Origin: a virus | DNA length: 64,000 nt | Reading direction: 5' to 3' (one strand) | IMG/VR virus record: IMGVR_UViG_3300028274_000006 | Location: 10,773-74,772 of that record | In this document: positions 1 through 64,000 of the stretch, piece after piece | Numbering within the stretch: the stretch's first letter is position 1 | How the letters are laid out: the number at the start of each line of letters is the position of its first letter | Program-made: the position numbers and the translations under genes | Notes under the pieces: model-generated | What the model was told of the DNA's origin: nothing | What the model saw: the letters and a program-made list of their open reading frames with translations, nothing else | Database searches by the model: none

Positions 1-43
1 AGTTGCTTTGTTGCTCGTAGCTTACAACGGTTAAAGGAGACTT

Positions 44-829
44 ATGTCTAAACCAAAAACCGACGCAGCCTCCAGTGAAGTTAAGGGTGGGAGTGCGGAA
101 TTATCCAACAACCCCGAATTACTAAAACTGGAACAAGCAGTGAAAGCTGAGGCTGGTACGGCTAAATCACCTGAAACTTCTTCCGAAGAGAAGGAGGTTC
201 TTGAAGCCCCAGAACACGGACAAGCATTTCAAGAGCTTTCAGAGAAGAAAGGCTTTAAAAGCGTTGATGAACTCGTAAGGGCTTATCAAACAACCGAAGG
301 ATATTCTACTCAACTGTCGCAAGAGATGAAGGAACTTCGTGAAGAGATAAAGCAGTCAAATGCTCCTCAGTCTGAAGATCCATACGGCGACTTACCGCAA
401 GAGCAGAAACAAGCTCTAGACCTTTTGCGTAACGTCGTAAATGAAGAGATACAAAAAAGTATCTCACCAATTAAGGAAGATTTTGAAGTCAAGAAGGCAT
501 CCGAACAGCTTAACGCTATTCGCGATTCTTTTAAAGGCGTTTCTGACGCTGATCTTGATGCTGCAATCTCTCGTAAAGAGAGCATTCCGGGTTTATCCCT
601 GGAAGAAGCAGTTAAAATCGTAACTTATGAGGCTGCTCGTAGTGACGGAACTACTCAAAGGAAGAGAGCTGCAAAGACAAAACAGAAGAATAGAGCTTAT
701 GTTGAGTCTGGTAAAACGTCTAAAACAGGCGGAGATATTGATTACTCTAAACTCTCATTGGAAGAACTAGAGTCAATACTCCCCAAAGCTGGTCAATTTA
801 TTGATCACAAGGGCATTTTACAAAAGTAA
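44..829 (+). CDS. Capsid scaffolding protein
   Basis: Acidic and helical, directly before the major capsid gene, AAGGAG RBS, paralog of 34328-35113. Confidence 0.75.
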   Translation: MSKPKTDAASSEVKGGSAELSNNPELLKLEQAVKAEAGTAKSPETSSEEKEVLEAPEHGQAFQELSEKKGFKSVDELVRAYQTTEGYSTQLSQEMKELREEIKQSNAPQSEDPYGDLPQEQKQALDLLRNVVNEEIQKSISPIKEDFEVKKASEQLNAIRDSFKGVSDADLDAAISRKESIPGLSLEEAVKIVTYEAARSDGTTQRKRAAKTKQKNRAYVESGKTSKTGGDIDYSKLSLEELESILPKAGQFIDHKGILQK

Positions 830-850
830 TAATTATTAGGAGAAACAACA

Positions 851-1771
851 ATGGCATTAACAACCACTGGTACCCTCTCCTCAGTTGTCAAGTCTTACTA
901 TGACCGACGCTTTCTTATGAGAGCCGAAGCAGAGTTTGTCTACAAACAACTTGGACGCATTGGTGTCGTTCCAGCTAACGAAGGTAAAACTGTCGTTTGG
1001 AACCGATATACCAATCCAAGTGCTAAGACTTCAGCACTGACAGAAGGTACAGACCCAACGCCAAGCGGATTGAGCGCATCATTAGTATCCGCAACCATTA
1101 GCCAATACGGCAACTTTGAACAAGTTACCGATATTTTGAGCTTAACTGCAATTGATAATTCAATTTCATCCGCAGTTGAACTCTTGGCTTATGAAGCAGC
1201 CTTGAGCATTGACACTGTCATTCGTGACATTGCCGCCGCAACCACAAGCATTATCTACGCCTCTGGCGTTGCAAATAGAACTTCTATTTCAGCCACAGAC
1301 GTTATGCAAGTTGCAGATGTTCGTAAGACTGTTCGTGAGCTGAAAAGCAACAATGCTAAACCTCAGATGAAGAGCGGCACATTTATGGCCGTCATTCACC
1401 CTGATGTTGAGTATGACTTGCAAGGTGACAGTAACTGGGTAAACGCATCCATCTATACCGAACAGGGTATTGGACAAGTTTACAACGGTGAAGTCGGTAA
1501 ACTATATGGTGTTCGTTTCTTGAACACCACTCAAGCTCCTATCTTAGTGAACTCCGGTTCCTCTGATGGCGTAGAGGTTTATCAATCACTTTTCTTCGGC
1601 GAAGAAGCATTTGGAGTTTCCGAACTTCAAAACCTAACCACTTATGTGGATAGTCCTTCTCCAAGAAGTGCTCTACGAATGTACAGTGACGTTGGTTGGA
1701 AGGCTGGCTTTACCGCCAAAATTCTCAACGACAACTTCATGTATAGTGTTGAGTCTGCTGCTACACAATAA
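851..1771 (+). CDS. Major capsid protein, N4-gp56 family-like
   Basis: EGTDP, QYG, IHPDVEYDL and GEVGKLYGVRF motifs typical of this family; followed by a terminator. Confidence 0.9.
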   Translation: MALTTTGTLSSVVKSYYDRRFLMRAEAEFVYKQLGRIGVVPANEGKTVVWNRYTNPSAKTSALTEGTDPTPSGLSASLVSATISQYGNFEQVTDILSLTAIDNSISSAVELLAYEAALSIDTVIRDIAAATTSIIYASGVANRTSISATDVMQVADVRKTVRELKSNNAKPQMKSGTFMAVIHPDVEYDLQGDSNWVNASIYTEQGIGQVYNGEVGKLYGVRFLNTTQAPILVNSGSSDGVEVYQSLFFGEEAFGVSELQNLTTYVDSPSPRSALRMYSDVGWKAGFTAKILNDNFMYSVESAATQ

Positions 1772-1792
1772 AATTTGTAGTATCATCCAATT

Positions 1793-1814
1793 AGGCTCCT
1801 TCGGGAGCCTTTTT
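1793..1814 (+). terminator. Rho-independent terminator after the capsid gene
   Basis: aggctcc-TTCG-ggagcct plus T-run, identical at 36079-36100. Confidence 0.9.
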
Positions 1815-1819
1815 GGTTG

Positions 1820-1828
1820 TGCTATAAT
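1820..1828 (+). promoter_or_regulatory. Extended -10 promoter for the GroES/glycosyltransferase operon
   Basis: TGCTATAAT, conserved at 36107-36115. Confidence 0.7.
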
Positions 1829-1849
1829 AATTTTGAAAGGAACAGACAC

Positions 1850-2128
1850 ATGATTATCCCAACAAATGAGAACGTGCTTGTTAAAGGTATTAAGCGTGAG
1901 AAGATTAAAACCGACTCAGGCATTTACCTGTCAGGAGGCACAAGCCAACAGGAGGAATCCTTGAGGTATGGAGAGATATTTCACCCAGGAGCTACCGAGT
2001 ATTCTAAAGGAGATAAGATCTTCTACAGTGCTTATAGTGCTGTATGGGTAAACGATGAAGCTGGTACCGAGTATCAATTACTAAGCCAACTAGATATAAT
2101 GGCAAAAGATGAACCCAAGAAGGCTTGA
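1850..2128 (+). CDS. groES: Co-chaperonin GroES (Cpn10)-like protein
   Basis: P-x3-VLVK...KTDSGIYL mobile loop, G-E-I, KGDKIFY, DIMA pattern; start moved to the RBS-preceded ATG. Confidence 0.8.
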   Translation: MIIPTNENVLVKGIKREKIKTDSGIYLSGGTSQQEESLRYGEIFHPGATEYSKGDKIFYSAYSAVWVNDEAGTEYQLLSQLDIMAKDEPKKA

Positions 2129-2405
2129 AACACTACTGAAGCAAGCTAATCCTCGTTTTAGAGTCAGACAGCGTGGACTCAATCACATTGGAGGGATATT
2201 CTTAGGATCGTCATTCATAGCCACCTTCACAAAGGGACACATCCCACTAAATTCATATAGGTTAGTTTTCAAGAAGAAAGACACTCTAGGAGAGAAGATT
2301 ATCAAACGTGGTCGTGGTGACTTACTACAGATCTTAGTTCGTCGTGGTATTTTGAAGAGGCTAGACTCAATAAGAATTAAATGGGGGATTGATGCCAAAG
2401 ATTAG
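2109..2405 (+). CDS. Basic hypothetical protein
   Basis: Paralog of 36405-36701 sharing TKGHIPLNSYR and IIKRGR. Confidence 0.75.
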   Translation: MNPRRLETLLKQANPRFRVRQRGLNHIGGIFLGSSFIATFTKGHIPLNSYRLVFKKKDTLGEKIIKRGRGDLLQILVRRGILKRLDSIRIKWGIDAKD

Positions 2406-3801
2406 CTGTATTATATCAACCTATAACAGAGCAGATCATTTTTTACCAAAGGCAATAGACTCAGTTTTGTCTCAGACGTTTAAAGACTGGGAATTGGTCA
2501 TTGTAGACGACTCAAGCACCGATGATACCAAAAAAGTAGTAAACTCCTATCAAGACGACCGCATTAGATACCTCAAAACCGGCTCTAATTCTGGTAGTGA
2601 TACCAAGCCTAAGAACTTGGGCACCAAAGAATCCAAAGGTGAATATATTTGCTACTTAGATGACGACGTGCAGTACCGTGAACATGCTTTTGAGATTCTA
2701 GTAGCGGAATTAGATGGAAACAAAGACTTGGACATTGTTTATGGAGATATGTGGATTAAACCTCGTGAAGAGGCTGGGATAGCATTTGACTTTGATGTAC
2801 AGTTTCTCATGCTTAGAAACTACATAGACACTTCAGCGGCCATGATGAGACGTGAGGCTATGTTTGAGATTGGTGGCTGGGATGAGAAGCTACCCAAGTT
2901 TGTAGATTGGAATGTATGGGTGAGGATGGCTAAGGCTGGATTAAAGTTTAAGAGGATTGAGGAGTTTACATTTGATTACTATTTACATGAAGACGCTAAG
3001 TCACAGAAAGTTAAAACAGATATGTATATGCATCCTAAGCTGGGGATGCTGTTTGTACCCACGTTTAGTCCTAGTGGATGTGAAATACGGCTGCCTTATT
3101 TAAGCAACGACGACTCCGTTTTTAAGGTGGCCATATTTACTATTCACTACAACCGATTGGATTACTCTAAGGATACTTATAGGGAGATGATGCTGACAGC
3201 AGGCTATGAGTTTGACTGGTTCTGTAGAGACAATGGAGATGATGGAACACTAGATTGGTTGATTAAAGACACCAACGCAATCATTGACCGCAAGGATGTT
3301 GGGAAGAACTTAGGTATTACCAAGTCCAGCAACAACCTTATAGAGCTTATTAAGGACACTGGAGAGTATGACATTATCATAAAAGTGGATAACGACGTTG
3401 AGTTCCAGACGTATGGATGGTTAAAAGATATTGTGGATATGTGGAAAAGAAACCACATGGCCTATATCTCACCTTATGTTGAAGGACTCTTTCACAACCC
3501 AGGCGGTGCTAGAAGGATAGGGTTTGGAATGATTGGCGATGAGTTTATTGAAGTTACCAACCACATAGGAGGAATCTTTGCCGCTATAGACGCTAAGGCT
3601 TATGACAGCTTTAGATGGGAAGACCAGATGTTACATGGCAATCAGGATGCAGAAGCTAGCATGGCTTTTAGGAAAATGGGATATATGCCCTGCTATTACC
3701 CCAAGCATAGAATCACTCACAGAGACGGCACTGAAGGACAACAACAGAAATACAAGAAATACTTTGAGAGAAGGAAAGAAGAAAAGACCACAAAGGCATG
3801 A
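2392..3801 (+). CDS. GT2 glycosyltransferase, two GT-A domains
   Basis: IISTYNR, VDDSSTD, YLDDD, then a second domain with KVDNDV. Confidence 0.9.
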   Translation: MPKISCIISTYNRADHFLPKAIDSVLSQTFKDWELVIVDDSSTDDTKKVVNSYQDDRIRYLKTGSNSGSDTKPKNLGTKESKGEYICYLDDDVQYREHAFEILVAELDGNKDLDIVYGDMWIKPREEAGIAFDFDVQFLMLRNYIDTSAAMMRREAMFEIGGWDEKLPKFVDWNVWVRMAKAGLKFKRIEEFTFDYYLHEDAKSQKVKTDMYMHPKLGMLFVPTFSPSGCEIRLPYLSNDDSVFKVAIFTIHYNRLDYSKDTYREMMLTAGYEFDWFCRDNGDDGTLDWLIKDTNAIIDRKDVGKNLGITKSSNNLIELIKDTGEYDIIIKVDNDVEFQTYGWLKDIVDMWKRNHMAYISPYVEGLFHNPGGARRIGFGMIGDEFIEVTNHIGGIFAAIDAKAYDSFRWEDQMLHGNQDAEASMAFRKMGYMPCYYPKHRITHRDGTEGQQQKYKKYFERRKEEKTTKA

Positions 3802-4655
3802 AACAATACCCTTATGTTTTTCCCTACTTTGGCTATGATGAGACATCAGCGGGCAATGTATTGATTCATAAGTTTTGTCACTTAATTAACGAGCTTGGTG
3901 GTAAAGCCTACATGGCTACCGACATTACTCATCCAGATCTAAACACTCCTAAAATAAACAACATACAAGGCGTAGACGATAAGTGCATTGTTGTCTCTCC
4001 TGAGAACATCAATCATTTAACCTATGGCGGTGATTACATAGTTAAGTACATCCAGGCTGACTATGAGAAGATTGGTAGGGGCAAAGTTGATTTGGCTGGA
4101 GTAGATGATGTGTGGTGCTTTGCAAAGACATTGTTTCCTAAGCATTGGGGTGGAGAAGTTAAGGTTTGTCATTTTAATACCGTTGATCTTAGTTTGTTTA
4201 ATGAAGACGAGAAGTTTGAGAGAAAGGGCAACATTTGTTACGTCGGTAGAATGGGCGGTAAGGTTGATACATCAATTCTAAAAGACATGAAAGACCTAAC
4301 TGCAATTACCCATGATTTCCCAAAAGACAGAAAAGACCTTATTAAACTCATGCGTAGTAGTGAGTGGTGTTATATATTCTCCAATACTTCAATAGGCAGT
4401 GAAGCCATTATGTGTGGCTGCCCAGTGGTTATGCATGAGAATTTCTCAATGGCTTATGCCTTTGACGAGTATGGTGAAGACGGGAAGTTGTACGGTATGG
4501 CTATAGGTAACTCACTAGAGCAAATGGAGTGGGCTAAGAAAACAGTTAAGAAGTTTCAGGAGAAGGTTTACTGGCATGAAAGCCAAAAGGAGAAAAGAGT
4601 ACTGGCCTTCATGGAAGATACTCAAAAAGGATTACATGAAAAACTACTCGGTTGA
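3798..4655 (+). CDS. Putative GT-B fold glycosyltransferase-like protein
   Basis: YVGR and EAIMCGCPVV GT-B-like C-terminal motif; inside the GT cluster. Confidence 0.55.
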   Translation: MKQYPYVFPYFGYDETSAGNVLIHKFCHLINELGGKAYMATDITHPDLNTPKINNIQGVDDKCIVVSPENINHLTYGGDYIVKYIQADYEKIGRGKVDLAGVDDVWCFAKTLFPKHWGGEVKVCHFNTVDLSLFNEDEKFERKGNICYVGRMGGKVDTSILKDMKDLTAITHDFPKDRKDLIKLMRSSEWCYIFSNTSIGSEAIMCGCPVVMHENFSMAYAFDEYGEDGKLYGMAIGNSLEQMEWAKKTVKKFQEKVYWHESQKEKRVLAFMEDTQKGLHEKLLG

Positions 4656-5334
4656 AGTTCTGGTGATGGCTCACTATGCTCAGAGAAGCGAGAACATGCT
4701 GAAGCTAATTAATGCTTTGAAGAACCAGACTTACAAACACATGTATATCACTGTCTTTGATGATGGAGAGATTGACCTAGATGTAGAAGGTGTGAACTAT
4801 ATTAGAACGACTGACATGTACCACATTACGGCTAGGAACAGCTTGGCTGCCATGAGTGCTGCTGACTATGTTCTTACAATAGACGATGACATGATTCCAG
4901 GTACAAGATATGTAGAGAATCTTATTAAGTATGCTCGGAATCTACCTGGTTCTATCATTGGTGTTGAGGGAGGCAGATTAGTTCCTGGAGACACCCCATA
5001 TACCTCTGGAATGACAGAGAGTACTCATATAATGGTAGAGGTTGATTATCTGATTAGAAGCATGCTACTCCCTCATAAGGTTATTGGGGCTTCTGTAGAT
5101 ATGCACTGCCGCAATAGAGAAAAGATTGGCTCTGAGTTTATAGATGATCTGCTGTTTAGCTTGGCAAACAAATATATGTTGAAGAACACCAACTTTATTG
5201 TTCCAGCAAAGGGCGACTTTGGATATGATAATATATCTGATATGGGGGTGGGTCAATCTAAAAGCTCACAACACTACCTTACTAGAGATATGTTTTGTAA
5301 GTATATAATGGAGGAATATGCAAATATCAGTTAA
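4636..5334 (+). CDS. GT-A fold glycosyltransferase
   Basis: LKNQT, FDDG, ARN and LTIDDD motifs. Confidence 0.75.
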   Translation: MKNYSVEVLVMAHYAQRSENMLKLINALKNQTYKHMYITVFDDGEIDLDVEGVNYIRTTDMYHITARNSLAAMSAADYVLTIDDDMIPGTRYVENLIKYARNLPGSIIGVEGGRLVPGDTPYTSGMTESTHIMVEVDYLIRSMLLPHKVIGASVDMHCRNREKIGSEFIDDLLFSLANKYMLKNTNFIVPAKGDFGYDNISDMGVGQSKSSQHYLTRDMFCKYIMEEYANIS

Positions 5335-5908
5335 TTATGACGACTTCAGTCCATTAAATCACAGGTTTGATATCTTAGATCAAATCAGAGAGAGATACCC
5401 AGACTTCAAAGTTACTATGTTTACCGTTCCTTGGGAGATAAGACTATCTCCGAATACAAAGGGTACTCCTATCACAAATAGCGACTACAAGCCCTGGGTT
5501 CACAGGGTTATGGAGGCAGTAGACAATGGGTGGATGGAGATATCAATTCATGGATTAACACACGCACCTAGAGAGTTTGAAAAACTAACACATACTGAAG
5601 CTAGGAATCGTGTGCTTACAGGACAGAAGATGTTTGCAAATGTAGGTCTTGAGATCAATAATTTGTTTAAAGCACCCCAGTGGCTACTTAACGATGACGC
5701 TAAGAAGGCAATAGAGGACTTAGGATTTAAAGTAATGGAAGACGGTTACTATAACTGGAACTTAAAAGATGAAATGCCTCTTGAGAAGAATCTAATAGCA
5801 CATGGTCATGTTCACGACACAATGGACAATGGTTTAGAAGAATCGTTCTTCAGACTTACTAAGGCTCCTACCGATACAGAGTGGGTGCACTTGAGGGAGA
5901 TGATATGA
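5318..5908 (+). CDS. Polysaccharide deacetylase-like protein (NodB/DUF2334-like)
   Basis: N-terminal DD, HGLTH and FKAPQW motifs. Confidence 0.75.
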   Translation: MQISVNYDDFSPLNHRFDILDQIRERYPDFKVTMFTVPWEIRLSPNTKGTPITNSDYKPWVHRVMEAVDNGWMEISIHGLTHAPREFEKLTHTEARNRVLTGQKMFANVGLEINNLFKAPQWLLNDDAKKAIEDLGFKVMEDGYYNWNLKDEMPLEKNLIAHGHVHDTMDNGLEESFFRLTKAPTDTEWVHLREMI

Positions 5909-6918
5909 AAATCGTGGCTTTCAGTAACGATACCGGCTCCGTACAGTGGAGGCTTAGGGGTCCAGCTAATTACATCAACTCTCTAACCGACCATGAGTTT
6001 GCTGTTGGTAGCCATAAGGACTGGGAAGAGGACACGATGGGTGCTGATGTAGTTGTAGCTGAGATGTGGCGTAATCCAAAAGGGATTGATGTTTGCCATG
6101 AGCAAGGAGCTAAAGTTGTTTACGATGCTGATGACATTATTATTGGCGTTGGTGGTAAAGACCGCAAAACTCTGATGGACTTAGACGAGAAGCAAACCAA
6201 GCAAACTATTGATACTATCGGCAAGTGTGATCTGGTTACAGTTACAACAGAGGTATTAGCAGAACACTATAGACAGTTTAATGACAACGTAATTGTCTTA
6301 CCAAACTACATGGATTATCTGTGGTGGGGAAAGCCCTTAGAGTCTAGGTCTAGAGGATACTTGAGGTTGGGGTGGGCTGGTAGCTTATCTCACCGAGAAG
6401 ACTTAATGATGATTGCTCCAGTGATAGAAAAGATCTGTAAGGACTATGATTTTGTTAAGTTTGTTTATTGTGGTGCAGGAGGCAAGAAGGGAATCTATGG
6501 GGAAGAGATCTTCAACAGCATTCCTTCTAACCAGAGGGAGTATGTTACCGGTGTCCCCTTAGAATACTGGCCAATCAAATCTAAGACACTAGGTTTAGAT
6601 ATAGCTATAGCCCCACTGTTAGATGATGAGTTTAATTCTTGCAAGAGTTCAATTAAATATTATGAGTATGCGGCCAACGGAGTGCCTGGAGTTTACAGCG
6701 ACACCGTTGTATATCACGACGCTATTAAACACGGAGAAACAGGCTATTTAGCAAAGACAAAGGGAGATTGGGAGAAGTACCTAATAGAGCTGATTATGGA
6801 TGAGAAGAAGAGGCAAGAGATAGCAGTTAATGCTTATAAACACGTCTTTGAGAACTATAATTTAGATGACCACTATGAGAAGTGGGTGAAAGCCTATCAA
6901 AAATGTCTGAACCAGTAG
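5905..6918 (+). CDS. GT4 (GT-B) glycosyltransferase
   Basis: VYDADD, GWAGSLSH, DIAIAPL and KYYEYAANGVP motifs. Confidence 0.9.
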   Translation: MKIVAFSNDTGSVQWRLRGPANYINSLTDHEFAVGSHKDWEEDTMGADVVVAEMWRNPKGIDVCHEQGAKVVYDADDIIIGVGGKDRKTLMDLDEKQTKQTIDTIGKCDLVTVTTEVLAEHYRQFNDNVIVLPNYMDYLWWGKPLESRSRGYLRLGWAGSLSHREDLMMIAPVIEKICKDYDFVKFVYCGAGGKKGIYGEEIFNSIPSNQREYVTGVPLEYWPIKSKTLGLDIAIAPLLDDEFNSCKSSIKYYEYAANGVPGVYSDTVVYHDAIKHGETGYLAKTKGDWEKYLIELIMDEKKRQEIAVNAYKHVFENYNLDDHYEKWVKAYQKCLNQ

Positions 6919-7493
6919 CAGTTCCCATAATACCAAGCAATGAACCGGTACCAAAAAGAGTTAGGGTTGATAGCCCATCCTCATCAGTGGTTGAGAGTCA
7001 TAGCCTAGAATCTTATAGCAGTACCTACAATAAGCCCTATCCTATGGACTACTTTGGTTTAAGCGACACAGATGGTTCATCTAGTAATGTTGAATCTATC
7101 ACCAAGCATTTAAGCGAGATGACTGATGGATCTATAGAGATGGTTAAGGGTGTTCTTGATGAAATAGGCAGTAAGTTAAATCTACAAGAAAATGACTCTG
7201 GAATCTTTAAGCTAAACAAGATCCTAGCGTTCTTAGGTATCAAGAGTATTCAAAACAAAGAATCAGAGATGAGTGAACAGGCCCTAAGGGATATCCAAAA
7301 GGATGTTGAGATTGCAAAGGAAGAACTAAGCATCGCTGAGAAAGCCGCCAAGATTGAACTTGAGGCAGAGAAGAGAAAGATCAAAGCAGAAAGCAATAGG
7401 AATGAACAATTAAAGAAACAAATAGCTAAAGGTCAAGACAAATTGAAAAGAATGAGGGCTAAAGTACTTGCAGATATTAAGGGAATAGTATAA
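6903..7493 (+). CDS. Hypothetical coiled-coil protein
   Basis: Distant paralog of 46615-47154. Confidence 0.7.
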   Translation: MSEPVAVPIIPSNEPVPKRVRVDSPSSSVVESHSLESYSSTYNKPYPMDYFGLSDTDGSSSNVESITKHLSEMTDGSIEMVKGVLDEIGSKLNLQENDSGIFKLNKILAFLGIKSIQNKESEMSEQALRDIQKDVEIAKEELSIAEKAAKIELEAEKRKIKAESNRNEQLKKQIAKGQDKLKRMRAKVLADIKGIV

Positions 7494-7526
7494 TATTATT
7501 CTGACGGAGCGGTCCTAGGACTGCTT
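7468..7526 (+). promoter_or_regulatory. Promoter and RBS-masking hairpin for the tail operon
   Basis: TTGCAG-N17-TAATAT followed by agcggtc-ctag-gactgct; conserved at 47129-47187. Confidence 0.6.
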
Positions 7527-8669
7527 ATGGCATATTCACCAGCTTCCAGCACATTTCCCACAGCTAAAACTACATTCGTTGATCCTACAGCTACAAGTAG
7601 TCAAAATACGTTTGACCACGCAGGACTTGAATCAGCACAGAACGATGGTATTGAAAAACTTGAAACAGCGGTGGGTATTACCGCAAGTGCTGACACAGCA
7701 TCTTTAAACTATAAACTTACCAACGCCTCACAAAGCAATCCAGGACACAAGCATACCGTAGCTGACGGAGCTACCGATGTTACCTCTAGTGCCGCGGAAC
7801 TCAACCAATTAGACGGAGTAACTGTTGGAGGAACTTCAAGCGGAGACATTGTTGATTTAGATACAGCACAAACCCTAGCCACTAAAACCCTAACAAGTCC
7901 TGTATTAAACGGGACTCTTTCTGGTACGGCCTTCTTAGATCAAGATGCAATGGATGATGACAGCGCTATTGCAGTAGCTAGCCAACAATCAATTAAGGCT
8001 TATGTTGACGCCAGTGCTGGTGGATCTACAACTGGTTGGACTTCAGATAGTGATACCTGGGTATATGCTTCGGCACAGACTTTTACAATTGCAGGTAAAG
8101 ACGTAACCACAACTTTTACTAAAGGGACACGGCTCATTTGGACACAAACAACTGTTAAATATGGAGTGGTGGTAGCAAGCTCATTCTCAACTGACACAAC
8201 GGTTACAATAATGACCAACACCGATTACACGATTGCAAATGCTGCTATTACAGTAAATTCATACTCATATCAACAGAATCCACAAGGTTATCCAACTTGG
8301 TTTGATATTGCCGCTCCAACATGGACTGGACTAGACGATGGGGCTGGTGGACAGCCAAGTGTGTCAGTGTGTAGAGGAATGGTTAATGGGAATACTTTTG
8401 ATGCTCATATTCATCTCGCCCCGACTAAAGCTGGCACAAGTAATACTTTCTATCTAGAAACAAGTGATACTGTTTTTCCAGTATGGGTTAATAGGGCTGA
8501 TAGATCTGGTCTGGGCTTTGTTTATTCTCAAACATCTGGAGATAGTAATAATTTAATGACTGCATTTTCAATCGGAACAAAGATATATACCGGATATGCA
8601 ATCCAGTCCAGTATTACTGACAATACAGCATGGACTCATATGACTTATAACTTGAAGTGGGAAATCTAA
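7527..8669 (+). CDS. Tail fibre/spike-like virion protein
   Basis: T/S/A/G-rich with QTLATKTLTSP and [11 protein letters not shown] fibre motifs; N-terminus shared with 47188. Confidence 0.7.
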   Translation: MAYSPASSTFPTAKTTFVDPTATSSQNTFDHAGLESAQNDGIEKLETAVGITASADTASLNYKLTNASQSNPGHKHTVADGATDVTSSAAELNQLDGVTVGGTSSGDIVDLDTAQTLATKTLTSPVLNGTLSGTAFLDQDAMDDDSAIAVASQQSIKAYVDASAGGSTTGWTSDSDTWVYASAQTFTIAGKDVTTTFTKGTRLIWTQTTVKYGVVVASSFSTDTTVTIMTNTDYTIANAAITVNSYSYQQNPQGYPTWFDIAAPTWTGLDDGAGGQPSVSVCRGMVNGNTFDAHIHLAPTKAGTSNTFYLETSDTVFPVWVNRADRSGLGFVYSQTSGDSNNLMTAFSIGTKIYTGYAIQSSITDNTAWTHMTYNLKWEI

Positions 8670-8849
8670 ATGACAACATGGACCGACTCTACAAGCGTAT
8701 CTACTAGCTGGACAGAACAAGATTTTGAGGACAGATCAATAATTGCCTTCAATCAAGAAGGGATTACTTTTAACTTTAACATCACTTTTAATGGAATTAC
8801 CAGTTATCAAGATGCAAGCTCAGTAACAACAGATTGGACTGACGCATAG
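8670..8849 (+). CDS. Small virion-associated protein (59 aa, not in ORF track)
   Basis: MTTWTD...WTDA, homologous to 48970-49173. Confidence 0.7.
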   Translation: MTTWTDSTSVSTSWTEQDFEDRSIIAFNQEGITFNFNITFNGITSYQDASSVTTDWTDA

Positions 8850-8856
8850 GAGAATT

Positions 8857-9567
8857 ATGACATTAGACGAACTACTAACAGATTTAAATAACAGAATCGG
8901 CTCTACACCAGAGGTGAGTAATGCCAATATGACCACCTGGATTAATGAAGGCTTGAGAGCTTTTTGTAGAGAGCATGACTTTACTTGGTTGGAGAAGAAG
9001 GCGACCGCATCTTCAGTAGCTAGTCAGGCTGAATATGACTTACCAGATGATTATAGGAGAGCTGTTGAATTAAGGGTGGACGGAACAACATCATCACCAA
9101 ATGTTTATTCATGGGTTCCTCACGAGCAGCGTGTCTTATATGACACAAGCCAAAGGATATTCTCAGAGTTTGGGGGGTCTTTTGCACTTAACCCAATTCC
9201 CTCAGCGGTTGGGACAAACAACATTGAGCTTTGGTATCTTCGTAGGCCAACCAATATGACTGTTGGGACACAGAGCCCCTCAGATGCAGCAATAGCATCA
9301 ATGCCAGCAGAATATCACGAGGCTTTAGTTATCTATGCGTTTGCCATCTACAACTCTTATGACGAAGAGCATGATGAGAAGCGTGAATTAATGGGCAATC
9401 CTAGAAATCCCGTACCTGGAACTTATTACTATTATGTAAACTTAGCAATTAAAGATGATACACGCCAAAAAAGAGGTGGAAGACGTAAGTTTATGAGCTT
9501 CCAGGAGTTTGTTGGACACTCACACCCAAACCAAACACCGAGATCTAATACAGTACTAGGAAATTGA
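8857..9567 (+). CDS. Head-tail adaptor protein (podovirus type)
   Basis: WINEG, EYDLPDD and YHEALV pattern; sits before the nozzle gene; paralog of 49182. Confidence 0.65.
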   Translation: MTLDELLTDLNNRIGSTPEVSNANMTTWINEGLRAFCREHDFTWLEKKATASSVASQAEYDLPDDYRRAVELRVDGTTSSPNVYSWVPHEQRVLYDTSQRIFSEFGGSFALNPIPSAVGTNNIELWYLRRPTNMTVGTQSPSDAAIASMPAEYHEALVIYAFAIYNSYDEEHDEKRELMGNPRNPVPGTYYYYVNLAIKDDTRQKRGGRRKFMSFQEFVGHSHPNQTPRSNTVLGN

Positions 9568-9568
9568 T

Positions 9569-11119
9569 ATGGCTAGAAACTTTGTCTACTATCGTAAAAG
9601 GACTTACTCAGGGGGTCAAAATGATGCTGCTGATTTAGATCAGTTGCGTGATGATGAGTCTAGAGTGGTCCAGAATGCTTATATTGGAAAAGAAGGTATC
9701 GTACAAAAGAGAAGTGGAACCACCATCTTAGGAGATGACACCGGTGATACTAAAATCACGGGATTAGATTCGTGGAAGGAGTCTGATGGGACTAAGTGGC
9801 TATTTTCAACAACTGGTACGGATCTTAGATACCTGAACTCTACTACTTGGGATACCCTAGATAATGGATTCACAACAGGATTAGATACAGAATTCGTCGT
9901 TGCTGATAATAAACTCTACATCCTTAATGGAACTGACAACATGCACAGCTATGATGGTGCATCTGTAGCTCTTAATTCAGGTCTTGTTGATATGGGGAAT
10001 GCTGCTGTTCCAAAAGCTAAGTATGGAGTCTGGTGGAAGAACTACATGTTTATTTGTGGAGCTAGCGTTTTTGATGGTACTAGCTATCCCACAAGAGTAT
10101 GGTTTTCTAATATTGGTGATGCAGACACTTGGACAACCGCAACTGATTACTTTGATGTAGGATTAGACGATGGCCAAGCAATTACTGGCATAGGCATTCT
10201 AGATAAGTTTTTAGTTATCTTTAAAGAGAACTCAATTTACATCCTTACAGGAGATGGTCCCAGTGCTTGGAAGCTATCTGCCACCGTAAACAACTTGGTT
10301 ACTATAGCCAACGGTGTTGGTTGTGCTTCTCACCGATCAATCGTTCAGGTAAGCAATGATCTTTGGTTCATGGATCAGAATGGAAACATTAGATCTATAA
10401 GAAAGAATGAAGAGGGCGGAAATCCTCTATATGGAATCATCAGTGCTAATATTCAGGGAACTATTGATGGACTTAACAAGGGGTCTTTATCTAAGGTTGC
10501 AGGCAAGCTATTTAACAACAGGGTTTACTATGCAGCGCCCAATGGGTCATCTAGCTTTAACAACATATTAATGGTTGCTGATCTTAGGATTAGGATAGAT
10601 AAACCACTTAACCCTCATCCCTGGGTAACTTATACCGGTTGGAGTCCAGGAGTTTTGGCGGTCTATTTGCCTAGCAATCAACCACAGCTCTACTATGGTG
10701 AGGGTGATGCTGATTCATTGATATATCAAGCTGAAACCGGCACAAATGATAACAGCGCGGCCATAGACTTTGACATTAAAGACAGAATGATAGACCTAAG
10801 AGATCCGGACATGAGAAAGACGGCCAGGTTTATTATCGTTACGGCAGAATCAGGGGGAGACTACAACGTCGCAGTATCTTCAAGTCTTGATGGAACCACG
10901 TTCAGCGAACATGGAAATATTAATCTTTACTCTGGAGACGTATGGAACTCTGGAACATGGGATACATCAACCTGGGGTTATGGAGTTGAAATTAAAAAGA
11001 AGTTTGCCTTACAAAGAGCAAGCGAACAGATTATGATACGTTTTAGAAATAACGCAGCAGATCAGGCAGTAACAATGAAGCCATACACTTTGGCATTCAA
11101 ACCAAAGAAAATTAAATAA
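9569..11119 (+). CDS. Tail nozzle / DNA stabilisation protein (P22 gp10-like role)
   Basis: Beta-propeller-like, with KRSG, RVWFS, VIFKENSIY and GVGCAS motifs; paralog of 49892. Confidence 0.7.
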   Translation: MARNFVYYRKRTYSGGQNDAADLDQLRDDESRVVQNAYIGKEGIVQKRSGTTILGDDTGDTKITGLDSWKESDGTKWLFSTTGTDLRYLNSTTWDTLDNGFTTGLDTEFVVADNKLYILNGTDNMHSYDGASVALNSGLVDMGNAAVPKAKYGVWWKNYMFICGASVFDGTSYPTRVWFSNIGDADTWTTATDYFDVGLDDGQAITGIGILDKFLVIFKENSIYILTGDGPSAWKLSATVNNLVTIANGVGCASHRSIVQVSNDLWFMDQNGNIRSIRKNEEGGNPLYGIISANIQGTIDGLNKGSLSKVAGKLFNNRVYYAAPNGSSSFNNILMVADLRIRIDKPLNPHPWVTYTGWSPGVLAVYLPSNQPQLYYGEGDADSLIYQAETGTNDNSAAIDFDIKDRMIDLRDPDMRKTARFIIVTAESGGDYNVAVSSSLDGTTFSEHGNINLYSGDVWNSGTWDTSTWGYGVEIKKKFALQRASEQIMIRFRNNAADQAVTMKPYTLAFKPKKIK

Positions 11120-11128
11120 AGGAGATTT

Positions 11129-11830
11129 ATGGGAGTAATAACTAAACCAAACACTTATGTAGCAGGTAGTACAATCCTAGCATCAGAAGTAAACGCTAAC
11201 GAAGATACTCTATACACGTTAGTTAATGGCAATATAGAGAACGCTAATATTAAAGCAGCAGCAGCCATTGCTTATTCAAAGTTGAACCTAACCGGGGCTA
11301 TTCTGGCCGCAGACTTAGCAACTGACGCAGTTGAGACAGCTAAGATTAAAGACGCCAACGTAACAACGGCAAAGATTGCAGATGATGCAGTAGATGGGGA
11401 CAAACTAGCAGATGACACAGTAGATGATTCAAAACTTAATCTGACTCAAGATCAGACACGCAAGGGAAACAACGCGGCTATTACAGCTACGGCTTCTTTA
11501 GGGACTACAATCATAACTCATGCTTCCCTACCAGCAGGCAAATACATTTTCTATGGTAACTGTGCCTGTTATGTAGATACAGGAGCGGACGTTACTGGTG
11601 CTATCATTTGGGAATTAAATGATGGGTCAAGTCAAATTCATGCAGACATGCCTGGATTTAAATTTGACAGCGCAAGTGGTGCGCAAACTGAATGGTCTGG
11701 AGCTGGATTTATAACTGTTAACACACTTAGTGGTACTACCACTGTAAACTTAGCGGCTTACAAAAAGGGTGGAATCACTAATGGTAATTATTCAGGAGCC
11801 ACAATGTTTGGCTACATCAGAATAGCTTAA
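11129..11830 (+). CDS. Tail needle / short fibre protein
   Basis: ASEVNANED N-terminus and VTTAKIADDAV repeats; N-terminus shared with 51452. Confidence 0.6.
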   Translation: MGVITKPNTYVAGSTILASEVNANEDTLYTLVNGNIENANIKAAAAIAYSKLNLTGAILAADLATDAVETAKIKDANVTTAKIADDAVDGDKLADDTVDDSKLNLTQDQTRKGNNAAITATASLGTTIITHASLPAGKYIFYGNCACYVDTGADVTGAIIWELNDGSSQIHADMPGFKFDSASGAQTEWSGAGFITVNTLSGTTTVNLAAYKKGGITNGNYSGATMFGYIRIA

Positions 11831-11840
11831 AGGAGAATAT

Positions 11841-12590
11841 ATGGCATCAGTTGACGAACAAATTAGAGCACTAGATAGTCAGGCCGCTGATGAGATCAAT
11901 AAATATATTGATGAACTCAAGGGCGAGGCTCAAGGTGACTTTGATTTTATTACTAAGTTTTTAAAGAGGCAATTTGAGACTGCTTTAGGAACTGACAATC
12001 AAGCCAGAGCTGAGTTCTTTTCTAAGGTTGCCAACCAGTTGGAAAAACGCATTGGGAGAATTCCCTTTGACTTTGATCTTAAAACTGGCAGAGAGAAGGT
12101 AGATATTGCCAACTTCTTGAGAAGACAAGACATAGAAGACACCGACCTACGGGCCAGAGAAGCGGAGTTTGAGCAACAACAAGAATTTGCAACCGGCATA
12201 GAGACTGAACAACGCAAAGAAGAGTTTGGGGCTAGAGGACTTTTAGACTCAGGGCTTCAGGTTAAGCGCAGACAACAGCAAGAAGAGGCAAGGAAACTAA
12301 GCACTGATCCTATTCGTAGGGCGTTTGATCTTGAGAGAACTCGTAGAACAGAGCAATCAAAAGAAGCTCAACTACAAAGCGGGCGCAGACTAGAAGATAT
12401 CCAAACAGGAGCTAGAAGAGGTGCAGAAGATGTACAGTTTGGATTTGATAAGGGTAGCGAGGCAGCTCAGTTAGACTTTGAAAAGAGACTGTCTGCTATT
12501 GAAAGAACTGGAGCTTCTGAGAGAAGAAACGTACTATCTCTACTAACACAAGAAGAATTATTAAAGAAACAACTAGGACAATTCGGATAA
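11841..12590 (+). CDS. Putative internal/ejection virion protein
   Basis: Helical, with ARGLLDSG motif; paralog of 53373. Confidence 0.55.
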   Translation: MASVDEQIRALDSQAADEINKYIDELKGEAQGDFDFITKFLKRQFETALGTDNQARAEFFSKVANQLEKRIGRIPFDFDLKTGREKVDIANFLRRQDIEDTDLRAREAEFEQQQEFATGIETEQRKEEFGARGLLDSGLQVKRRQQQEEARKLSTDPIRRAFDLERTRRTEQSKEAQLQSGRRLEDIQTGARRGAEDVQFGFDKGSEAAQLDFEKRLSAIERTGASERRNVLSLLTQEELLKKQLGQFG

Positions 12591-13582
12591 TGACAGACCT
12601 ACCAAGTTTTACCAGAGATCTAGAACAATTCAGGCAAGAGTCCGATATATCTGGAGTGGGACAGCGACCAATTAATGCCGCTACCCCAATTTTAGATCCT
12701 TCCGTAAAAGAAACTCCAGAGATTGAACAACAGGAAATTAGCGCACCATCATTTGCTGATGATATAGCTAGTTTTAACAAGGAAACTATTGATGTAGGGA
12801 GCCAGGCAAAAGAAGTTGCTTCTAGAGTTAATACGCTGAATGTTGAATTAATTAACAAACAGGAAGAAGCTGCTAAAAAAGAACAAGAAAAGGAGCCTTA
12901 CGATCCTACTGGCAAGACTCCAGAACAGATTATGGCTGAAACAGGTCAGCAGTCTTTACTAGATGACTTAGGAAAAAAGGGCATTGATGTTAATCAGTTA
13001 GCTCAATCTAGACAAATGGAGCGCAAGGGGATTGACGCGGTACAGCTAGAGAGAGTTAACCAATTAGTTAGTCAGGGACTTTCAGAAAAAGAGGCTTTTT
13101 ACAACGTAGCCATAGAAGGCAACGTAGAAGAGGATATCCCTGGATTAAAACTCTTTGAGGGCGACTTTGATATTAGCCAACAGTTTAACAACTTTAACCC
13201 ATCGCTCTACAAAGGCATTACTGCCGACAGTAGACACAAGGGCTTAGATGTTGCTGTTCCTAAAAACACTGAACTAAAGGCCCCTGTATCAGGAGAAGTT
13301 AGATTGGGATTTGACCAGAATGGCTACGGTAGAAACGTTGTTATAATAGATGAGTTGGGAAACAGCCATAGAATTTCACACATGGACTCGTTTAGCCCAC
13401 AAGCTGTCACAGCAGCTAATGAAGGCAAAAAGATAGGAGCAGGACAATCAATAGGATTAAGTGGAGGCAAAGGAAGATTTGCAGGAAACTCCACTGGCTA
13501 TCACACTGATATATCGGTTAGAAACAGCAGGGGTCAATTTGTGAACCCATTATCATTATCAGTTTATAGTCAATTATTTTAA
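12590..13582 (+). CDS. Virion protein with C-terminal M23 peptidase domain
   Basis: HKGLD, APVSG, GYG, SHM and STGYHTD M23 motifs. Confidence 0.8.
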   Translation: MTDLPSFTRDLEQFRQESDISGVGQRPINAATPILDPSVKETPEIEQQEISAPSFADDIASFNKETIDVGSQAKEVASRVNTLNVELINKQEEAAKKEQEKEPYDPTGKTPEQIMAETGQQSLLDDLGKKGIDVNQLAQSRQMERKGIDAVQLERVNQLVSQGLSEKEAFYNVAIEGNVEEDIPGLKLFEGDFDISQQFNNFNPSLYKGITADSRHKGLDVAVPKNTELKAPVSGEVRLGFDQNGYGRNVVIIDELGNSHRISHMDSFSPQAVTAANEGKKIGAGQSIGLSGGKGRFAGNSTGYHTDISVRNSRGQFVNPLSLSVYSQLF

Positions 13583-13591
13583 GGAGAATAT

Positions 13592-14728
13592 ATGGTATTA
13601 GATACACCACCGCAGGCACAAGCAGGAGATGAATTAGCAAGACAACTACAGTCAAGTTTACAAGCTCAGCTTTCTTTGGCAGAGGACTTTCAAAGCAGAG
13701 CACAAGAGAGGTTTCCAGAACTTCAAAAAAGAACTAATGAAGTTCAAGCATTTGCAAGAGGAACGGATCCAGGACAAGGAGCTTCTAGTGTAGAAGCACT
13801 ACGCAACTTAGGAGAAAGAGTATCTGGGGAAGCCCCCAGTGCCTTATTAACAGCTTCTTCTGGATTGGGTAGAGCACTACAAACCGGATTGGATGAAACA
13901 GTAGCTGCTGAAAGAAGAGGGTTTCAAGAAACTCAAAGCGACAACGTAATAAACATAATAAGCAAAATGATTTCCCTCAAAGAGAGACAGGATGAAGCGG
14001 TAAGACAATCTGTTAAGGATGGATTCAAGGTTACTGCAGATGGAACTATAGAGCCATTGAGCGAGCAAGAGTTTGCTCAAAGAGAGTTAGTTGGGGAAGA
14101 TGCAGTTGCAGAAGTTATTAAGCAAGGTGGAAGTGACTTGGTAAGAAAAGGCGGTACTAAAGACGAGAGGTATGCGATTGCAGAATCAATTCTCCGGTCT
14201 GGAGGTATTCAACAATACAAACAACAAATTCCATTGATTGAACTCATAACAAATTCAGAAGAAAAAGATATTAAAACTCAAACAGACTTACTTCAACTGA
14301 TTGATCAGGGAGTTGCTTTGTTTTCAGGTACAGATGTGAAAACAGGAACTGGTCCATTTGCGGCATTAATCCCAGGCTTTTTAGCTGGTGAGAAAACAAG
14401 ATCTCTAAGGAGAGTAGTTGAAAACGTTAAGGCTCAATATGCAAAAATTATATCTGGAGCAACGGTTTCAGATAGAGAAATGAGCAGACTAGAGAAGTTC
14501 TTGCCAACATCTGGAAAGACAGAGACTGAAAACCTAGAGGATTTAAAACAACTATCTAAAGATCTTATGATTAACCAATTAATTTTTGAAAAGGGTAAAC
14601 GAGAAGGATTGACTGCTAACCAGGCGTACAGCGAGTACGGTCAAGAGATTTTTGATCAATTTGAAGGAACTGGGGCGGGATCATCAAATCAAGATAATGA
14701 CAAAATATTAGAAGAAATGGGGTTCTAA
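13592..14728 (+). CDS. Putative ejection (DNA transfer) protein
   Basis: Helical, with ISGATVSDRE...FLP motif; paralog of 54993. Confidence 0.55.
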   Translation: MVLDTPPQAQAGDELARQLQSSLQAQLSLAEDFQSRAQERFPELQKRTNEVQAFARGTDPGQGASSVEALRNLGERVSGEAPSALLTASSGLGRALQTGLDETVAAERRGFQETQSDNVINIISKMISLKERQDEAVRQSVKDGFKVTADGTIEPLSEQEFAQRELVGEDAVAEVIKQGGSDLVRKGGTKDERYAIAESILRSGGIQQYKQQIPLIELITNSEEKDIKTQTDLLQLIDQGVALFSGTDVKTGTGPFAALIPGFLAGEKTRSLRRVVENVKAQYAKIISGATVSDREMSRLEKFLPTSGKTETENLEDLKQLSKDLMINQLIFEKGKREGLTANQAYSEYGQEIFDQFEGTGAGSSNQDNDKILEEMGF

Positions 14729-14730
14729 AT

Positions 14731-16155
14731 ATGCCAACAGATAAAAGATTATTATTACAACAAGCTAAAGAGAGAAACCCCAACCTTACAAGAGAAGAGG
14801 CTTCCTTTATTTTAAAACAAGCAGACTTTAAATCAGAGCCAACTGGATTTCAGAAGGTAGCTAAGAAAGTTTCTAAGGCTGCACCAACGGCAGGAGCTAT
14901 TCTAGGAGGAATTGCTGGATCAATACTCGGAGCACCAAGTGGACCAGGAGCCATCGTAACCGGTGCTGCTGGATCAGCTGTTGGAACTGCTGCTGGATTA
15001 GGAGTTGGTGAAACTCTAGAAGATGCTTTTAAAATTCAAGATGAAACAGCAAGTGAAAGAGCTGTTGAACTTGTAAAAGAACCAGCTATAGCCGGATTAT
15101 TTGATTTACTTACAGCAGGTACTTTAAGGATAGCTGGTAAGACACTAGGACCAGTAGGACGCGCTTTAAAGGGAGCTGCTAAAGGAGCTGGTAGGGTGTT
15201 TGTTCCTAAAAATGCAAGCACTAAGGCTTTTAGTTCAATATTCAAAACAAGTAGTCGCGTTGCGTCTGAGCTGAAACCAGATGAGGTGGCTAGTGAAATG
15301 GTCAAACATGGATTCACTGGAGATCTAGATGATCTTGCAAAGATTGCAGACGACGTAAGTGGAGCTGAAGGACAAATTAGCAGAATAACTAGAAATGCAG
15401 TTGGTAAGATAGGGAAGAACATTGATATTGGAGATGCATTGACTGCCACGGGTAAAGCTGCTGACGACGCTGTTAATCTAGACGCCAAAACACTGAAAAA
15501 CGTTCAGGTTGGTATAAACAACATCTTGAGCAAAAACATTGGTGGCACAAAAAGCGTTACTGGGATTAATCCACTAGACGCTTTAGATTCCCAAAGAACT
15601 TTGGAGAGGATAGGATATGGTCTTCTAAACAAGGCTTCTAGAAGTGCTGACGGACTCTCTGCTGAAGTGTTAGAGCAACAAGCTAAAATCTATCTAAGCA
15701 CTGCTGATGAGGTAGCAAATGCCATTGATAAGGCAACCAAAGGGGCCATAGTTGATAGTTTTAAAACATCTCAAATAATAGATTCTCTAAACGCTATCTC
15801 TCCAAGATTAGCAAATCAATTCAAGGCTGCTAAAACTATCCCGGAGATCAGATCAATAGCAAAGCCATTTGTGAGAATGTCTAAACTAATTGAAGCTACT
15901 AAGGCTTACTCTAGCTCAGCTTTCATAGAAGGATTAAAAGGAAGAGGAATTGGAGACGTAGCGGTTGGTGCAATTACTAGACCAGAAGCAGCTACATCGT
16001 TTGCGGTAGCCGGAAAAGAATTGGCTGAGAGCATTCCTGGAAGAGCTGCCAAAGGTGCAGTTGAATTAACTGGTAGAGCTGCAGAAGCAGTTTTGTCACC
16101 GAGCACAGCTAGGATGTTAGTTCAATTGGGGTTAATACCAAGTAGAGAAGAATAG
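14731..16155 (+). CDS. Putative ejection protein with Gly/Ala-rich hydrophobic segment
   Basis: Glycine-zipper-like stretch; paralog of 56177. Confidence 0.55.
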   Translation: MPTDKRLLLQQAKERNPNLTREEASFILKQADFKSEPTGFQKVAKKVSKAAPTAGAILGGIAGSILGAPSGPGAIVTGAAGSAVGTAAGLGVGETLEDAFKIQDETASERAVELVKEPAIAGLFDLLTAGTLRIAGKTLGPVGRALKGAAKGAGRVFVPKNASTKAFSSIFKTSSRVASELKPDEVASEMVKHGFTGDLDDLAKIADDVSGAEGQISRITRNAVGKIGKNIDIGDALTATGKAADDAVNLDAKTLKNVQVGINNILSKNIGGTKSVTGINPLDALDSQRTLERIGYGLLNKASRSADGLSAEVLEQQAKIYLSTADEVANAIDKATKGAIVDSFKTSQIIDSLNAISPRLANQFKAAKTIPEIRSIAKPFVRMSKLIEATKAYSSSAFIEGLKGRGIGDVAVGAITRPEAATSFAVAGKELAESIPGRAAKGAVELTGRAAEAVLSPSTARMLVQLGLIPSREE

Positions 16156-16224
16156 TTATCTACCACCAAACATGGCGCCAGATAAAAATATTAAAAATAA
16201 AACTAAAACTATAATACCGATCAT
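16156..16224 (-). CDS. 22-aa single-TM peptide MIGIIVLVLFLIFLSGAMFGGR (candidate superinfection exclusion)
   Basis: Same length and frame at 57534-57602; TGtTATAAT 7 nt upstream on the - strand. Confidence 0.75.
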   Translation of the reverse strand: MIGIIVLVLFLIFLSGAMFGGR

Positions 16225-16239
16225 AAAGGACATTATAAC

Positions 16240-16620
16240 ATGGCAACACAAACAGCGACCGAATTAACAATACAAAGACTGAAAAACGAGTCTTCAGACA
16301 AGTCAGTTTCACCTGTAATTCCCAGAGAAGGAATGATGGGGAGAGCGTCTGCTGGTACTTGGCATAATGTGTTAGTAGACACAGATGGTAAGTTACAAAC
16401 TGCTGCCGTTTCCTCAAGTAAGGGATTACAATTTGATACTGATTCTGGAGTATCCACCACCTTCTATTTAGGCACAGCAGCTACAGGAACAGCTACATCA
16501 GCGGCAAGTTGGGCTATTCAAAAAATAACCACAGCCTCTGGTGTTCAGATGCTATGGGCTGATGGCAATTCAACAGAAGATAATATTTGGGATAACAGAG
16601 AGTCTTTATCATATTCATAA
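16240..16620 (+). CDS. Putative minor virion protein
   Basis: AASWAIQKI...WADG...WDNRESLSY; N-terminus shared with 57617. Confidence 0.6.
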   Translation: MATQTATELTIQRLKNESSDKSVSPVIPREGMMGRASAGTWHNVLVDTDGKLQTAAVSSSKGLQFDTDSGVSTTFYLGTAATGTATSAASWAIQKITTASGVQMLWADGNSTEDNIWDNRESLSYS

Positions 16621-17637
<1,017 letters not shown>

Positions 17638-17639
17638 AT

Positions 17640-18110
17640 ATGCACATAAAAATTGAACCATCGGGATGTTGTGAACTAAAAGGTTTAGTGCAAATAAGAA
17701 CCTGTTTTTATCTTGAACCAGGTGAAGTTGGATATGATGAGTTTGTTTACCAGTCACCTATTATCCCAGAGGGGGGTTACACTGGTGGGGTTGATGATGC
17801 TGGAAATCCAACTGATATTGAGGATTATAATGAGTGGCTTGCTGGCCTAGATACTGAGCAAAAAGTTAACCCATTTCATAACCACTTTATATATGTTCCA
17901 CACACATCTAGTGATGAGGAGATCTTAGATAAAGCAGAGGCGTTTGCAAGGGAGGCCTATGTTTTACACTCAAACAATCAGTTGATGGACATGAAAAACA
18001 AAGATGTTGTTTTCCCAGATGTAATTGATAAAGAATCTTGTGATGCTAGAGTTGATGAATTAATAGCAACTAACCCCTCAAGAACAAAGGAGACATCATC
18101 ATGGCTTTAA
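17640..18110 (+). CDS. Hypothetical acidic protein
   Basis: ORF tightly coupled within the collagen module. Confidence 0.65.
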   Translation: MHIKIEPSGCCELKGLVQIRTCFYLEPGEVGYDEFVYQSPIIPEGGYTGGVDDAGNPTDIEDYNEWLAGLDTEQKVNPFHNHFIYVPHTSSDEEILDKAEAFAREAYVLHSNNQLMDMKNKDVVFPDVIDKESCDARVDELIATNPSRTKETSSWL

Positions 18111-18595
18111 TTGATGTAGGGCTGGCTGCGATTGATAGAGCTAGTATTTGGCAAAACCCAACCTATACACTAATAAATAAGGATAACTCTGCCGATGGCA
18201 CTGGAACGCTAACCTCTGTTGAAATATGGGCTAATGTAACCACAACTGGGACTGTAGTCGCAACCTTTTTCGGTTCTAGCACAACTTATACTAGTAGGGC
18301 TGGCACAACTATTGGTGCGGTAACTGCTGGGTCAAAACAAACCTTTTCTGGATTGAGCATTCCAGTTGAAACAGGCGACCTAATAGGTATGTATGTAGGG
18401 TCTGCGGGCAAGATGGAGATGGGTACTGCGGGTACAACAGGTATGTATTACAAGTCTGGCAATAATATTACTGAAGCTGAGGTATCTGGCTACACTGACT
18501 ATAGTTATGGTTTCAGTCTCTATGGCACAGGAGCAACTGCCGCAGCCGGTGGTAGAAACCCAGCAACAATATTTGGTAATTATGCAATGGTATAG
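18101..18595 (+). CDS. Thr/Gly-rich beta-structured putative virion protein
   Basis: Composition, AAGGAG RBS and position. Confidence 0.55.
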   Translation: MALIDVGLAAIDRASIWQNPTYTLINKDNSADGTGTLTSVEIWANVTTTGTVVATFFGSSTTYTSRAGTTIGAVTAGSKQTFSGLSIPVETGDLIGMYVGSAGKMEMGTAGTTGMYYKSGNNITEAEVSGYTDYSYGFSLYGTGATAAAGGRNPATIFGNYAMV

Positions 18596-18600
18596 CAATT

Positions 18601-20304
18601 ATGAAAGACATATCGGTAGTTCTTATTGCCAAAAACGAGGAGAAGACTCTCCCCAGACTCCTAGAGTCATTAAAGGGCATTAACGATATTGTCTTAGTAG
18701 ATACTGGATCCACAGACAACACGGTCAAGATTGCTAGAGATGCCGGTTGTAATGTTGAGGAGGTTGGAGACAGATTTAAGATAGGCCCCACTCAAGAACA
18801 AATAGATAGTTGGAAGAAAGACTACGGCATGGAGCCTAGCTTTAAGTTGGGAGAGAAATACTTTCATTATGCCAACGCCAGAAACTATGCGGCCTCATTA
18901 GCTAAGAACGATTGGGTCTTTAGTGCTGATTGTGACGAGGCGATAGATTGGGACTTAGATAAGGTTAGAGAAGCCATCCAAGATGAAGACCATTTAACTT
19001 ACAGGTTTTGCTATACACACAACCCAGATGGGAGTTGTGCCTTAGAGTTTCAGCAGTGCAAGATGTACCGCAAGTCTAAACTTAAATGGACTAAGTGGAT
19101 CCATGAGGTTTTAACTGAAATTGAGCCATGCAAACCTCCTAAGTATTGTGACTTTATTTATCACAACCACTGGCAGAACCCAGAGAGTAAGAGAGGACAC
19201 TACCTACCAGGCTTAGAACTATCCGTGCTAGATCAACCAAATGATGACAGGAATGTTTATTATTTAGGCCGTGAGTATCTATGGAGCAAGAAGTACCAGG
19301 AGGCGATTGTATTCTTAGAGAAGGCTTCTGAGTTATCACAATGGATGCCAGAGAAAAGCCAAGCTCATGTTTTTATGGGAGAGGCTTATGAACACCTGGG
19401 AGATATCAATAAAGCTATAGATTGTTATTTAAAGGCCATATCTGTTTACGGGCTAAGACGAGAGCCGTACTGGAGCTTAGGACAAGCCTATGAAAAGCTA
19501 AAGAGGCCAAGCGAAGCTAAGGTATGGTATCAGGCGGCTTTAGGTGTTGAATATAATCCACAAGGCTATTTAACTGAAATGACATATTATGAGTGGAGAA
19601 TACCAGATCAACTAGCCACTCTTTCAAGCGATAAAGAAGAATGCAAGAAGTGGTGGGTAGAATCGTTAAAACACAATCCAGACAAAAGAATTCTAAACAA
19701 CGTTAAGTATTTCTATGACACACCACTAATCTCAATCATTGTACCGGTGGTGCGTAAAGAAGGATTTAAGAGACTGACTGAATCAATCAAAGAGAACACC
19801 GTCTATCCTAACTATGAGATTATTTGCAGAGATGAGGATGGCACAGCCATCAAGAAGTTCAACGATGGTGTTAGGGAGTCTAAGGGCGAGTTTATTGTTT
19901 TCTTAGCAGATGACACTGAGGTAATGTTGGGGTGGCTAACTCAAGCATTTGTACACTTTAAAGAGAATCTTCATGGTAAGGGGATAGTCGTATTAAACGA
20001 TGAGGGATGGAAGGAAAGCATTGCCCATCACTTTCTAATTTCTAGAAACTGTTTAGACGATCTTGAGAACAACGAGATATTTTACAGAGGATACAACCAC
20101 TGTGGCGTTGATGTAGAACTAGCAGCTCAAATGAAGAAGCGGGGTCTCTATACTTACTGCAAGGATGCCGGGCTGAAGCACTATCACTATTGTCTATCTA
20201 CTAGGGGAGTTGAACCCAACAAAAGAGATGGGTGGTATAAAAAGGTAGACGCCTGGAGAGAAGACGATAAGAAGCTTCTAGATGAAAGACTGGAAAAGAT
20301 ATGA
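18601..20304 (+). CDS. GT2-TPR-GT2 glycosyltransferase
   Basis: IAKNEE, VDTGSTD, ARN, DCDE, IHE, then TPR repeats, then ISIIVP...FLADD. Confidence 0.9.
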   Translation: MKDISVVLIAKNEEKTLPRLLESLKGINDIVLVDTGSTDNTVKIARDAGCNVEEVGDRFKIGPTQEQIDSWKKDYGMEPSFKLGEKYFHYANARNYAASLAKNDWVFSADCDEAIDWDLDKVREAIQDEDHLTYRFCYTHNPDGSCALEFQQCKMYRKSKLKWTKWIHEVLTEIEPCKPPKYCDFIYHNHWQNPESKRGHYLPGLELSVLDQPNDDRNVYYLGREYLWSKKYQEAIVFLEKASELSQWMPEKSQAHVFMGEAYEHLGDINKAIDCYLKAISVYGLRREPYWSLGQAYEKLKRPSEAKVWYQAALGVEYNPQGYLTEMTYYEWRIPDQLATLSSDKEECKKWWVESLKHNPDKRILNNVKYFYDTPLISIIVPVVRKEGFKRLTESIKENTVYPNYEIICRDEDGTAIKKFNDGVRESKGEFIVFLADDTEVMLGWLTQAFVHFKENLHGKGIVVLNDEGWKESIAHHFLISRNCLDDLENNEIFYRGYNHCGVDVELAAQMKKRGLYTYCKDAGLKHYHYCLSTRGVEPNKRDGWYKKVDAWREDDKKLLDERLEKI

Positions 20305-20507
20305 CTAATAGTGACACACTTAAATACCGAGTAGAGCAGCTAGAAAAGAAATATGACTCTTTAGATAATAAGTTAGATAAGATCATGACCAACCATTTAC
20401 CTCATATTGAACTAGAGTTAGTTAAATTTGGAACTAAACAAAAAGTGTATACTGCTCTTAACATAGGAGCTATTATAGTAGGTATATTGGCAACTAAATT
20501 CTTATGA
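20301..20507 (+). CDS. Small coiled-coil protein with C-terminal TM (lysis region)
   Basis: KIMTNHLPHI shared with 59025. Confidence 0.65.
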   Translation: MTNSDTLKYRVEQLEKKYDSLDNKLDKIMTNHLPHIELELVKFGTKQKVYTALNIGAIIVGILATKFL

Positions 20508-20932
20508 GAACACGCAGCCTAACAGATATATTATCAAGTGTTATTTTAATAATCATGATTACTTGTCTTGGGATACTAATTTTTCTCTTAGCTTTTCCTT
20601 ATAAAGTAATTGAGTTTAAATCAGTTACTCCATTGAAAGAAAGTTACAAAGCAGGGGAGGTGTTTGATTTAGAAATAAGTTATTGTAAATATTTGCCGTT
20701 AAGTGCAAGAATGACCAGGCAATTTATAGATGGTGTTATTTATACCTTACCGGAGATAATTTCAGGAAACGCCCCAAGTGGTTGTGGAACAAATATAGCT
20801 AAAGATATTAATATTCCATTAGAATTAACTCCAGGAACTTACTATTACAAACAAACAATGACCTACAAAGTAAATCCCATTAGGGAGGTGGTGGTGGAGT
20901 TTCAAACACCAACATTTGAGGTAATAAAATGA
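20504..20932 (+). CDS. Membrane-anchored protein (lysis region)
   Basis: N-terminal TM; positional and weak sequence equivalent of 59228. Confidence 0.65.
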   Translation: MRTRSLTDILSSVILIIMITCLGILIFLLAFPYKVIEFKSVTPLKESYKAGEVFDLEISYCKYLPLSARMTRQFIDGVIYTLPEIISGNAPSGCGTNIAKDINIPLELTPGTYYYKQTMTYKVNPIREVVVEFQTPTFEVIK

Positions 20933-21888
20933 ATTACCCAGTAAAGAAAGTCTATGTAACTCAGAAGTGGGGTGTTAATGCCTCAATATATGCCAGGTTT
21001 GGTTTTAAAGGACACAATGGAGTTGATTTCAGACTATTTAACGAGAACGGAGTTAAGGCATCTACTTGCTTATTGTTTGCTCCTCATGATGGAGTTGTAA
21101 AAGAAAGACGTTATGACGCTAACGGTTATGGCAATTACCTCAAGATAGAGTCGTCTAAAGAGGGCTCAGTACTAGGACACTTAAAAGAATTTAAAGTAAA
21201 TATTAACAAACAGGTCAAAGAAGGAGATCTGATCGGAATTTGTAACAACACCGGATGGAGTAGTGGACCACATTTACACTGGGGCTACTATAGAAATCCA
21301 AGAAACAGATCTAATGGTTATGGAGGTACCATTGATCCTACTCCTTATATAAAACCTTCAACTACTATGACAAACAAACTACTAGAACACATGGAAGTTA
21401 AATCAGAGGATGAAGGCATCCAGGTATGGGATAAAGAGACAGCTTTCTTAGAAAGTGAGCGAAAAAAAAATAGGGGACTCTCAGAAGAAGTTGAAAGACT
21501 CAAAGCAGACAACTCAGAATACTACGCACAAGCCGAGCTTCGGAAAAAGGATCTTCAGAAGTTTCTTGAAGCACTTGCTAAAAAGCTGTTCTTACCTGCT
21601 AAAAGCGATCAAACGGACATTCTTGGCTCTATTGAGAGACTACTAAAAGTAGAAGATCAATTAACTGATGCTAACAAGACCATTTCCAAGAAAGAGGCTG
21701 AGTTTGCTAAGAAAGAGGTGGAATGGAAAACAGAGATTGATGAACTTAAATCAATGTTAGAGAAGGCTAATAATCGGATAGATAAATTAGAGCAGGATAT
21801 GGAGGCTGGTAATGAAGAAAAAGCCTCTTTTAACCTATTTCGTGAGCTTGTAAGGCGTATTAGTGAATTAATGAAAGGTAAAAAATGA
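20929..21888 (+). CDS. Endolysin: M23 peptidase plus coiled coil
   Basis: HNGVD, GYGNY, GHL and GPHLH motifs. Confidence 0.85.
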   Translation: MNYPVKKVYVTQKWGVNASIYARFGFKGHNGVDFRLFNENGVKASTCLLFAPHDGVVKERRYDANGYGNYLKIESSKEGSVLGHLKEFKVNINKQVKEGDLIGICNNTGWSSGPHLHWGYYRNPRNRSNGYGGTIDPTPYIKPSTTMTNKLLEHMEVKSEDEGIQVWDKETAFLESERKKNRGLSEEVERLKADNSEYYAQAELRKKDLQKFLEALAKKLFLPAKSDQTDILGSIERLLKVEDQLTDANKTISKKEAEFAKKEVEWKTEIDELKSMLEKANNRIDKLEQDMEAGNEEKASFNLFRELVRRISELMKGKK

Positions 21889-22067
21889 AAAGACTAACAC
21901 CAAAAGCAAAAGAGAAGTTTTTTAAGAATCTCTTAAAGTTTACTGCACCAGGATTGGCTGCCGTATTTGGACAACTAGCACTAGGTGCTGATTGGAAAAC
22001 AGCAGGTATTACTGGGTTGTTGGTAACCTATGGAGTAGCCAGTGACTTCTTTAGTAAAGTGAAATGA
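21885..22067 (+). CDS. Putative holin
   Basis: 60 aa with two hydrophobic segments, directly after the lysin. Confidence 0.5.
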   Translation: MKRLTPKAKEKFFKNLLKFTAPGLAAVFGQLALGADWKTAGITGLLVTYGVASDFFSKVK

Positions 22068-22240
22068 AACGAAAAAGCAAAGAATGCCCTAAGTGTAAAG
22101 CTAAGTATCAAACTTGGGTTGAATTAGATGGGCCGCATGAATGTTTTAACGAGTTTGGATTTACAGACTATGGCATCCCTATCTATGTAGAGACTTGTAC
22201 TGCTTGTAGGCAGGAAAAAGATCTAGTTGACAACAGGTAG
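22064..22240 (+). CDS. Small Zn-finger-like protein (not in ORF track)
   Basis: CPKC...CTAC; start overlaps the upstream stop. Confidence 0.5.
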   Translation: MKRKSKECPKCKAKYQTWVELDGPHECFNEFGFTDYGIPIYVETCTACRQEKDLVDNR

Positions 22241-22256
22241 TCTGAGTTGATATTCT
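22227..22256 (+). promoter_or_regulatory. Sigma70-type promoter
   Basis: TTGACA-N18-TATTCT with TG extension. Confidence 0.7.
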
Positions 22257-22262
22257 AGACAT

Positions 22263-22346
22263 AGGTTTAGACACAATCTCGTTTTTTGTTCTGACTGGGG
22301 CAGTCTAAACCTTAGTCACAGTCGGAGCAGAACACGGGATTTTTTT
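22263..22346 (+). promoter_or_regulatory. Structured leader: long hairpin with T-run whose loop is complementary to the 5' end
   Basis: Stem 22275-22297/22319-22341; aggtttagac pairs with gtctaaacct. Confidence 0.65.
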
Positions 22347-22691
22347 ATGCCCAAATCACAACAGCAAAAGTTACAAGCAATCATAGAGTATGCGGTGAAG
22401 CAGGGATATAAACCGTCTTTTATTCCAGACTGGAAAAACTTAGAGGTAATTAAGTTGTCTAACGAGTGGATTTTAGATAACGATGGAATAATTAGAGCTT
22501 CTATTAATGGGATTCTCTTTTCTCATAAATTTTCTAAGGCTATGTTTCCAGATTGTGATTGTGAGAAAGAACATCCACAGCAAGATATTTATCATCCCCC
22601 ATTATCAAAATGGAAAATGCACTTGAGTAATGCCGTGCTTAGCAAAGACCCAATCCAATACTACTATGACTACATTAAGGGGATAGAATGA
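22347..22691 (+). CDS. Hypothetical protein
   Basis: ORF downstream of the promoter; ILFSHKFSKAMF segment. Confidence 0.65.
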   Translation: MPKSQQQKLQAIIEYAVKQGYKPSFIPDWKNLEVIKLSNEWILDNDGIIRASINGILFSHKFSKAMFPDCDCEKEHPQQDIYHPPLSKWKMHLSNAVLSKDPIQYYYDYIKGIE

Positions 22692-22852
22692 CAGATAAAG
22701 ATAGATGGTACATAAAAATGAAATTGAAGATAGCAGCACTAAGAGGAATGGCTAGAGGACTAAATAGCTCAGAGGAAAACCTTGATAGACTAGAAGAAAA
22801 ACTAGAAGAAACTAAACCAGAAACAAGCTAAGTAGACTTGTTGCAGATTAAC

Positions 22853-22956
22853 ATTGAGTGTTTTGTGCGGGATGCAGCTGGAGAAAGAGTGGTAGGACAC
22901 TGCGCGAAAGCGAACCAGTAGGAGTGCAAATCTCAGTGCCGCACCAAGCACTTAAT
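22853..22956 (+). ncRNA. Long-stem RNA element 1 with degenerate tRNA-like core
   Basis: 17/18-bp closing stem, gag-TGCAAAT-ctc T-arm-like hairpin, ends ccgc-A-CCA. Confidence 0.5.
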
Positions 22957-22967
22957 AGAACTTTAAC

Positions 22968-23116
22968 ATCGGATATTTTGTGGGTATGAGGAATAGGCTC
23001 AAACTCTAGTAGATATATTAGACGTTAAGGAGGACGCGAACCCAGCGGAGGATATAACGCAGATCGGACTGCGAGGGTAGTACAACGAATTGCCTCATAC
23101 CTACTAAGTATCTGAT
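22968..23116 (+). ncRNA. Long-stem RNA element 2
   Basis: 23/24-bp closing stem with G-U pairs, GGAATAGG motif, preceded by ctttaaca. Confidence 0.55.
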
Positions 23117-23128
23117 TGCTCATTAACA
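23117..23128 (+). promoter_or_regulatory. boxA-like antitermination site
   Basis: TGCTCATTAACA, one mismatch from TGCTCTTTAACA. Confidence 0.6.
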
Positions 23129-23327
23129 GAAGATTGAGAGTGTGGATGGCGGAATAGGTAGACGCTAGTTTGGAGTTAGATTGTTTGTATCGTGTCTTAA
23201 TGCTAGAACTTCAGCAGTCCAAACAATCATGCAAGGTGACTATACGAGTCGGAAACCTACAGAAGTGATTCGTTCACGGTTAAACAGATAATCTCGGCAA
23301 ATCCTTGCTCCACACTCTTAGTCTTTT
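23128..23327 (+). ncRNA. Long-stem RNA element 3: tRNA(Leu/Ser)-like scaffold with expanded loops
   Basis: 19-bp stem; TGGCGGAATAGGTAGACGC D-arm; gcaagg...GCAAAT-ccttgc T-arm with ~60-nt insert. Confidence 0.65.
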
Positions 23328-23767
23328 GACTAATTAACATAATACCGACTGGAGTTTAAACTGCTGAGGTCGGTTCACAGAAAAGGAAGCAGGCTTACAA
23401 GATTGATGAGTCTAGCAGCATCTAGAATGGCGTCTTGCATAAGTAATTGTACGAAAGCGGGTAGATGTACCTTATAAAGATTGGAGGACTACCCCCCCAA
23501 GATTGAAAAACTATCTTGGTTGCTTTGACCCGATTAGTAATGTGATCGGCTATGCAGAAGTAATCTTTAAACGGAGTACCTTAGATATTCTAGTGGCGTT
23601 TGCATTAACCTTTGGGTTAAACCATAAACTATAAGGTAACAATTTAAATAGCATGAAGTAAAGCACGATGTGCTATAATAACAATATTGCAACATAATAC
23701 CGAGACGGAAGTTAAAAACCCATCCCTGGGTTGCAATAAGTAATGTTTAGTAAAGAAAGGTAAAGTC

Positions 23768-24019
23768 ATGTCAAAAGACTTCCAACCAGCGACGTTAGAA
23801 AACGTCAACCATGAACAAATAGAGAGTGTTTTTAATACTCTTGTAGGTCAATCTATGGAGCTTATAGAAGCTATAGGATTGTCCGAAAAACAAGAAAAGG
23901 CTTTTAAGGCTCAATTAAAGCGACTAATTTATACTTCATTAGATGATGTATTTAATATTGAGTTTGATGTTGATTCAACTAGTTATGCTGGAATTCACGA
24001 CAATGTCAATAATAGCTAG
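23768..24019 (+). CDS. Hypothetical protein
   Basis: RBS present; TGCTATAAT promoter at 23671. Confidence 0.65.
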   Translation: MSKDFQPATLENVNHEQIESVFNTLVGQSMELIEAIGLSEKQEKAFKAQLKRLIYTSLDDVFNIEFDVDSTSYAGIHDNVNNS

Positions 24020-24203
24020 TAGATATTTCCCTCTACCTCCAAAACCAATAAAAGATAAAAAGATTAAGAAGTTTAGAAGATGTATTTTATGTAACTGTAA
24101 AAAGGATGATTATTGGAAAGTATGTAAAAAATGTGCAAAATTAAAAGAGGGTAAGAGATTTATAAAACGACTTTGGAAAAGAAAAAAAAGAAAAGAGTAA
24201 ACA

Positions 24204-24581
24204 ATGAACAAACTAATAGATCAGATATTAGAGAGGGTAAAAGAAAGATTTTCAGAAAACACTGGTGATAGGGATGGCTATTATGTTGATGAAAATGTGA
24301 GAATACCAGACATTCAACAATTCCTCAAAACAGAACTAGAGGATTTAATAGAAAAGGTGAGGGAGGAAAGCAAGTGGGAAGGTAAAAATGAATACTATTT
24401 TAATAGTCCAGAATATCTCACAAAAAGAGCACATCAATTAGCTTGCACCGTCTCACAGCGTTGGAATGAAAACAACTATAACAACAGTAGGAAGAGTTTT
24501 ATTGAAGAAATGACCAGGCTTTCAAATGAGCTTGTGTCGGTAACGAAAAAAATAAGAAATACAAAAGAATTAGAAAAATAA
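24204..24581 (+). CDS. Hypothetical early protein
   Basis: ORF in a co-directional small-gene array. Confidence 0.6.
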   Translation: MNKLIDQILERVKERFSENTGDRDGYYVDENVRIPDIQQFLKTELEDLIEKVREESKWEGKNEYYFNSPEYLTKRAHQLACTVSQRWNENNYNNSRKSFIEEMTRLSNELVSVTKKIRNTKELEK

Positions 24582-24746
24582 ACAAAGGTAAATCTAATAT
24601 GAATAAGACTAAGAAATGGAACATTAGTTGCTTAATTTGCAAGGAAGAAGCCGATGTAATTAATTGTGGATTTTCTCTTTGTGAAGAACACAATAAAAAG
24701 TTTAAGATGGGCTTCGGTAAAACCATCGCTATAATGAAAGAAGAAA

Positions 24747-24929
24747 ATGAACAAAACCAACCCAGAAAGTAGACCAATAAAAAAATATCAAGTTTGGCAA
24801 AGAGAACATAGTAGCACTTGGTATTTCAATGAGTTTGATTCGTTGAAAGAAGCCATAGAGTCTGAAAGATATGGTGATTTTTTTATTACTGCATTAGTTA
24901 ATTACGAAGTTAAGGAGAGAAATGAATAA
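24747..24929 (+). CDS. Hypothetical protein
   Basis: Coupled to the next ORF. Confidence 0.5.
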   Translation: MNKTNPESRPIKKYQVWQREHSSTWYFNEFDSLKEAIESERYGDFFITALVNYEVKERNE

Positions 24930-25209
24930 GACTAATTGGAGAGAAGCATTTGAAGAATTAGTAAGAAAGGGAGAGTTTTCTTATTATCCTGGTGAGGGAT
25001 TGAAGGAATTAAATAGAGAAAACCTGTTTAACTTCATAGAATCTCTCCTACAAGAACAGAAGGCAGAACTAAGAGATAAGGTGTCGGGGATGAGTTGCGA
25101 TTTATGCGGTGAAGAAAATAAGATGTGGGATAATAAGTTAGAGAAGATGATCCCTTGCGATGGATTTAAGCACAAAGTCTTATCATTAATAAACAAGGAG
25201 AAGAAATGA
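24922..25209 (+). CDS. Hypothetical protein
   Basis: WREAFEE...FIESLL segment; RBS present. Confidence 0.6.
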   Translation: MNKTNWREAFEELVRKGEFSYYPGEGLKELNRENLFNFIESLLQEQKAELRDKVSGMSCDLCGEENKMWDNKLEKMIPCDGFKHKVLSLINKEKK

Positions 25210-25375
25210 AAAAAACATTAAAACTACTGTTTGTTAATCCAGATACAACTGTGATTAGTACTCTGGATTCTGCAATAGAGGGTTTTGCTATTAAAGTAGT
25301 TGCCGAGCACAATCTTAAACAGGCATACATTGTTGATACAGGAATAGAAGTAGAGTCAGATAAAAATAAAAAGTA

Positions 25376-25642
25376 ATGTTTACTTACTACCCATCCACGA
25401 GCTTCACAGGTTGGAATCTAGGCTTAGAGAACTACAGTATCTACATAGGAGTCCCTAAGAAGTACCTCTTTGCTAAACAGGGATATCCTAGAAGGATTCA
25501 GGTAGAATATAATGGCGATACTCGGATAGTAAGCATAGAAGATCAGGCCTTAGAGAAGGAACAGATCCAACAACTAGACACACCAATGCCGCACATATTA
25601 ATCTACTTCAAGTGGGAGGATAGAGATGAAAATAGCATTTGA
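25376..25642 (+). CDS. Conserved hypothetical protein
   Basis: Paralog of 61996-62259 sharing YIGVPKKYLF and EQIQQL. Confidence 0.75.
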   Translation: MFTYYPSTSFTGWNLGLENYSIYIGVPKKYLFAKQGYPRRIQVEYNGDTRIVSIEDQALEKEQIQQLDTPMPHILIYFKWEDRDENSI

Positions 25643-25964
25643 CGTAGACGACACACTCATCATTCCAAGCGTTGCAACTGGTTTGGACATTGATACGCCA
25701 AACTATGACACCATCGCCTTATATAGGTTGTTTCAGTCTCAAGGCAACTACATGATTATCTGGTCTGGTTCTGGTATGGACTGGGCTGCTAGGTGGGGTG
25801 AGAAGCTAGGATTGCAACCAGATGAGATTAGACCAAAGGAGAAGTCGGATGATGTAGACATCGCTTTTGATGATTGTGATGTAGACCTGGCAAAAGTAAA
25901 TATAAAAGTGAGAAGATTAAATAACACCATAAGTAGGAAAGACTGGAATAAAAACAGTAAATGA
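25626..25964 (+). CDS. Minimal HAD-superfamily hydrolase
   Basis: IAFDVDDTL (DxDxT), WSG, K and FDD motifs. Confidence 0.8.
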   Translation: MKIAFDVDDTLIIPSVATGLDIDTPNYDTIALYRLFQSQGNYMIIWSGSGMDWAARWGEKLGLQPDEIRPKEKSDDVDIAFDDCDVDLAKVNIKVRRLNNTISRKDWNKNSK

Positions 25965-26116
25965 ACCAACTTGAAAAACACTTAGAGAAACTACGCCAGG
26001 ATTGGAAACGCTATCCCTCTCGTAGAAAAGCAATAGAGATAATAGCTAAGAACTTAAAGAAGAAGCAACCAAGAAAACTTATAGACGATGTAAAGGAAAC
26101 GCTGCTATAATGACTA

Positions 26117-26193
26117 CAGCCGCCGCAGGTTCTCTCCAGATACTTCAGGCGGCTTCTAAAGAAGGGCGATTCGGGCAGGGTCGTCCTTTTTTA
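26117..26193 (+). ncRNA. Putative small RNA (two hairpins, own promoter and terminator)
   Basis: TGCTATAAT at 26103; 24-nt core identical to 62764-62787; covarying stem; T-run. Confidence 0.7.
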
Positions 26194-26209
26194 TTGGCTT
26201 AAACTGCTA

Positions 26210-26238
26210 TTGACAGTTGTAAACATATACCTTATACT
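26210..26238 (+). promoter_or_regulatory. Strong early promoter with GTAAACA operator-like motif
   Basis: TTGACA-N17-TATACT. Confidence 0.8.
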
Positions 26239-26271
26239 ACAATTAGTAATAAACATAAAAGGAGAGAACTT

Positions 26272-26415
26272 ATGTCAATACCTATGAACGGAGACTGCTA
26301 CCAAGACTTTAATAAAGTAGAGACTGCTGAACCAGACGATACTTGTTATGAGGACTGGAAGTTTGAGCAAGAATACGAACCAGTAATAGCTACAATTTAT
26401 GGGGAGGACTGCTAA
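26272..26415 (+). CDS. Small acidic early protein (47 aa, not in ORF track)
   Basis: MSIPMNGDCYQDFN, homologous to 63443; strong RBS. Confidence 0.7.
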   Translation: MSIPMNGDCYQDFNKVETAEPDDTCYEDWKFEQEYEPVIATIYGEDC

Positions 26416-26561
26416 TGAAAACTCAACTAGAAATAGCCATTGAAAACCTAGATGAAGCGTTAGACTCATTTGATAGCGAAGTAGATAAGATTAAGAGCTT
26501 AGTAGCATCTTCTCTAATTTATTTAAGAGAATACAAGCACTATGAAGAAAGGAATGAATAA
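26415..26561 (+). CDS. Small early protein (48 aa)
   Basis: KTQLEIAIE...YLREYK, homologous to 63589. Confidence 0.75.
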   Translation: MKTQLEIAIENLDEALDSFDSEVDKIKSLVASSLIYLREYKHYEERNE

Positions 26562-26695
26562 TGTCTATATCAAGATGCCAATATTGTGACACAACTTACG
26601 ATCAAGATTTTAACGCAGAGCATGAGGAAGAGTGCGAGATGGAAACTCAGGAAGAACACGAAGAAGTTTGTGAAGGATGGTTATTAGATAAATAG
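26561..26695 (+). CDS. Small acidic C2HC-type protein (44 aa)
   Basis: MSISRCQYC...HEEEC, homologous to 63735. Confidence 0.75.
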   Translation: MSISRCQYCDTTYDQDFNAEHEEECEMETQEEHEEVCEGWLLDK

Positions 26696-26700
26696 GAGAA

Positions 26701-26826
26701 ATTATGAGAGATTTTACTAGAAAACAACTCAAAGAAATGAGCAGAACAAAGCTAGTTGATATTGCATATAAAGCTATTCAAAAACAACGCCGCATGAATA
26801 GAGTTATGTTTTATGATGTTCCAAAA
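26701..26826 (+). repeat. Identical direct repeat of 63875-64000
   Basis: Base-for-base match by eye; near-identity extends back to ~26621/63795. Confidence 0.9.
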
Positions 26827-27048
26827 GAAATAATCCAAGAGTTATTCCAAGAATCATTTAATTATAAATATAAGAGAGATGAGTTTTTTGCTGGGATGAG
26901 ATTTATTGAGGAATATGGCAAAAGATGTGTTGATGAATTAAATGAAATAAATGATTGGGAAGAGTATGAGGATGTTAAAGAATCATGGGGTTATGCAAAT
27001 TGGTATAAATCATTAAGAGTGAGTTACCCAAATATAAATGATAAATAA
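26704..27048 (+). CDS. Hypothetical early protein
   Basis: RBS present; 5' part repeated at 63878. Confidence 0.75.
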   Translation: MRDFTRKQLKEMSRTKLVDIAYKAIQKQRRMNRVMFYDVPKEIIQELFQESFNYKYKRDEFFAGMRFIEEYGKRCVDELNEINDWEEYEDVKESWGYANWYKSLRVSYPNINDK

Positions 27049-27094
27049 CGAAGATAAAGAACTTATTAATAAATCAATAGAAGGAGACAACTAT

Positions 27095-27424
27095 ATGTCT
27101 AAAGATTTTACCGAGGCTAACTATGTAATCAGCTTCATTAACGGACAACCTGGATTAGTGGTAAGAGGAGAAATGCCAGCAGAGATAGAGGAAAGAATGG
27201 AAGCTATACTTCCCTACTTCAAGAAGTTTAGAACCGCAGTAGAGAAGGCAGGTGCTAGTAAATCAGATGCACCTAAAACCAGAGGCATGATGGTTAAGTG
27301 TGAGAAGTGTGGATCAGGAATGGATCTTAGATCAGGCTACTCAAACAAAACCAAAAAGAACTGGAGTGGATACTTCTGTCCTAATAGCACAGATGATGAT
27401 AAACACCCCGTGGTATGGGCGTAA
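27095..27424 (+). CDS. Protein with C-terminal Zn-ribbon
   Basis: CEKCGSGM...WSGYFCP; AAGGAG RBS. Confidence 0.65.
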   Translation: MSKDFTEANYVISFINGQPGLVVRGEMPAEIEERMEAILPYFKKFRTAVEKAGASKSDAPKTRGMMVKCEKCGSGMDLRSGYSNKTKKNWSGYFCPNSTDDDKHPVVWA

Positions 27425-27432
27425 AGGACAAT

Positions 27433-27621
27433 ATGATTAATACAAAAACATGGGTGCCTATCAACGTACTAAGCAAGAGAACAGGTATAAGCCGACAATG
27501 GCTAACTAAGAAGGCTAAGCAGGGAGTAATAAGAACAACTAAGCCTTTTGAGGAATCAACACTCAAGTACTACAACTTAGAAGATGCAATGAAACATTTT
27601 GATGTAGTTGACACTAAGTAA
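27433..27621 (+). CDS. Small HTH (excisionase/MerR-like) DNA-binding protein
   Basis: LSKRTGISRQWLTKKAKQGVI. Confidence 0.6.
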   Translation: MINTKTWVPINVLSKRTGISRQWLTKKAKQGVIRTTKPFEESTLKYYNLEDAMKHFDVVDTK

Positions 27622-27636
27622 ACAACGTGCTTAAAT
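27608..27636 (+). promoter_or_regulatory. Promoter with GTAAACA motif
   Basis: TTGACA-N17-TTAAAT with TG extension. Confidence 0.6.
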
Positions 27637-27716
27637 AAACATAACCTGAACAAAAAAGAAACGTGCGGAAACTCAGACACAAGCAGGTGGACCAGGTTAC
27701 AAAAGGAGAGAACAAA

Positions 27717-28244
27717 ATGAAAGCCAAAACAAGAATTAAAAAAAGGAGCAGAGATGCCAAAGGCAGATTCACCATTATGTCGTGGAAAGACAGGTTGGTT
27801 GCCCTCACTATTTTGTTGGGTACTATGGGGTGGGGTTATCAGCTTCATATTAATCGTAGTGTTCCTAGTGAATGTGGCACTCCTATCATTGAAGTTAGAG
27901 AAGTTAGTGCATCAGAATCAACACCAGATTTATACGTTCCACCCTCAACAGTCCTTAAGCAGATGAACCTACGCCCTGGGCTAATGAGTCGTATCAAAAA
28001 CGTCTTTGGAGAGGGATGGACTTATGCTGCTGAGCTAATTTGGAGAGAGTCCTCTTTTAATGAGTTTGCCATTAATCCTACTAGTGGAGCTTGTGGACTA
28101 GCCCAAGCCCTACCTTGCGGGAAAATGGAGTGTAACTTAGAGGATATAGACTGTCAGTTAGAGTGGATTAAAAACTATACAGATGAAAGATATGGAGGTG
28201 CAGAGAACGCACTACTCTTTCATACGAAAGTAGGATGGTACTAA
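27717..28244 (+). CDS. Membrane-anchored lytic transglycosylase (SLT-like)
   Basis: TM segment then RESSFN, AINPTSGACGLAQAL, YxxxRYG and GWY. Confidence 0.85.
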   Translation: MKAKTRIKKRSRDAKGRFTIMSWKDRLVALTILLGTMGWGYQLHINRSVPSECGTPIIEVREVSASESTPDLYVPPSTVLKQMNLRPGLMSRIKNVFGEGWTYAAELIWRESSFNEFAINPTSGACGLAQALPCGKMECNLEDIDCQLEWIKNYTDERYGGAENALLFHTKVGWY

Positions 28245-28429
28245 TGTTAAAACTTAAAGATGAGATGACACTGGAAGAGGTAGCAGATGCACTGAGAGTC
28301 CACTACTCCTCAGTATATAGATGGATAAGAAGCTATGACCTCAAGGGAGAGAGAAGAAACGTAGCAGGAGTTAATAAGTGGATGGTTACTAGAGAACAAG
28401 TATTAAATTACCTGAAAGGGTTACAATGA
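28244..28429 (+). CDS. HTH_17/excisionase-like DNA-binding protein
   Basis: MTLEEVADALRVHYSSVYRWIRSYDLKG...W. Confidence 0.8.
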   Translation: MLKLKDEMTLEEVADALRVHYSSVYRWIRSYDLKGERRNVAGVNKWMVTREQVLNYLKGLQ

Positions 28430-28698
28430 AGAAAAGGAAAGCTCAACTTCAGACCATCATAATGTTGGTCATGTTCTTATTAATATTAATTGGAATCGCC
28501 ACCGAAGCGGTGACACTCCTACAAACACTACCAATTCTAATTGCCATTTTCCTCGGAAAGATGACTCAATTAAAGAAAATGGACAGTATCTACGTGATAT
28601 CTTTGTCTGTAGTGATGTTATTAGTAAACACTGTGGTGTTTTCTTTTGCTGACATCGTTTTATGGGCAGCACTAGGATACTCATTTTGGAGGAAATAA
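28426..28698 (+). CDS. Small multi-pass membrane protein
   Basis: Three to four hydrophobic segments. Confidence 0.65.
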   Translation: MKKRKAQLQTIIMLVMFLLILIGIATEAVTLLQTLPILIAIFLGKMTQLKKMDSIYVISLSVVMLLVNTVVFSFADIVLWAALGYSFWRK

Positions 28699-28856
28699 TA
28701 TGTTCAAATGGTTAAAGAAACTATTCTCAATCAAATATGTCTGTCCAGTATGTGAGGACACCTTTGAAACCAGTAGGGGTAGAGATATCCATATCGGCAA
28801 CAAGAAGGAAGATATGCACATAATGTACAAGCACAACAAGTTGATTAGGGAAATGA

Positions 28857-29318
28857 ATGGCTAAGTACACTAAGAAATCTCAGACAAAAAAGAAGGTGAG
28901 GACTCATAGGATTTGCTCAGGATGCAATCGCAAGAGACTGATTAAGTTCTATGAGAAACCCACCTCTCTAAAGTGTGATGAGTGCAAACGTAAGGCTAAG
29001 AGAGTTAAGAAGCAGAGTAGCCCAGGCAGAGTAAGACAGCAAATGGACAAGACACTAAGAGAGATTATAGTTAAGAGAGACAAAAGTACTTGCCAATGGT
29101 GTATGAAGAAGCTAGAGGGAAGAAATTGTCATATGTCTCACGTCTATAGCAAGGGAGCACACCCAGAACTAAGACACGATCACTTCAATGTTAAGATTCT
29201 CTGCTATCGCTGTCATATAAAGAAGTGGCACAAAGACCCGATAATAGCCCTAGAGTGGTTTAAGGGTAAATTTCCAGACAGATACTTATATCTAACAAGA
29301 AGAATAAAGAATCAATGA
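28857..29318 (+). CDS. HNH/NinG-like nuclease
   Basis: RDKSTCQWC, H...H..LR...N..LCYRCH. Confidence 0.75.
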   Translation: MAKYTKKSQTKKKVRTHRICSGCNRKRLIKFYEKPTSLKCDECKRKAKRVKKQSSPGRVRQQMDKTLREIIVKRDKSTCQWCMKKLEGRNCHMSHVYSKGAHPELRHDHFNVKILCYRCHIKKWHKDPIIALEWFKGKFPDRYLYLTRRIKNQ

Positions 29319-29659
29319 ACATAGCTAAAGAACTATTCTCTATCAGTACAGAGGCGGTAAAAGGGAACACAGACCCACATAGAGCAGTAGAGTTACTTCA
29401 GAAACTATCAGCGTTAATAGGTATGGCAACAGATGAATGGATAGAAGCGGAGATGGGCTACAATAGGCTATACAAGGGCTTAACCAATGATTATGAGAAG
29501 ATCTCAGAGGCTAGAGCAAACGCAAAAGCAACAGAAGAATATAAACAGAAACTATTAAAAGAATCACAAATAGACAGCATTAACAGACTAATAGACTCAA
29601 TGAAGTACTTAATAAAACTAAAGATGAACGAGTATCAGGGTAGTAGGTATCAGACTTAA
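29315..29659 (+). CDS. Hypothetical helical protein
   Basis: Coupled ORF, coiled-coil composition. Confidence 0.65.
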   Translation: MNIAKELFSISTEAVKGNTDPHRAVELLQKLSALIGMATDEWIEAEMGYNRLYKGLTNDYEKISEARANAKATEEYKQKLLKESQIDSINRLIDSMKYLIKLKMNEYQGSRYQT

Positions 29660-29954
29660 AGGAGCATAATGGGAGAAATGATTAAATGGCTAATAATAGC
29701 TCTACTAACTTCAATAGCTATACTATGGCTTGATGCTATGTTAAGAGGAGGGGTAACTCCCTGGTAAAAGAAAGATAAATAACATTATGAAAGAAGCTAT
29801 TACTAACCAAACGGAGGAGGAGTAGATGATTTTTAACTTTTTAACAGAAACGGCATTTAGTTTACTAATGTTGGTAGGAGTTCTATTATTAATCTATTTT
29901 ATTATATTAACTATTTTGATGATTAAAGATTTGTTTAACTAAAAGGAGGGTGAG

Positions 29955-30143
29955 ATGAAAGATAAAATAAGAGCCTATTTTCAATCTTTTCAAGATACAA
30001 CAATAACTTGGGGTAAAGGTAATGATAATAAAGTTAGTAACTCAGCTGTAGCGATTGGACTAATATTTTTTCCAATATCAATAGCGGGTTGGGTAATAAG
30101 TATGATTTTAAGCCTTATTGCGAGGTGGCTTGAGAAAGACTAA
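29955..30143 (+). CDS. Small membrane protein
   Basis: AGGAGG RBS and hydrophobic C-terminal half. Confidence 0.55.
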   Translation: MKDKIRAYFQSFQDTTITWGKGNDNKVSNSAVAIGLIFFPISIAGWVISMILSLIARWLEKD

Positions 30144-30178
30144 AAGGAATCTATGAGTAATGAGTATAAGGGGGAAGA

Positions 30179-30370
30179 ATGACATCAGCAGAAACTATAA
30201 ACAAAGAATACGCTAGACTAGAAGAAGAACTAGGAGAAAATAACCCTGAGATAATCTCAGCATTAGTGGAAGTGTATGGAGCTGAATCAGTTAGTCAGTG
30301 GATGATGAGTAAGTCAGCAGGACTACTAGATAAGCCAAATAAACAAGAATACGGACTTAGTTGGGATTAA
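30179..30370 (+). CDS. Hypothetical protein
   Basis: ORF with RBS. Confidence 0.55.
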   Translation: MTSAETINKEYARLEEELGENNPEIISALVEVYGAESVSQWMMSKSAGLLDKPNKQEYGLSWD

Positions 30371-30659
30371 TGATTTATCTAATTATATTAGGAGCAATAC
30401 TATGCTACCTAGCTGAGAGGAAGAAGTGAAACTGAAAAAACTTAACCCTAAACAAGTTAGACAAGGATACGATAAAGGATATGTAGACGGATACAATGCA
30501 GCAATAGACGATCTAGATGAAGAAAGATTACCAAGAGAATTACCTCAAGTAGATCCACTCCCCCGCCCCTCTTTAGACCTAAAAGAGAGTAGAGGATAGG
30601 TAAAAACGCAAGAATAATAAGGGAATCATGCAAGAATAAAGTATGGTATATTAAGAAGT

Positions 30660-30914
30660 ATGACGGATAAGAAAACCCCAGCAGAGAAAAAGAAGGGGGA
30701 GCAGCTATCTAATATGTCTATTAGAGAAGCACTAAGACCCCACGCTATTAGAGCAGTTGAAAGATTGGTTGAATTAATGGAATCAACTAATGACAACGTA
30801 GCTCTAGGAGCATCTAAAGAAGTAATCGGCAGATTTATCCCCACACTCAAATCAACGGAAATAACAGGTAAAGACGGAGAGAAAATTCCCTTTACCATTA
30901 TCCTCAAAAAATGA
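30660..30914 (+). CDS. Putative terminase small subunit
   Basis: Overlaps the TerL start; C-terminal EITGKDGEKI pattern. Confidence 0.65.
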   Translation: MTDKKTPAEKKKGEQLSNMSIREALRPHAIRAVERLVELMESTNDNVALGASKEVIGRFIPTLKSTEITGKDGEKIPFTIILKK

Positions 30915-32155
30915 ATGAAGCAGAACTATCCACATGGCAGGATGAAGTATGGAAAGACGATCACCGCTACAAGGTAATTAACTGTGGTAGGCGGGCTGGC
31001 AAGAGTTTTCTTACAGCAGCAAAGATGGTGGACTACTGCTCTAACAATGACAACTCAATCGTATGGTACATAGCTCCAAACTATAGACAAGCCAAACAAA
31101 TCATGTGGCAGATGGTAGTAGATTTTATCCCCGAATGGTGTGTTAAGAAGAAAAATGAGACAGAGCTAATCATCTGGTTTACTAATGGATCTAAACTATT
31201 ATTAAAAGGTGCAGAGAATCCAGACTCACTAAGAGGTGTACGCATTGATCTAGCAGTATTTGATGAAGTTGCCTTTATCAGCAAGTGGGATGAGGTATGG
31301 AAAGTAATAAGACCTACGCTAATGGATAGCAAGGCAGACGTTTGGTTTATCTCAACACCCAATGGATTTAATCATTTTAAGAGATTATATGAGAAGGTAG
31401 ACGACGACTGGGCATCTTTCCACTTCACTACCTACGACAACCCCCACATCCCCAGAGAAGAAATAGAATCATCTAAAGAAGAGATGGATGACGACTCATT
31501 TGCTCAAGAGATCATGGGTGAGTTTAAGAAGATGAGCGGGCTTGTTTATAAAGACTTCAGACGTATCACTCACATGGTACAGATTCCTGATTTAGAGGGA
31601 TTCACCTTCACTAGAGCTATTGACTTCGGGTTTAACCACAAGACCGCATTGGGGTACTTTGCCATCAATTCCACAGGTACAGAGATATATATGTACGATG
31701 GCATCTATGAGTCTGGGCTAACAATGAAAGATATTGCTTCGGCAGTTAAGATTAAAGACGCAGGCAAGATAATCAACAACCCTATTGCCGACTCAGCACA
31801 ACCACTCTACTTAGAAGAGCTTTCACGTGAAAACGTACACTTCAATCCAGTAGTTAAGGGACCAGACAGCGTTCAGGCTGGTATTACTAAATTAGCTGAA
31901 CTCCTAAAGATAAGACAGGATACTGGTAAGCCAACACTGATGTTTAACAAGAACCTACCTTGGATAGCTGATGAAATGGAGAAGTACCGATGGATGGAAA
32001 ACAAGACACAAGGCATTATTAAGAATACCCCTCTCAAGAGAGAAGATGATGCAGTAGATATGTGCAGATATTTTGCTATGAATTATATGGGTGGAGAGAA
32101 AAGAGAGTACAGACAACCTAGCCGACCACGCTTGACATACGGCAGGCGTAGGTGA
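30911..32155 (+). CDS. terL: Terminase large subunit
   Basis: GRRAGKS Walker A, LRG...AVFDE Walker B, STPNG, IDFG and DDAVD nuclease motifs. Confidence 0.95.
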   Translation: MNEAELSTWQDEVWKDDHRYKVINCGRRAGKSFLTAAKMVDYCSNNDNSIVWYIAPNYRQAKQIMWQMVVDFIPEWCVKKKNETELIIWFTNGSKLLLKGAENPDSLRGVRIDLAVFDEVAFISKWDEVWKVIRPTLMDSKADVWFISTPNGFNHFKRLYEKVDDDWASFHFTTYDNPHIPREEIESSKEEMDDDSFAQEIMGEFKKMSGLVYKDFRRITHMVQIPDLEGFTFTRAIDFGFNHKTALGYFAINSTGTEIYMYDGIYESGLTMKDIASAVKIKDAGKIINNPIADSAQPLYLEELSRENVHFNPVVKGPDSVQAGITKLAELLKIRQDTGKPTLMFNKNLPWIADEMEKYRWMENKTQGIIKNTPLKREDDAVDMCRYFAMNYMGGEKREYRQPSRPRLTYGRRR

Positions 32156-32197
32156 TATTTTAATATAAACAGCGGAGCCGTCACCCAAAGAGGTGAT
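32132..32197 (+). promoter_or_regulatory. Promoter and RBS hairpin for the portal operon
   Basis: TTGACA-N18-TATTTT; gtcacc/ggtgat hairpin covers the GAGGTG SD. Confidence 0.5.
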
Positions 32198-33934
32198 ATG
32201 GCAAACAAAACCAAAGCAAAGTCCAACGAGACTTTAGCACAAGACATAGTAAATAAATTCAATCATTCCCTGACATGGCGAAACCCCTTCAAAGAGAAGT
32301 GGGATCGTTTTTATAAAATGTACCGATCATACTTAGATGACACGGCTTATCCTTGGCAATCTAACGTATGGGTACCTTACTCATTTTCAACAATAGAAAC
32401 TCTAGCTCCAAGAATGGTAGCCCGCAGACCACAAATAGATGTGATGCCTCGTGAAGCTGCTGATGAGGAGTACGCAGATATTCAATCTAAGTTGATTGAT
32501 TTTGAATGGGAAGCGATGAAGGCTGACGACATCATTGAAGATGCCGTTAAGTCTCAATTAATGTATGGAACCGCAATACTTAAAATGTTTTGGAAAACAG
32601 AGAAGGCTGATGTAGTAAAGAAGGAACAAGTAGACGAAACCTTCCCTGAGCTTGGAACTGTAGAGGAAGAAGTAGAGACAACCATCTTTGATGGTCCTAC
32701 TATGGAATTGGTAGATCTATACGACTTCTTCTGGGATCCAAGGGCTATTGATATGGAATCAGCTCGTTGGGTAGCTCATAGAATGTACCGAACATTTGAA
32801 CACTTAGAGCAATTACAAAAAGAAGGAGTTTACAAGAACGTCAAGCTCTTAGAAGAAGCAACCATGTTAAGTGCAGATGATGAGAAGTCTGCAAGGCGTG
32901 GAACTCTGGGAGTTGCTATGCCAGATGAACTAGATCAAAAAAATGAAGGTAAGAGGATGATTGAGTTGATTGAGTACTGGGAGGATGACAGAGTAGTCAC
33001 AGTTGCCAATAGAAATATTGTCATTCGTGATGAAGCCAATCCATACAGACATGGAAAGAAGCCATTTGTGAGATTAATAGACCAATCAGTGCCTCACGAG
33101 TTCCTTGGAATTGGAGAGCTAGAACCTATTGAAACACTACAGTATGAGCTTAATGACCGACGTAATCAGAGAATGGATAACGTAACCTTAGTCCTAAACA
33201 GGATGTGGAAGGTTAAAAATGGTGCAAACGTAGATGAGGATGAGTTAGTATCTGACGCAGGTGGAGTAGTACACACTGATGATATGAACGGTATTGAAGA
33301 CCTTAGCATGCCTGATGTTACCTCATCTAGTTATAACGAAGAGACATTAATTAAAGGTGACATCCAACAAACCACAGGAGTCTCTGACTTCACTCGTGGA
33401 ATTGGTTCCGAGTCACTAGGTAATGATACCGCTACAGGCATCTCACTTATTCAAGAGGCTGGTAACGCTAGGTTTAGATTAAAGATCCGTAACTTAGAGT
33501 CTGCCATTGAAGAGATGGGAAGAATGATGGTGTCTCTTAACGAACAGTTCTTATCGGAAGAGAAGGTAATCCGCATCATGGGAGACGATGGTCTTGAATG
33601 GGTAGCTGTCAGACCAGATGACATGAGAGGAAACTTTGATGTAATGGTACAAAGTGGCTCCACTTTACCTAGTAATGAAGCTGTAGAACGCAAACAAATA
33701 ATGGAGATGTTCCAGATATTTGCAGGTGACCCAGAAGTTAATCAACGAGAGCTTAAAAAGAGGGTGTTAGAAACCTTTGGAGTTAAGAATCTTGATAAAC
33801 TTTTAACACCTGTAGCTGGAGTAGGACCAGAAGGACTACCTTTTCCAAATGAGCCTCAAGCTGGTGCTCCAGCCCCAGGACAATTAGATCAACAAGGGAT
33901 ATTACAAAGTGCATTAGCTCCTGAGAGGGTTTAA
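32198..33934 (+). CDS. Portal protein (podovirus type)
   Basis: Follows TerL; FFWDP, GIGE, TATGISL motifs; low-complexity C-terminus. Confidence 0.9.
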   Translation: MANKTKAKSNETLAQDIVNKFNHSLTWRNPFKEKWDRFYKMYRSYLDDTAYPWQSNVWVPYSFSTIETLAPRMVARRPQIDVMPREAADEEYADIQSKLIDFEWEAMKADDIIEDAVKSQLMYGTAILKMFWKTEKADVVKKEQVDETFPELGTVEEEVETTIFDGPTMELVDLYDFFWDPRAIDMESARWVAHRMYRTFEHLEQLQKEGVYKNVKLLEEATMLSADDEKSARRGTLGVAMPDELDQKNEGKRMIELIEYWEDDRVVTVANRNIVIRDEANPYRHGKKPFVRLIDQSVPHEFLGIGELEPIETLQYELNDRRNQRMDNVTLVLNRMWKVKNGANVDEDELVSDAGGVVHTDDMNGIEDLSMPDVTSSSYNEETLIKGDIQQTTGVSDFTRGIGSESLGNDTATGISLIQEAGNARFRLKIRNLESAIEEMGRMMVSLNEQFLSEEKVIRIMGDDGLEWVAVRPDDMRGNFDVMVQSGSTLPSNEAVERKQIMEMFQIFAGDPEVNQRELKKRVLETFGVKNLDKLLTPVAGVGPEGLPFPNEPQAGAPAPGQLDQQGILQSALAPERV

Positions 33935-34206
33935 TGAAGACAAAACAAGAAGTTCGTGAGGGCAAGACCCGCATGATAAATCAAGGCAAATTAATTGCCG
34001 AACTAAAAGAACACAAAGGCTATGAGCTCCTAGAGAGCAGATTAGTTAAACTTTGTGAGGATGCTAAGGAAAGTATCTTAGCTTCTGAGTCCTTTGAGGA
34101 CTTCCGCTATAGACGGGGGTACTTAGACGGACTTAATGCTCTTATGCAGGAGACTGACACGATCATCTCCAAAGGCAAGAAACAAGAGCAGCTAATTAAC
34201 AAGTAA
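33934..34206 (+). CDS. Small helical protein between portal and scaffold (Bbp19-like position)
   Basis: HKGY...YRRGYLDGL pattern and synteny. Confidence 0.6.
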   Translation: MKTKQEVREGKTRMINQGKLIAELKEHKGYELLESRLVKLCEDAKESILASESFEDFRYRRGYLDGLNALMQETDTIISKGKKQEQLINK

Positions 34207-34209
34207 ATA

Positions 34210-34312
34210 GTTGTAGGTTACACGCAGCAAAGCAGCTCTCTTTCATTATTGACTGTTCCGTCTGTTCTTATTAAACCGCAAAGCAGTTGCTTTGTTGCCT
34301 GTAGCTTACAAC
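34210..34312 (+). promoter_or_regulatory. Long imperfect hairpin upstream of scaffold (RNase III-like site)
   Basis: ~27-bp stem with G-U pairs; its 3' arm is also present at 1-28. Confidence 0.6.
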
Positions 34313-34327
34313 AGTTAAAGGAGATCT

Positions 34328-35113
34328 ATGTCAGATCCAAAAACCGACGCAGCCTCCAGCAACGTACCAGGTGCAGATGAGCAAACCTCAAATACACCTG
34401 AGTTACTGAAACTGGAACAAGCTATTGAAGCTGAGGCTGGAACGGCAGAGTCACCCGAAACTTCTTCCAAAGAGAACCAGGAAACTGATGCCCCTTACGG
34501 AAAAGCATTTCAGGACTTGGCTGAGAAGAAAGGATTCAAAGATGTTGATGATTTGGTGAAAGCCTATCAAAACGCTGAGAGTTCTTCTACTCGTATATCA
34601 CAGGAGATTAAGGACCTCCGCACAGAGATAAAGCAGTCAAATGCTCCTCAAGCGGATGATCCATACAGCGACTTACCGCCAGAGCAAAAGCAAGCCCTTG
34701 AACTCTTGCGTAGCGTTGTACAAGACGAGATTGGTAAATCCATCTCGCCATTAAAGGAAGATTTTGAAGTCAAGCAGGCTTCTTTGAAACTACAGGAGGT
34801 CAGAGATGCCTTCCCAGGTGTTTCAGATTACCAGCTTGATGAAGCCATAACTCAAACAGAGAAAGTTCCAGGCTTAACCCTAGAACAGGCTGTCAAAATC
34901 ATAACCTATGATGATGCTCGTAGTGACGGAACTACTCAAAGGAAGAGAGCTGCAAAGACTCAGCAGAAGAAAAGGGCATACGTTGAGTCTGGTAAAACAT
35001 CTAAGACCGGTGGAGACCTTGATTACTCAAAACTCTCATTGGAAGAGCTAGAGAAGATTCTCCCCGCATCGGGTCAATTTATTGATTCGGGTGGTGTTTT
35101 ACGAAACAAGTAA
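34328..35113 (+). CDS. Capsid scaffolding protein (copy B)
   Basis: Paralog of 44-829, same length. Confidence 0.75.
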   Translation: MSDPKTDAASSNVPGADEQTSNTPELLKLEQAIEAEAGTAESPETSSKENQETDAPYGKAFQDLAEKKGFKDVDDLVKAYQNAESSSTRISQEIKDLRTEIKQSNAPQADDPYSDLPPEQKQALELLRSVVQDEIGKSISPLKEDFEVKQASLKLQEVRDAFPGVSDYQLDEAITQTEKVPGLTLEQAVKIITYDDARSDGTTQRKRAAKTQQKKRAYVESGKTSKTGGDLDYSKLSLEELEKILPASGQFIDSGGVLRNK

Positions 35114-35138
35114 TAACTAATACCATAGGAGAAAAAAC

Positions 35139-36059
35139 ATGGCATTAACAACCAGTGGTACACTCTCCAGTGTGGTGGCTGCTTATTACGACAAACGCTT
35201 CCTCATGCGAGCTGAAGCCGAATTCGTATTTAAGCAACTAGGTAGGATCGGTGTCGTTCCTGCAAACGAAGGTAAAACTGTCGTTTGGAATAGATACACG
35301 AACCCTAGTGCAAAAACCGCACTGACAGAAGGTACTGACCCAACCCCTAGCGGACTATCCGCTACTTTAGTAAGTGCTACCGTTTCCCAATACGGAAACT
35401 TTGAGCAAATCACTGACTATTTGAGCTTAACCTCAATAGACAACAGTGTAGCCTCAGCAGTTGATTTATTGGCTTACGAAGCCGCACTCTCCATTGACTC
35501 TGCTATTTTGGCAGTAGTTGATGGTGGAACCAGCATCATTTATGCGTCAGGTGTTGCTAATAGAACCTCTATTAGTGCAACTGATATCATGCAAGTTGCT
35601 GATGTTCGTAAAACTGTGCGTGAGCTAAAGAGCAATAACGCTAAACCCCAGAAGAAATCTGGAACCTTTATGGCTGTAATCCACCCCGATGTGGAATATG
35701 ACCTACAAGGTGACAGCAACTGGACAAATGCTCATCTTTATACCGATTCCGGTCTTAAAGGTGGTATTTATAATGGCGAGGTCGGTAAACTTTACGGTGT
35801 TCGTTTCTTAACGACCACTCAAGCTCCAATTCTGATTAACTCAGGTTCTTCAGACGGAGTTGAAGTCTATCAATCTATGTTCTTCGGTGAAGAAGCATTT
35901 GGAGTTTCCGAACTTCAAAGCCTGACCACTTATGTGGACAGCCCTTCACCCCGAAGCGCATTACGCTTATACAGTGATGTCGGCTGGAAAGCTGGCTTCT
36001 GTGCAAAGATTCTCAATGAGAATTTCATGTACACTGTAGAATCCGCAGCAACTCAATAA
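35139..36059 (+). CDS. Major capsid protein, N4-gp56 family-like (copy B)
   Basis: Close paralog of 851-1771. Confidence 0.9.
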   Translation: MALTTSGTLSSVVAAYYDKRFLMRAEAEFVFKQLGRIGVVPANEGKTVVWNRYTNPSAKTALTEGTDPTPSGLSATLVSATVSQYGNFEQITDYLSLTSIDNSVASAVDLLAYEAALSIDSAILAVVDGGTSIIYASGVANRTSISATDIMQVADVRKTVRELKSNNAKPQKKSGTFMAVIHPDVEYDLQGDSNWTNAHLYTDSGLKGGIYNGEVGKLYGVRFLTTTQAPILINSGSSDGVEVYQSMFFGEEAFGVSELQSLTTYVDSPSPRSALRLYSDVGWKAGFCAKILNENFMYTVESAATQ

Positions 36060-36078
36060 GTTGTAGCAATTTCCAATT

Positions 36079-36100
36079 AGGCTCCTTCGGGAGCCTTTTT
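36079..36100 (+). terminator. Rho-independent terminator
   Basis: UUCG hairpin plus T-run. Confidence 0.9.
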
Positions 36101-36145
36101 GGTTTGTGCTATAATGTGGTTATATAAGAAAAAAGGAGCAGTCTT

Positions 36146-36418
36146 ATGATTATCCCCACAAACGAAAACGTGTTGGTCAAAGCTATTAAAAGAGAGAAGA
36201 TTAAAACTGATTCTGGTATCTATCTTTCAGGAGGAACAAGCCAGCAAGAAGAATCCTTGCGTTATGGGGAGATCTTTCATCCAGGTGATACTGAATACTC
36301 TAAAGAAGATAAGATTTTCTATTCAGCCTACAGTGCTGTGTGGGTAAATGATGATGACGGTACAGAGTATCAATTACTAAGCCATCACGACATAATGGCA
36401 AAAGATGAACCTAAATAA
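36146..36418 (+). CDS. groES: GroES-like co-chaperonin (copy B)
   Basis: Close paralog of 1850-2128. Confidence 0.8.
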   Translation: MIIPTNENVLVKAIKREKIKTDSGIYLSGGTSQQEESLRYGEIFHPGDTEYSKEDKIFYSAYSAVWVNDDDGTEYQLLSHHDIMAKDEPK

Positions 36419-36701
36419 GTTGGAACGCCTGCTAAAACAAACAAACCCTCGTTATAGAATTAGACAGCGTGGGTTTAATCATGTCGCTGGAATCTTCCTT
36501 GGAAATGAGTTTATGCTCACTGTCACTAAGGGACACATCCCCCTCAATTCATATAGAATGGTAGCTCAAACAAATGACAGGCTTAAAGAGAGAATCATTA
36601 AGCGTGGTCGTGCTGATGCTTTAAGAATCCTCAATCGTCGTCGTAAGTTAGGAAGAAAAGAGTCTATAAAGATTAAATGGGGGAAGAATGCCAAAGATTA
36701 G
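36405..36701 (+). CDS. Basic hypothetical protein
   Basis: Paralog of 2109-2405. Confidence 0.75.
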   Translation: MNLNKLERLLKQTNPRYRIRQRGFNHVAGIFLGNEFMLTVTKGHIPLNSYRMVAQTNDRLKERIIKRGRADALRILNRRRKLGRKESIKIKWGKNAKD

Positions 36702-38094
36702 CTGTATTATATCAACCTATAACAGAGCAGATCATTTTTTGCCAAAGGCAATAGACTCAGTTTTGTCTCAGACGTTTAGCGACTGGGAATTGGTCATTGT
36801 AGACGACTCAAGCACAGACAATACCAAAAAAGTAGTAAACTCCTATCAAGACGACCGCATTAAATACCTCAAAACCGGCTCCAATTCTGGAAGTGATACT
36901 AAGCCTAAGAACATTGGTACTATAAAATCAACTGGGGAGTATATTTGCTACTTAGATGACGATGTGCAGTACCGACCCAACCACTTTGAGCTATTAAGTA
37001 AAGAGTTGGACAAAGGCGAGGTAGATATTGTGTATGGTGATATGTGGATTAAACCCAAAGAAGAACCAGGAATTGCTAGGGACTTTGATGCACAGTTCCT
37101 TATGCTTAGAAACTTCATAGACACTTCAGCAGCGATGATGAAACGTGAGTGTATGTTTGAGATTGGCGGTTGGGATGAGACTCTGCCAAAGTTTGTTGAT
37201 TGGAATGTTTGGGTGAGAATGCTTAAAGCAGGATTTAAGTTTAAGAGAATTCACGAGTTTACCTTTGACTACTATATTCACGAAGATACCAAATCTCAGA
37301 GGGTTAGGACTGAGATGTACCTACATCCAAAGCTAGGGATGTTGTTTGTTCCCACTTTTAGTCCAAGTGGATGCTATATACGGCTGCCCTATTTGAACAA
37401 AGACGACTCCGTTATTAGGGTAGCCATATTTACCATTCACTACAACAGATTGGATTACTCTAAGCAGTCTTACTTTGAGATGGAGGAAACAGCGGGGTAT
37501 AAGTTTGATTGGTTTTGTAGAGACAACGGAGATGATGGAACTATTAAATGGTTAAAAAATGAGACTAACGCTATCTTAGATGCTAAGAAGCCGACTAAGA
37601 ATCTAGGAATCACTAAATCCAGCAATAAGCTAATAGATCTCATACAAGCTACCGATGATTATGACATTATTATAAAAGTGGATAACGACGTTGAGTTCCA
37701 GACTTACGGATGGTTGAAGGATATTGTGGATATGTGGAAAAGAAACCACATGATCTATATTTCCCCCTACGTTGAGGGATTAAAAGATAACCCAGGTGGA
37801 GCTAGAAGAATAGGATTTGGGATGGTCGGAGATGAATACATAGAAGTAACCAATCACATCGGTGGTATCTTTGCTGCCATTGATGCTAGAGCTTACAACG
37901 AGTTCAGGTGGTCAGATGAAATGTTACATGGGAATCAAGACGCAGAGGCAAGTATGGCTTTTAGGAAATTAAACTATATGCCCTGCTACTACCCAAAACA
38001 CAGGATAACTCACCGAGACGGAACTGAGGGTCAGCACAAGAAGTACAAAGAATACTTTGAAAAGAGGAAAGATGAAAAGACAACAAAAGCTTGA
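36688..38094 (+). CDS. GT2 glycosyltransferase, two domains (copy B)
   Basis: Paralog of 2392-3801. Confidence 0.9.
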   Translation: MPKISCIISTYNRADHFLPKAIDSVLSQTFSDWELVIVDDSSTDNTKKVVNSYQDDRIKYLKTGSNSGSDTKPKNIGTIKSTGEYICYLDDDVQYRPNHFELLSKELDKGEVDIVYGDMWIKPKEEPGIARDFDAQFLMLRNFIDTSAAMMKRECMFEIGGWDETLPKFVDWNVWVRMLKAGFKFKRIHEFTFDYYIHEDTKSQRVRTEMYLHPKLGMLFVPTFSPSGCYIRLPYLNKDDSVIRVAIFTIHYNRLDYSKQSYFEMEETAGYKFDWFCRDNGDDGTIKWLKNETNAILDAKKPTKNLGITKSSNKLIDLIQATDDYDIIIKVDNDVEFQTYGWLKDIVDMWKRNHMIYISPYVEGLKDNPGGARRIGFGMVGDEYIEVTNHIGGIFAAIDARAYNEFRWSDEMLHGNQDAEASMAFRKLNYMPCYYPKHRITHRDGTEGQHKKYKEYFEKRKDEKTTKA

Positions 38095-38284
38095 TTACCT
38101 CAAAGGTTTTCACCCAGATGGAGAATTGGTTAAAGAAAAGTTTGACGATGGAAAAGAATATTTTAGATATAAAGCAGAAAAACTAAAGAAATGGGATCCC
38201 ATAGGAGCAGACGAAGATTGTTGTCTGGATGATGCGGTTCTATTTACTAAAACGTTCTTAAATGAAAAAACACAAAGAGGATAA
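38072..38284 (+). CDS. Hypothetical protein
   Basis: Fills the gap in the operon and overlaps both neighbours. Confidence 0.45.
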   Translation: MKRQQKLDYLKGFHPDGELVKEKFDDGKEYFRYKAEKLKKWDPIGADEDCCLDDAVLFTKTFLNEKTQRG

Positions 38285-38780
38285 ATATCAATCTAGATAT
38301 TTAGCTCACCAGCTAAAAAAGAAGGAAGTTCTTAAGAGGATTATAGAGGAGCGTCACTCCACCAGAGAGTTCTCAGGGGAAGAGATAGATATTGAAACCA
38401 TTGAGTCTATCTTAAATAGTATTGAACATTGCCCTTCTAGTTGTGATAGACAGGCTATTAGCATCACCTTAATAGAAGATAGAGACTATAAAGACTTATT
38501 AGGAGGACTATTAGTTGGTGGAACAGGATGGATACACAGAGCAGATAAGATTCTTTTAATATTTGCCAATGCCGATGCTTACAAAGAGAAGTTGGTATTT
38601 ATGCCCTTCTTAGATGCTGGGGTGGTTATCTATCACCTCTACTTAATGGCTGAATACTTTGACCTCAAGGCTTGCTACGTTAATCCGAATATAAGAATCC
38701 ACAACCTCGCTGAGTTTCAGATAATGTTCGGTGATGGGATCTTTTGTGGAGCTATGGCGTTAGGATATGAAAAGAAATAA
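38262..38780 (+). CDS. Nitroreductase-family flavoprotein
   Basis: RHSTREF, PSSCDRQ, DAG...LYLMA...L.AC and ALGY motifs. Confidence 0.85.
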   Translation: MKKHKEDKYQSRYLAHQLKKKEVLKRIIEERHSTREFSGEEIDIETIESILNSIEHCPSSCDRQAISITLIEDRDYKDLLGGLLVGGTGWIHRADKILLIFANADAYKEKLVFMPFLDAGVVIYHLYLMAEYFDLKACYVNPNIRIHNLAEFQIMFGDGIFCGAMALGYEKK

Positions 38781-39453
38781 ATTAGTAGCAATCATGGGAT
38801 GGCGTTATGAGCCTGAGTGGATGGTTCGGGAAATGCACCACAACTTACTTCCCTGGGTTGATGACTTTGCAGTCTTAGACGATAGGGGCAGGAAAGACCT
38901 ATGGAGACATGAGGGTGAATACCGAAGAAAGCTGAGATCAAAGGCTAGAAAGATGAAGGCAGATTGGGTTCTGGTCACCTCACCAGACGAGAGATGGGAG
39001 AAGAACGCAGGAGAGGTCATTAGACCCCTAATAGATGACAACAAAAGGAAAGTAATATATCAGTTTAATCTCAAGGAAATGTGGGATCCGTACCATTACC
39101 GAGTAGATGGTATCTGGGGTAGGAAAGTACGCAGAAGGCTTTATCCTCTACTACCTAATCAGAAGATGGCTTATCAATCTATCCAATGCCCCAGTTTCCC
39201 ACAGAACGAGGACTATAAAGTAGAGCACGTTGATGTTAATATCTATCATCTCAAGATGATGTCTAGAGAGAATAGGAGAATGAGGGCTAAAGTATTTAAG
39301 AAGCTAGATGAGGATAATAAGTTTCAAGGGATAGGATATGACTATTTAGCAGACGAGAGAGGGGTAGAGCTAGAAGCAGTCCTAAAAGACAGAGAGTTCT
39401 TTCCCAAGGTAACACAAGAATATAAGTTTGAAGTACCAGAGCATTTATTATGA
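38767..39453 (+). CDS. GT-A-like glycosyltransferase (atypical DxD)
   Basis: VLDD, ADWVLVTSPDERW and IYHL motifs. Confidence 0.6.
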   Translation: MKRNKLVAIMGWRYEPEWMVREMHHNLLPWVDDFAVLDDRGRKDLWRHEGEYRRKLRSKARKMKADWVLVTSPDERWEKNAGEVIRPLIDDNKRKVIYQFNLKEMWDPYHYRVDGIWGRKVRRRLYPLLPNQKMAYQSIQCPSFPQNEDYKVEHVDVNIYHLKMMSRENRRMRAKVFKKLDEDNKFQGIGYDYLADERGVELEAVLKDREFFPKVTQEYKFEVPEHLL

Positions 39454-40274
39454 CATTCTTACTAACAGCTCACTTTGCTGACTTGTTCAGGGGAACGGAG
39501 AGGTTTAACTATATCTTAGCTAAGTACCTTAGCAATGAGGGTCACGACGTTTATTTCTTCAGTCACAAGCATGGGGGGTTCTCTAAGTCTATAGCGGAGT
39601 ACGCTACTATCTTGGAAGAGCCTGGAATAATGGAGTTTGACCAAATTATATCTTCTCACAATGTCTGCTATAAAGATGTGATGCACTTGAGCAAGAATAG
39701 GTTGTTTATTTGTCACGGCATACTTAGCAACTTAGATGTTCCACCTGGAGATTGCCCTTCAGTAGCCGTATCGGAAGAGGCGATGATTGAGTACGGATGT
39801 GATGGGGTGATGAAGAACCCTGTGGACATGGACTTCTTTTACCCCGAGGAGAAGAGGGGGGACACCATCGTTTACCTAGACTCCAACCCCACAGAGATAA
39901 TGCTTAAAATCCTAGAAAAGAATAATGAGAATTATGAGGTTGTTGGTGCGGGAGGTAAAGATGAGGATATATCTAAGAAGGTTAGAAGTGCCCGCATGGT
40001 AATAGCAGGAGCAAGAGGAGCATTGGAGGCTATGGCTTGTAAGGTTCCAGTGTTGGTTTATAAGAGCACAGGCTTTGATGGATATTGTGGAGAGTATTGG
40101 GAGCTACAGAAAAACAACTTCTCTGGTAGACGCTACTCCAAAGACCTAACATTAGACACCTTTAGATATGAGATGGCTAAGATCAACGATGAGGACACAG
40201 AGGATTGTTATGAGTATGTTAAAGATCAGCACGACATTAAGAGTATTATGTACAGACTGAGGCAATATTTATGA
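39450..40274 (+). CDS. GT-B (GT4-like) glycosyltransferase
   Basis: GTE, GHDV, NPVD and RGALEAMACKVPV motifs. Confidence 0.75.
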   Translation: MTFLLTAHFADLFRGTERFNYILAKYLSNEGHDVYFFSHKHGGFSKSIAEYATILEEPGIMEFDQIISSHNVCYKDVMHLSKNRLFICHGILSNLDVPPGDCPSVAVSEEAMIEYGCDGVMKNPVDMDFFYPEEKRGDTIVYLDSNPTEIMLKILEKNNENYEVVGAGGKDEDISKKVRSARMVIAGARGALEAMACKVPVLVYKSTGFDGYCGEYWELQKNNFSGRRYSKDLTLDTFRYEMAKINDEDTEDCYEYVKDQHDIKSIMYRLRQYL

Positions 40275-41122
40275 AAATATTATTAACTGGTTCAGAGGGA
40301 TTTATTGGCTCACATCTTAAAAATAGATTAGAGAGCGAAGGTCATTTAACACACTGTATTGATAGGAAGTTAGGAAGTGATTTAATAGATCCAGGAACGA
40401 TTAAAGATTACTTAGACGTTAAGGTGGATTATATAGTTCACTTAGCTGGTGACTGTTCTACCCCCAAGAGCCTGAAAGACCCAGCTACATCGTTTAAGGA
40501 TAATTTGTTAGCTACATTCAATGTTTGTCAGTTAGCGGGTAAGAATAAGATCCCACTTCTGTTTACCTCCACCTGTAAGACAGAGCCAGGACCAGACGGC
40601 TCTAGAACACCCTATGGAACAGCCAAGTTATGTGCAGAGGAATGGGTTAAAGAGTATAAGTTCTCTTACGACGTACCAATCATTATTAACAAACCAGGAA
40701 CCATCTATGGACCAGGACAAGATGCTTCACCTGAGTCTGGGTGGCTGAGTTGGTTTATAGAAGCCAGTATGACCGATCAGGAGATTACTATTTACGGAGA
40801 TGGTAATCAGAGCAGAGATGTGCTCTATATCTCTGACTACATTGACCTACTGATGGATCAACTCAACAACTTTGATAAGTATGAGGGTAAGACCTACGGC
40901 GTCGGTGGAGGAAAGAAGAACGAGATCAGCCTACTAAGGGCATTAGAGTTACTTGAGTACAAAAATTATACATTTACTAACCCAAGGAAGGGAGATGTGA
41001 CGAGGTTTGTTTCAGACAATTTTTACGTAGAATCGGTAAATGGGTGGAGACCAAAAGTATCATATTTAGAAGGGATAACTAGAACAAAGGAGTACTATGA
41101 GAATCTTAATAACGGGAGCTAG
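40271..41122 (+). CDS. NDP-sugar epimerase, CDP-tyvelose 2-epimerase-like
   Basis: TGSEGFIG, PYGTAK, GWLSWF, IYGDGNQSRDVL and GGGKKNEISLL motifs. Confidence 0.8.
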   Translation: MKILLTGSEGFIGSHLKNRLESEGHLTHCIDRKLGSDLIDPGTIKDYLDVKVDYIVHLAGDCSTPKSLKDPATSFKDNLLATFNVCQLAGKNKIPLLFTSTCKTEPGPDGSRTPYGTAKLCAEEWVKEYKFSYDVPIIINKPGTIYGPGQDASPESGWLSWFIEASMTDQEITIYGDGNQSRDVLYISDYIDLLMDQLNNFDKYEGKTYGVGGGKKNEISLLRALELLEYKNYTFTNPRKGDVTRFVSDNFYVESVNGWRPKVSYLEGITRTKEYYENLNNGS

Positions 41123-41981
41123 TGGCTTCATCGGCAGTCATACAGTAGACGAGGCTAGGAGCCGTGGTCTTGAGGTAGTTTCCTTTGATAGAGCGGTGGG
41201 GGAGACTGAGAGAGGCAGGGGAGAGGTGTTTTTAGGTGATATTACCGACTACCATGCAGTAAGAGAAGCAGTTAATCACGCAGATTATGCAATAAATCTT
41301 GCAGGAATACTTGGTACTCAAGAAACCATAAATGACCCCATACCAAGCATCCAGGTGAACACCATTGGAGCACTAAACTTCTTTAAGGCTTGTATTCCAA
41401 CAAAATTCCACCAGGTTAAAGCAGTACAGATCGGGGTGGGTAACTACTGGATGAACAACTCATACTCTATAAGTAAGAACTCAGCGGTTAGGTTTTCTCA
41501 GATGTACAATAAGGAACACGGGACTAAGATTGCAGCAGTCAGAGCATTGAATGCCTATGGTCCTGGTCAGAAGACCAAGCCAGTCCGTAAGATTATTCCC
41601 ACATTCATAATGAGAGCCTTGAGGAATGAAGATATAGAAATATATGGAGATGGTGAACAAGTAATGGATATGATTTATGTTAAAGACCTAGCTAGAATCT
41701 TAGTAGATGCTGCTGTGTTAGATCATGGCAACTACACCACTCCATTTGAGGCTGGTACTAGCAGACATACTACTGTGAACTGGATTGCCGAGAAGGTGAT
41801 TGAGGCATCAGGGAGCAAGTCTAAGGTAGTTCATTCGCCAATGAGACCAGGTGAGGATAGGGGAGCTGTAGTGGTAGCTGATCCAGAGACACTAGAACCA
41901 CTTGGATATCAAGACATGGCTTTATTTGAGGATAAGATTGTAGACACTATTAAGTGGTATAAGGAAAACCATGAGGTTTAG
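41097..41981 (+). CDS. NAD-dependent epimerase/dehydratase
   Basis: TGASGFIG, YSISK, NAYGPGQ and YGDGEQ motifs. Confidence 0.9.
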   Translation: MRILITGASGFIGSHTVDEARSRGLEVVSFDRAVGETERGRGEVFLGDITDYHAVREAVNHADYAINLAGILGTQETINDPIPSIQVNTIGALNFFKACIPTKFHQVKAVQIGVGNYWMNNSYSISKNSAVRFSQMYNKEHGTKIAAVRALNAYGPGQKTKPVRKIIPTFIMRALRNEDIEIYGDGEQVMDMIYVKDLARILVDAAVLDHGNYTTPFEAGTSRHTTVNWIAEKVIEASGSKSKVVHSPMRPGEDRGAVVVADPETLEPLGYQDMALFEDKIVDTIKWYKENHEV

Positions 41982-42669
41982 TGTTATTACTAGCTGTTAT
42001 AACCAGTTAGAACAAATTAAAAAGACTAGGGAGTATCTGAATAAACAGACCTTTATAGACTTTGAGTGGATTCTAGCTGATGACGGCTCTAGTGATGGCA
42101 CTGATAGGTGGGCTAAGAGAAACACTGATAAATATGTATGGCAACATGACGTAGGTTATAGATTAACTAAGATCCTTAACAAAGCCGCTGCGGTAGCTGA
42201 AGGAGAATACTTAGTCTGGATAATGGGGGACTCTTATCCTAAAGAAGACTTTTTAGAGAAGGTGAGTGAATACATAACTTCATCTATGGTTGCTACAGGA
42301 GTAAGGGTTAATGTAAAAGATGGTGGGGCGGTATCGTTTGACTGGAGAGTTAGTGATGTTGATTTAACAGGTGTGAATTGTATCAGAGTAAAGGGCAAAT
42401 CTCCTTGGAAACTAATGACTCTTAACTCAATGATAATGCCTAGAAGTGTTTATAAGAGGATGGGCGGTATTTACTCTGGTTATGATGAGGGATACGGAAG
42501 AATGGATTGGGACATGGCTGCATGGGCTCATTACTGCGGATATGAGCTAACCTGGATTCCACAGGCTATAATCTACCACGAGGATCACGAAGGAAAGAAG
42601 GATACAGTTAATAATGTAGACCTATTTAATAAAAGACTAAAGGAGTTTCAAGATGCTACTCTATGCTGA
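41971..42669 (+). CDS. GT2 glycosyltransferase
   Basis: ADDGSSD, WQHDVGYRL and YGRMD motifs. Confidence 0.85.
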   Translation: MRFSVITSCYNQLEQIKKTREYLNKQTFIDFEWILADDGSSDGTDRWAKRNTDKYVWQHDVGYRLTKILNKAAAVAEGEYLVWIMGDSYPKEDFLEKVSEYITSSMVATGVRVNVKDGGAVSFDWRVSDVDLTGVNCIRVKGKSPWKLMTLNSMIMPRSVYKRMGGIYSGYDEGYGRMDWDMAAWAHYCGYELTWIPQAIIYHEDHEGKKDTVNNVDLFNKRLKEFQDATLC

Positions 42670-43780
42670 GGCTACATTTGGAGAAGAAGAACAAGACGCT
42701 GTTCTAGATGTATTTACTAATGGTTGGTTAAGTGGTGGTAAAAAGACTAGCGAGTTTGAAGAGAAGCTAGCTAAGTGGTGGGGGGTTAAGTACGCAGTAG
42801 CAGTGAACTCTGGATCTAGTGCTAACTTTGTAGCCACTCAAGCTCTTGATCTGCCAAAGGGAAGTGAAGTACTAACAATGGCTCTCTCTTTCCCAACTAC
42901 GGTAAGCCCCATTCTTTACATGGGATTAAAACCTGTTTACTTAGATTGTGATCTCCCTTCATATACAGTGAAGTTGGATGATAGTGCAGTAACAAAGGAC
43001 ACTAAGGCGTTGATCTTTGCTCATACTCTAGGAAATATAGTTAATATGGATGAGGTGATGTCATTTGTAAAGAAGCATGACCTTAAACTACTTGAGGACT
43101 GCTGTGATGCTATGGGTGGTAATTGGAAGGGAAAGCCAGTTGGAACATTCGGAGATATGGCTACAGTATCATTCTACCCAGCACACCACATGACTACCTT
43201 TGGAGAGGGTGGAGCTATCTTAACTAACGACTATACCCTATACAACGCTTGTAGGAGCATTAGGGACTGGGGCAAGGCTTGTGTTTGCAAGTTTGCAGAA
43301 CATGGATGTAAGGCTAGATTTGCTAACCCTCCCTACGATCATAGATACTTTTATACCAGACTAGGATTAAACTTTAAGATGACTGAGGCTAGTGCAGCCT
43401 TTGGTACAGTTCAGCTAGATAGAATAGATGATTTTGTTAGAAGTAGAAAAATTAACTTTGACTACCTATATCACGCCCTAAAAGATGTGGCTATAGTTAC
43501 CACTCCGATAGAAGGAGCAGACCCATCTTGGTTTGCTTTCCCCATCTATCACCCAAATAAGCTAAGGGCGACTGAATACCTTGAGAAACATGGAGTACAA
43601 ACCAGGTCTTTGTTTTCAGGAAACATCCTTAAACACCCAGCCTATAAAGGATCAGGGAGATCAGTGCCAGTACCTAACTCAGATAAGGTGTTAGACAACG
43701 TGTTCTTTGTGGGAGTTGGTCCAAAACTAACAATAGATGATTTAGATTACATGATAAAAAGGATTAAAGAAACTCTATGA
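42653..43780 (+). CDS. DegT-family enzyme, E1/RfbH(DdhC)-like NDP-4-keto-6-deoxyhexose 3-dehydrase
   Basis: NSGSSAN, EDCCDA, SFYPAHH (His at the catalytic Lys position), RDWGKACVC...C. Confidence 0.8.
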   Translation: MLLYAEATFGEEEQDAVLDVFTNGWLSGGKKTSEFEEKLAKWWGVKYAVAVNSGSSANFVATQALDLPKGSEVLTMALSFPTTVSPILYMGLKPVYLDCDLPSYTVKLDDSAVTKDTKALIFAHTLGNIVNMDEVMSFVKKHDLKLLEDCCDAMGGNWKGKPVGTFGDMATVSFYPAHHMTTFGEGGAILTNDYTLYNACRSIRDWGKACVCKFAEHGCKARFANPPYDHRYFYTRLGLNFKMTEASAAFGTVQLDRIDDFVRSRKINFDYLYHALKDVAIVTTPIEGADPSWFAFPIYHPNKLRATEYLEKHGVQTRSLFSGNILKHPAYKGSGRSVPVPNSDKVLDNVFFVGVGPKLTIDDLDYMIKRIKETL

Positions 43781-44481
43781 AGGTCTCTATAGTCACTGGA
43801 TCATATAACGCAGTAGACATACACCCCAAGATGTATAAGGCATTCCTTGAGCAGGAAGAGTTAATCCACGAATGGATTATTTGTGATGATGGATCAACTG
43901 ATGGATCTATTGATCTTCTAATGGAGTACAGTAAACATCCTAAGATTAGTGCTTATTGGCAGTCAAATAATGGGATTAGGCTTTCAGCTTCCCTCAACAA
44001 TGGGCTTAGAAGAGCTACTGGCGATGTTCTTTTTATTTTAATGGGAGATACATACTTAAGACCTAACACCATGGAGATGGTACACGAGAATTATATTAGG
44101 GGAACTGCTGGATGCGGACTAAAGGTAAACGTAGATGAAAACGAGAAGTTTCATTCTTTTGATTGGAGATATGTAAGAGAGTACTTGGGTAAAAATGTTC
44201 ATATTGATGATGATGATGCTTACTCTTTTCTTACTGGAAATATTATGTTGGTGGAGAAAAAACACATGGAAAAGGCTGGTTGGTATAATGAGGATTACTG
44301 TAACGGATATGGTAAGGATGACTGGAGTGTCTTTTTAAGACTGTGGTCTATTAATGTTCCTCTGTATCAGTATAATGGTATACAGGCAAACCATCGTTGG
44401 CATGGTGAGGGAGGAGCAGATTGTGAAAAAAATACCAAATTATTCAAGGAGGAATATGAAAATATCATGCGACTACGATGA
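43777..44481 (+). CDS. GT2 glycosyltransferase
   Basis: CDDGSTD and YGKDD motifs; related to 41971. Confidence 0.85.
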   Translation: MKVSIVTGSYNAVDIHPKMYKAFLEQEELIHEWIICDDGSTDGSIDLLMEYSKHPKISAYWQSNNGIRLSASLNNGLRRATGDVLFILMGDTYLRPNTMEMVHENYIRGTAGCGLKVNVDENEKFHSFDWRYVREYLGKNVHIDDDDAYSFLTGNIMLVEKKHMEKAGWYNEDYCNGYGKDDWSVFLRLWSINVPLYQYNGIQANHRWHGEGGADCEKNTKLFKEEYENIMRLR

Positions 44482-45049
44482 TTTCAGTCCCATGAACCAC
44501 AGATTTGATATCTTAGATAAGATTAGGGAGAGATACCCAGATTTTAAGGTAACCATGTTTACCGTTCCCTGGGAGATAAGACTTTCTCCCAGCACTAAGG
44601 GAACTCCTATTACTCACGATAGATATAAGCCCTGGGTAGATAAAGTAATAGAGGCGGTAGACGAGGGTTGGATGGATATTTCCCTTCATGGACTTACTCA
44701 CGCTCCAAGAGAAATGGAGAACTTAACCTATCAAGAAGTGAAGAATCGTATTCTTACAGGACAAAAGATGTTTGAGAATGTAGGGATTAAGATTAATGAT
44801 TTATTCAAAGCTCCTCAATGGCTTATTAGTGAGGATGGCAAAAAAGCTGTAGAGGACTTAGGACTCAAGCTGATGGAAGATCATTATTACAACTGGAACC
44901 TCAAGGATGATAAACCAAAGAAGAAGAAAAAACTGATAGCCCATGGTCATGTTCAAGACGTGATGGGAAACGGCTTAGATGAGTCTTTTTTCAGGCTAAG
45001 TAAAACCCCCACCGATGCAGAGTGGCTACATCTAAAGGAGATGATATGA
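44456..45049 (+). CDS. Polysaccharide deacetylase-like protein (copy B)
   Basis: Paralog of 5318-5908. Confidence 0.75.
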   Translation: MKISCDYDDFSPMNHRFDILDKIRERYPDFKVTMFTVPWEIRLSPSTKGTPITHDRYKPWVDKVIEAVDEGWMDISLHGLTHAPREMENLTYQEVKNRILTGQKMFENVGIKINDLFKAPQWLISEDGKKAVEDLGLKLMEDHYYNWNLKDDKPKKKKKLIAHGHVQDVMGNGLDESFFRLSKTPTDAEWLHLKEMI

Positions 45050-45081
45050 AAATAATAGCTTTCAGTAATGATATGTGTTAA
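45046..45081 (+). pseudogene. Orphaned original 5' end of the GT4 gene (MKIIAFSNDMC*)
   Basis: Matches the start of 5905 (MKIVAFSND). Confidence 0.7.
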
Positions 45082-45084
45082 TAT

Positions 45085-45621
45085 ATGAAAATGGCATACT
45101 TTGATAACAAAAAAGACGATCTGCTAGATTTATATTTAAATCAGAATAAGGATGGCGTTGAAATAGCTAAGATTTATGGTGTTGGATACTCAACTGTTTA
45201 TAGGGCACTAGAAGAATTTGGAGTTAAACGAAACTTATCTAATAGAGGAAAATATTATAGAAACCAAGAGTGGATTAGTGAAATGAGAGAGAGGCTCCGT
45301 GGTAAAAAATATGAGCCTAAGTCTGAAGAGATTAGGGAGAATTATAAAAAAGGTGCTTTAAAAAGAATAAAAAACAACCCACACCAGTATTCTCTTGATA
45401 AAAACTATAAGAGTAAGTCAGGTTTAAAAAACGCAATGTTGGTTGTTTATGGAAAAGATAGGTGTTTTAAATGTGGTTGGGATGAATACTCAGATATTTT
45501 ACAAGTCCACCACAAGGATATGAACCATAAAAACAACACTTTAAGTAACTGTATTTGGCTTTGTCCTAATTGCCACTACTATATTCATTACTACGAAGGG
45601 ATGGGAAAAGATGTCAATTAA
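45085..45621 (+). CDS. HTH-HNH homing endonuclease
   Basis: N-terminal HTH; CFKCG...VHHKDMNHKNN...LCPNCH; absent from copy A. Confidence 0.9.
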   Translation: MKMAYFDNKKDDLLDLYLNQNKDGVEIAKIYGVGYSTVYRALEEFGVKRNLSNRGKYYRNQEWISEMRERLRGKKYEPKSEEIRENYKKGALKRIKNNPHQYSLDKNYKSKSGLKNAMLVVYGKDRCFKCGWDEYSDILQVHHKDMNHKNNTLSNCIWLCPNCHYYIHYYEGMGKDVN

Positions 45622-46630
45622 AATCGTGGCGTTTTCAAATGATACTGGTTCAGTTCAATGGAGATTAACTGGTCCTGCTAATTATATTAACTCACTCACA
45701 GAGCATGAATATGCTGTGGGTAGTCATAAGGATTGGGATAACGACACTATGGGAGCTGATGTTATAGTAGCCCAGATGTGGCGCAACCCCAAGGGGATTG
45801 ATGTCTGTCACGAGCAGGGAGCTAAGGTAGTCTATGATGCTGACGATATTATCATTGGCGTAGGAGGAAAAGACCGCAAAACCCTTATGGATCTTAACGA
45901 TGAACAAACAAAACAAACCATAGATACGATTAAGAAGTGTGATTTGGTTACAGTTACCACTGAAAAAATAGCCGAACACTACAGACAGTTCAACGACAAC
46001 GTGTTAGTGCTTCCTAACTACCTAGATTACTTCTGGTGGGGAAAACCATTAGACGTTAGATCTAAAGGAAGTTTGAGGATTGGATGGGCTGGTAGTCTTT
46101 CTCATAGGGAAGATTTAATGATGATCTCGCCCATAATAGAGAAGATTTGCAAGCAGTTTGATTTTGTTAAGTTTGTTTATTGTGGTGCTGGAGGCAAATC
46201 TGGGCTATATGGGGAAGAAATATTTGAAAATATACCACCACACCAGAGAGAATATATTAGTGGAGTTCCCCTTGAATACTTCCCCGCTAAATCTAAGACA
46301 CTTGGGTTTGATATAGCTATCGCGCCCTTATTAGACGATGAGTTTAACGCTGGTAAAAGTGCTATTAAATATTATGAGTATGCAGCTAATGGCGTACCTG
46401 GGGTCTACAGCGATACAGTGGTATATAACAACGTTGTTAAACATGGTGAAACGGGCTATTTAGCAAAGACCAAGGGAGATTGGGAGAAGTATCTAACTGA
46501 GCTGATTATGGATGAGAAGAAACGCTTAGAGATTGCTAAAGAAGCATATAAGCACGTCTTTGAGAATTATAATTTAGACGACCACTATCCTAAGTGGGTG
46601 GAGGCATACGAAAAATGTCTGACGCAGTAG
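45611..46630 (+). CDS. GT4 glycosyltransferase (copy B)
   Basis: Paralog of 5905-6918. Confidence 0.9.
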   Translation: MSIKIVAFSNDTGSVQWRLTGPANYINSLTEHEYAVGSHKDWDNDTMGADVIVAQMWRNPKGIDVCHEQGAKVVYDADDIIIGVGGKDRKTLMDLNDEQTKQTIDTIKKCDLVTVTTEKIAEHYRQFNDNVLVLPNYLDYFWWGKPLDVRSKGSLRIGWAGSLSHREDLMMISPIIEKICKQFDFVKFVYCGAGGKSGLYGEEIFENIPPHQREYISGVPLEYFPAKSKTLGFDIAIAPLLDDEFNAGKSAIKYYEYAANGVPGVYSDTVVYNNVVKHGETGYLAKTKGDWEKYLTELIMDEKKRLEIAKEAYKHVFENYNLDDHYPKWVEAYEKCLTQ

Positions 46631-47154
46631 CAGTACCCGTTACACCATCTGAATCATCAGAAACAACATTCTCTCCAAGGAGTGAAGCTACATCTGGATC
46701 AATCGTTGAGACCAATAACATAGATGAGTTTAGTTCTCCTAGCGGACAGCCGTTTGTGGCTGATTACTTCGGTATAGATAGCTCTAACCCAGAGTTTATT
46801 GAGGTAATCTCCGATGTTAATAGTTGGTTGAGTGAATCTACTGACGGATCATTGGGGATGGCTCAGAATGAGTTAAAGACGCTGTTTGATGTGTTAAACC
46901 TCAAGGACACTGACTCAGGATTTCATAACATTAATAGGGTTAGGGAGTTTATAGAGATTAAGAGAGAGCAGAATAGAATTAAAGAGATGCAGGAACAAGC
47001 TGAAAAAGATATTACAGAAGGTTTAACCGATGGCTATGAGATCAGAGCAGAACAGAAAAGAATTAACTCAGTAAAGGAAGAGATCAGTAAACGTCAAAAC
47101 TTCATTAATAAGGCAAGAAAAAAAGTACTTGCAGATATTAAGAAACTAGGGTAA
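46615..47154 (+). CDS. Hypothetical protein
   Basis: Distant paralog of 6903-7493. Confidence 0.7.
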   Translation: MSDAVAVPVTPSESSETTFSPRSEATSGSIVETNNIDEFSSPSGQPFVADYFGIDSSNPEFIEVISDVNSWLSESTDGSLGMAQNELKTLFDVLNLKDTDSGFHNINRVREFIEIKREQNRIKEMQEQAEKDITEGLTDGYEIRAEQKRINSVKEEISKRQNFINKARKKVLADIKKLG

Positions 47155-47187
47155 TATTATTCTGACGGAGCGGTCTCAGGACTGCTT

Positions 47188-48966
47188 ATGGCATATTCAC
47201 CAAGTTCTTCAACATTTCCAACCGCTAAAACTAGTTTTACTGACCCAGCATCTACTGATGACACACACACTTTTGACCACGCTGGATTGGAATCAGCTCA
47301 GAATGATGCGATTGAAAAGTTAGAAACTAAGGTAGGAATTGATGGCTCTGCTGTTACTACTACTCATAACTATAAACTATCTGGGGTTACTGGTAGCGAC
47401 AAAGCTGCTTCTTTAACTGGTAGTGAAACTTTAACTACTAAAACCCTAACTTCACCCGTAATTAATACAGCAATATCAGGAACAGCCTTCTTAGACGAAG
47501 ATGATATGGCTAGTGATAGTGCTACTAAGGTAGCCTCTCAACAAAGCATTAAGGCTTATGTGGATACTCAATTAACCGCAGAAGATCTTGATGTGGCGGC
47601 TAATACAGGAACAGCAGCCGTAGACTTAGACTCACAACAATTAACCTTAACAGGTAGTTCTGGAATTGGCACAAGTGCTGCTTCTCAAGCAGTTACCTTT
47701 TCTATTCTCGCAGATGGGGTGAATGATACTCACATTGATTTTGGTACAGGAGCTAATCAAGTCTCTACCGCAGATTTACCAGAGGAAACTAATCTCTATT
47801 ACACAGAAGCTAGAGTTACAGCTAATGTAAATGTGGCTTCTGGAACTACTCATATTACTTCAACTGGGGCAGATCATAGTTATATAGATCAATCGGTGGT
47901 AAGTGGGGCAACCCCAACATTTACTAACACCAACTTTACAGAGGCTGCTGATAAGAATTACGTCACAGACGCACAACAAACAGTAATCGGCAATACTAGC
48001 GGAACCAACACTGGAGATGTGACCCTAGATGGTACTCCAGATTATATTACTATTACCAACCAAGTTATTACTAGAAATCAAGTTGATTTAGCAGCTGATG
48101 TCACAGGTAATCTACCGGTAGCTAACCTAAACTCAGGAACAAGTGCAGATGCCACTACTTTTTGGAGAGGTGATGGAGCATGGGCAACTCCCGCAGGTGC
48201 AGGTGATATGGTCGCTGCTACTTATGATCCTGCAACTATCTCAGAACAATTAGCGGGATTGACTGCTACACAAACGCTGACTAATAAAACCTTAACCTCT
48301 CCTGTTTTTCAAGGATCAGTAGATGGCTGGATTAGTGCTAATGAATCATGGTCATATGCCTCAGCTACTACCATAACAGTTCCAAGTGGTGCAGCTAGTA
48401 AGTATGCTAAAGGTGACAAGATTAAACTTACTCAGACTACAGTAAAGTATTTCTATATTGTAGGAGTAGCTGATACTGTTCTTACAGTCACAGGTGGCTC
48501 AGATTATACAGTCGCTAATGCAGCTATAACACTAAACTACTACTCTCATTCTACTAGCCCTATTGGATTTCCAGGTGTATTTAATTATGCACCAACAGGA
48601 ACAAACATAACTTTAGGAAATGGAAGTGTAAGTGCATCTGAGTTTTCTGTTGCTGGAGAAATGGTTTATTTTATGATTAATTTTACTTTAGGATCAACTT
48701 CTGCTATGGGTACTACCCCCAAGTTTACGCTTCCAATCAATAATGGTGGTTCTTGGGGAGAATATACTCCTAATGTGACTATCCATGATTCGGGAACTAA
48801 TTGGTATGCAGGATGGGCATATTTAGTTGATGCTGATGAGGTTACAGCTTATGTTATGCAAGCTAGTGGAAGTTATACTAATAGAACTGATATTACATCA
48901 ACAGTTCCTATGACTTGGACTACTGGTGATAGATTATTAATTAGTGGATTTTATAAAATGGCTTAA
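47188..48966 (+). CDS. Tail fibre protein (copy B, longer)
   Basis: N-terminus shared with 7527; [15 protein letters not shown] and [11 protein letters not shown] fibre motifs. Confidence 0.75.
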
Positions 48967-48969
48967 CCT

Positions 48970-49173
48970 ATGACAACATGGAATGATACAACTACTATAA
49001 GCACTGGCTGGGCTGATGATAACACTCAGACCCAGGGGATAATTAACTTTAATGTAAGTGGAATTAAGTTTAACGAGGTAGGAGTAAAGTTTAACGGATT
49101 AGTAGACTATGATTATAGACATTTTTTATATACAGCAACGTCTAAACCAGAAACAGGCTGGGCTGACGCATAA
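48970..49173 (+). CDS. Small virion-associated protein
   Basis: Homolog of 8670-8849. Confidence 0.7.
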   Translation: MTTWNDTTTISTGWADDNTQTQGIINFNVSGIKFNEVGVKFNGLVDYDYRHFLYTATSKPETGWADA

Positions 49174-49181
49174 GGAGAACT

Positions 49182-49892
49182 ATGACACTTGATGATATGT
49201 TATCTGACTTAAACGTAAGAATCGGCTCTGATCCAGAGGTGAGTAATGCCGACATGACTATATGGCTCAATCAGGCTTTAAGAGCCTTCTGTATGGAGGA
49301 TGATTTTACCTGGCTTGAAAAGAAGGTAACCGCCAGCACAGTTGCTAGCCAATCAGAATATGCACTACCAACAGACTATAAGAGAGCTGTGGAGTTAAGA
49401 GTAGACGGAACTACATCTTCCCCCAACGTACACACCTTCGTTCCTCACGAACAGAGGGTCTTGTACAGTAGTAGCCAAAAGATATTTAGTGTCTTTAATG
49501 ACATTATGGATATTACGCCAGTGCCTACTGCATCTGGAAGTAATAACATAGAACTATGGTACTTGAGGAAGGTAACTAATATGAGTGCTGGAAGTGATGA
49601 GCCTTCAGACTCAGGCATTGCCAATATGCCCGAGGAGTATCATGAGGCTTTAGTGCTTTATGCCTTTGCGGTATACAACTCATACGACGAGGAACATGAC
49701 GAGAAGCGAGAGTTGATGGGTAACCCCAGGAATCCAGTTCCGGGGACTTACTACTATTATGTTGATTTAGCTAAACGAGAAGATTCTAAGAAGAAGAGGG
49801 GTGCAAGACGAAAGATGTTATCTAAGCAAGAATGGCTAGGTTCATCACACCCAAATGAAGTATCAAGGACTAATACAGTACTAGGAAACTAA
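49182..49892 (+). CDS. Head-tail adaptor (copy B)
   Basis: Paralog of 8857. Confidence 0.65.
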   Translation: MTLDDMLSDLNVRIGSDPEVSNADMTIWLNQALRAFCMEDDFTWLEKKVTASTVASQSEYALPTDYKRAVELRVDGTTSSPNVHTFVPHEQRVLYSSSQKIFSVFNDIMDITPVPTASGSNNIELWYLRKVTNMSAGSDEPSDSGIANMPEEYHEALVLYAFAVYNSYDEEHDEKRELMGNPRNPVPGTYYYYVDLAKREDSKKKRGARRKMLSKQEWLGSSHPNEVSRTNTVLGN

Positions 49893-51442
49893 TGGCAAGA
49901 AATTACGTCTACTACAAGAAAAACTCTTACTCAGGGGGTCAAAACGACGCCGATGATCTAGATCAGTTGAGAGACAACGAGTCTAGAGTTTTGAAAAACG
50001 CCTACGTTGGTAAGCCTGGAGTGGCAATTAAACGAAACGGCTTATTACTAACTGGAGACGATACTGGATCTACTAAGATTACAGGTTTAGATTCATGGAA
50101 AGAGACTGATGGGACTAAGTGGCTATTCTCCACAACCGCTACCGACCTAAGATACTTAAACACTACTACTTGGGACACCATAGATGATGGTTTTACCACG
50201 GGACTAGAGACACAGTTTGTAGTAGCTAATAACAAGATTTACATCTTTAATGGCACAGATAACACCCACTCTTATGATGGGGCTACTGTAGCTCTTAACT
50301 CGGGTCTAACAGACATGGGATCGGCAAGTGTTCCAAAGGCTAAATATGCAGCCTACTGGAAGAACTATATGTTTATGTGTGGAGACTCAGATCTTAATGG
50401 GACCTCATATCCTACAAGGGTATGGTTCTCTAACATCGGAGATCCCGATACTTGGACTACAGCTACAGACTACTTTGATGTCGGTCTGGAAGATGGTCAA
50501 TCCATCACTGGAATCGGCATATTAGATAAGTTCCTAGTTATCTTTAAGGAAAACTCAATTTATATCCTAACAGGCGATGGTCCTAGTGCTTGGAAGCTAT
50601 CTGCTACGGTGAATAACCTAGTAGTAGTAGCCAACGGAGTTGGATGTGCCTCTCATAGATCTATCGTGCAAGTAGGTAATGACCTCTGGTTCATGGATCA
50701 ATACGGCAATATTCGTTCTTTAAGAAAGAATGAGGAGGGGGGTAATCCTCTCTATGGTATAGTTTCGGGTAATATTCAAGGAACCATTGATGGGTTAAAT
50801 GCCGGAGCATTAGACAAAGTAGCTGCAACCTTCTTTAACAACAGGGTTTACTACGCAGCACCAACTGGATCAAGTAATTTTAACAATACCGTAATGGTAG
50901 CTGATCTAAGAATTAATCTAGACAAGCCACGCAATCCTCATCCTTGGGTAATCTACTCAGGGTGGAGCCCCTCAGTAATGACGGTTTACAAGTCTTCTAA
51001 TACTCCAGAGCTATACTTGGGTGAGGGTGATGCAGACTCAGTGATTTACAAGGGAGAGACAGGAACCAACGACAACTCAGCAGCAATAGACTTTGATATC
51101 CAGGACAGAATGATTGATTTAAGAGAGCCTGATATGCGAAAAACGGCAAGGTTTATAATAACCACAGCAGAGTCAGCGGGTGATATAGACGTAGCTGTTT
51201 CTACTAGCCTAGATGGAACTACTTTTGAAACCCATGGGGATATTAATCTACTTGCTGGAACTGTTTGGAACTCAGGAACATGGGACACTACAACCTGGGG
51301 ATATGGAACAGAGATTAAGAAGAAGTTTGCAATACAAAGAGCCAATGAACAAATACAAGTCAGATTTAGGAACAACGCAGCCGATGAGGCAGTTACTATG
51401 AAACCATACACATTAGCAATCAAGCCCAAAAAGATAAGATAA
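49892..51442 (+). CDS. Tail nozzle / stabilisation protein (copy B)
   Basis: Paralog of 9569, same length. Confidence 0.7.
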   Translation: MARNYVYYKKNSYSGGQNDADDLDQLRDNESRVLKNAYVGKPGVAIKRNGLLLTGDDTGSTKITGLDSWKETDGTKWLFSTTATDLRYLNTTTWDTIDDGFTTGLETQFVVANNKIYIFNGTDNTHSYDGATVALNSGLTDMGSASVPKAKYAAYWKNYMFMCGDSDLNGTSYPTRVWFSNIGDPDTWTTATDYFDVGLEDGQSITGIGILDKFLVIFKENSIYILTGDGPSAWKLSATVNNLVVVANGVGCASHRSIVQVGNDLWFMDQYGNIRSLRKNEEGGNPLYGIVSGNIQGTIDGLNAGALDKVAATFFNNRVYYAAPTGSSNFNNTVMVADLRINLDKPRNPHPWVIYSGWSPSVMTVYKSSNTPELYLGEGDADSVIYKGETGTNDNSAAIDFDIQDRMIDLREPDMRKTARFIITTAESAGDIDVAVSTSLDGTTFETHGDINLLAGTVWNSGTWDTTTWGYGTEIKKKFAIQRANEQIQVRFRNNAADEAVTMKPYTLAIKPKKIR

Positions 51443-51451
51443 GGAGATTCT

Positions 51452-52003
51452 ATGGGATTAGTCACAAAAACAAACACTTATACAGCAGGATCAACCATCT
51501 TAGCTTCCGAAGTGAACACAAACGAGGACACGCTTTACACGCTGGTCAATGGAAACATTGAAAACGCTAACGTGAAAGCTGGAGCAGCTATTGCAGAAAG
51601 CAAGATTGCCTTTGATACCTCAAGTGGGCACGACCATGATGGAACTGATAGTAAAGCAATACCTCGTGGATTTGCCTTCTCAGTTGTAGGTACTTTAAGC
51701 ACTGGAACATCACAAACACCAGCATTAATAGCCCTACAAGCTATGACTATTAGTAAGGTATACGCCAACGTCAAGACGGCACCAACTGGAGCCTCAATCT
51801 TAGTAGATATAAATAAAAACGGCACTTCTATCTGGGCTACAACTCAGGCTAATAGACTAACCGTAGCTGCCGCTGCAACAACTGGAACTCAAACCTCGTT
51901 TGATACCACGGCACTAGCAGAGGGAGACATCTTAACTATTGATTTAGATCAAGTAGGATCAAGTGTGGCAGGTGCAGATATAACAATTACCGTAAAGGCT
52001 TAA
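51452..52003 (+). CDS. Tail needle / short fibre (copy B)
   Basis: First ~50 aa shared with 11129; GHDHDG motif; different C-terminal domain. Confidence 0.6.
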   Translation: MGLVTKTNTYTAGSTILASEVNTNEDTLYTLVNGNIENANVKAGAAIAESKIAFDTSSGHDHDGTDSKAIPRGFAFSVVGTLSTGTSQTPALIALQAMTISKVYANVKTAPTGASILVDINKNGTSIWATTQANRLTVAAAATTGTQTSFDTTALAEGDILTIDLDQVGSSVAGADITITVKA

Positions 52004-52004
52004 C

Positions 52005-52247
52005 ATGAAAAAAACAAAAACAATAGAATATTTAATCTGCGATTTTAAACATAAGGGAGAAGATGTGGAAGCAGTTGGTAAAGTACAACCATCTGGAAAA
52101 GATGCTTGTGCTCAGCACTTCAAGGCTTATACAGAAGAAATTAGATTGCCAGATGAATTTGGTAATGAAATGAGTGGTCGCAGAGTTTCTGTAGATCCTG
52201 GCTATGACGCTAAAATGGTTATTGAATATAAAAAGGAGAAAAAATAA
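52005..52247 (+). CDS. Hypothetical protein
   Basis: Copy-B-specific ORF, tightly coupled to neighbours. Confidence 0.6.
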   Translation: MKKTKTIEYLICDFKHKGEDVEAVGKVQPSGKDACAQHFKAYTEEIRLPDEFGNEMSGRRVSVDPGYDAKMVIEYKKEKK

Positions 52248-53363
52248 ATGGCACGCTTTCTCGGACTAGGCAACGGTAAGTCTGGGGTTATAGCTTTAGG
52301 TAGCTATACGCCTCTGAAATACTCCTGTTCTGGTACTTCTGGAGCTACTAGCTTAACAGCCACAGGGTCATTCTCAGCTGGTGATAGATTATTCATTCAC
52401 CAGTCTAGAGGTACTGGTGTGGGTAAATATGAAGATAACCGAGTGGCTTCTTATGCCACGGGGACAGTTACCTTAGTTCATCCTTTAGAAAACACATACA
52501 CGGATTCAGGAGCATCACAGGCTCAGGTCTTAATTGTTAAAGAAGCAAGTACGGTCACTGGCTCAATCACAGTCCCTGCGTGGGATGGTAATGTTGGTGG
52601 AGTCTTTGCCATAGCTTGTAATGGTGTTTTTAATGGAACTGTCAGTGCTAACGCTAAAGGATTTACTGGTGGAGCAGCCGTTGCTGGAGTAGTGGGTGGA
52701 TCTGGTAATGCTGGAAAGCAAGGAGAGGGATCTACTGCTGCTGGAGGCACAGCTTCTACATCTGCTAACACCAACGGTGGGGGCGGAGGAGGAGTTGGAG
52801 CTGATGGAGGCGGAGCTGGTGGCGGTGGAGGATATGGAGCCGCAGGATCAAATGGAGGAGCTGGTCAGGGAACTGGTGGAACTAAAGGTACAGCACTTGG
52901 TCAAGCTGCCATTACCTCGCTTTATTTTGGAGGTGGTGGAGGATCTGGAGCTGGTGAATCTAATGACAATGACGGACCCCATACTTCTGGAAAAGGTGGG
53001 ATTGGTGGCGGTGCCATAGTTATATATGCAAGAGAAATAGCAAGCACGGCTCAGATTACTGCTAATGGAGGTGATGGAGGTACATTCTCTGGAAACACGG
53101 GTGTTGACTCCGCAGGAACAGGTGGTGGAGGAGCAGGTGGATCTATTCTACTTAAGACAGTCAAAACAACAGTAGGAAGTTCTAAGGTTACAGCCGCTAA
53201 GGGCGATGGACCAGCCAATGCTTATTCTGGAGGAGCAGGTGGAGATGGAGCCGTAGGAAGAATTAGAATTGAATCATGTAGCGTATCAGGTACAGCAAGC
53301 CCAGCAGCTAGCGAATCCACTGGAGGACATACTTACTGCGGTGGAGGAGCATTTATATTTTAA
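52248..53363 (+). CDS. Glycine-rich putative receptor-binding/tip protein
   Basis: GGGGG/GGAGG runs and GRIRIE-type C-terminus. Confidence 0.7.
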   Translation: MARFLGLGNGKSGVIALGSYTPLKYSCSGTSGATSLTATGSFSAGDRLFIHQSRGTGVGKYEDNRVASYATGTVTLVHPLENTYTDSGASQAQVLIVKEASTVTGSITVPAWDGNVGGVFAIACNGVFNGTVSANAKGFTGGAAVAGVVGGSGNAGKQGEGSTAAGGTASTSANTNGGGGGGVGADGGGAGGGGGYGAAGSNGGAGQGTGGTKGTALGQAAITSLYFGGGGGSGAGESNDNDGPHTSGKGGIGGGAIVIYAREIASTAQITANGGDGGTFSGNTGVDSAGTGGGGAGGSILLKTVKTTVGSSKVTAAKGDGPANAYSGGAGGDGAVGRIRIESCSVSGTASPAASESTGGHTYCGGGAFIF

Positions 53364-53372
53364 GGAGATAAT

Positions 53373-54122
53373 ATGGCAACAGTAGAAGAACAAATCAGAT
53401 CAATAGATAGTCAGGCAGCAGACGAGATTAATAAATATATTGATGAACTCAAAGGTGAGGCTCAAGGAGACTATGATTTTGTTGTTAAATTCCTTAAAAA
53501 ACAGTTTGAAACTGCATTAGGGACAGATGACAGTGCAAGAGCAGAGTTTTTCTCTAAAGTAGCCAACCAGCTTGAGAAGCGTGTTGGTAGGATTCCTTTT
53601 GACTTTGATGTTAAAACTGGCAGAGAGAAGGTTGATATTGCTAATTTCCTTAGAAGAACTGATATAGAAGACACCGATTTAAGAGCCAGAGAACTAGAGT
53701 TCCAACAACAACAGGAGTTTGCCACTGGACTAGAAACTGAACAGCGTAAGGAAGAATTTGGAGCCAGAGGACTTCTAGACTCAGGTCTTCAAAAGAAACG
53801 TGCTTCACAACAGGCTGAAGCTCGTAGACTACAAACTGATCCAGTAAGAAGAGCTTTTGAACTAGAGAGAACCCGTAGGGGTGAACAAGTTGGTGAAGCC
53901 AAGTTACAAAGTGGTCGTAGACTAGAAGATATTGAAACATCAGCGAGAAGAGGTGGTGAGGATGTTCAATTTGGATTTGAGAAGGGATCTGAGGCTGCAA
54001 GTAGAGATCTTGAAAAGAGATTAGCTGCAGTTGAAAGAACTGGTGCTCAAGAGAGAAGGACTGTACTAGGACAACTAACACAAGAAGAATTATTAAAGAA
54101 ACAGTTAGGACAATTCGGATGA
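53373..54122 (+). CDS. Putative ejection protein (copy B)
   Basis: Paralog of 11841. Confidence 0.55.
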   Translation: MATVEEQIRSIDSQAADEINKYIDELKGEAQGDYDFVVKFLKKQFETALGTDDSARAEFFSKVANQLEKRVGRIPFDFDVKTGREKVDIANFLRRTDIEDTDLRARELEFQQQQEFATGLETEQRKEEFGARGLLDSGLQKKRASQQAEARRLQTDPVRRAFELERTRRGEQVGEAKLQSGRRLEDIETSARRGGEDVQFGFEKGSEAASRDLEKRLAAVERTGAQERRTVLGQLTQEELLKKQLGQFG

Positions 54123-54991
54123 TAGACTTTGCCACCGATCTAGCTCAATATAGACAAGAGGCTGACATTACTAGCGTGGGACAAGAGCCTATTAATGCTG
54201 CTACTCCTATATTAGATCCAACCCAGAAGTTGGCTCCAGAGGTTGAGGCACAAGAGATTAGTGCTCCCACGTTTGCTGATGACCTATCTGCTTTCAGAGA
54301 AGAGACAGCCAAAGTAGAGCCGTTAGGAGTTGCAAATGAGGTAGCAGCTAGGGTGAATGTTTTAAGCAGTGAATTAATTGATAAACAGCGTGAGGCTGAA
54401 AAGAAAGCACAAGAAGAAAGAATTAAACAAATAGAAGAACAGTTTGACCAAGCACAAGAGTTTGAGAATAGATCACTTGCTAGTGACTTTGACGAACCAG
54501 GTGCTCAACCCACAGATAGAACTAGGGTAGAGACTGGACAGAACGGTATATTACCAGGTAAGTTTCAAATAACTCAAGGATTTGGAAATAGAAATGATGG
54601 GGTAGAGGTATTCTCTAAAGGGGTAAATTATGGAGTAGATTTTGCTACACCTAAAAACACTCCTGTGGCTGCACCAGATGGAAAGTGGATTGTGGTTGAT
54701 TCCAACAACAGCTCCAAGAGAGAAGGTTTTATTGGAAACAATGATAATCAAGGATATGGAAATAGCGTATTAATACAAAATGCAGAGACGGGTGAGAGAA
54801 TTAGATTCTCCCATCTTAATCAAGCAACACCAAACAAAGGAGATATAGTGTTTGGAGGAGAGTTAGTTGGAAGATCTGGCAACACAGGTAATTCAACCGG
54901 TGCTCACTTAGATGTAGAATACTATGACTCAAACAAACAAATTAGAAATATATTAGGGAGCTCATACGCTTCCCAGTTATTCGGGAGATAA
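54119..54991 (+). CDS. Virion protein with M23-like peptidase domain (copy B)
   Basis: NYGVD, GYGN, SHL and STGAHLD motifs. Confidence 0.75.
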   Translation: MIDFATDLAQYRQEADITSVGQEPINAATPILDPTQKLAPEVEAQEISAPTFADDLSAFREETAKVEPLGVANEVAARVNVLSSELIDKQREAEKKAQEERIKQIEEQFDQAQEFENRSLASDFDEPGAQPTDRTRVETGQNGILPGKFQITQGFGNRNDGVEVFSKGVNYGVDFATPKNTPVAAPDGKWIVVDSNNSSKREGFIGNNDNQGYGNSVLIQNAETGERIRFSHLNQATPNKGDIVFGGELVGRSGNTGNSTGAHLDVEYYDSNKQIRNILGSSYASQLFGR

Positions 54992-54992
54992 T

Positions 54993-56177
54993 ATGGTAAC
55001 ACTAGCACAAACAGGTGATGAATTAGCAAGACAGCAGGGAGTTCCTACCGACAGTAGAGTTAAGCAACAAACTGGAGATGCTTTTGGAGCTATTGAATCA
55101 CAACTACAACAGCAACTATCCTTAGCAGAGGACTTCCAACGCAGAGGACAAGAGAGATTTGGTGAAGTTTCAAGGTTTGCTGCTGGACAAGGAGTGGCTG
55201 GAGTAGAAGCAGTTAGAGACCTTGGACAAAGAGTTTCTGGTGAAGCTCCTAGTGCCTTAATTGGAGCTTCTACAGCACTTGGAAGAGCATTACAAACTGG
55301 AGTCGCAGAAGCCCAAGAAGCCGCATCTAGCGATAATGTTATAAACATTTTATCTCAAATGATTTCTCTTAAAGAAAAACAAGATGAAAGTATTAGACAG
55401 TCTATTGAAGATGGATTTAAGATAGGTCCAGATGGAGTTATTGAAGCACTTACTGAACCTGAATCAGCACAAAGAACATTAGTTGGAGAAGAGGCTGTTG
55501 CTGAAGTTATAAAACAAGGAGGTGGCGATTTAATTAGAAAAGGTGGGAGTAAAGATGAGAGATTTGCTATAGCAGAATCTATTTTAAGATCTGGTGGAAT
55601 CCAACAATATAAGAATCAAATCCCACTAATTGAACTAATAACTTCTTCAGAGGAAAATGATATCAAAACTCAAACAGATTTATTGCAACTAATAGATCAG
55701 GGAGTGGCTTTATTCTCAGGGGCTAAGACTAAAACTGGTACTGGACCGCTAGCAGCACTAATCCCAGGGTTTGCTGCTGGAGAAGAAACAAGATCATTAC
55801 GAAGATCTGCTGAAAACATCAAGGCTCAATATGCAAAGATTATCTCTGGAGCAACAGTATCAGATAAAGAAATGAAGAGACTAGAGAAGTTCTTACCAAC
55901 ATCTAAAAAGACAGAACAAGAGAACCTTGAGGATTTGAAACAACTTTCTAAAGATCTCCAAATTAATCAATTAATCTTTGAAAAGGGCAAAAGAGAAGGA
56001 TTAACAGCCAATCAAGCATATGGTAAATATGGTCAAGAGATATTTGATCAGTTCGGAAATGGTGTTGAAGAGGTAGAGACTGGAAAGATTAAAGTTAAAA
56101 GAAAATCTGATGGTCAAATTGGATTCCTTGATAGTGAAGATGAATTTGATTCAGAGATATACGAAAGGACTCAATAA
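54993..56177 (+). CDS. Putative ejection protein (copy B)
   Basis: Paralog of 13592. Confidence 0.55.
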   Translation: MVTLAQTGDELARQQGVPTDSRVKQQTGDAFGAIESQLQQQLSLAEDFQRRGQERFGEVSRFAAGQGVAGVEAVRDLGQRVSGEAPSALIGASTALGRALQTGVAEAQEAASSDNVINILSQMISLKEKQDESIRQSIEDGFKIGPDGVIEALTEPESAQRTLVGEEAVAEVIKQGGGDLIRKGGSKDERFAIAESILRSGGIQQYKNQIPLIELITSSEENDIKTQTDLLQLIDQGVALFSGAKTKTGTGPLAALIPGFAAGEETRSLRRSAENIKAQYAKIISGATVSDKEMKRLEKFLPTSKKTEQENLEDLKQLSKDLQINQLIFEKGKREGLTANQAYGKYGQEIFDQFGNGVEEVETGKIKVKRKSDGQIGFLDSEDEFDSEIYERTQ

Positions 56178-57532
56178 TGCCATTCACACCAATAAAAGAT
56201 TCATTTGAAAAAGAGTTAACACCAGGACAAAAGGTGGTTAAGGGGGTTTCAAAAGCTGCTCCTACTGCTGGTGCTATATTGGGAGGTATCGCTGGTTCAA
56301 TAGCTGGTATTCCCGCACTTGGATTAGGAGCAATTCCCGCAGGTGCTGCTGGGGCTGCTGCTGGAACTGGGGCTGGATTGGCACTGGGAGAAAGTTTAGA
56401 AAACCTGGCTAAAATTCAGGATGAAACAATATCAGAAAGAGCTGTTGAAGCCGTTAAAGAACCAGCAATAGCTGGATTGTTTGACCTACTTACAGCAGGA
56501 ACTCTTAAAGTGGCTGGTAAAACACTAGGACCAGTTGGCAGAGCACTAAAGGGAGCTACAAAAGGAGTTGGAAGAGTGTTTGTACCGAAGAATGCTAGTA
56601 CTAAAGCATTTGGCTCAATCTTCAAAACAAGTAGTCGTATTGCGTCTGAACTCAAACCAGATGAGGTGGCTACAGAGATGGTTAAACACGGTTTTACTGG
56701 TGACTTAGATGACTTAGCTAAGATAGCTAATGATGTTAGCGGAGCAGATGGAGCCATTAGTAAGATAACCAGAAACGCCGTTGGAAAAGTGGGAAGGTCA
56801 ATAGACATAGGTGATGCACTGACCGCAGCGGGGAAGGCAGCAGATGATGCTGTAAACGTAGATGCAAACACACTAAGAAAGACACAGGTTGGAATTTCAA
56901 ATATTTTAAGCAAGGGTCTTGGAAAAGAAGGTGTAACTGGAATAAATCCACTAGACGCATTAGATGCACAAAGGTCTTTAGAAAAGATTGGTTATAGCCT
57001 TCTAAATAAAGCTGCAAGAAGTGCAGACGGATTATCTGCTGAGGTTTTAGAACAACAAGCAAAAATCTATTTAGGATCTGCTGATGAGGTGGCTGTAGCT
57101 ATTGATAAGGCAACCAAGGGAGCTATTATTGACAGTTTCAAAACCCCACAGGTTTTAGATAGTCTGAATGCAATCTCTCCAAGATTAGCAAAGCAGTTTA
57201 GGGCTGCTCAGAGTATTCCTGAGATTAGGTCAATCGCAAAGCCATTTGTGAGAATGTCTAAACTAATTGATGCAACTAAAGCATATTCTAGTTCAGCTTT
57301 TCTAGAAGGAATAAGAGGAAGAGGAGTGGGAGAATTAGTTACTGGAGCATTGACAAGACCTGAGGCTGCCACATCATTTGCGGTGGCTGGTAAGGAATTA
57401 GTGGAAAGTCCTATTGGTAGGGGGGTAGCTGGAACAGCTAGAATAGCTGGTCAAGCTGCTGAAAAAGTAATGAGTCCAAGTACGGCAAGAATGCTAGTTC
57501 AATTAGGATTAATACCTAGTAGGGAAGAATAG
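56177..57532 (+). CDS. Putative ejection protein (copy B)
   Basis: Paralog of 14731. Confidence 0.55.
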   Translation: MPFTPIKDSFEKELTPGQKVVKGVSKAAPTAGAILGGIAGSIAGIPALGLGAIPAGAAGAAAGTGAGLALGESLENLAKIQDETISERAVEAVKEPAIAGLFDLLTAGTLKVAGKTLGPVGRALKGATKGVGRVFVPKNASTKAFGSIFKTSSRIASELKPDEVATEMVKHGFTGDLDDLAKIANDVSGADGAISKITRNAVGKVGRSIDIGDALTAAGKAADDAVNVDANTLRKTQVGISNILSKGLGKEGVTGINPLDALDAQRSLEKIGYSLLNKAARSADGLSAEVLEQQAKIYLGSADEVAVAIDKATKGAIIDSFKTPQVLDSLNAISPRLAKQFRAAQSIPEIRSIAKPFVRMSKLIDATKAYSSSAFLEGIRGRGVGELVTGALTRPEAATSFAVAGKELVESPIGRGVAGTARIAGQAAEKVMSPSTARMLVQLGLIPSREE

Positions 57533-57533
57533 T

Positions 57534-57602
57534 TTATCTACCGCCAAAAATGGCACCTGAAATAAACAGGAGAACGAAAATTAAAATGATAAAACCGATC
57601 AT
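57534..57602 (-). CDS. 22-aa single-TM peptide MIGFIILIFVLLFISGAIFGGR
   Basis: Homolog of 16156-16224 with the same promoter arrangement. Confidence 0.75.
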   Translation of the reverse strand: MIGFIILIFVLLFISGAIFGGR

Positions 57603-57616
57603 AAGGACATTATAAC

Positions 57617-59020
57617 ATGGCAAAGACATCAACAGAGCTAACTATACAAAAGCTAGAGAATGATATAGCTGATAAGTCAGTTTCTCCTTATGTTATTAGG
57701 CGTGGTTTAATTGGCAAGGCTAGTGATGGTACTTACTACAATATCGTTGCTACTACCGACGGAGAGTTAAAGACTGTTGCTGGTGGACACATTTCTACCG
57801 CCAACTCTACAACCACAGTATTAGATCCCGCTGGAGTAAATGCCTTCACAGGAACCGCAGAGGATATTACTGATGTCTCAGCGATTGTTATTCATGTTAA
57901 GGCTTCTCATGCTTCAGCCACAGATGGTTTAAGCGTTCAGTGGTCACCCGATGGAACTAATTGGGATGGCACAGATGACTTCACTGTTCCTGCTGCTAGT
58001 GGTAAGACATACTCGTTTCAACCAGCAGCTCAATATATCAGGGTGGTTTACACCAACGGAGGAACACTACAGACCTATTTCAGACTCCAAACAATATTTA
58101 AGCATACCAACATCAAACCAAGCTCACACCGAATAGCTGATGCAATCATTGACGACGATGACGCAGAGCTAGTAACTTCAGTCCTTAAAGCTAAGGCTAA
58201 TGGTGGTGGGTTTGTAAACATTGAAGCTACAGCCTCAAACAACTTGAGGGTGACTGATGCTGAGTCGGGGCTATCTATCGCTAAGGGAGATGTTACTGAC
58301 CACTCATTCATTCATAAGTTCGGAGCAGCCCCAGACTTTGATGTAGGGGATGGCTTTGTAACTGTATGGGATGGTGCTGAGGATGATGTGGCGTGGATGT
58401 TAATGAACTATGTTTACTCAAGTACAGCAGCCATAGATTCTATAAGCTCAACAGATGATGGAGATACACAAGATGTTGAGATTCAAGGATTAGATGCTAA
58501 CTACGATTTAGTTATTCAAACAGTAACTCTTACTGGTAATACTAGGAAGGCTTTAGACACAGACCTTATTAGAATATTTAGAATTAAAAATGTGGACTCA
58601 TCTAATTTTGCAGGACACGTTATTGTTTATGAAAATGACACCACTGGGGATGACCCAGGAGTACCAGATGATTCAAACTTAATTAGGGCGGTAGTACAAC
58701 CAGACAACAACCAGACTGAGATGGCGGTATTTACTATACCTGACGGATATACTGGTTACATGAGGTCTTGGTATGCAAGTACAGCGGGGGCTAAGAGAGA
58801 CAGCCAACACACCATTAAAATTTTAGCTAGACCATTTGGTCAGGTTTTCCAACTTAAACATAAGGCTAATATTTCTGTTACAGGAAACTCATATATTCAA
58901 CATAGGTATGAAGAACCAGAGAAGTTTTCAGCCAAGACAGACATTGAGATGCAGATGGATACCGATACGGATATAGCAGGTGTAGCTGGTGGATTTGATA
59001 TAGTATTAGTAGCGGATTAA
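57617..59020 (+). CDS. Putative virion structural protein
   Basis: N-terminus shared with 16240; long unrelated beta-rich remainder. Confidence 0.6.
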   Translation: MAKTSTELTIQKLENDIADKSVSPYVIRRGLIGKASDGTYYNIVATTDGELKTVAGGHISTANSTTTVLDPAGVNAFTGTAEDITDVSAIVIHVKASHASATDGLSVQWSPDGTNWDGTDDFTVPAASGKTYSFQPAAQYIRVVYTNGGTLQTYFRLQTIFKHTNIKPSSHRIADAIIDDDDAELVTSVLKAKANGGGFVNIEATASNNLRVTDAESGLSIAKGDVTDHSFIHKFGAAPDFDVGDGFVTVWDGAEDDVAWMLMNYVYSSTAAIDSISSTDDGDTQDVEIQGLDANYDLVIQTVTLTGNTRKALDTDLIRIFRIKNVDSSNFAGHVIVYENDTTGDDPGVPDDSNLIRAVVQPDNNQTEMAVFTIPDGYTGYMRSWYASTAGAKRDSQHTIKILARPFGQVFQLKHKANISVTGNSYIQHRYEEPEKFSAKTDIEMQMDTDTDIAGVAGGFDIVLVAD

Positions 59021-59024
59021 ACTT

Positions 59025-59231
59025 ATGGAAAATGGTAACACTCAAAAATACAGGTTAGAGCAACTAGAGAAGAACTACGATGGTCTTGACGATAAGATTG
59101 ACAAGATAATGACTAACCACTTGCCCCATATCCATGAAGAGCTCATCAAGCTCAACACCCAAGTAAAAGTATTTGCCACAGTTAATGTCGGTGCGGTGAT
59201 AGTAGCTATTCTTTTACAAAGGTTCTTATGA
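59025..59231 (+). CDS. Small coiled-coil/TM lysis-region protein
   Basis: Paralog of 20301. Confidence 0.65.
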   Translation: MENGNTQKYRLEQLEKNYDGLDDKIDKIMTNHLPHIHEELIKLNTQVKVFATVNVGAVIVAILLQRFL

Positions 59232-59665
59232 ACACAAAAACCGTAAACAAGATTGCAACTGCATTACTATTAGTAATGTTTACTGCACTTGTCTCTATAA
59301 TCACCTACCTTGTTTATCCAGTTAATATAATCAGCGTAGTTCAACCATATAAAGTGTTGAATGAGAATAAGGAAGTTGTTAGGGGAGAGAAGCTAGTCTA
59401 CGAAGTGGAGTACACCAAACATACAGATACCCCAGCCGTCATATATAGGAATGTTGTTTGTGATGATGGTAACTTAGTAACCTTATCTCCAGTAGATAGT
59501 AACGTACCAAGGGGAGAGCATAAAATAGTTAGATCTGATGTAGTAATCCCAGGAAAGACATCGCTTGGAATGTGTAAGTTATCTATAGTCTTAGACTACG
59601 AGTGGAGCCATATAAGAGACATAAGATATAATTTTGAGACAGAAAGTTTCAAGGTCATTAAATGA
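59228..59665 (+). CDS. Membrane-anchored protein
   Basis: N-terminal TM; equivalent of 20504. Confidence 0.65.
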   Translation: MNTKTVNKIATALLLVMFTALVSIITYLVYPVNIISVVQPYKVLNENKEVVRGEKLVYEVEYTKHTDTPAVIYRNVVCDDGNLVTLSPVDSNVPRGEHKIVRSDVVIPGKTSLGMCKLSIVLDYEWSHIRDIRYNFETESFKVIK

Positions 59666-60669
59666 TGCTACAACAATTCATAGATAAGTGGTCTGGTCAA
59701 AACGCTGATTGGGACAATTACTATGCTGGTCAGTGTGTTGATCTTTTCCGTTACTACTGTGATGAGGTGATGGAGATTAAACAACCAGCAGGAGTTTGGG
59801 GTGCAGCAAACTTCTGGACTAACTTTGAATCTGATACAATACTAAAAGAGAACTTTAATAAAATACCAAATGACTCAGACTTCACCCCGCAGGAAGGCGA
59901 TGTGATGATCTGGAACTTCAACGCAGGAGGTGGTTATGGACACATAGCTATCTGCACTGGCGAAAACACAGGGACACAGTACTTCAAGAGCTTTGACCAA
60001 AATTGGTCTAGAGTATCCTACTGTGAAATAGTCAACCATAGCTATAAGAACGTCTATGGGGTACTACGACCCAAGATATTAAGTACACAAGATGATATGC
60101 CAAATGAATTACTAGACAAGTATGGAGTCAAAGATACAGATGAACTTGACTATAAAATAAACGAACACGTTGGAACTGATTGGGGTGGTGGGCGTAACTC
60201 TGGATATTTAGGAGCTGAACGTGAAAAAAACAAACGATTGGAAACAGAGAACCAAGGACTTAAAGAAGAGATTGATAGGCTTAAAGCAGAGAGTGCTGAA
60301 AACTATGCACAAGCTGAACTTCGTAAGAAAGAGATTCAGAAGTTTAAGGAAGAGCTGGCTAAAAAGTTGTTCCTACCTGCTGCAAGCGATCAAACAGACA
60401 TTATTAGCTCTATTGAGAGACTACTGACAGTAGAGGATCAACTTACCGAGGCTAACAAGACTATCTCCAAGAAAGAACAAGAGTTTGCCACTAAAGAGAA
60501 AGCATGGACCTCAGAGATTGAGGAACTGAAGTCTCATATAAAAACGCTAACTAATCGGCTTGAGAATTTAGAGCAAGAGATAGAGAGTGGAAAGACTGAA
60601 AAAGCCGAAAACGATTGGTTTAAGAGTGTCGTGGATAAGATATTAAGTATATTTAATAAGGAGAAGTAA
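59662..60669 (+). CDS. Endolysin: CHAP domain plus coiled coil
   Basis: GQCVDL, YGHIAI and DQNW motifs; C-terminal half homologous to 20929. Confidence 0.9.
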   Translation: MMLQQFIDKWSGQNADWDNYYAGQCVDLFRYYCDEVMEIKQPAGVWGAANFWTNFESDTILKENFNKIPNDSDFTPQEGDVMIWNFNAGGGYGHIAICTGENTGTQYFKSFDQNWSRVSYCEIVNHSYKNVYGVLRPKILSTQDDMPNELLDKYGVKDTDELDYKINEHVGTDWGGGRNSGYLGAEREKNKRLETENQGLKEEIDRLKAESAENYAQAELRKKEIQKFKEELAKKLFLPAASDQTDIISSIERLLTVEDQLTEANKTISKKEQEFATKEKAWTSEIEELKSHIKTLTNRLENLEQEIESGKTEKAENDWFKSVVDKILSIFNKEK

Positions 60670-60884
60670 TGGCAAAAAAGAAACTTCAACTATCAGATGT
60701 TGCTAAGAAACACCTGAAAATCATTGGCTACTTAGTAGCTTCTGGTGGACTAGGTATTCTAGTCGCTTACCTAACTGAGAAACCAGAACTAGCTGTAGTG
60801 TTTGCACCTGCTGTAAACTATGTCATCTACATTATTGAGAAAGAACTCAAGAATGAAGGTGTCAGAGCAGCGTTGAAGAAGTGA
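60669..60884 (+). CDS. Putative holin
   Basis: Two hydrophobic segments directly after the lysin. Confidence 0.5.
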   Translation: MAKKKLQLSDVAKKHLKIIGYLVASGGLGILVAYLTEKPELAVVFAPAVNYVIYIIEKELKNEGVRAALKK

Positions 60885-61138
60885 AAGAATATTGTCCCCC
60901 TTCGTGTGGGATGATTGACGACGACAGTCCAGTTTGTGAGGGTAAAAGTGGTAGAGATTCTTGCTGGCATAGTAAGGATGAGGTTTATAGTACCCCAATT
61001 CCAATAGAGATGATTTGGTACGGAAGCGTTTGGATTCAAGCCATGATTGTTGGCGAGAATGAAGATGATTACATTATAGAGAGTCCTAAAGCAGAAGGAG
61101 TAACTTACATTAAGAAGAATAGCCCTTTATTAAAATAG
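60881..61138 (+). CDS. Hypothetical Cys-containing protein
   Basis: GTG start coupled to the upstream stop. Confidence 0.45.
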   Translation: MKEYCPPSCGMIDDDSPVCEGKSGRDSCWHSKDEVYSTPIPIEMIWYGSVWIQAMIVGENEDDYIIESPKAEGVTYIKKNSPLLK

Positions 61139-61407
61139 TAGAAAGATAGGGTGAGTGATAAGACTGAGAGTGAACCAGATATAGAGGTTTACTGTCACGA
61201 TTGTGAGACAGTCTTGTATTCGGCTGTCGCTAATTGGATCACTAACGCAGTAGCCAACGATAGAGCAGTAGACCACGCAGAAGCAATGCAACACGCTGTA
61301 ATAATCTATGAGAAAGGCTACCCCTTATGAAAGAAGTAGCCATCACCAACCCAACCACTTAAAACGCAAGAAAAGTGAAGATGAATAGATTGATATAGTA
61401 CGCACTA

Positions 61408-61545
61408 TTGACACGATAATTATTTAGGTGCTATTGTTAATTTGATAGTAAGAAACTATCGGAGTAAACAACGTTAGCATTGAATACCTCTTTGGGGTGT
61501 TGTTGTAGCTAACGACACGACACCACTCCAGAGAGGTTTTTTATT
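61408..61545 (+). promoter_or_regulatory. Promoter and structured leader/terminator
   Basis: TTGACA-N18-TATTGT; hairpin 61486-61537 plus T-run; cgttagc/gctaacg. Confidence 0.65.
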
Positions 61546-61556
61546 AGCACATTAAC

Positions 61557-61692
61557 AGCTTGTTAATTATAAAGAGAGGTGGCGGAATAGGAACGCACCG
61601 CAGAAATGTGGGTTCAGTCGTTAGAAATCTGTTGTAAGGTGTGCATTTATGCCCGAGGTAAATCCTTGCCCTCTCTTTATAGCTAATAAGCT
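61557..61692 (+). ncRNA. boxA-preceded long-stem tRNA-like element (copy B)
   Basis: ~23-bp stem; TGGCGGAATAGGAACGC D-arm; gtaagg...GTAAAT-ccttgc T-arm with insert. Confidence 0.65.
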
Positions 61693-61948
61693 ATGGACCC
61701 AAACAAGGGATATAGCTTCCCACTAAACAGGTCACAAAAAAACGAATTAGTTGTAAGATGCTATCCGAAAGCGAAGGGTGACGGAATTACCCTTACATAA
61801 CGTTATGACATAAATACAGACCCGATGACTTGTCGTGGGGTAAGGGTGGCGTCTCAAAAACATACCTTTAACCAAACAAGTCAGCCGAGAAGCTCAGGGT
61901 TCTGGAATTCACCCTAAACTAATAACTAAATAGTAAATAAAACGTGTA

Positions 61949-61978
61949 TTGACACATTGTAAACAGTATGGGTATACT
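61949..61978 (+). promoter_or_regulatory. Promoter with GTAAACA motif
   Basis: TTGACA-N18-TATACT. Confidence 0.75.
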
Positions 61979-61995
61979 TAGATAAAGGAGAGAAT

Positions 61996-62259
61996 ATGTT
62001 TACCTATCACGCTAAAACAACTTACAACGGGTGGAAGATTGGTGAGGAGAACTACAATCTATATATAGGAGTGCCTAAGAAGTATCTGTTTGGTAAAAAC
62101 GGAATCCCTCGCACTATAGAGATAGAACACAATGGTAGGATAGAGAGGGTAGGTATAGAGGAAAGCGTAAAGGAAGAAGAACAAATCCAACAACTAAACA
62201 CTCAAGCTAAACACATATTAGTTTACTTCTTATGGGAGGAGAGAGATGAAAATATTTAG
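61996..62259 (+). CDS. Conserved hypothetical protein
   Basis: Paralog of 25376. Confidence 0.75.
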   Translation: MFTYHAKTTYNGWKIGEENYNLYIGVPKKYLFGKNGIPRTIEIEHNGRIERVGIEESVKEEEQIQQLNTQAKHILVYFLWEERDENI

Positions 62260-62578
62260 ACCGTGGGTTCCAGTAAGAAGACTCGCCACCTCAGGTAATA
62301 AGCTACAGAGAGAGTGGTTAAAGTATTTGTTTTTAAAAGGACTGATTGAAAATGATTGGGATATAAGAGAACAATCGTGTTCAATTTCTCATAATACCAA
62401 CATTGGTACAATGATTGAGTTTTTATCAGATCAGGAAGATTGTGGTCTCTACATAAGGAGTGTTTGTGGAGATGGTTGGTTGGTAAAACATGGAGAGATT
62501 ACTAAGTTTGATGAAGAGCTCCGCTATGCTCTTTGGGAAACTATATTGGAGGTACTAAATGAAAACAAACCTACTTAA
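62246..62578 (+). CDS. Hypothetical protein
   Basis: NIGTMIEFL...ELRYALWETILEVL segment; coupled to neighbours. Confidence 0.65.
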   Translation: MKIFRPWVPVRRLATSGNKLQREWLKYLFLKGLIENDWDIREQSCSISHNTNIGTMIEFLSDQEDCGLYIRSVCGDGWLVKHGEITKFDEELRYALWETILEVLNENKPT

Positions 62579-62749
62579 AGCTAAACTAAAAGAGATAGAG
62601 AAACAAGCTAAATCAGCTTCAGAGGGTAAGAAGCGACAACTCCGTATGCAGTATATGGTTATTAGGAATCAGATTAGAACTCTTGAGAACAAGCCTAAAA
62701 CCTTCTCAGATAATGTAGTAGACTCCCTATTTTAGTGCTATACTATTTA

Positions 62750-62850
62750 TACCCGCCAATGATGTTCTCTCCAGATACTTCAGGCGGGTTCTAAGAAAGC
62801 GATTCGTAAGAAGCGGCTTAAGTCGTGGGCAGGACGGGTCGCTTTCTTTG
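62750..62850 (+). ncRNA. Putative small RNA (copy B)
   Basis: TGCTATACT at 62736; homolog of 26117-26193. Confidence 0.7.
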
Positions 62851-62932
62851 TGTTAAAATGAATGTAATATCAGTTGTGACCAGCAATCCCCGTTTACCAC
62901 AACTGAGCGGGGATTTTTGGTAGAAAGACAGC

Positions 62933-63385
62933 ATGGCAAGAAAATTAATAAATGAAGTTGGCAATAAGTATGGATTACTTACTGTAATAAAAAGAAATAA
63001 TAAAAAGTGGGTTTGTGTTTGTGAGTGTGGAGAATTTGCTTTTTATGCAGGACATGACTTAAGGAGAGGAAAAAGAAAGTCTTGCGGATGTATTGGTTGT
63101 TTTAAAGTGAAACATGGTATGTCAAATACTCCAACCTATCACACCTGGGAGAACATGAAGCTCCGTTGCTATAATGATAATAGAGACAACTATAATAGAT
63201 ATGGTGGCAGAGGAATTAGTGTTTGTGGTCGTTGGAAAGATAGTTTTAAGAACTTCTACGAGGATATGGGAAAAAGACCAAACAATAAGACAATAGACAG
63301 AATTGACGTTAATAAGAACTACACTCCAGATAACTGCCGATGGTCTACTCCGAAAGAGCAAAGGGCAAATCAAAGACCCTATTGA
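62933..63385 (+). CDS. HNH-type homing endonuclease-like protein
   Basis: WVCVCECG, YGGRGISVC and TIDRIDVNKNYTPDNCRW motifs; absent from copy A. Confidence 0.85.
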   Translation: MARKLINEVGNKYGLLTVIKRNNKKWVCVCECGEFAFYAGHDLRRGKRKSCGCIGCFKVKHGMSNTPTYHTWENMKLRCYNDNRDNYNRYGGRGISVCGRWKDSFKNFYEDMGKRPNNKTIDRIDVNKNYTPDNCRWSTPKEQRANQRPY

Positions 63386-63410
63386 CAATGTGTAAACACC
63401 ATAGTATATT
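63382..63410 (+). promoter_or_regulatory. Early promoter with GTAAACA motif
   Basis: TTGACA-N17-TATATT, homologous to 26210. Confidence 0.75.
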
Positions 63411-63442
63411 TAGGTTAATATAAACATAAGAAGGAGAGACTT

Positions 63443-63595
63443 ATGAGCATACCACTAAGCGGAGACTGCTACGCAGACTTCAACCCCAAAGTAAAAACAG
63501 AACCTATTGTGAATGATGTTGAAGACCAGCAATGGGAAGATACGATGGAAGATGAGAGGTTTGAAGCACAACCATGGGAGGCTGAATCATGTTAA
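63443..63595 (+). CDS. Small acidic early protein
   Basis: Homolog of 26272. Confidence 0.7.
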   Translation: MSIPLSGDCYADFNPKVKTEPIVNDVEDQQWEDTMEDERFEAQPWEAESC

Positions 63596-63735
63596 AAACA
63601 CAGCTTGAAATTGCAATAGAAATATTAGACGAGGCACTAAAGAGTTCACACGATGAAACTCTGAGGGATAAAATAGCCGCCTCACTAATGTACTTGAGAG
63701 AATATAAATACTTTGTAGAACGAGGTGAAGATTAA
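63589..63735 (+). CDS. Small early protein
   Basis: Homolog of 26415. Confidence 0.75.
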   Translation: MLKTQLEIAIEILDEALKSSHDETLRDKIAASLMYLREYKYFVERGED

Positions 63736-63869
63736 TGTCTATATCAAGATGCCCATACTGCGGTACACAATATGACCAAGACTTTAATGTAGAACATGAG
63801 GAAGAATGCGAGATGGAAACTCAGGAAGAACACGAAGAAGTATGTGAAGGATGGTTATTAGATAAATAG
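63735..63869 (+). CDS. Small acidic C2HC-type protein
   Basis: Homolog of 26561. Confidence 0.75.
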   Translation: MSISRCPYCGTQYDQDFNVEHEEECEMETQEEHEEVCEGWLLDK

Positions 63870-63877
63870 GGGGAATT

Positions 63878-64000
63878 ATGAGAGATTTTACTAGAAAACA
63901 ACTCAAAGAAATGAGCAGAACAAAGCTAGTTGATATTGCATATAAAGCTATTCAAAAACAACGCCGCATGAATAGAGTTATGTTTTATGATGTTCCAAAA
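63878..64000 (+). CDS. Hypothetical early protein (truncated by window end)
   Basis: Identical to the 5' part of 26704. Confidence 0.75.
   Translation, partial: MRDFTRKQLKEMSRTKLVDIAYKAIQKQRRMNRVMFYDVPK

What the first reader, a model, noticed from the sequence alone, without database searches (positions are those of the whole stretch)
1..64000. Two diverged, apparently intact podophage-like genomes head-to-tail with no host DNA, integrase or visible att scar
Seen: about 25 genes recur in the same order with an offset of 34.3-37.2 kb. Core proteins are close (capsid 306/306 aa, nozzle 516/516 aa) while synonymous sites differ widely, and both sets are open reading frames. Bases 1-43 match the portal-scaffold spacer at 34285-34327, so another terminase/portal block probably lies upstream. 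Inference: this is either a real hetero-concatemer or tandem array of sibling elements with different surface types, or an assembler path through two co-occurring circular genomes.
Basis: partly seen in the sequence, partly recalled or inferred. Interest (0 to 1): 0.8.

Follow-up and report, generated by a model that had tools for sequence, protein, structure and literature searches.

The report
Two sibling phage genomes mis-joined by assembler
The two phage genomes lying head-to-tail are almost certainly two separate, co-occurring marine phages of about 37 kb each, which a short-read assembler strung into one contig because they share one identical 304-base stretch.

Summary
The window is the last 64,000 bases of a 74,772-bp IMG/VR contig. 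That contig is two complete, colinear laps of a ~37-kb phage genome: A is contig 1-37673 and B is contig 37674-74772. Core genes are 72-78% identical in DNA and synonymous sites are heavily diverged.

The two longest exact repeats sit on the contig's ends. The last 127 bases equal contig 37472-37598, and the first 102 bases equal contig 37674-37775. Only 75 bases lie between these, so A and B share one 304-bp identical block. A relative from the same database closes with an exact 127-bp end repeat, which points to assembly k = 127.

Public seawater runs separate the two genomes:
- One run holds B at 17-26x and A at about zero. One of its contigs joins B-tail to B-head through the block.
- Another run holds mostly A, with a contig joining A-tail to A-head.
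- In a probable source run the depths differ: A 16.3, B about 14.

The relative is a 38.4-kb monomer. No integrase, resolvase, tRNA or host DNA was found. I read this as an assembly walk through two circular genomes (about 0.92). Mate pairs across the block in the source sample were not testable.

The parts
1..26901 (+). Lap A, window part (contig 10773-37673). The whole of A is contig 1-37673, about 37.7 kb. The window starts between A's portal-adjacent gene and its putative scaffold gene (no family match).
   Evidence: Gene order: TerL, portal, putative scaffold, MCP, sugar cassette, tail and virion genes, M23-type peptidase, endolysin-like peptidase, small early genes.
26633..27044 (+). 412-bp block that is about 99% identical between A and B (4 mismatches), against 72-78% elsewhere. 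It is probably a recently exchanged segment. In a probable source run it assembles as its own 412-bp contig at roughly summed depth (24.7).
   Evidence: Alignment; X1 record 2.
26700..27003 (+). 304-bp stretch identical in A and B (127 + 75 + 102 bases; contig 37472-37775). This is the repeat through which the assembler passed from A into B.
   Evidence: Exact repeats. The A-closure contig (X21 record 32) and the B-closure contig (X20 record 17) show no differences in the middle 75 bases.
26827..26901 (+). The 75 bases present only once in the contig. They are the stretch missing between the contig's 3' end and its 5' end.
26704..27048 (+). ORF of 114 aa with no family match, which holds the shared block. 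The second copy is split between the contig's two ends: the first 41 codons at window 63878-64000, and the rest at contig 1-147.
   Evidence: g063 against g120, 100% over 41 aa; no PHROG match.
26902..64000 (+). Lap B (contig 37674-74772). With the 75 bases added it forms a circle of 37,174 bp.
   Evidence: In X20 a contig joins B-tail to B-head without a gap.
63874..64000 (+). Terminal 127 bases of the contig, identical to window 26700-26826. This is the length and position expected for a k=127 de Bruijn vertex where the A-tail and B-tail edges merge.
   Evidence: The relative G001 has an exact 127-bp end repeat, indicating k = 127 in that assembly. CheckV paper: end repeats at k-mer lengths are assembler products (PMC8116208).

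Best explanation
The contig is a chimeric assembly. Two distinct but related marine phages live in the same water: A is 37,673 bp and B is 37,174 bp. Each assembles as a closed circle, meaning it is circular, circularly permuted or terminally redundant. They have the same gene order, about 77% DNA identity in core genes, and different sugar-modification and tail-fibre modules.

They share one 412-bp near-identical segment with a 304-bp exact core, probably from a recent exchange. In a k=127 de Bruijn graph this makes a figure of eight: one shared edge and two loops.

The assembler began on loop A just after the shared edge, ran round A, crossed the shared edge, took loop B instead of closing A, and stopped when it met the shared edge again.

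What is shown: the position of the ends on the repeat, the separate occurrence of A and B, and the self-closure of each. What is inferred: the assembler's path choice and the k value.
For: (1) The window is contig 10773-74772 of a 74,772-bp record. The contig holds exactly two laps.

(2) The two longest exact repeats in the contig are 127 bp (contig 37472-37598 = 74646-74772, ending on the last base) and 102 bp (contig 1-102 = 37674-37775, starting on the first base). The next longest is 53 bp.

(3) Run X20 covers the B half at 17-26x and the A half at 0-1.7x away from the shared block. Its 2,951-bp record 17 crosses window 26559-27722 with exactly 18 non-reference letters. The 15 letters that the tool listed all equal the B-tail base, and 18 is the total number of A-tail/B-tail differences there. 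So this contig is B-tail, then the block, then B-head.

(4) Runs X19 and X21 cover the A half at 1-5.5x and the B half patchily at 0-3x. X21 record 32 (window 26492-27056) is pure A-tail and carries the A-head allele C at 27004. Its total of 3 differences matches that allele plus the two next A-head differences, read from the alignment.

(5) In X1, a possible source run, the A contig has depth 16.3, the B contigs 12.3-14.4, and the shared 412-bp node 24.7.

(6) The relative IMGVR_UViG_3300028195_000196 is 38,506 bp with an exact 127-bp end repeat. It matches each lap once and runs uninterrupted from endolysin through the small genes to the HNH gene and TerL, that is, across the equivalent of the junction.

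(7) No integrase, resolvase, tRNA or host DNA was found.

(8) Assemblers are known to concatenate genome copies in IMG/VR contigs and to leave k-length end repeats (PMC8116208).
Against: Eighteen of the 24 runs listed hold at least 81% of a query made half of A and half of B, so A and B usually co-occur. These runs look like one 2018 seawater campaign, so this is weak evidence.

The depths in X1 are not far from 1:1.

A true A-B concatemer or circular dimer would give the same graph and the same contig ends, so the position of the ends alone does not decide.

The 5' end starts 102 bases before the first A/B mismatch, not the 127 expected. These 25 bases are unexplained.

I could not examine read pairs or long reads across the block in the source sample.
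Confidence: 0.92

Rival explanations
1. Real hetero-concatemer or circular heterodimer. A and B co-infect one host and recombine at the 304-bp block, and A-B head-to-tail replicative DNA is abundant enough to be assembled.
For: A and B co-occur in most runs that hold either. The near-identical block shows they have exchanged DNA. Depths in X1 are within about 20% of each other. The graph cannot exclude it.
Against: B occurs at 26x without A, and A occurs with little or no B. Contigs with B-to-B and A-to-A closure exist. X1 depths differ consistently: 16.3 for A against 12.3-14.4 over five B contigs. A monomer relative of 38.4 kb fixes the packaged genome size. From general knowledge, replicative intermediates are a small part of the DNA in a seawater sample.
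Confidence: 0.05
2. Two sibling prophages or satellites integrated in tandem in a host chromosome.
For: Head-to-tail order on the same strand. Tandem lysogens are known in general.
Against: No tyrosine or serine recombinase in six frames, with the controls ringing. No tRNA. No host gene anywhere in the 74.8 kb. The junction lies inside a conserved ORF and is not an att-like short repeat. Both contig ends are phage sequence on the shared block. A and B occur apart.
Confidence: 0.01
3. The join was made after assembly, by scaffolding, binning or merging of contigs, and not by a graph walk.
For: It would give the same outcome: two genomes in one record.
Against: There are no Ns in the record. The join passes seamlessly through a 304-bp shared block, and the 3' end is an exact 127-mer overlap. 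This is the mark of a de Bruijn path and not of scaffolding.
Confidence: 0.02

Closest known systems
Assembler-made concatenated viral genomes in IMG/VR (CheckV 'contig longer than expected' and k-mer frequency above 1; PMC8116208)
   Same: The contig is about twice the monomer length, the two laps run head-to-tail in the same order, and the end overlap has the length of the assembler's k-mer. It is an artefact of assembling circular templates.
   Different: The two laps are different species-level genomes (about 77% identity), not copies of one genome. The k-mer frequency would therefore stay near 1, and a check based on exact duplication would probably not flag it. The join goes through one short block that the two genomes share.
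Mosaic 'phage components' in assembly graphs, with variant genomes sharing unitigs (Phables; PMC10563150)
   Same: Related phages in one sample share unitigs, which tangles the graph. Assemblers and binners can output several variants as one sequence.
   Different: The Phables cases are mostly variants above 95% ANI that share many unitigs. Here only one 304-bp unitig is shared, so the graph is a clean figure of eight.
Head-to-tail replicative concatemers of tailed phages (general knowledge)
   Same: Head-to-tail arrangement of whole genome units.
   Different: Concatemers repeat one genome. Here the units differ at about 23% of bases, carry different gene cassettes and occur separately in other samples.

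Membership tests
Chimeric assembly (figure-of-eight graph walk through two genomes) | Contig ends coincide with the edges of the exact repeat shared by the two units | tested here: met
   the 127-bp repeat ends on the last base of the contig and the 102-bp repeat starts on the first base. The next longest exact repeat is 53 bp.
Chimeric assembly (figure-of-eight graph walk through two genomes) | The terminal overlap has the length of the assembler's k-mer | tested here: inconclusive
   The 3' end is exactly 127 bp, and a relative's end repeat is also exactly 127 bp. The 5' end is 102 bp, 25 short of this. The assembler and its k value are inferred, not on record.
Chimeric assembly (figure-of-eight graph walk through two genomes) | The units occur independently in other samples | tested here: met
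   in X20, B is at 17-26x and A at about 0. In X19 and X21, A is at 1-5.5x and B at 0-3x, patchy.
Chimeric assembly (figure-of-eight graph walk through two genomes) | Each unit closes on itself in independent assemblies | tested here: met
   X20 record 17 runs B-tail, block, B-head. It has 18 non-reference letters, equal to the count of A-tail/B-tail differences there, and the 15 letters listed are all B-tail alleles. X21 record 32 runs A-tail, block, A-head allele.
Chimeric assembly (figure-of-eight graph walk through two genomes) | No read pairs or long reads link A-specific to B-specific sequence in the source sample | not testable with these tools
   Only Logan contigs were available for these 2018-2020 runs, not raw reads.
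Real hetero-concatemer or heterodimer | Both units at equal depth wherever either is found | tested here: not met
   A against B is 16.3 against about 14 in X1, 0 against 26 in X20, and about 3 against about 0.3 in X21.
Tandem integrated prophages | Integrase or recombinase gene, host flanks, att repeats at the unit borders | tested here: not met
   PF00589 and PF00239 are absent in six frames, with the controls positive. No tRNA. No host genes. The border lies inside an ORF.

The most novel reading that the evidence does not exclude
In the source water, A and B really are joined in part of the DNA. These would be hetero-concatemers made by homologous recombination at the 304-bp block while both phages replicate in the same cell. 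The contig would then record frequent co-infection of one host by two sibling phages with different surface-glycan and fibre modules.
Probability: 0.05. Interest if true: 0.45.

Novelty: not a real feature. Interest (0 to 1): 0.1.

Why it matters
The main value is as a caution. A 74.8-kb record rated 100% complete and 'linear' in a public virus collection is really two genomes of 37.7 and 37.2 kb. Because the two laps are only about 77% identical, checks that look for exact duplication would probably miss it. Such a record could inflate expected genome lengths for its relatives.

For biology, the useful product is the pair of resolved genomes. They are two long-diverged sibling marine phages that co-occur and have recently exchanged about 400 bp. 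They differ mainly in a sugar-modification cassette next to the capsid gene and in fibre genes.

Tried and rejected
- An exact 37-base pattern across the block found no other contig in viral contigs or metagenome contigs.
- The first sequencing-run run failed because the stretch was one base too long. I corrected it.
- The junction ORF has no PHROG match and no homologue in three relatives' records. So the block is not a generally conserved element such as a packaging site.
- The portal's best match among cultured or deposited phages is only 27.5% identical, so there is no close known relative and no host assignment.
- DNA polymerase A was not found. The RNA polymerase search had no positive control and says nothing.
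- I considered a difference between A and B inside the 75-bp middle as the reason for the 102-bp 5' overlap. I rejected it because both closure contigs match the contig there.
- Patchy low cover of the B half in X19 and X21 may be a little B or a third relative. I did not resolve this.
Full report
WHERE THE WINDOW LIES. The window is bases 10773-74772 of a 74,772-bp IMG/VR virus record. IMG/VR classes it as 'linear' and CheckV rates it 100% complete. I laid the whole record in the script box and worked in both coordinate systems. Window coordinate equals contig coordinate minus 10772.

BLASTN of the window against itself and of the contig against itself gives a single colinear series of direct matches at 70-92% identity. 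The long core-gene blocks are 72-78% identical.
- The contig is two laps of one genome plan: lap A is contig 1-37673 and lap B is contig 37674-74772.
- The offsets drift from 34.3 to 41.5 kb because each lap has its own insertions.
- ORF-by-ORF BLASTP finds 24 gene pairs inside the window and 8 more upstream. These include TerL (414/414 aa, 77%), portal (578/578, 84%), major capsid protein (306/306, 86%) and a 516-aa virion protein (81%).
- In ungapped pairs, 42-57% of third codon positions differ, against 7-24% of first and second positions. Both sets are therefore old, separately evolving and functional.

WHAT THE ELEMENTS ARE. PHROG and Pfam scans identify the following, all on the + strand:
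- TerL, portal and major head protein.
- A sugar-modification cassette directly after the capsid gene. It holds GT2 glycosyltransferases in both laps. Lap B additionally has two SDR epimerase/dehydratases, a DegT-type aminotransferase and a nitroreductase-family gene.
- Virion and tail proteins, M23-type peptidases and an endolysin.
- Several HNH endonucleases, and a ParB-methyltransferase in A only.

Six-frame searches found no integrase or serine recombinase, with the controls positive. No DNA polymerase A was found and there are no tRNAs. The portal's best match in the deposited-phage collection is 27.5% identical, to podophage-type portal or head-to-tail joining proteins. 'Podophage-like' is therefore an inference, and there is no close cultured relative.

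THE JUNCTION. The longest exact repeats in the contig are:
- 127 bp, contig 37472-37598 = 74646-74772, ending on the very last base.
- 102 bp, contig 1-102 = 37674-37775, starting on the very first base.
- The next longest is 53 bp.

Only 75 bases (contig 37599-37673, window 26827-26901) lie between the two internal copies. The alignment of tails and heads shows a 412-bp block (window 26633-27044) with only four A/B mismatches, set in sequence that is otherwise about 77% identical. It covers the end of a small ORF and nearly all of a 114-aa ORF of unknown function (window 26704-27048). The second copy of that ORF is split between the two ends of the contig. The ORF has no homologue in three relatives' records. 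The block therefore looks like a recent exchange between A and B and not a universally conserved site.

WHY THIS POINTS TO THE ASSEMBLER. In a de Bruijn graph with k = 127, the B-tail edge must end on the first 127-mer that A and B share. That is exactly where the contig ends. A relative from the same database, IMGVR_UViG_3300028195_000196, has an exact 127-bp end repeat. The CheckV paper notes that end repeats of k-mer length are left by assemblers on circular templates. It also notes that assemblers sometimes concatenate genome copies in IMG/VR contigs (PMC8116208).

The ends alone do not decide the question, because a true A-B dimer would give the same graph.

INDEPENDENT EVIDENCE THAT A AND B ARE SEPARATE GENOMES. 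A 10-kb query made of 5 kb of A-tail and 5 kb of B-head is held by 24 listed seawater runs. Eighteen hold at least 81% of it, two hold 49% and four hold about 40%. I laid four runs on window 16901-36900.
- Run X20 covers the B half at 17-26x and the A half at 0-1.7x away from the shared block. Its 2,951-bp contig (record 17) crosses window 26559-27722 without a gap and with 18 non-reference letters. In one search I checked that the 15 letters the tool listed each equal the B-tail base, and that 18 is the total number of A-tail/B-tail differences in that stretch. This contig is therefore B-tail, block, B-head. B closes on itself, without A, as a circle of 37,174 bp.
- Runs X19 and X21 cover the A half at 1-5.5x and the B half only patchily (0-3x).
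- X21's record 32 (window 26492-27056) is identical to A-tail and carries C at window 27004, the A-head allele. Its total of three differences equals that allele plus the next two A-head differences, read from the alignment. A therefore closes on itself, as a circle of 37,673 bp.
- Neither closure contig differs from the contig in the 75-bp middle. The exact shared block is therefore 304 bp.
- In X1, which may be the source sample, the A contig has depth 16.3 and five B contigs have 12.3-14.4. The block is a separate 412-bp contig at depth 24.7, close to the sum of the two.

THE MONOMER SIZE. The relative G001 (38,506 bp including the 127-bp repeat) matches each lap once. It runs unbroken from the endolysin through about 5 kb of small genes to the HNH gene and TerL, that is, across the equivalent of the A/B border. 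Another relative's contig is 38,973 bp. The natural unit is therefore about 37-38.5 kb.

VERDICT. The tandem arrangement is an assembly artefact with probability about 0.92. It is a walk round a figure-of-eight graph formed by two co-occurring sibling phage genomes that share a 304-bp exact block. A real hetero-concatemer cannot be formally excluded in the source sample, because mate pairs across the block could not be examined (about 0.05). Tandem prophages are contradicted: there is no recombinase, no host DNA, and the border lies inside an ORF.

One detail is unexplained. The 5' end begins 102 bases before the first A/B mismatch, not the expected 127.

TOOLS THAT DID NOT HELP.

Noticed in passing
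window 36688-46630 (lap B) and 2389-6918 (lap A): There is a sugar-modification cassette between the capsid gene and the tail genes. A double-GT2 gene on the left and a glycosyltransferase on the right are shared by both laps. The middle differs. Lap B has a nitroreductase-family gene, two SDR epimerase/dehydratases, two GT2s and a DegT-type aminotransferase. Lap A has two or three unrelated ORFs with no PHROG match. The cassette may glycosylate the virion or modify the host surface.
   Followed up: partly
window 16630-20304 (lap A only): A collagen-like tail-fibre protein (335 aa), two small ORFs and a 567-aa glycosyltransferase are present in A. In B a 467-aa protein (phrog_8198) takes their place at 57617-59020. 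This looks like a swap of the receptor-binding module.
   Followed up: partly
L003 (contig) 4367-5683 and 3493-4356: Lap A alone carries a ParB-domain DNA methyltransferase fusion (438 aa) and a UDP-glucose dehydrogenase-like gene (287 aa) upstream of TerL. In B only a 57-aa remnant matches the latter.
   Followed up: no
L003 (contig) 9195-10416: Two genes (136 and 272 aa) are inserted between the portal gene and the next conserved gene in lap A. They are absent from lap B, where those two genes abut.
   Followed up: no
window 62933-63385: An HNH endonuclease (150 aa, phrog_374) is present only in lap B, about 0.5 kb upstream of the shared block. A mobile endonuclease close to a recently exchanged segment may not be a coincidence.
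   Followed up: no
G001 = IMGVR_UViG_3300028195_000196 (L011, L012): This closed 38.5-kb relative, with an exact 127-bp end repeat, is given only 43% completeness by CheckV. Double-length chimeric records among the references might distort such estimates. I did not test this.
   Followed up: no
window 22832-23668: About 0.8-1.1 kb in lap A has no ORF of 45 aa or more (between 22831 and 23943). Earlier notes of this scan propose structured RNAs here. I did not examine it.
   Followed up: no

Follow-up and report, generated by a model that had tools for sequence, protein, structure and literature searches.

Mycobacteriophages have been described as glycosylating their capsid and tail-tube subunits with glycosyltransferases (GTs) of their own (Freeman 2023, as relayed in PMC12363180, PMC11256854 and PMC12619734). 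In the following we discuss a cassette of sugar enzymes located directly behind the major capsid protein (MCP) gene of two uncultured marine sibling podophages and shared by dozens of uncultured relatives, for which our literature search found no paper. Its outer enzymes are fixed and its inner sugar genes are swapped, and, given this layout beside the capsid gene, a coat of strain-specific sugars on the phage particles themselves is the most likely outcome.

The window, a stretch of 64,000 nucleotides, covers positions 10,773 to 74,772 of IMG/VR record IMGVR_UViG_3300028274_000006. This record (74.8 kb) consists of two sibling podophage genomes, A (~37.5 kb) and B (~37.2 kb), merged in assembly at a common near-identical segment; duplication inside a single genome was ruled out as the source of the two copies. 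No integrase-sized or polymerase-sized ORF is present among the ORFs of the record. Since neither an integrase nor a DNA polymerase gene was found, each ~37-kb phage is probably lytic. No lysogeny genes were found in the record, and neither phage carries replication or nucleotide-metabolism genes. The cassette, at 4-9 kb, takes up about 12-25% of a 37-kb genome, and in phage A the head module closes with a head-tail adaptor.

In both units the left side comprises the MCP, a terminator-like hairpin, a GroES-like gene, p98 and a double GT2 (GT2x2) of 470 (A) or 468 (B) residues, and the right side a CE4 deacetylase and a GT4. A and B are homologous at the nucleotide level up to the GT2x2 stop codon and again from the deacetylase start. 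The cores in between differ completely: A has two GTs, while B (38057-44481) has eight genes of at least 170 codons plus one 75-aa ORF, none with a BLAST relationship to core A. The original prediction had described the double GT2 on the left and the deacetylase plus GT4 on the right, with two GT-like genes (3798-5334) in A and about nine unrelated genes in B; Pfam typing and structure models bear out the anchors, and the core A genes proved to encode a GT-B fold (ESM Atlas) and a GT2 (Pfam).

Table 1. Features of the cassettes of phages A and B and their surroundings (window coordinates).
Feature	Position	Strand	Basis or remark
A: MCP (HK97-type)	851..1771	+	Pfam Phage_capsid_4/3; 87% aa identity to B copy; dN/dS 0.04
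A: terminator-like hairpin AGGCTCC-TTCG-GGAGCCT + T-run, immediately 3' of MCP stop	1793..1810	+	identical in B
A: GroES-like co-chaperonin	1817..2128	+	Pfam Cpn10 6.6e-10, over cut-off; PHROG co-chaperonin GroES
A: p98, basic conserved 98-aa protein, overlaps GT2x2 start	2109..2405	+	19 homologs with invariant RGR motif
A: GT2x2, left anchor, two GT-A domains in single protein	2389..3801	+	Pfam, AF2, structural alignment; dN/dS 0.09
A: core, compact GT-B-fold glycosyltransferase, 285 aa	3798..4655	+	ESM Atlas neighbours are GT4/GT1 clusters, TM 0.73-0.80
A: core, single-domain GT2, 252 aa; true start may be internal ATG	4576..5334	+	Pfam Glycos_transf_2 35 bits
A: CE4-type polysaccharide deacetylase, right anchor	5318..5908	+	Pfam DUF2334 44.5 bits, Polysacc_deac_1 26 bits
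A: GT4 (GT-B), right anchor; probable start ATG 5905	5881..6918	+	Pfam Glyco_trans_1_4 / Glycos_transf_1; phrog_7162 4e-43; dN/dS 0.04
A: p203, Ser-rich N-terminus, coiled-coil C-terminus, coupled to GT4; candidate acceptor	6882..7493	+	sequence
A: p380, fibre-like, Ser/Thr-rich (27%), N-terminus conserved, C-terminus variable; candidate acceptor	7527..8669	+	sequence
A: head-tail adaptor	8857..9567	+	Pfam SU10_adaptor 7.5e-24
A: second glycosylation-type module, phage A only, separate from cassette	16630..20304	+	collagen-repeat protein 16630-17637; GT2-TPR protein 18601-20304
B: MCP	35139..36059	+	87% aa identity to A
B: terminator-like hairpin after MCP, same as A	36079..36096	+	sequence
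B: GT2x2, left anchor	36688..38094	+	83% aa identity to A
B: core, nitroreductase-family protein	38262..38780	+	Pfam Nitroreductase 45 bits, N-terminal part only
B: core, 228-aa protein	38767..39453	+	no Pfam match
B: core, weak GT-B-like protein, 274 aa	39450..40274	+	Pfam Glycos_transf_1 / Glyco_transf_4, both under cut-off
B: core, two SDR NDP-sugar epimerase/dehydratases	40271-41122, 41097-41981	+	Pfam Epimerase 2e-39 and 3e-38
B: core, GT2, 232 aa	41971..42669	+	Pfam
B: core, DegT/DnrJ/EryC1-fold enzyme	42653..43780	+	Pfam 2e-86
B: core, GT2, 234 aa	43777..44481	+	Pfam
B: CE4-type deacetylase; probable start 44456	44354..45049	+	Pfam
B: HNH endonuclease ORF, splits deacetylase from GT4	45085..45621	+	Pfam HNH, weak
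B: GT4, right anchor	45611..46630	+	Pfam
B: p186 (p203 homolog) and p592 (fibre-like, 26% Ser+Thr)	46594..48966	+	sequence

The compact GT-B protein of core A has no Pfam match and a single homolog among the cores, in L006; its GT2 neighbour forms a singleton cluster among the cores compared. In core B the DegT-fold enzyme possesses His at the position of the PLP-binding Lys (SFYPAHH, residues 173-179), as in sugar 3-dehydratases. The HNH ORF of B had been overlooked in the original prediction, and HNH ORFs also occur in the cassettes of L005, L006 and L013. The p98 model (AF2, pLDDT 91) gave no informative match in fold comparison. Homologs of p203 lie 3' of GT4 in L004, L005, L006 and L033, with 37% identity between A and B, and p380 has no match in Pfam, PHROG or PDB. 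The second module of phage A (Pfam Collagen 4e-16; GT2 plus TPR) is missing from B between the same flanks; being of protein type, it was counted in favour of protein glycosylation.

Hypervariability between fixed flanks extends to the relatives, as originally predicted: 15 related phages with complete cassettes carry 13 different cores of 0-9 genes. These encode SDR epimerase/dehydratases, a DegT-type dehydratase/aminotransferase, an FdtA-like isomerase, furanose mutases (UDP-Galp and UDP-Arap-type), methyl-, sulfo- and acetyltransferases, extra GTs, HNH/homing-type endonucleases and TnpB. Identity of the frame proteins tracks that of the MCP (rho 0.77-0.83), whereas core content shows no correlation with backbone identity (rho -0.01 and 0.14); A and B, with MCPs 87% identical, have no core family in common. 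The enzyme triad (GT2x2, CE4 de-N-acetylase, GT4) co-diverges with the MCP and is constrained by purifying selection as strongly as the MCP is, with dN/dS values of 0.09 for GT2x2 and 0.04 for both GT4 and MCP.

GT2x2 is found no more than ~1 kb from the MCP stop in every locus with at least 57% MCP identity and sufficient downstream sequence. The MCP-cassette unit is retained despite exchange of the portal, TerL, scaffold and tail modules, as at three loci with portal identity of only 19-22% (L010, L016, L058) and two, L013 and L014, in which no portal match was found. For the GT4 family 297 viral relatives were found, and in 52 of the 68 loci with at least 4 kb of upstream sequence an MCP homolog precedes GT4 by 0-13 ORFs (median 3.4 kb). 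GT4 is the most widespread and most widely MCP-linked component of the cassette; in 27 loci it accompanies the MCP with neither GT2x2 nor deacetylase. The distant 40-kb spring podovirus MW202801, with an MCP 29% identical, has a NodB-like gene and a GT at the equivalent place behind its MCP. A point against the head-module reading is L072, whose cassette is found upstream of the portal gene.

The cassette genes are on one strand, their starts and stops overlap, and promoter-like sites are not in excess among them. Behind the MCP the hairpin would act as an attenuator, in keeping with the weak read-through to be expected of genes for enzymes, and unrelated strong hairpins with T-runs occupy this position in 14 of ~22 relatives. 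Morons too sit behind terminators in late operons, so that gene position alone is weak evidence. No acceptor motif was established, the clade-wide sequence E-[ST]-[AG]-A-[ST]-x at the MCP C-terminus being confounded with phylogeny.

Pfam detects a GT2 in residues 1-187 of GT2x2 only, and the AF2 model (pLDDT 93) reveals two GT-A domains. Both align structurally on PmHS2 and K4CP, synthases with two such domains (392-403 residues over the whole length, Z 22-25), and 38 homologs preserve the motifs DDD (91-93) and DND (334-336) without exception. From this alignment and the two conserved DXD motifs one might regard GT2x2 as a glycosaminoglycan-synthase-like polymer maker with its product off the virion; alternatively, the enzymes might put sugars on a host protein or a non-structural protein of the phage, for instance one sensed by a defence system. 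We consider a free or differently targeted glycan quite unlikely: the domain orientation departs from that of PmHS2 and K4CP (TM 0.39-0.47), export machinery is absent, and neither the tight co-inheritance with the MCP nor the 27 loci with only GT4 beside it would be explained.

The GT2x2 N-domain is similar to wall-polymer GT2s of the TarP, TarS, RmlT and SpsA type and carries the PHROG label 'GtrB-like O-antigen conversion'; the variable-core layout, moreover, is that of surface-polysaccharide loci. Thus soluble GTs might instead act on undecaprenyl-linked or teichoic-acid-type intermediates at the inner membrane face, with host transporters exporting the polymer, and the late change in cell surface could, for example, block adsorption of progeny or competitors to infected cells and debris. 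All cassette enzymes are predicted to be soluble, and, in agreement with the original prediction that flippase, polymerase and GtrABC are missing, no coding-strand ORF of the 74.8-kb record has four or more predicted transmembrane segments. The soluble GT2s and GT4s of O-antigen and teichoic-acid pathways likewise possess no transmembrane helices, so the lack of membrane proteins is compatible with action on host lipid-linked intermediates. Remodelling of the host envelope is nevertheless rather unlikely. The record contains no GtrA, GtrC, Wzx, Wzy or initiating transferase and neither integrase nor lysogeny genes, seroconversion being a trait of lysogens; genes behind the MCP terminator of a late operon would leave little time for surface turnover; and the cassette stays with the MCP through module swaps. 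The GT2x2 family is also phage-restricted: 185,579 species genomes yielded three matches, all on phage-like MAG contigs, and every family member is on a contig of at most 45 kb except in the ~75-kb record studied here. The deacetylase accompanies GT2x2 in every GT2x2-bearing cassette examined.

Hypermodification of phage DNA against restriction would be a further use for these GTs. The nearest cultured-phage homologs of GT4 (~28% identity; ESCO13 gp230-233) adjoin genes for primase/helicase and DNA polymerase rather than head genes, a point against the head-module reading, phapecoctavirus GT4 homologs being in the replication module, and phage GTs that add diverse glycans to 5-hydroxymethyl-pyrimidines exist (bioRxiv 10.1101/2023.12.21.572611). 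Here this is very improbable, the cassette being placed in the head module of phages devoid of replication and nucleotide-metabolism genes; neither a ThyA-like hydroxymethylase nor a C5 methyltransferase was found, whereas the Tet_JBP profile, without matches in the phages, had none in the control genomes either and so carries no weight. To our knowledge, deacetylases and NDP-sugar pathways for deoxy or furanose sugars are foreign to DNA-modification systems. Taken together, the lack of a multi-transmembrane protein, an integrase, a polymerase and a 5-hydroxymethyl-pyrimidine enzyme makes DNA glycosylation as well as O-antigen-type export and seroconversion less likely.

We therefore favour, with a probability of roughly 0.55, cytoplasmic glycosylation of a capsid-module protein, the acceptors being candidates only. 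The cassette would be a late-expressed, wholly cytoplasmic system in which GT4 or GT2x2 attaches the first sugar, either to the MCP itself or to the neighbouring Ser/Thr-rich p203 or fibre proteins. For this protein-directed step GT4 is a candidate at least as good as GT2x2, whose priming role is putative, because it is the most widely conserved MCP-linked component and occurs alone with the MCP in 27 loci. GT2x2 may then add either two more sugars or a disaccharide repeat; the deacetylase would unmask a hexosamine amine, and the core genes would provide and decorate strain-specific sugars. Cores could be swapped through recombination in the conserved anchors, aided by the resident endonucleases, so that otherwise near-identical phages would differ in virion glycan type. 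Such diversity is expected if it is selected by a glycan recogniser, for example lectins, grazers, enzymes, or the surface or defences of the host. The original prediction of a virion glycan-type locus is partly upheld, by architecture, soluble enzymes, capsid-gene linkage and the missing prerequisites of DNA modification and seroconversion, the modified virion protein itself being putative.

Among known systems, O-antigen and capsule loci and GtrABC seroconversion modules share the conserved anchors around variable NDP-sugar and GT genes. The originally proposed resemblance to an O-antigen locus is correct at the level of population genetics, where both combine conserved anchors with a variable middle and mobile endonucleases. 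It fails for mechanism, the phage cassette having no initiating phosphoglycosyltransferase, flippase (Wzx), polymerase (Wzy), ligase, GtrA, GtrC or lysogeny genes. K4CP (2z86/2z87) and PmHS2 (8vh7/8vh8/8viw), like GT2x2, are single soluble polypeptides with two GT-A domains and a DXD in each; at 14-19% identity and with another inter-domain arrangement, the likeness is one of fold. The mycobacteriophage systems (Che8 gp110, Corndog gp38, Myrna; Freeman et al. 2023), so far as PMC12363180, PMC11256854 and PMC12619734 describe them, likewise employ phage-encoded soluble GTs and modify self-assembling virion proteins in the cytoplasm, as is proposed for the present cassette. They belong to actinobacterial siphophages and myophages, however, whereas the podophage cassette has a triad of two-domain GT2, CE4 and GT4 and holds whole NDP-sugar tailoring pathways that are hypervariable between near-identical phages. 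Polymorphic flagellin glycosylation islands (for example Aeromonas FGIs, PMC7874193; review PMC3958885) also place soluble GTs and sugar-biosynthesis genes among those for a self-assembling surface protein, with conserved flanks, a highly polymorphic middle and one common GT that marks the complex-glycan type. Those islands are bacterial and anchored by pse/Maf-type genes, the phage cassette having neither Maf nor nonulosonic-acid genes, and the resemblance is functional, not homology. Finally, the clade-specific glycosylation clusters of Megavirinae and the capsid glycosylation of chloroviruses (PMC10117803; PMC9614988) represent virus-encoded, host-independent machinery that places rare bacterial-type sugars on the virion surface, with cluster content varying between clades. 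Those occur in giant viruses of eukaryotes, 1 Mb in genome size, whereas the cassette described here is 4-9 kb in a 37-kb phage and changes its content between siblings whose MCPs are 87% identical.

The window spans positions 10,773-74,772 of its parent, a 74,772-bp IMG/VR record, which on self-comparison falls into two colinear units of about 77% DNA identity. Its final ~127 bases are identical to an internal segment, and its first bases to sequence 75 nt beyond that site. Because the end and the start of the record sit 75 nt apart in this common segment, the sequence is a figure-eight assembly path through two circularly permuted sibling genomes, phage A (~37.5 kb) and phage B (~37.2 kb), with a near-identical segment in common. 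A genuine 75-kb "double genome" was rejected, given this path and the size of the relatives in IMG/VR (30-41 kb). The record carries a 100% completeness rating, yet consists of two ~37-kb genomes joined by assembly. Both phages are podophage-like, with an SU10-type portal and adaptor, a T4-type large terminase (TerL) and an M23 peptidase; neither has an integrase or a polymerase, since their early regions contain no ORF of more than 200 aa. No match to the window was obtained by megablast among 50,697 phage records. Cassette A is found nearly word for word in at least 20 seawater metagenome runs, possibly from one campaign.

The left anchor of the cassette in each phage is a glycosyltransferase of 470 (A) or 468 (B) residues, here called GT2x2. 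The Pfam GT2 match is confined to its first 190 residues, and a PDB sequence search gave no match for the C-terminal half. The AlphaFold model built from 38 homologs (pLDDT 93) comprises two GT-A domains, both of which align to PmHS2 and K4CP (Foldseek E 1e-20 to 1e-23); structural alignments to 8vh7, 8viw and 2z86 extend over 392-403 residues (Z 22-25). Each domain has one invariant DXD motif, DDD (91-93) and DND (334-336), which bears out the double GT2 originally predicted at the left of both units. The protein is practically restricted to phages: a search of 185,579 species genomes found it only three times, each time on a phage-like contig. The family forms ~25-30 full-length clusters at 50% identity, some members being fused to a methyltransferase, and a full-length GT2x2 was found in no cultured phage. 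The right anchors in both units are a CE4-type deacetylase and a GT4. The former scores above the curated Pfam cut-offs (DUF2334, 44.5 bits against 26; Polysacc_deac_1, 26.0 against 23.1), and the motifs YDDF, HGLTH and HGHVHD, read by eye, are kept in A and B. The prediction of this pair at the right thus holds for both units, except that an HNH ORF between the two in B had been overlooked. In total there are five GT domains in A and at least six in B. GT4 is the most widespread component: viral contigs hold 297 relatives of it.

DNA homology between A and B stops at the stop codon of GT2x2 and returns at the start of the deacetylase. The core thus delimited in A holds a GT2 and a 285-aa protein without a Pfam match, whose ESM Atlas model has GT4/GT1 clusters as neighbours (TM 0.73-0.80). 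Core B encodes a nitroreductase-like protein, an unknown 228-aa protein, a weak GT-B-like protein, two SDR epimerase/dehydratases, two GT2s, a DegT-fold enzyme and a 75-aa ORF. The expected two GT-like genes of core A were therefore recovered, one by Pfam and one by structural neighbours, as were the roughly nine unrelated genes of core B (eight plus the 75-aa ORF), no core family being common to both. The DegT-fold enzyme has a His where the PLP lysine would be (SFYPAHH), a trait of sugar 3-dehydratases, and may form a deoxy-sugar pathway with the two SDRs and the nitroreductase-like gene product. Homologs of this enzyme (74-76% identical) lie directly after GT2x2 in two relatives (L036 and L038). 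Pfam typing of the cores of relatives adds an FdtA-like isomerase, a UDP-galactopyranose mutase, an RGP/UDP-arabinopyranose-mutase-like protein (1e-39), a sulfotransferase, a hexapeptide acetyltransferase, many SAM methyltransferases and one additional GT1/GT4. These cores also hold HNH endonucleases and one TnpB, resident elements that may drive core replacement.

Coordinates of cassettes and associated features (L-numbers are viral loci of relatives)
Feature	Sequence	Positions
Cassette A	window	2389-6918
Cassette B	window	36688-46630
GroES/Cpn10 homolog (A; B)	window	1817-2128; 36146-36418
p98 gene (A; B)	window	2109-2405; 36405-36701
230-nt patch at start of GT2x2 (A; B)	window	2367-2616; 36666-36915
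DegT-fold enzyme, core B	window	42653-43780
Collagen-repeat protein and GT2-TPR enzyme, phage A	window	16630-20304
Segment identical to record end	window	~26700-26826
Regions at the join of record end and start	window	26650-26950; 63870-64000
HNH endonuclease inside cassette	window	45085-45621
HNH endonucleases inside cassette	L005	14295-14786; 17476-17871
HNH endonuclease inside cassette	L006	14724-15191
HNH endonuclease inside cassette	L013	14127-14564
TnpB (OrfB_IS605) inside cassette	L048	8736-10028
LAGLIDADG endonuclease ORF in MCP gene	L011	6848-7402
LAGLIDADG endonuclease ORF in MCP gene	L014	5972-6529
LAGLIDADG endonuclease ORF in MCP gene	L042	7821-8363
Escherichia phage ESCO13 locus with gp230-233	L138 (NC_047770.1)	100079-112825

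Relatives were mapped from IMG/VR loci by ORF, BLAST and HMM; a search with the major capsid protein (MCP) gave 29 viral loci, and one with a GT2x2 profile 28 viral loci and three MAG contigs. The order MCP-(GroES-like)-(p98)-GT2x2-core-deacetylase-GT4 recurs in every locus with an MCP of at least 57% identity and enough downstream sequence. The hypervariability anticipated between fixed flanks is evident among these relatives, 15 distinct phages with complete cassettes having 13 different cores, made up of 30 protein clusters (21 of them singletons). When the loci from the GT4 search are included, the core ranges from no gene at all (L070, L074 and L091, in which GT2x2, deacetylase and GT4 are adjacent) to nine. 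For GT2x2, the deacetylase and GT4, pairwise identity follows that of the MCP (Spearman 0.77-0.83, with p-values inflated because the pairs are not independent), whereas core family content follows neither MCP nor GT2x2 identity (rho 0.14 and -0.01). Between A and B the MCPs are 87% and the anchors 83-85% identical, against zero core families in common, and dN/dS is 0.09 for GT2x2 and 0.04 for both GT4 and the MCP, with synonymous sites near saturation. The triad is vertically inherited, under purifying selection and tied to the MCP gene, while the slot of sugar-tailoring genes is exchanged freely. At its start GT2x2 carries a 230-nt patch of 93-97% identity on a background of ~75%, which suggests recent gene conversion between phages A and B at the left anchor; the sibling phages would therefore meet in the same cells.

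Among relatives, the MCP gene and the cassette stay together through replacement of the TerL, portal, scaffold and tail modules. Portal identity is 19-22% in L010, L016 and L058, a portal search gave no match in L013 and L014, and TerL identity is 23-33% in several other relatives. An MCP-profile match lies 0-13 ORFs upstream of GT4 (median 3.4 kb) in 52 of the 68 GT4 loci with at least 4 kb of upstream sequence; 25 of these 52 have the GT2x2-deacetylase-GT4 triad and 27 GT4 alone or doubled. Of the 16 loci that lack an MCP match, several keep the order TerL, portal, scaffold, ~300-aa protein, small protein, GT4. The nearest cultured MCPs, those of Bacillus phages Page and Pascal, are 31-33% identical. 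In the spring podovirus MW202801 (GenBank, 40,140 bp), whose MCP is 29% identical, the same place is taken by MCP-hyp-FeS oxidoreductase-GT-PhyH-methyltransferase-NodB-like-GT.

The head module is a mosaic, TerL, portal and scaffold having been exchanged independently in L005, L006, L010, L011, L013, L014, L016 and L058, with the same MCP-cassette unit kept. One locus (L072, IMGVR_UViG_3300005326_000287) has its GT2x2...deacetylase-GT4 cassette upstream of the portal gene, not after the MCP. The MCP gene is interrupted in three relatives by LAGLIDADG endonuclease ORFs, which may be introns or free-standing homing elements.

All cassette genes lie on the same strand, their ends overlapping, and promoter-like sites are not enriched in the cassette. 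The MCP stop codon is followed by a GC hairpin and T-run, identical in A and B; this exact sequence was not found in relatives, of which 14 out of ~22 have unrelated strong hairpins with T-runs at the post-MCP site, the feature alone being common. A terminator after the MCP gene is the usual device for high MCP and low downstream expression. Directly after the MCP gene, and kept in most relatives, is a GroES/Cpn10 homolog, probably serving the phage as a co-chaperonin in capsid folding. It precedes p98, a conserved basic 98-aa protein with an invariant RGR motif, translationally coupled to GT2x2. The predicted fold of p98 is alpha/beta (pLDDT 91); structure searches gave no lead (ESM Atlas, no match; Foldseek against PDB, E of at least 0.34; VIA-wide, best Z 5.5, within noise), and the sole match in BFVD was one uncharacterised phage protein.

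Transmembrane (TM) helices are lacking in the cassette proteins, save that the nitroreductase-like protein has one borderline hydrophobic segment, and the whole 74.8-kb record has no coding-strand ORF with four or more hydrophobic segments, in keeping with the original prediction that flippase, polymerase and GtrABC membrane genes are absent. The likeness to an O-antigen locus proposed there applies to the fixed flanks with a variable centre, as in Wzx/Wzy or ABC-type O-antigen and capsule loci, and does not extend to their multi-TM machinery: the initiating phosphoglycosyltransferase, flippase or ABC transporter, and polymerase or ligase are absent from the record. Nor does the cassette conform to the GtrABC seroconversion module of temperate phages (GtrA with four TM helices, GtrB with C-terminal TM helices, and GtrC). 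The PHROG "GtrB-like" match on GT2x2 is limited to the generic GT2 core (residues 2-120) and, contrary to temperate GtrABC carriers, no integrase-sized ORF was found. Remodelling of the host surface by the cassette enzymes is unlikely. The absence of TM proteins alone is insufficient against it, because O-antigen GTs are soluble too, but lysogeny genes are absent along with the membrane partners, and such a role leaves the co-inheritance with the MCP unexplained.

We consider it very improbable that the GTs act on DNA. GT4 has its nearest cultured homologs in phapecoctavirus ESCO13, where they adjoin primase/helicase and DNA polymerase genes; but the hydroxymethylase or methyltransferase is missing, profiles PF00303 (ThyA-like) and PF00145 (MTase) giving no match while their controls worked. 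PF12851 (TET) matched neither the record nor any control genome. ESCO13 has four adjacent GTs (gp230-233), two of them related to GT4.

Our preferred reading is that the cassette would carry out cytoplasmic glycosylation of a head-module protein. GT4 would be the best candidate for the protein-directed step, as the only member of the triad that the simplest loci contain. The addition of two sugars, or of a repeating disaccharide, would fall to GT2x2 and the unmasking of an amine to the deacetylase, with the sugar chemistry determined by the slot genes. Much less probably, GT2x2 would make a free polymer instead. Candidate acceptors of the glycan are the MCP, the Ser-rich protein coupled to GT4 (p203 in A) and the fibre-like p380 (A) and p592 (B), with 26-27% Ser/Thr; a PDB sequence search gave no match for p592. 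Two relatives (L050 and L052) lack counterparts of p203 and p380/p592, which favours the MCP or the small post-MCP protein as acceptor. The MCPs of the cassette-bearing clade all end in E-[ST]-[AG]-A-[ST]-x and those of cassette-less relatives differ, but this motif was rejected as evidence of an acceptor tag, being that of one clade and confounded with phylogeny; other virion proteins share no C-terminal tag, and the MCP of MW202801 ends differently. In its tail region phage A alone has a 3.7-kb module of a collagen-repeat protein and a GT2-TPR enzyme, a gene pair that would suit protein glycosylation. Phage A combines this module with a short cassette and phage B has a long cassette and no module; their near-equal genome sizes (37.5 and 37.2 kb) may reflect a packaging limit. 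A further picture, which we regard as unlikely, is that these phages are "serotyped". GT2x2 would be a glycosaminoglycan-synthase-like builder of a capsule-like capsid coat of repeating disaccharides, with GT4 as the priming and the deacetylase as the trimming enzyme; the slot would redefine the chemistry of the coat (deoxy, amino, furanose, methyl, sulfate). The main difference between siblings that infect the same cells would be the glycan type of their particles, with diversifying selection of the kind seen in bacterial O-antigens.

In the portions of the literature searched, experimental proof of virion glycosylation by phage-encoded enzymes is confined to a few mycobacteriophages. Here an abundant lineage of uncultured ~37-kb aquatic podophages, with more than 600 GT2x2 homologs beside the GT4 relatives in viral contigs, devotes about 12-25% of its genome to such enzymes, and within structural modules that are otherwise conserved nothing varies more than the glycan-type genes. 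Its habitats include seawater, an anaerobic digester and, for a distant relative that shares the right-hand frame, a freshwater spring. If the particles are glycosylated, phage surfaces would bear a hidden strain-specific layer, with possible effects on adsorption, on decay and grazing, on how readily virions stick to marine particles and mucus, and on their recognition by host defences or, in therapeutic phages, by antibodies. The fixed anchors would then provide a ready-made handle for detecting and typing these loci in viromes, and the cassette a compact source of soluble rare-sugar enzymes (3,6-dideoxy, furanose, methylated or sulfated).

Among proven systems, virion glycosylation in mycobacteriophages is the closest, as cited in PMC12363180, PMC11256854 and PMC12619734; the cassette likewise has phage-encoded glycosyltransferases. 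Modelled GT2x2 resembles the two-domain GT-A synthases K4CP and PmHS2, with a DXD in each domain. In their logic, the polymorphic flagellin glycosylation islands (PMC7874193) and the clade-specific glycosylation clusters of Megavirinae (PMC10117803) come nearest. Our literature search found no description of a GT2x2-CE4-GT4 cassette, and what is particular here is this conserved frame combined with a hypervariable NDP-sugar slot, documented across relatives.

Follow-up and report, generated by a model that had tools for sequence, protein, structure and literature searches.

A minus-strand frame at the junction of an ejection-type gene and a fibre gene

We analysed a window of 64,000 nucleotides from an uncultured marine phage (bases 10773–74772 of a 74.8-kb IMG/VR record). 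The window contains the same phage genome twice, as diverged tandem copies (A and B), and all convincing genes in it are located on the plus strand. The module in copy A comprises the major head protein (851–1771), virion proteins, and a fibre-like protein; an M23-peptidase protein, of a type known from internal virion proteins, is encoded at 12590–13582 and is followed by two orphan proteins, encoded at 13592–14728 and 14731–16155. The portal is SU10/P22-like, with a best identity to any cultured phage of 27.5%. No integrase or serine recombinase is present anywhere in the record, and the classic logic of a prophage-expressed moron may therefore not apply; judged by its genes, the phage looks lytic and non-temperate.

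In copy A, an 84-nt gap between the plus-strand genes 14731–16155 and 16240–16620 is filled by a frame on the minus strand (Table 1). The upstream gene ends in TAG, and the next three bases are the TAA of the minus-strand frame, so that the two stops abut. A first-pass annotation of this DNA had proposed an antisense membrane frame of 22 aa in both copies, and ATG-to-TAA frames are indeed read at 16224→16156 and 57602→57534. The encoded peptides have a mean Kyte–Doolittle hydropathy of 2.2 (copy A) and 2.3 (copy B), and the copy A peptide comprises one transmembrane (TM) helix with a GxxxG motif at its C-terminal side (G16–G20). Pfam and PHROG searches with the peptides gave no meaningful match, with Pfam matches at E ≤ 10 limited to chance TM matches; the peptide gene is unannotated and lies outside any Pfam or PHROG family.

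Table 1. Features at the junction in copies A and B of the window and in the relatives L003 and L008
Feature	Position	Strand	Description
Convergent upstream gene, copy A	14731..16155	+	474 aa; putative internal-virion/ejection protein
Micro-peptide ORF, copy A	16156..16224	-	ATG 16224-16222, TAA 16158-16156; 22 codons; MIGIIVLVLFLIFLSGAMFGGR
Extended -10 element TGTTATAAT, copy A	16232..16240	-	7 nt before peptide ATG
Downstream gene, copy A	16240..16620	+	126 aa; RBS and start region contain the minus-strand promoter-like element
Convergent upstream gene, copy B	56177..57532	+	451 aa, 79% identical to copy A
Micro-peptide ORF, copy B	57534..57602	-	ATG 57602-57600, TAA 57536-57534; 22 codons; MIGFIILIFVLLFISGAIFGGR
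Extended -10 element TGTTATAAT, copy B	57609..57617	-	6 nt before peptide ATG
Downstream fibre/spike-like gene, copy B	57617..59020	+	467 aa
Micro-peptide ORF, L003	3862->3791	-	23 aa; MITFIVVVIVIFLLLALSGAIFG; TGTTAGAAT 6 nt before ATG
Micro-peptide ORF, L008	1480->1412	-	22 aa, hydrophobic; MLKAFVLIYMVGFWLFSSLFAD; sequence different from the window's

The upstream 474-aa protein is all-helical and carries an N-terminal, glycine-zipper-like hydrophobic stretch (residues 50–94). Its AlphaFold model has a mean pLDDT of 59.8, with a confident helical core at residues ~156–397. Structure searches with the model gave nothing in PDB at E ≤ 0.001 and a single match in BFVD, an uncharacterised podovirus protein; PDB and Pfam profile searches with the sequence returned just insignificant glycine-zipper matches. 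No homologue is found in cultured phages, and a large protein collection contains 12, with P0002, P0003, P0005, P0007, P0008, and P0009 at 68–38% identity. It is a reasonable inference, made from position and composition only, that the 474-aa gene is the last ejection gene. The N-terminal ~55 residues of the downstream 126-aa protein are common to the 467-aa protein of copy B and to fibre/spike-like proteins of L003 and L008.

Pattern of substitutions between the two copies

The two copies of the frame differ at 16 of 69 nt, and the differences are distributed 7/0/9 over codon positions 1, 2, and 3. Specifically, five codons differ synonymously only, and the eight replacements all stay within the set V/I/L/M/F; the first-pass annotation had noted equal length, exchanges of one hydrophobic residue for another, and several synonymous changes. 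The alignment of the copies contains no indel inside the 22-codon frame; one-base indels adjoin both frame ends, lying between the convergent stops and between the −10 element and the ATG. In a neutral simulation that placed 16 substitutions at random according to the T-rich base composition of the locus, the probability that start, stop, and length all survived was 0.098, and the probability that every replacement was in addition restricted to V/I/L/M/F was 7e-5.

An open frame at this site could also be no gene at all: the A-rich, unstructured leader of the fibre gene would leave the T-rich opposite strand open by chance, and the apparent promoter would be the complement of the RBS-to-ATG spacer. 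The peptide strand is 40–49% T, a composition that would make whatever frame is open on it hydrophobic, and 31–43% of composition-matched shuffles are open for ≥ 20 codons. Many of 120 matches in IMG/VR to the pattern TGTTANAATNTCCTN(1-2)ATG are complements of ordinary RBS–ATG regions, and a TGATATAAT pair lies inside coding sequence at 2410 and 36706, which shows that such motifs arise without function too. Against a chance frame stand the low joint probability of keeping start, stop, length, and hydrophobicity in the simulation, and the shuffles themselves, in which a frame of 20–25 aa with hydropathy ≥ 1.6 appears in 0.6–2.5% of trials per locus. The indels lie outside the frame only, the frames of L003 and L008 reach into upstream coding sequence instead of shrinking with the gap, and a C-terminal motif is retained through synonymous changes in L003. 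None of the 120 chance occurrences in IMG/VR is followed by a frame of 20–25 aa with hydropathy ≥ 1.6. We regard an origin by chance as very unlikely.

Outside the plus-strand genes of the window, the frame is the only small hydrophobic minus-strand ORF with coding-like substitutions, and the earlier view that it is the only minus-strand gene that can be supported stands.

Another conserved hydrophobic antisense ORF pair, at 26570–26623 and 63744–63797, serves as a negative control: it lies opposite a real 44-aa plus-strand gene, and we dismissed it as the shadow of that gene, since its changes are distributed 9/4/1 over codon positions 1/2/3, the reverse of coding. The nearest case among the 120 IMG/VR occurrences of the promoter–spacer–ATG pattern, a 22-aa frame in L015/L027, was rejected as antisense to a plus-strand gene with a good RBS. 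The sequencing runs listed for this DNA include no RNA run; four DNA runs yielded only identical low-coverage pieces and unrelated AT-rich snippets, and thus no variants.

The frame in related phages

Profile scans for relatives identified L003–L008 only, and an exact 18-mer scan matched the contig of L008 alone. No relative emerged when IMG/VR was scanned with single proteins or for the two-copy arrangement, two genome-contig scans found nothing, and a scan for relatives of the L008 upstream protein found itself only. We compared the frame across copies A and B, L003, and L008, which represent three independent lineages. A minus-strand frame is present at the same place in all four loci, with 22, 22, 23, and 22 codons in copy A, copy B, L003, and L008, respectively, and all four encode hydrophobic peptides. 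Each frame starts 6–7 nt after TGTTATAAT or TGTTAGAAT. Disruption in relatives had been named beforehand as the sign of a spurious frame; in both L003 and L008 the frame is intact.

On L003, a metagenome contig, identity to the window is 48% for the upstream protein and 56% for the fibre N-domain. Between the window and L003, the N-terminal pattern MI...I.V and the C-terminal motif LSGA(M/I)FG are retained despite six synonymous codon changes. The last eight codons of the L003 frame lie inside the upstream gene, whereas the matching C-terminal stretch in the window is intergenic; the reading that is conserved is therefore that of the minus strand. The −10 element of L003 stays 6 nt from the peptide ATG, while its distance to the ATG of the plus-strand gene has shifted by 2 nt.

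On L008, an IMG/VR contig, the fibre N-domain has 46% identity to that of the window, and the block AAGGACATTATAACATGGC is exactly identical to the window. Its upstream protein is unrelated to that of the window, with just an 18-residue glycine-rich match in hhalign, and its peptide is not alignable with the other three. In L008, the peptide sequence type has switched along with the upstream gene type, and the promoter and fibre block are constant.

The intergenic gap measures 64 nt in L003, where 24 nt of the frame lie within the upstream gene, and 68 nt in L008, where 15 nt do. The frame retains its length where the gap is shorter, by extending into the upstream gene.

More distant relatives carry minus-strand membrane ORFs of 36–50 aa at the same place. 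L004 (42% identical) has three small ORFs of this kind, one of them behind TGCTATAAT with a normal leader and RBS, and L006 and L007 (33% identical) have a hydrophobic minus-strand ORF of 44–47 aa behind TGCTAAAAT. An Atlas search with the L004 ORF gave a best score of 0.79.

The four loci also bear on the possibility that the plus strand codes, with an ORF from ATG 16172 in copy A and ATG 57550 in copy B (beginning MAPDKNIKNK and MAPEINRRTK) as the true gene. Neither copy interrupts this ORF, 13 of 22 residues are identical between them, and it shares its wobble positions with the minus-strand frame, so that third-position changes are synonymous in both frames and synonymous third-position changes alone cannot assign the strand. 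Its length, however, is 31, 21, 12, and 11 aa in the four loci, compared with the near-constant length of the minus-strand frame, and L003 has lost its start codon, with ATC in that place on the opposite strand. It has no Shine–Dalgarno sequence within 16 nt, its changes fall 0/7/9 over codon positions, and they include the radical swaps K/I, I/R, and I/K. A plus-strand gene is thus extremely unlikely. The shared wobble is a caveat absent from the first-pass annotation. Comparison of the loci leads us to consider it highly probable that the minus-strand frame is a real, translated micro-peptide gene on the strand opposite to all others.

A promoter-like element in the translation start of the fibre gene

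The minus-strand frame is preceded in both copies by an extended −10 element. The motif TGnTATAAT had been described as lying 6–7 nt before the ATG and over the RBS and start of the next gene, and it is seen there at 16240–16232 and 57617–57609. In copy A, TGTTATAAT overlaps the start codon of the plus-strand gene (ATG 16240) and the spacer between that codon and its RBS (AAGGA, 16226–16230). The spacer between TGTTATAAT and the peptide ATG is GTCCTTT in copy A (7 nt) and GTCCTT in copy B (6 nt), and the distance from the −10 element to the ATG is 7, 6, 6, and 6 nt in copy A, copy B, L003, and L008, respectively. The distance of 6 nt from hexamer to ATG in three of the four loci places the A of the ATG at the canonical +1, and the leaderless layout suggested earlier appears sound in that the extended −10 is positioned as it should be if transcription begins with the A of the AUG.

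The 16 nt upstream of the peptide ATG read TGTTATAATGTCCTT(T) or TTGTTAGAATATCCTC and contain no purine-rich Shine–Dalgarno sequence, because this region is the complement of the RBS of the plus-strand gene. Two sequence marks of a leaderless mRNA are therefore found together, namely the lack of a Shine–Dalgarno sequence and a −10 element 6–7 nt before the AUG. The λ cI mRNA transcribed from PRM is leaderless, with a −10 element that sets the start at the A of the AUG and with no Shine–Dalgarno sequence, and encodes a repressor of 237 aa. The present frame resembles λ cI in −10 placement and in the lack of a Shine–Dalgarno sequence, and differs in encoding a 22-aa membrane peptide and in having a start site that is predicted. 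A leaderless mRNA from the extended −10 element is the most economical reading and probably the correct one, under rules of promoter use and leaderless translation that are assumed for this phage.

No −35 element is visible at the minus-strand promoter. The clearest plus-strand promoters of the same extended −10 type, with the sequence TGCTATAAT, occur at 1820 and 36107, where each immediately follows a terminator hairpin and precedes an RBS and ATG by ~30 nt; they likewise have no recognisable −35 element. TGnTATAAT occurs 11 times in the window, compared with 4.0 expected occurrences. As a sequence, the minus-strand element is equal in quality to these plus-strand extended −10 promoters. All ORFs in the window are too short to encode a phage RNA polymerase, and, given also its own extended −10 promoters, the phage appears to use the host polymerase.

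No terminator is visible after the peptide frame. With no terminator between the convergent genes, the peptide transcript and the late plus-strand transcript must be mutually antisense. The first-pass annotation had stated that read-through would be antisense to the last ejection gene; the part that concerns read-through agrees with the lack of a visible terminator, while the word "ejection" stems from position and composition only.

Comparison with P22 SieA

The locus had been likened to sieA of phage P22, which is located on the minus strand at 13336–13830, 22 nt after gene 16 (which ends at 13313) and before gene 9 (which starts at 16204). [quoted passage not shown] It blocks DNA injection, and escape mutations map to the ejection proteins gp16 and gp20 (PMC10883804; Leavitt et al. 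2024). The peptide gene is like P22 sieA in being convergent with the putative last ejection gene, in lying before a fibre/tailspike gene, and in having a promoter of its own, here a predicted one. The product is unlike SieA (~160 aa, three TM segments), since it consists of 22 aa with one hydrophobic helix, and the cytoplasmic motif FxRYPxEAxxFNK is absent from all four peptides, which have no sequence similarity to SieA. With size, topology, and motif all different, the peptide is not a member of the SieA family. The analogy therefore holds for position and orientation, which were given accurately, and fails for the peptide itself, which is unrelated to SieA. In addition, SieA is expressed from a prophage, whereas the present phage has no integrase.

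Comparison with the BTP1 STnc6030 locus

The closest known arrangement is the STnc6030 locus of the Salmonella prophage BTP1. The STnc6030 transcript, which runs on the minus strand across the junction of the injection and tailspike genes, abolishes BTP1 infection (Owen et al. 2020, PMC7067206). The authors attributed this effect to the RNA itself; the ORFs that they ruled out were those above 60 aa, and escape mutants carry non-synonymous changes at the end of the injection protein (PMC7067206). In the BTP1 record LT714109.2, we find a hydrophobic minus-strand ORF of 23 codons, MERDLLNFVFLIFGLVVGKLLFA, at 14082→14011, which overlaps the last 12 nt of the injection gene, has GGAGGG (Shine–Dalgarno) and TATAAT upstream, and, by the position mapped in PMC7067206, lies at the 3′ end of STnc6030.

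The present frames resemble the BTP1 ORF in size, strand, position, and GxxxG motif, with ~22–25 codons that end at or inside the 3′ end of an injection-type gene in both cases; the overlap with the upstream gene is 12 nt in BTP1 and 0–24 nt in our four loci. BTP1 differs in being a temperate, enterobacterial, P22-like phage and in having an ORF with a leader and Shine–Dalgarno sequence, unlike the predicted leaderless layout here. The peptides share with the BTP1 product just FLIF at residues 10–13 and GxxxG, and their small size does not permit a statistical assessment of homology; the flanking proteins show no sequence relationship to those of BTP1 and have no match in cultured phages.

The published STnc6030 model, in which an antisense RNA is the product (PMC7067206), raises the alternative that here too the RNA is functional and the peptide frame secondary, the RNA pairing with the 3′ end of the ejection mRNA or interfering with fibre transcription. 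The promoter-like element does lie on the translation start of the fibre gene, and a transcript from it would run antisense into the upstream gene. For an RNA without a coding function, however, there is no reason to expect that codon position 2 would be free of changes, that hydrophobicity, ATG, and stop would be retained, or that length would change in multiples of three nucleotides only, nor that a length of 22–23 codons would be kept in the non-alignable L008. The fold z-scores of −1.1 to −1.5 are not significant, and no Rfam match was found. The exclusion of just those ORFs above 60 aa in the STnc6030 study, and escape mutations that alter the injection protein, also argue against an RNA product, which we consider quite unlikely at the present locus.

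Comparison with type I toxins and morons

Ibs/Sib type I toxins are hydrophobic peptides of 18–19 aa under antisense RNA control (PMC8309996, PMC2887945), and IbsA inhibits the F1Fo ATP synthase (bioRxiv 10.1101/2025.05.26.656083). The peptide falls within the size class of type I toxins (hydrophobic, < 60 aa), with 22 aa and a hydropathy of 2.2–2.3. Like Ibs/Sib, it is very short and almost wholly hydrophobic, and its gene is fully overlapped by a transcript of the opposite strand; unlike Ibs/Sib, the locus shows no visible dedicated antitoxin sRNA, structured 5′ UTR, or family match. In particular, no Pfam match at E ≤ 10 beyond chance TM matches was obtained for known type I toxin families (Ibs, Ldr, TisB, Hok, Fst, and others), and the gap contains no plus-strand promoter–terminator unit and no Rfam match, although the late plus-strand mRNA is nevertheless antisense. 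Of the suggestion in the first-pass annotation that the peptide is type I toxin-like, the small hydrophobic peptide is borne out, and a known family and a dedicated antitoxin RNA are not seen.

A real micro-peptide could have a host target: early in infection it might, as a membrane peptide of the type I toxin kind or with a regulatory role, depolarise the membrane or bind to one of the host's membrane proteins, with the late plus-strand transcript as an antisense brake. Size, hydrophobicity, and GxxxG are as in the 19-aa Ibs toxins, the convergent layout without a terminator forces full antisense overlap, and the phage looks lytic. Yet no toxin family is matched, the gap shows no dedicated small antisense RNA equipped with a promoter and a terminator, and a leaderless mRNA would not have the structured 5′ UTR that silences type I toxins; moreover, linkage to the end of an ejection-type gene is fixed in several lineages, which points to phage entry. 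A host target is therefore unlikely.

The gp15 moron of HK97 prevents DNA entry by related phages in a manner dependent on the incoming tail/ejection proteins, according to the account of Cumby et al. 2012 in PMC3594210. As described there, gp15 is, like the predicted peptide here, a small inner-membrane product encoded within the virion-gene block; it differs in being larger, YebO-related, expressed from the prophage, and provided with its own promoter and terminator. The present locus does not classify as a moron in the sense of Juhala and Hendrix, with a promoter-like element present and neither a terminator nor an integrase or resolvase found.

A possible role in superinfection exclusion

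Our best guess, held tentatively, is that the peptide is a minimal superinfection-exclusion factor. The proposed role is drawn from synteny with two exclusion loci that have experimental support, P22 sieA and BTP1 STnc6030. As the spacing suggests, a host σ70-type RNA polymerase would recognise TGTTA(T/G)AAT in the RBS-to-start spacer of the tail-fibre gene and would begin transcription 6–7 nt further downstream, on the A of the AUG or directly beside it, to give a leaderless mRNA. Translation would yield a single-helix membrane peptide of 22–23 residues, for which the sequence predicts a small-xxx-small/GxxxG face near the C-terminus. Because the frame extends up to, or into, the 3′ end of the convergent gene with no terminator in between, its transcript would be mutually antisense with the late plus-strand transcript, which may confine peptide synthesis to the period before late transcription sweeps through. 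In the cytoplasmic membrane, as synteny only would suggest, the peptide may then interfere as ejection proteins of related, later-arriving phages assemble their DNA-entry channel. The whole chain, that is, a translated, leaderless, membrane peptide acting as an exclusion factor, is plausible but falls somewhat short of probable.

A local likeness exists between GA(I/M)FGG of the peptides and GAILGG in the glycine zipper of the neighbouring protein; it does not exceed shuffles (P = 0.09–0.27), and is therefore a lead only. A decoy function through mimicry of the neighbouring protein was set aside, as local alignments per peptide do not beat shuffles (P = 0.05–0.83).

Loci of this kind, with a small membrane function coded backwards between ejection and tailspike genes, are already known, and the site is the one at which P22-like phages place functions that block incoming phage DNA. 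What appears to be new, as read from the DNA, is the occurrence in a distant, apparently non-temperate marine lineage, the minimal, probably leaderless gene, and the predicted promoter inside the translation start of a neighbour. Genes of 22 codons escape gene callers, and in this phage, whose other genes all point the same way, the present one is on the "wrong" strand. If translated, it would provide an independent, distant lineage in which a tiny membrane peptide is tied to the end of a DNA-ejection gene, and would be a compact natural leaderless gene with a promoter embedded in the translation start of an opposite-strand gene. A conserved peptide at the same junction in unrelated marine phages strengthens the case for a test of peptide versus RNA in BTP1. 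An exclusion role, if true, would extend exclusion-type functions to phages without lysogeny genes.

A broader and rather doubtful generalisation is that backward-coded micro-peptides of 20–25 residues at the ejection/fibre junction form a widespread, unannotated injection-blocking class in short-tailed phages, from enterobacterial P22-like prophages, in which an antisense RNA received the credit, to the marine lineage, and that the class is most reduced here, to an extended −10 element, a leaderless AUG, and a GxxxG helix that would pack on the glycine-zipper segment of the incoming ejection protein. The joint switch of peptide and upstream gene type in L008, a single case, fits a role of the peptide in exclusion.

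Small membrane ORFs at the equivalent junction in relatives and in phage BTP1

In L004, a 42%-identity relative, the minus-strand segment that follows the gene homologous to the putative ejection gene carries three small membrane ORFs, together with two occurrences of the 24-nt motif TTGCAAGTTGGTTAAAATGGAGAG and a promoter, TGCTATAAT, that has a normal leader. This arrangement amounts to a convergent mini-operon at the junction equivalent to the window's micro-peptide site. In two further relatives, L006 and L007, a minus-strand hydrophobic ORF is wedged among the homologous gene, the holin-like ORFs, and the amidase endolysin.

An unannotated minus-strand ORF is also present in Salmonella phage BTP1. 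Upstream of it are GGAGGG, at 5 nt, and TATAAT, at ~28 nt; it overlaps the injection gene by the final 12 nt of that gene; and it lies where the 3′ end of STnc6030, a published exclusion transcript, has been mapped (PMC7067206).

Features at the junction in relatives and BTP1, and elsewhere in the window
Feature	Location	Strand	Context
Three small membrane ORFs (36-50, 45, 45 aa)	L004 3810-4345	-	3′ of homologous gene, 42%-identity relative
Two small holin-like membrane ORFs, then amidase endolysin	L006/L007 3321-5214	+ for holin-like ORFs	Directly 3′ of homologous gene, 33%-identity relatives
Hydrophobic ORF, 44-47 aa	L006/L007, within 3321-5214	-	Behind TGCTAAAAT
Hydrophobic ORF, 23 codons, unannotated, MERDLLNFVFLIFGLVVGKLLFA	BTP1 (LT714109.2) 14011-14082	-	
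Terminator hairpin and promoter-like motif	Window 1780-1828 and 36067-36115	+	Both copies
Small acidic Cys-containing gene, 44 aa, MSISRCQYCDTTYDQDF...	Window 26561-26695 and 63735-63869	+	
Hydrophobic ORF, 38 aa, MIFNFLTETAFSLLMLVGVLLLIYFIILTILMIKDLFN	Window 29826-29942	+	Gap between called genes

Other small ORFs and promoter-like motifs in the window

As a negative control for calling antisense ORFs, we used the pair at 26570-26623 and 63744-63797, a conserved hydrophobic antisense ORF that is a shadow of the 44-aa gene. The 38-aa ORF may be a further unannotated small membrane protein.

The extended −10 motif TGnTATAAT is over-represented, with 11 occurrences across the window where 4.0 are expected. 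A terminator-promoter junction located 3′ of the capsid gene is conserved in copies A and B: TGCTATAAT comes immediately after a GC-rich terminator hairpin (aggctccttcgggagcct and a run of Ts), and an RBS and ATG lie ~30 nt farther downstream.

Two genome copies and a modular fibre

The record (74772 bases, CheckV completeness 100%) comprises two diverged tandem copies of a single phage genome (window 44-34206 and 34328-64000), which differ in module content and in sequence, as in the 474-aa and 451-aa proteins (79% identity). Either a chimeric concatemer assembled from two co-occurring strains or a genuine dimer could explain the record. The fibre is modular. Specifically, copy A (16240-17637) encodes a 126-aa protein that carries the shared N-terminal domain alone and, after it, a 335-aa protein with collagen-like repeats, whereas copy B (57617-59020) encodes a single 467-aa protein having the same N-terminal domain and a different C-terminal part (phrog_8198).

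What the first reader, a model, noticed from the sequence alone, without database searches (positions are those of the whole stretch)
26103..26193. Conserved sRNA whose loop is complementary to phage ribosome-binding sites
Seen: extended -10, hairpin 1 (agccgcc/ggcggct versus acccgcc/ggcgggt, a compensatory change), an identical 24-mer GTTCTCTCCAGATACTTCAGGCGG, and a terminator hairpin, in both copies amid diverged flanks. GTTCTCTCC is the exact reverse complement of GGAGAGAAC, which is the RBS of the first early gene (26261) and of the SLT gene (27705). GGAGAGAA also precedes 24922 and 61996. Inference: a trans-acting translational repressor of early genes, possibly acting as an RNA substitute for a repressor or as an antitoxin.
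Basis: partly seen in the sequence, partly recalled or inferred. Interest (0 to 1): 0.75.

Follow-up and report, generated by a model that had tools for sequence, protein, structure and literature searches.

The report
Phage small RNA mirroring early ribosome sites
Three related marine phages carry a small RNA gene of about 75-105 nt. Its exposed hairpin loop keeps one fixed 9-letter stretch that is the exact complement of the ribosome-binding site of the phage's first early gene, so it probably turns early protein synthesis down, but no transcript or effect has been measured.

Summary
At 26103-26193 and 62736-62854 there is an extended -10 promoter, a 7-bp GC hairpin that starts 6 nt after the -10, an identical 24-mer and a terminator hairpin.

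One point needs correcting. These are not two copies in one genome. The 74.8-kb record is very probably an assembly chimera of two related ~37-kb seawater podophages, A and B, so the copies are orthologues.

A search anchored on a neighbouring protein, not on the RNA, found a third, diverged orthologue (C, locus L011):
- The stem keeps pairing through two compensatory changes.
- The terminator has a different sequence.
- The loop has changed everywhere except GUUCUCUCC, which is exactly the complement of the first early gene's RBS, GGAGAGAAC.

Accessibility-corrected pairing ranks as best targets only genes within about 1.7 kb of the RNA gene. These are mostly the first cistrons behind consensus sigma-70 promoters. 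Late genes score no better than a generic Shine-Dalgarno sequence.

There is no Rfam family, no relative in isolated phages, and no RNA data.

Best reading (about 0.5): a trans-acting anti-RBS sRNA that represses early leader cistrons, working like P1/P7 c4 RNA. The repressor-substitute and antitoxin ideas are unsupported.

This scan has noted similar anti-RBS hairpin RNAs in other phages on other DNA.

The parts
26103..26111 (+). Extended -10 promoter of sRNA-A (TGcTATAAT). A weak -35-like TAGACG lies at 26082-26087.
   Evidence: 10 of 12 matches, with TG. The -10 and its 6-nt distance to the stem are kept in B and C. In C the DNA upstream of the -10 is an unrelated HNH gene.
26118..26192 (+). 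Predicted sRNA-A, about 75 nt: 5' hairpin, short A/U-rich spacer, terminator hairpin with U6 tail
   Evidence: Folds (-37.8 kcal/mol, z -6.1). The ends are inferred from the promoter and the U-tract, not measured.
26118..26154 (+). Hairpin 1 of A: stem 26118-26124 with 26148-26154, and a 23-nt loop
   Evidence: 7 of 7 pairs are kept in A, B and C, with 2 pairs changed on both sides and 1 changed from A-U to G-U.
26129..26137 (+). Seed GUUCUCUCC, the only loop block that is invariant in A, B and C
26157..26193 (+). Terminator hairpin of A with a T6 run (26187-26192). The conserved GGGCAGG (26173-26179) sits at its tip.
   Evidence: The stem sequence differs in C but pairing is kept.
26210..26238 (+). 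Early promoter of A (TTGACA-17-TATACT)
26261..26269 (+). RBS GGAGAGAAC of A's first early gene (26272-26415, a 47-aa acidic protein). It is a 9-nt complement of the seed and the top-ranked target in A.
   Evidence: -10.1 kcal/mol after accessibility correction
24914..24921 (+). RBS GGAGAGAA of the A gene 24922-25209 (8-nt complement; internal to an operon)
62736..62744 (+). Extended -10 promoter of sRNA-B (TGcTATACT)
62751..62854 (+). Predicted sRNA-B, about 104 nt. Hairpin 1 is 62751-62757 with 62783-62789; seed 62764-62772; terminator hairpin 62793-62848, with GGGCAGG at 62827-62833.
62933..63385 (+). HNH endonuclease gene inserted between sRNA-B and the early promoter. It is not part of the RNA, but it shows the RNA gene is a separate module.
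   Evidence: phrog_374, E 1.5e-55. In C the homologue lies upstream of the sRNA.
63382..63410 (+). Early promoter of B (TTGACA-17-TATATT)
63433..63440 (+). RBS GGAGAGAC of B's first early gene (63443-63595). One A is missing, so only 7 nt pair.
   Evidence: -9.5 kcal/mol
27608..27714 (+). Phage B: a promoter of the same type (TTGACA-N4-GTAAACA), a leader of about 80 nt, and the RBS GGAGAGAACA (27705-27714) of a membrane/SLT-like gene (27717-28244). This is a 10-nt complement of sRNA-B and the top-ranked target in B.
   Evidence: (-13.8 kcal/mol)
61949..61994 (+). Phage B: a promoter of the same type and the RBS GGAGAGAA (61987-61994) of the 87-aa gene 61996-62259
   Evidence: -11.3 kcal/mol

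Best explanation
This is an independent small-RNA gene found in a small group of ~37-kb marine podophages.

Proposed mechanism (inferred):
- Host sigma-70 RNA polymerase starts at an extended -10 promoter, exactly at the base of a GC-rich 5' hairpin, and stops at an intrinsic terminator. The product is a stable RNA of about 75-105 nt.
- The large hairpin loop displays the fixed 9-mer GUUCUCUCC.
- This 9-mer pairs in trans with the Shine-Dalgarno sequence and spacer, (G)GAGAGAAC(C/A), of the leader cistrons of the phage's early transcripts. The main targets are the first early gene just downstream and a membrane-protein gene about 1.5 kb further on.
- Pairing blocks 30S binding and lowers translation of those cistrons, and possibly mRNA stability, as the RNA accumulates during infection.

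Shown directly: the sequence anatomy, the conservation and covariation, and the complementarity with its ranking.
Inferred only: transcription, the RNA ends, pairing in vivo, and the direction of the effect.
For: 1. Module conservation. The -10, its 6-nt distance to the stem, hairpin 1, the spacer and the terminator are present in A, B and C. The flanks differ, including an HNH gene downstream of the RNA in B and upstream of it in C.
2. Hairpin 1. All 7 pairs are kept in all three sequences, with 2 compensatory pairs and 1 G-U. Sliding the partner strand destroys the pairing.
3. Terminator. C has a different stem sequence (CAGGGGA/UCCCCUG) but the same shape.
4. Unbiased test. C was found through a neighbouring protein, not through the RNA sequence. 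Its loop differs on both sides of the 9-mer: gaaca against gcag or aatgat on the 5' side, and gatctcca against agatacttca on the 3' side. GUUCUCUCC itself is intact, and C's first early RBS is GGAGAGAAC.
5. Target ranking by hybridisation plus accessibility, loop only. In A the top targets are the genes at 26272, 26415, 24922 and G000 788. In B they are 27717, 61996, 63443 and 62246. All lie within about 1.7 kb of the RNA gene. The next-best sites, at -6.6 or weaker, pair only with a generic GGAGA-type Shine-Dalgarno core.
6. Four promoters share TTGACA-N3/4-GTAAACA, and each is followed by a GGAGAGA-type RBS although their leaders differ.
7. The base 5' of the seed matches target 2 in each phage. 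In A it is G, opposite C (GAGAGAACC at G000 777-785, where the GGAG core itself is lost). In B it is U, opposite A (GGAGAGAACA).
8. Chance. Shuffled loops reach the observed number of TIR matches with P 0.006-0.01 in A. Only about 3% of GGAG+5-mer extensions hit any TIR.
Against: - No transcript evidence of any kind exists.
- Only three sequences are known, two of them identical in the loop, so covariation rests on few events.
- Seed and RBS are both invariant, so there is no clean seed-target covariation. There is only one flanking pair.
- B's first early RBS has lost one A, leaving 7 nt of pairing.
- A 9-nt duplex is modest, and a naive genome-wide duplex scan does not rank the RBS sites near the top.
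- The statistics for B alone are weak (P 0.03-0.14).
- GGAGAGA may simply be a strong Shine-Dalgarno sequence favoured by early genes.
- The complementarity was noticed post hoc.
- The conserved GGGCAGG in the terminator tip is not explained by this model.
Confidence: 0.5

Rival explanations
1. A real phage sRNA, but its main targets are host mRNAs. The anti-SD-like seed, or the conserved GGGCAGG, would act on host transcripts, and the match to phage RBSs would be secondary or coincidental.
For: Many described phage sRNAs act on host transcripts (review PMC12197685). A second conserved, exposed motif, GGGCAGG, has no complement on the phage + strand in the window. A CUCC-containing seed would fit many host Shine-Dalgarno sites.
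Against: The host is unknown, so nothing positive can be shown. The 5-nt extension beyond the Shine-Dalgarno core matches the adjacent phage gene, which only about 3% of extensions would do for any TIR. The best phage targets cluster in the early region.
Confidence: 0.15
2. No free sRNA exists. The block is boundary punctuation, that is, terminator hairpins ending the upstream operon plus a fortuitous -10-like sequence. Alternatively it is a cis-acting leader whose read-through transcript folds its 5' loop onto the downstream RBS.
For: The block sits at the end of a same-strand gene run, directly before the strong early promoter. In A and C the RBS lies only about 125-135 nt downstream, so cis pairing is geometrically possible.
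Against: Hairpin 1 has a 20-25-nt loop and no U-tract, so it is not a terminator. The -10 and its exact 6-nt spacing are kept in three different upstream contexts. In B about 660 nt, including an HNH gene, a further terminator-like hairpin and the early promoter, separate loop and RBS. The second target lies about 1.5 kb away, behind its own promoter.
Confidence: 0.12
3. The conserved hairpin acts through a protein or at the DNA level rather than by base pairing. Possibilities are a binding site or decoy for an RNA-binding protein, an RNA that modifies RNA polymerase like HK022 put, a target of the neighbouring HNH homing endonuclease, or a packaging or replication site.
For: The 24-nt identity between A and B goes beyond what a 9-nt seed needs. 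HNH endonuclease genes sit next to the element in 2 of 3 phages. The element lies at the late/early boundary, where genome ends or origins often lie. GGGCAGG(A) at a hairpin tip is reminiscent of GGA-type protein sites.
Against: C changes the rest of the loop and keeps only the anti-RBS 9-mer. Stems contain G-U pairs that exist only on the + strand RNA. A has GGG rather than GGA in the tip motif. No Rfam family, put-like or otherwise, matches.
Confidence: 0.1
4. An immunity or exclusion RNA. The sRNA made by a resident or first-infecting phage silences the early genes of superinfecting relatives that share the same RBS tag, analogous to P1/P7 c4 heteroimmunity. Its main role would not be to time the phage's own programme.
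For: A, B and C co-occur in the same seawater samples at varying ratios and share an identical seed and near-identical early RBSs. c4 RNA works this way (PMC12197685).
Against: This is a variant of the best explanation, with the same mechanism and a different biological role. Among the proteins I scanned I recognised no integrase, repressor or other sign of a carried state. All three phages carry the same seed, so no heteroimmunity classes are visible.
Confidence: 0.1

Closest known systems
c4 antisense RNA of phages P1 and P7 (immI operon; Citron & Schuster 1990, as cited in PMC8198154; summary in PMC12197685)
   Same: It is a phage-encoded small RNA. It is encoded just upstream of its target on the same strand. 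Exposed loops pair in trans with the downstream phage mRNA around a ribosome-binding site and block translation.
   Different: There is no sequence or Rfam relationship. From my own knowledge, c4 is cut out of the operon transcript and uses two loops. This RNA has its own promoter and terminator, a single seed, probably several leader-RBS targets behind separate promoters, and sits in phages with no recognisable lysogeny genes.
Cuckoo / alpha-r14 / CcsR sRNAs of Alphaproteobacteria (PMC4615179)
   Same: Hairpins whose loops carry a fixed C/U-rich anti-Shine-Dalgarno-like motif, while the stems vary freely (abstract).
   Different: Those RNAs have 2-4 hairpins that all carry CCUCCUCCC, and they are chromosomal. 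This RNA has one loop with GUUCUCUCC and is phage-borne. It is not a member of that family.
Classical trans-encoded enterobacterial-type sRNAs (seed, A/U-rich stretch, Rho-independent terminator)
   Same: The overall build is the same: own promoter, 5' seed region, A/U-rich spacer (UUCUAAAG), and a terminator hairpin with a U-tail. The predicted action is at the RBS.
   Different: The seed sits in a closed hairpin loop rather than in a single-stranded 5' end. Dependence on a chaperone is unknown because the host is unknown.
T4 RegB and RegA early-mRNA shut-off (PMC3014915, listed; details from my own knowledge)
   Same: The logic is the same: early messages are switched off through their GGAG-type ribosome-binding sites.
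   Different: RegB and RegA are proteins, a nuclease and a repressor. Here an RNA would do the job.
Anti-RBS hairpin RNAs noted earlier in this scan in giant aquatic T4-like phages and an actinophage group (e1-6009796, e1-6042419 and others)
   Same: Phage RNA hairpin loops that complement a tag on early-gene ribosome-binding sites.
   Different: Those are AI notes that I did not check. They describe other phage lineages, other motifs, mostly multi-hairpin arrays behind an early ATPase gene, and many target genes. Here there is one hairpin, a small podophage and few targets.

Membership tests
Trans-encoded base-pairing sRNA (generic kind) | Own promoter and own intrinsic terminator bounding a short non-coding unit | tested here: met
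   The extended -10 is present in all three. A and B have the TGn form; in C the TG sits directly beside TATAAT. A hairpin with a U-rich tail is present in A, B and C. The ORF lists show no ORF of 35 aa or more (L011) or 40 aa or more (window) on the + strand inside it. This is sequence evidence only.
Trans-encoded base-pairing sRNA (generic kind) | A stable transcript of the predicted size is made | not testable with these tools
   No RNA run holds the sequence. The host is uncultured and unknown.
Trans-encoded base-pairing sRNA (generic kind) | A conserved, accessible seed complementary to target mRNAs | tested here: met
   The 9-mer is invariant in A, B and C while the rest of the loop varies. 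Opening it costs 3.7-5.7 kcal/mol, and the targets rank on top.
Trans-encoded base-pairing sRNA (generic kind) | Seed and target co-vary or are co-conserved across relatives | tested here: inconclusive
   They are co-conserved in A and C and weakened in B's first gene. One flanking pair co-varies with target 2 (G:C in A, U:A in B).
P1/P7 c4 antisense RNA | Sequence or structure homology to c4 | tested here: not met
   No Rfam family reaches even E=10 on the element. There are no blastn hits in 50,697 phage records.
P1/P7 c4 antisense RNA | Processed from the same transcript as its target, within an immunity operon that controls an antirepressor | tested here: not met
   The RNA has its own promoter and terminator, and a separate strong promoter drives the target. 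The first target is a 47-aa acidic protein with no family match.
Cuckoo / alpha-r14 sRNA family | 2-4 adjacent hairpins that each carry CCUCCUCCC in the loop (PMC4615179) | tested here: not met
   There is one seed hairpin with GUUCUCUCC, and the motif is absent.
RNA antitoxin (type I or type III) | Adjacent toxin gene: a small hydrophobic peptide overlapped by an antisense RNA, or a ToxN-like nuclease with a tandem repeat array | tested here: not met
   The RNA is not antisense to any gene. There are no tandem repeats. The adjacent gene product is acidic and soluble, with no family hit. The second target does encode a membrane protein, so a toxicity-limiting role cannot be excluded.

The most novel reading that the evidence does not exclude
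Self-targeting anti-RBS RNAs may be a general, undescribed way for phages to gate their early programme, and one that reaches down to ~37-kb podophages with no recognisable transcription regulators of their own. In this reading a single constitutively made hairpin RNA reads a short tag on the ribosome-binding sites of the first cistron of each host-polymerase early transcript. It would act as a timer for early shut-off, and at the same time as a cross-exclusion factor among the co-circulating relatives A, B and C, which share tag and seed.
Probability: 0.3. Interest if true: 0.7.

Novelty: new variant of a known kind. Interest (0 to 1): 0.55.

Why it matters
If confirmed, this would be a compact and easily testable case of a probably virulent phage using one small RNA, rather than a protein such as T4 RegA or RegB, to switch off its own early genes through a shared ribosome-site tag. 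It would add a marine podophage lineage to a pattern this scan has noted in unrelated phages. It also offers a minimal seed/tag pair (9 nt) that could be moved into reporter systems. In addition, the report corrects the public record: the '74.8-kb, 100% complete' virus is very probably two ~37-kb genomes joined by the assembler.

Tried and rejected
- Rfam: gathering thresholds on the whole window, then E<=10 on the element and on L011. No relevant match.
- tRNA/tmRNA scan: none.
- blastn of both regions against 50,697 phage records: no match.
- IMG/VR pattern scans with the 24-mer and with a degenerate seed-plus-stem pattern: nothing.
- A 20-mer in 185,579 prokaryote genomes: 3 hits, in Methanosarcinaceae, Calothrix and Bacillus. 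All lie inside unrelated sequence without the hairpin, and about 1 hit is expected by chance, so I rejected them.
- Relatives found through TerL (L003, L004) have a different early-region layout and no element.
- Distant relatives found through the 88-aa protein (L014, L015) have no element.
- Phage D's 36.4-kb contig breaks exactly around this region.
- A promoter-plus-RBS pattern in IMG/VR returned mostly an unrelated phage group with no anti-RBS sequence.
- The covariance model R1 finds only A, B and C.
- No RNA holder was listed among the sequencing runs.
- A whole-genome naive duplex scan, and a first accessibility scheme that let pairing run into the stems, were uninformative.
- The complement of GGGCAGG is absent from the + strand, so I dropped the idea of a second phage-directed seed.
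- A CsrA-sponge idea was dropped because A has GGG rather than GGA and there is only one site.

Full report
**What is there**

At 26103-26193 the + strand reads as follows:
- TGcTATAAT, an extended -10;
- 6 nt;
- AGCCGCC, a 23-nt loop, then GGCGGCU;
- the spacer UCUAAAG;
- a 9-16-bp hairpin ending in U6.

The same build recurs at 62736-62854 with TGcTATACT, ACCCGCC/GGCGGGU and a longer, branched terminator hairpin. The 24-mer GTTCTCTCCAGATACTTCAGGCGG is identical in both and occurs nowhere else; shuffles give 0. Both stretches fold far better than shuffled sequence, with z -6.1 and -4.0. GGAGAGAAC, the reverse complement of the first 9 nt of the 24-mer, occurs on the + strand only at 26261 and 27705. 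Each of those sites lies just before an ATG.

**The two 'copies' are orthologues in two phages**

The window is part of a 74,772-bp IMG/VR record. Self-comparison shows two collinear ~37-kb units that are 72-89% identical. The record's first bases align to position 37674 and its last bases to position 37598. The last 126 nt and the first ~143 nt are (near-)identical to the middle junction.

Public seawater runs add read evidence:
- A 412-nt unitig (26633-27044) has twice the depth of both flanks, and contigs break at it.
- The depth ratio of the two units varies between runs.
- In run X20 the unit-A-specific part has no cover, while one contig joins sRNA copy 2's upstream sequence, via 938 other letters, to 26559-27722.

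Unit B therefore closes on itself without A. The record is best read as a figure-eight assembly of two related ~37-kb phages: A (up to about 26900) and B (from there to 64000). PHROGs identifies terminase, portal, major head protein, a CHAP endolysin and many sugar-modifying enzymes. Among the proteins I scanned I recognised no integrase, repressor or replication protein. All genes lie on one strand. The habitat is seawater.

**A third, diverged orthologue**

The 88-aa protein encoded about 0.5 kb upstream has only five 90%-identity clusters among 5.8 billion proteins. A metagenome scan with that protein family, which does not depend on the RNA sequence, returned L011. I call this phage C; its protein is 79% identical.

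L011 carries, in order:
- TATAAT at 1540-1545;
- 6 nt;
- GCCCACC (1552-1558);
- the loop gaacaGTTCTCTCCgatctcca;
- GGTGGGT (1581-1587);
- a terminator hairpin with a different stem, CAGGGGA/UCCCCUG, and a U-rich tail;
- the early promoter TTGACA-17-TATACT;
- AAAAGGAGAGAACCATG.

Across A, B and C all 7 stem pairs are kept. Two pairs change on both sides (G-C to C-G, and G-C to A-U) and one changes to G-U. Sliding the 3' partner by 1-3 columns drops pairing from 100% to 24-57%.

Inside the loop the only invariant block is GUUCUCUCC. Its boundaries coincide with the complement of the first early gene's RBS.

The DNA upstream of the -10 in C is an HNH endonuclease gene. In B a 49%-identical HNH gene lies downstream of the RNA, and A has none. 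The conserved unit therefore runs from the -10 to the terminator, which is what an independent RNA gene looks like.

**Targets**

Four promoters share TTGACA-N3/4-GTAAACA (26210, 27608, 61949, 63382). An earlier scan note pointed to this, and I confirmed it. Each is followed by a GGAGAGA-type RBS, although the leaders differ in length and sequence. Phage A has a fifth, slightly different promoter (TTGACAACCGTAAAG) at G000 ~688. It precedes the gene at G000 788, whose RBS is UUAGAGAGAACCAAAUG.

I restricted pairing to the loop and added opening energies for both RNAs. The best targets were:

| Phage | Best targets (gene start) | Energy (kcal/mol) |
|---|---|---|
| A (73 start regions) | 26272, 26415, 24922, G000 788 | -10.1 to -8.8 |
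| B | 27717, 61996, 63443, 62246 | -13.8 to -8.9 |

In B, one ORF start (63155) that lies inside the HNH gene and is probably not a real start also scored in this range. The next-best sites in both phages, at -6.6 or weaker, pair only with a generic GGAGA-type Shine-Dalgarno core. All top targets lie within about 1.7 kb of the RNA gene, and none is a structural or lysis gene.

Target 2 sits at the same position in A and B, directly upstream of a conserved HTH gene. In both it encodes a protein with an N-terminal membrane segment, but the two proteins are not detectably homologous. In A its RBS has lost the GGAG core yet keeps 9 nt of complementarity by extending one base: GAGAGAACC pairs with GGUUCUCUC. 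In B it is GGAGAGAACA, which pairs with UGUUCUCUCC. So the base 5' of the seed (G in A, U in B) matches the target in each phage. This is one event only.

**How likely is chance?**

- Shuffled loops reach the observed number of 8- or 9-nt matches to start regions with P 0.006-0.01 in A and 0.03-0.14 in B.
- Given an anti-SD core, only about 3% of the 1,024 possible 5-nt extensions match any start region.
- A naive whole-genome duplex scan does not single out these sites, so a 9-nt duplex is modest in itself.

The stronger argument is evolutionary. Conservation in C is confined to exactly the complementary block.

**Mechanism proposed**

Host polymerase transcribes a 75-105-nt RNA that starts at the first base of the stem. 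A 5'-terminal stem and a terminator hairpin typically stabilise sRNAs (established knowledge). The loop seed pairs with the Shine-Dalgarno sequence and spacer of early leader cistrons and blocks initiation. As the RNA accumulates, early translation falls.

This works like P1/P7 c4 RNA, whose loops pair with the downstream ant-operon mRNA around a ribosome-binding site (PMC12197685, PMC8198154). In logic it also resembles T4 RegA/RegB shut-off.

It is not a member of the c4 family or the cuckoo family. It has no sequence or Rfam relationship to them, it has its own promoter and terminator, and it has one loop with a different motif (PMC4615179).

The ideas of an antitoxin or a repressor substitute have no support.

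**Unexplained**

GGGCAGG is conserved at the exposed tip of the terminator hairpin in A, B and C (26173-26179, 62827-62833, L011 1613-1619). It has no complement on the phage + strand.

**Limits**

- There are only three sequences and no RNA data, and the host is unknown.
- Covariance model R1 finds no further copies in 191 kb of held sequence.
- Earlier notes of this scan describe similar anti-RBS hairpin RNAs in other phage lineages. I used them as leads only and did not check them.

**Verdict**

| Claim | Estimated probability |
|---|---|
| Real, conserved small-RNA gene | about 0.8 |
| Anti-RBS repressor of early leader cistrons | about 0.5 |

This is a new variant of a known kind of regulator, of moderate interest.

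Noticed in passing
Whole record; junction at window 26633-27044: The 74,772-bp IMG/VR record, rated 100% complete, is very probably a figure-eight assembly chimera of two related ~37-kb phages that share a near-identical segment of about 350-410 nt. That segment has double depth, contigs break at it, and phage B occurs without phage A in run X20.
   Followed up: yes
Window 62933-63385 and L011 1074-1529: Free-standing HNH endonuclease genes (49% identical over 92 aligned residues) are inserted on opposite sides of the sRNA gene in phages B and C and are absent in A. Each is preceded by a similar hairpin of the form CCCxG...CxGGG followed by ATTTTT. The conserved sRNA region may be their homing target or a safe harbour.
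   Followed up: partly
Window 26173-26179, 62827-62833; L011 1613-1619: GGGCAGG is conserved and predicted unpaired at the tip of the terminator hairpin in all three variants, although the surrounding stems differ. No complementary CCUGCCC exists on the phage + strand in the window.
   Followed up: partly
Window 26210, 27608, 61949, 63382; G000 ~688: The early promoters share TTGACA-N3/4-GTAAA(C)A over the -35 box. The same motif with a GGAGAGAAT RBS and a TTG start recurs in an unrelated group of IMG/VR phages (L016, L017, L020, L021, L023, L025, L026).
   Followed up: partly
Window 26272-26415 and 63443-63595; L011 1714-: The first early gene encodes a 47-50-aa, very acidic, Cys-containing protein with no family match. 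A highly acidic first-expressed protein is reminiscent of DNA-mimic anti-restriction proteins. This was not tested.
   Followed up: no
Window 26704-27048: The 114-aa protein is identical in A and B, because it lies in the shared segment, and has no relative among 5.8 billion proteins.
   Followed up: partly
Window 36688-46630 and 18601-20304: For a ~37-kb phage there is an unusually large set of sugar-modifying genes: several GT2 glycosyltransferases, two nucleotide-sugar epimerases, an aminotransferase and a GT2-TPR protein.
   Followed up: no
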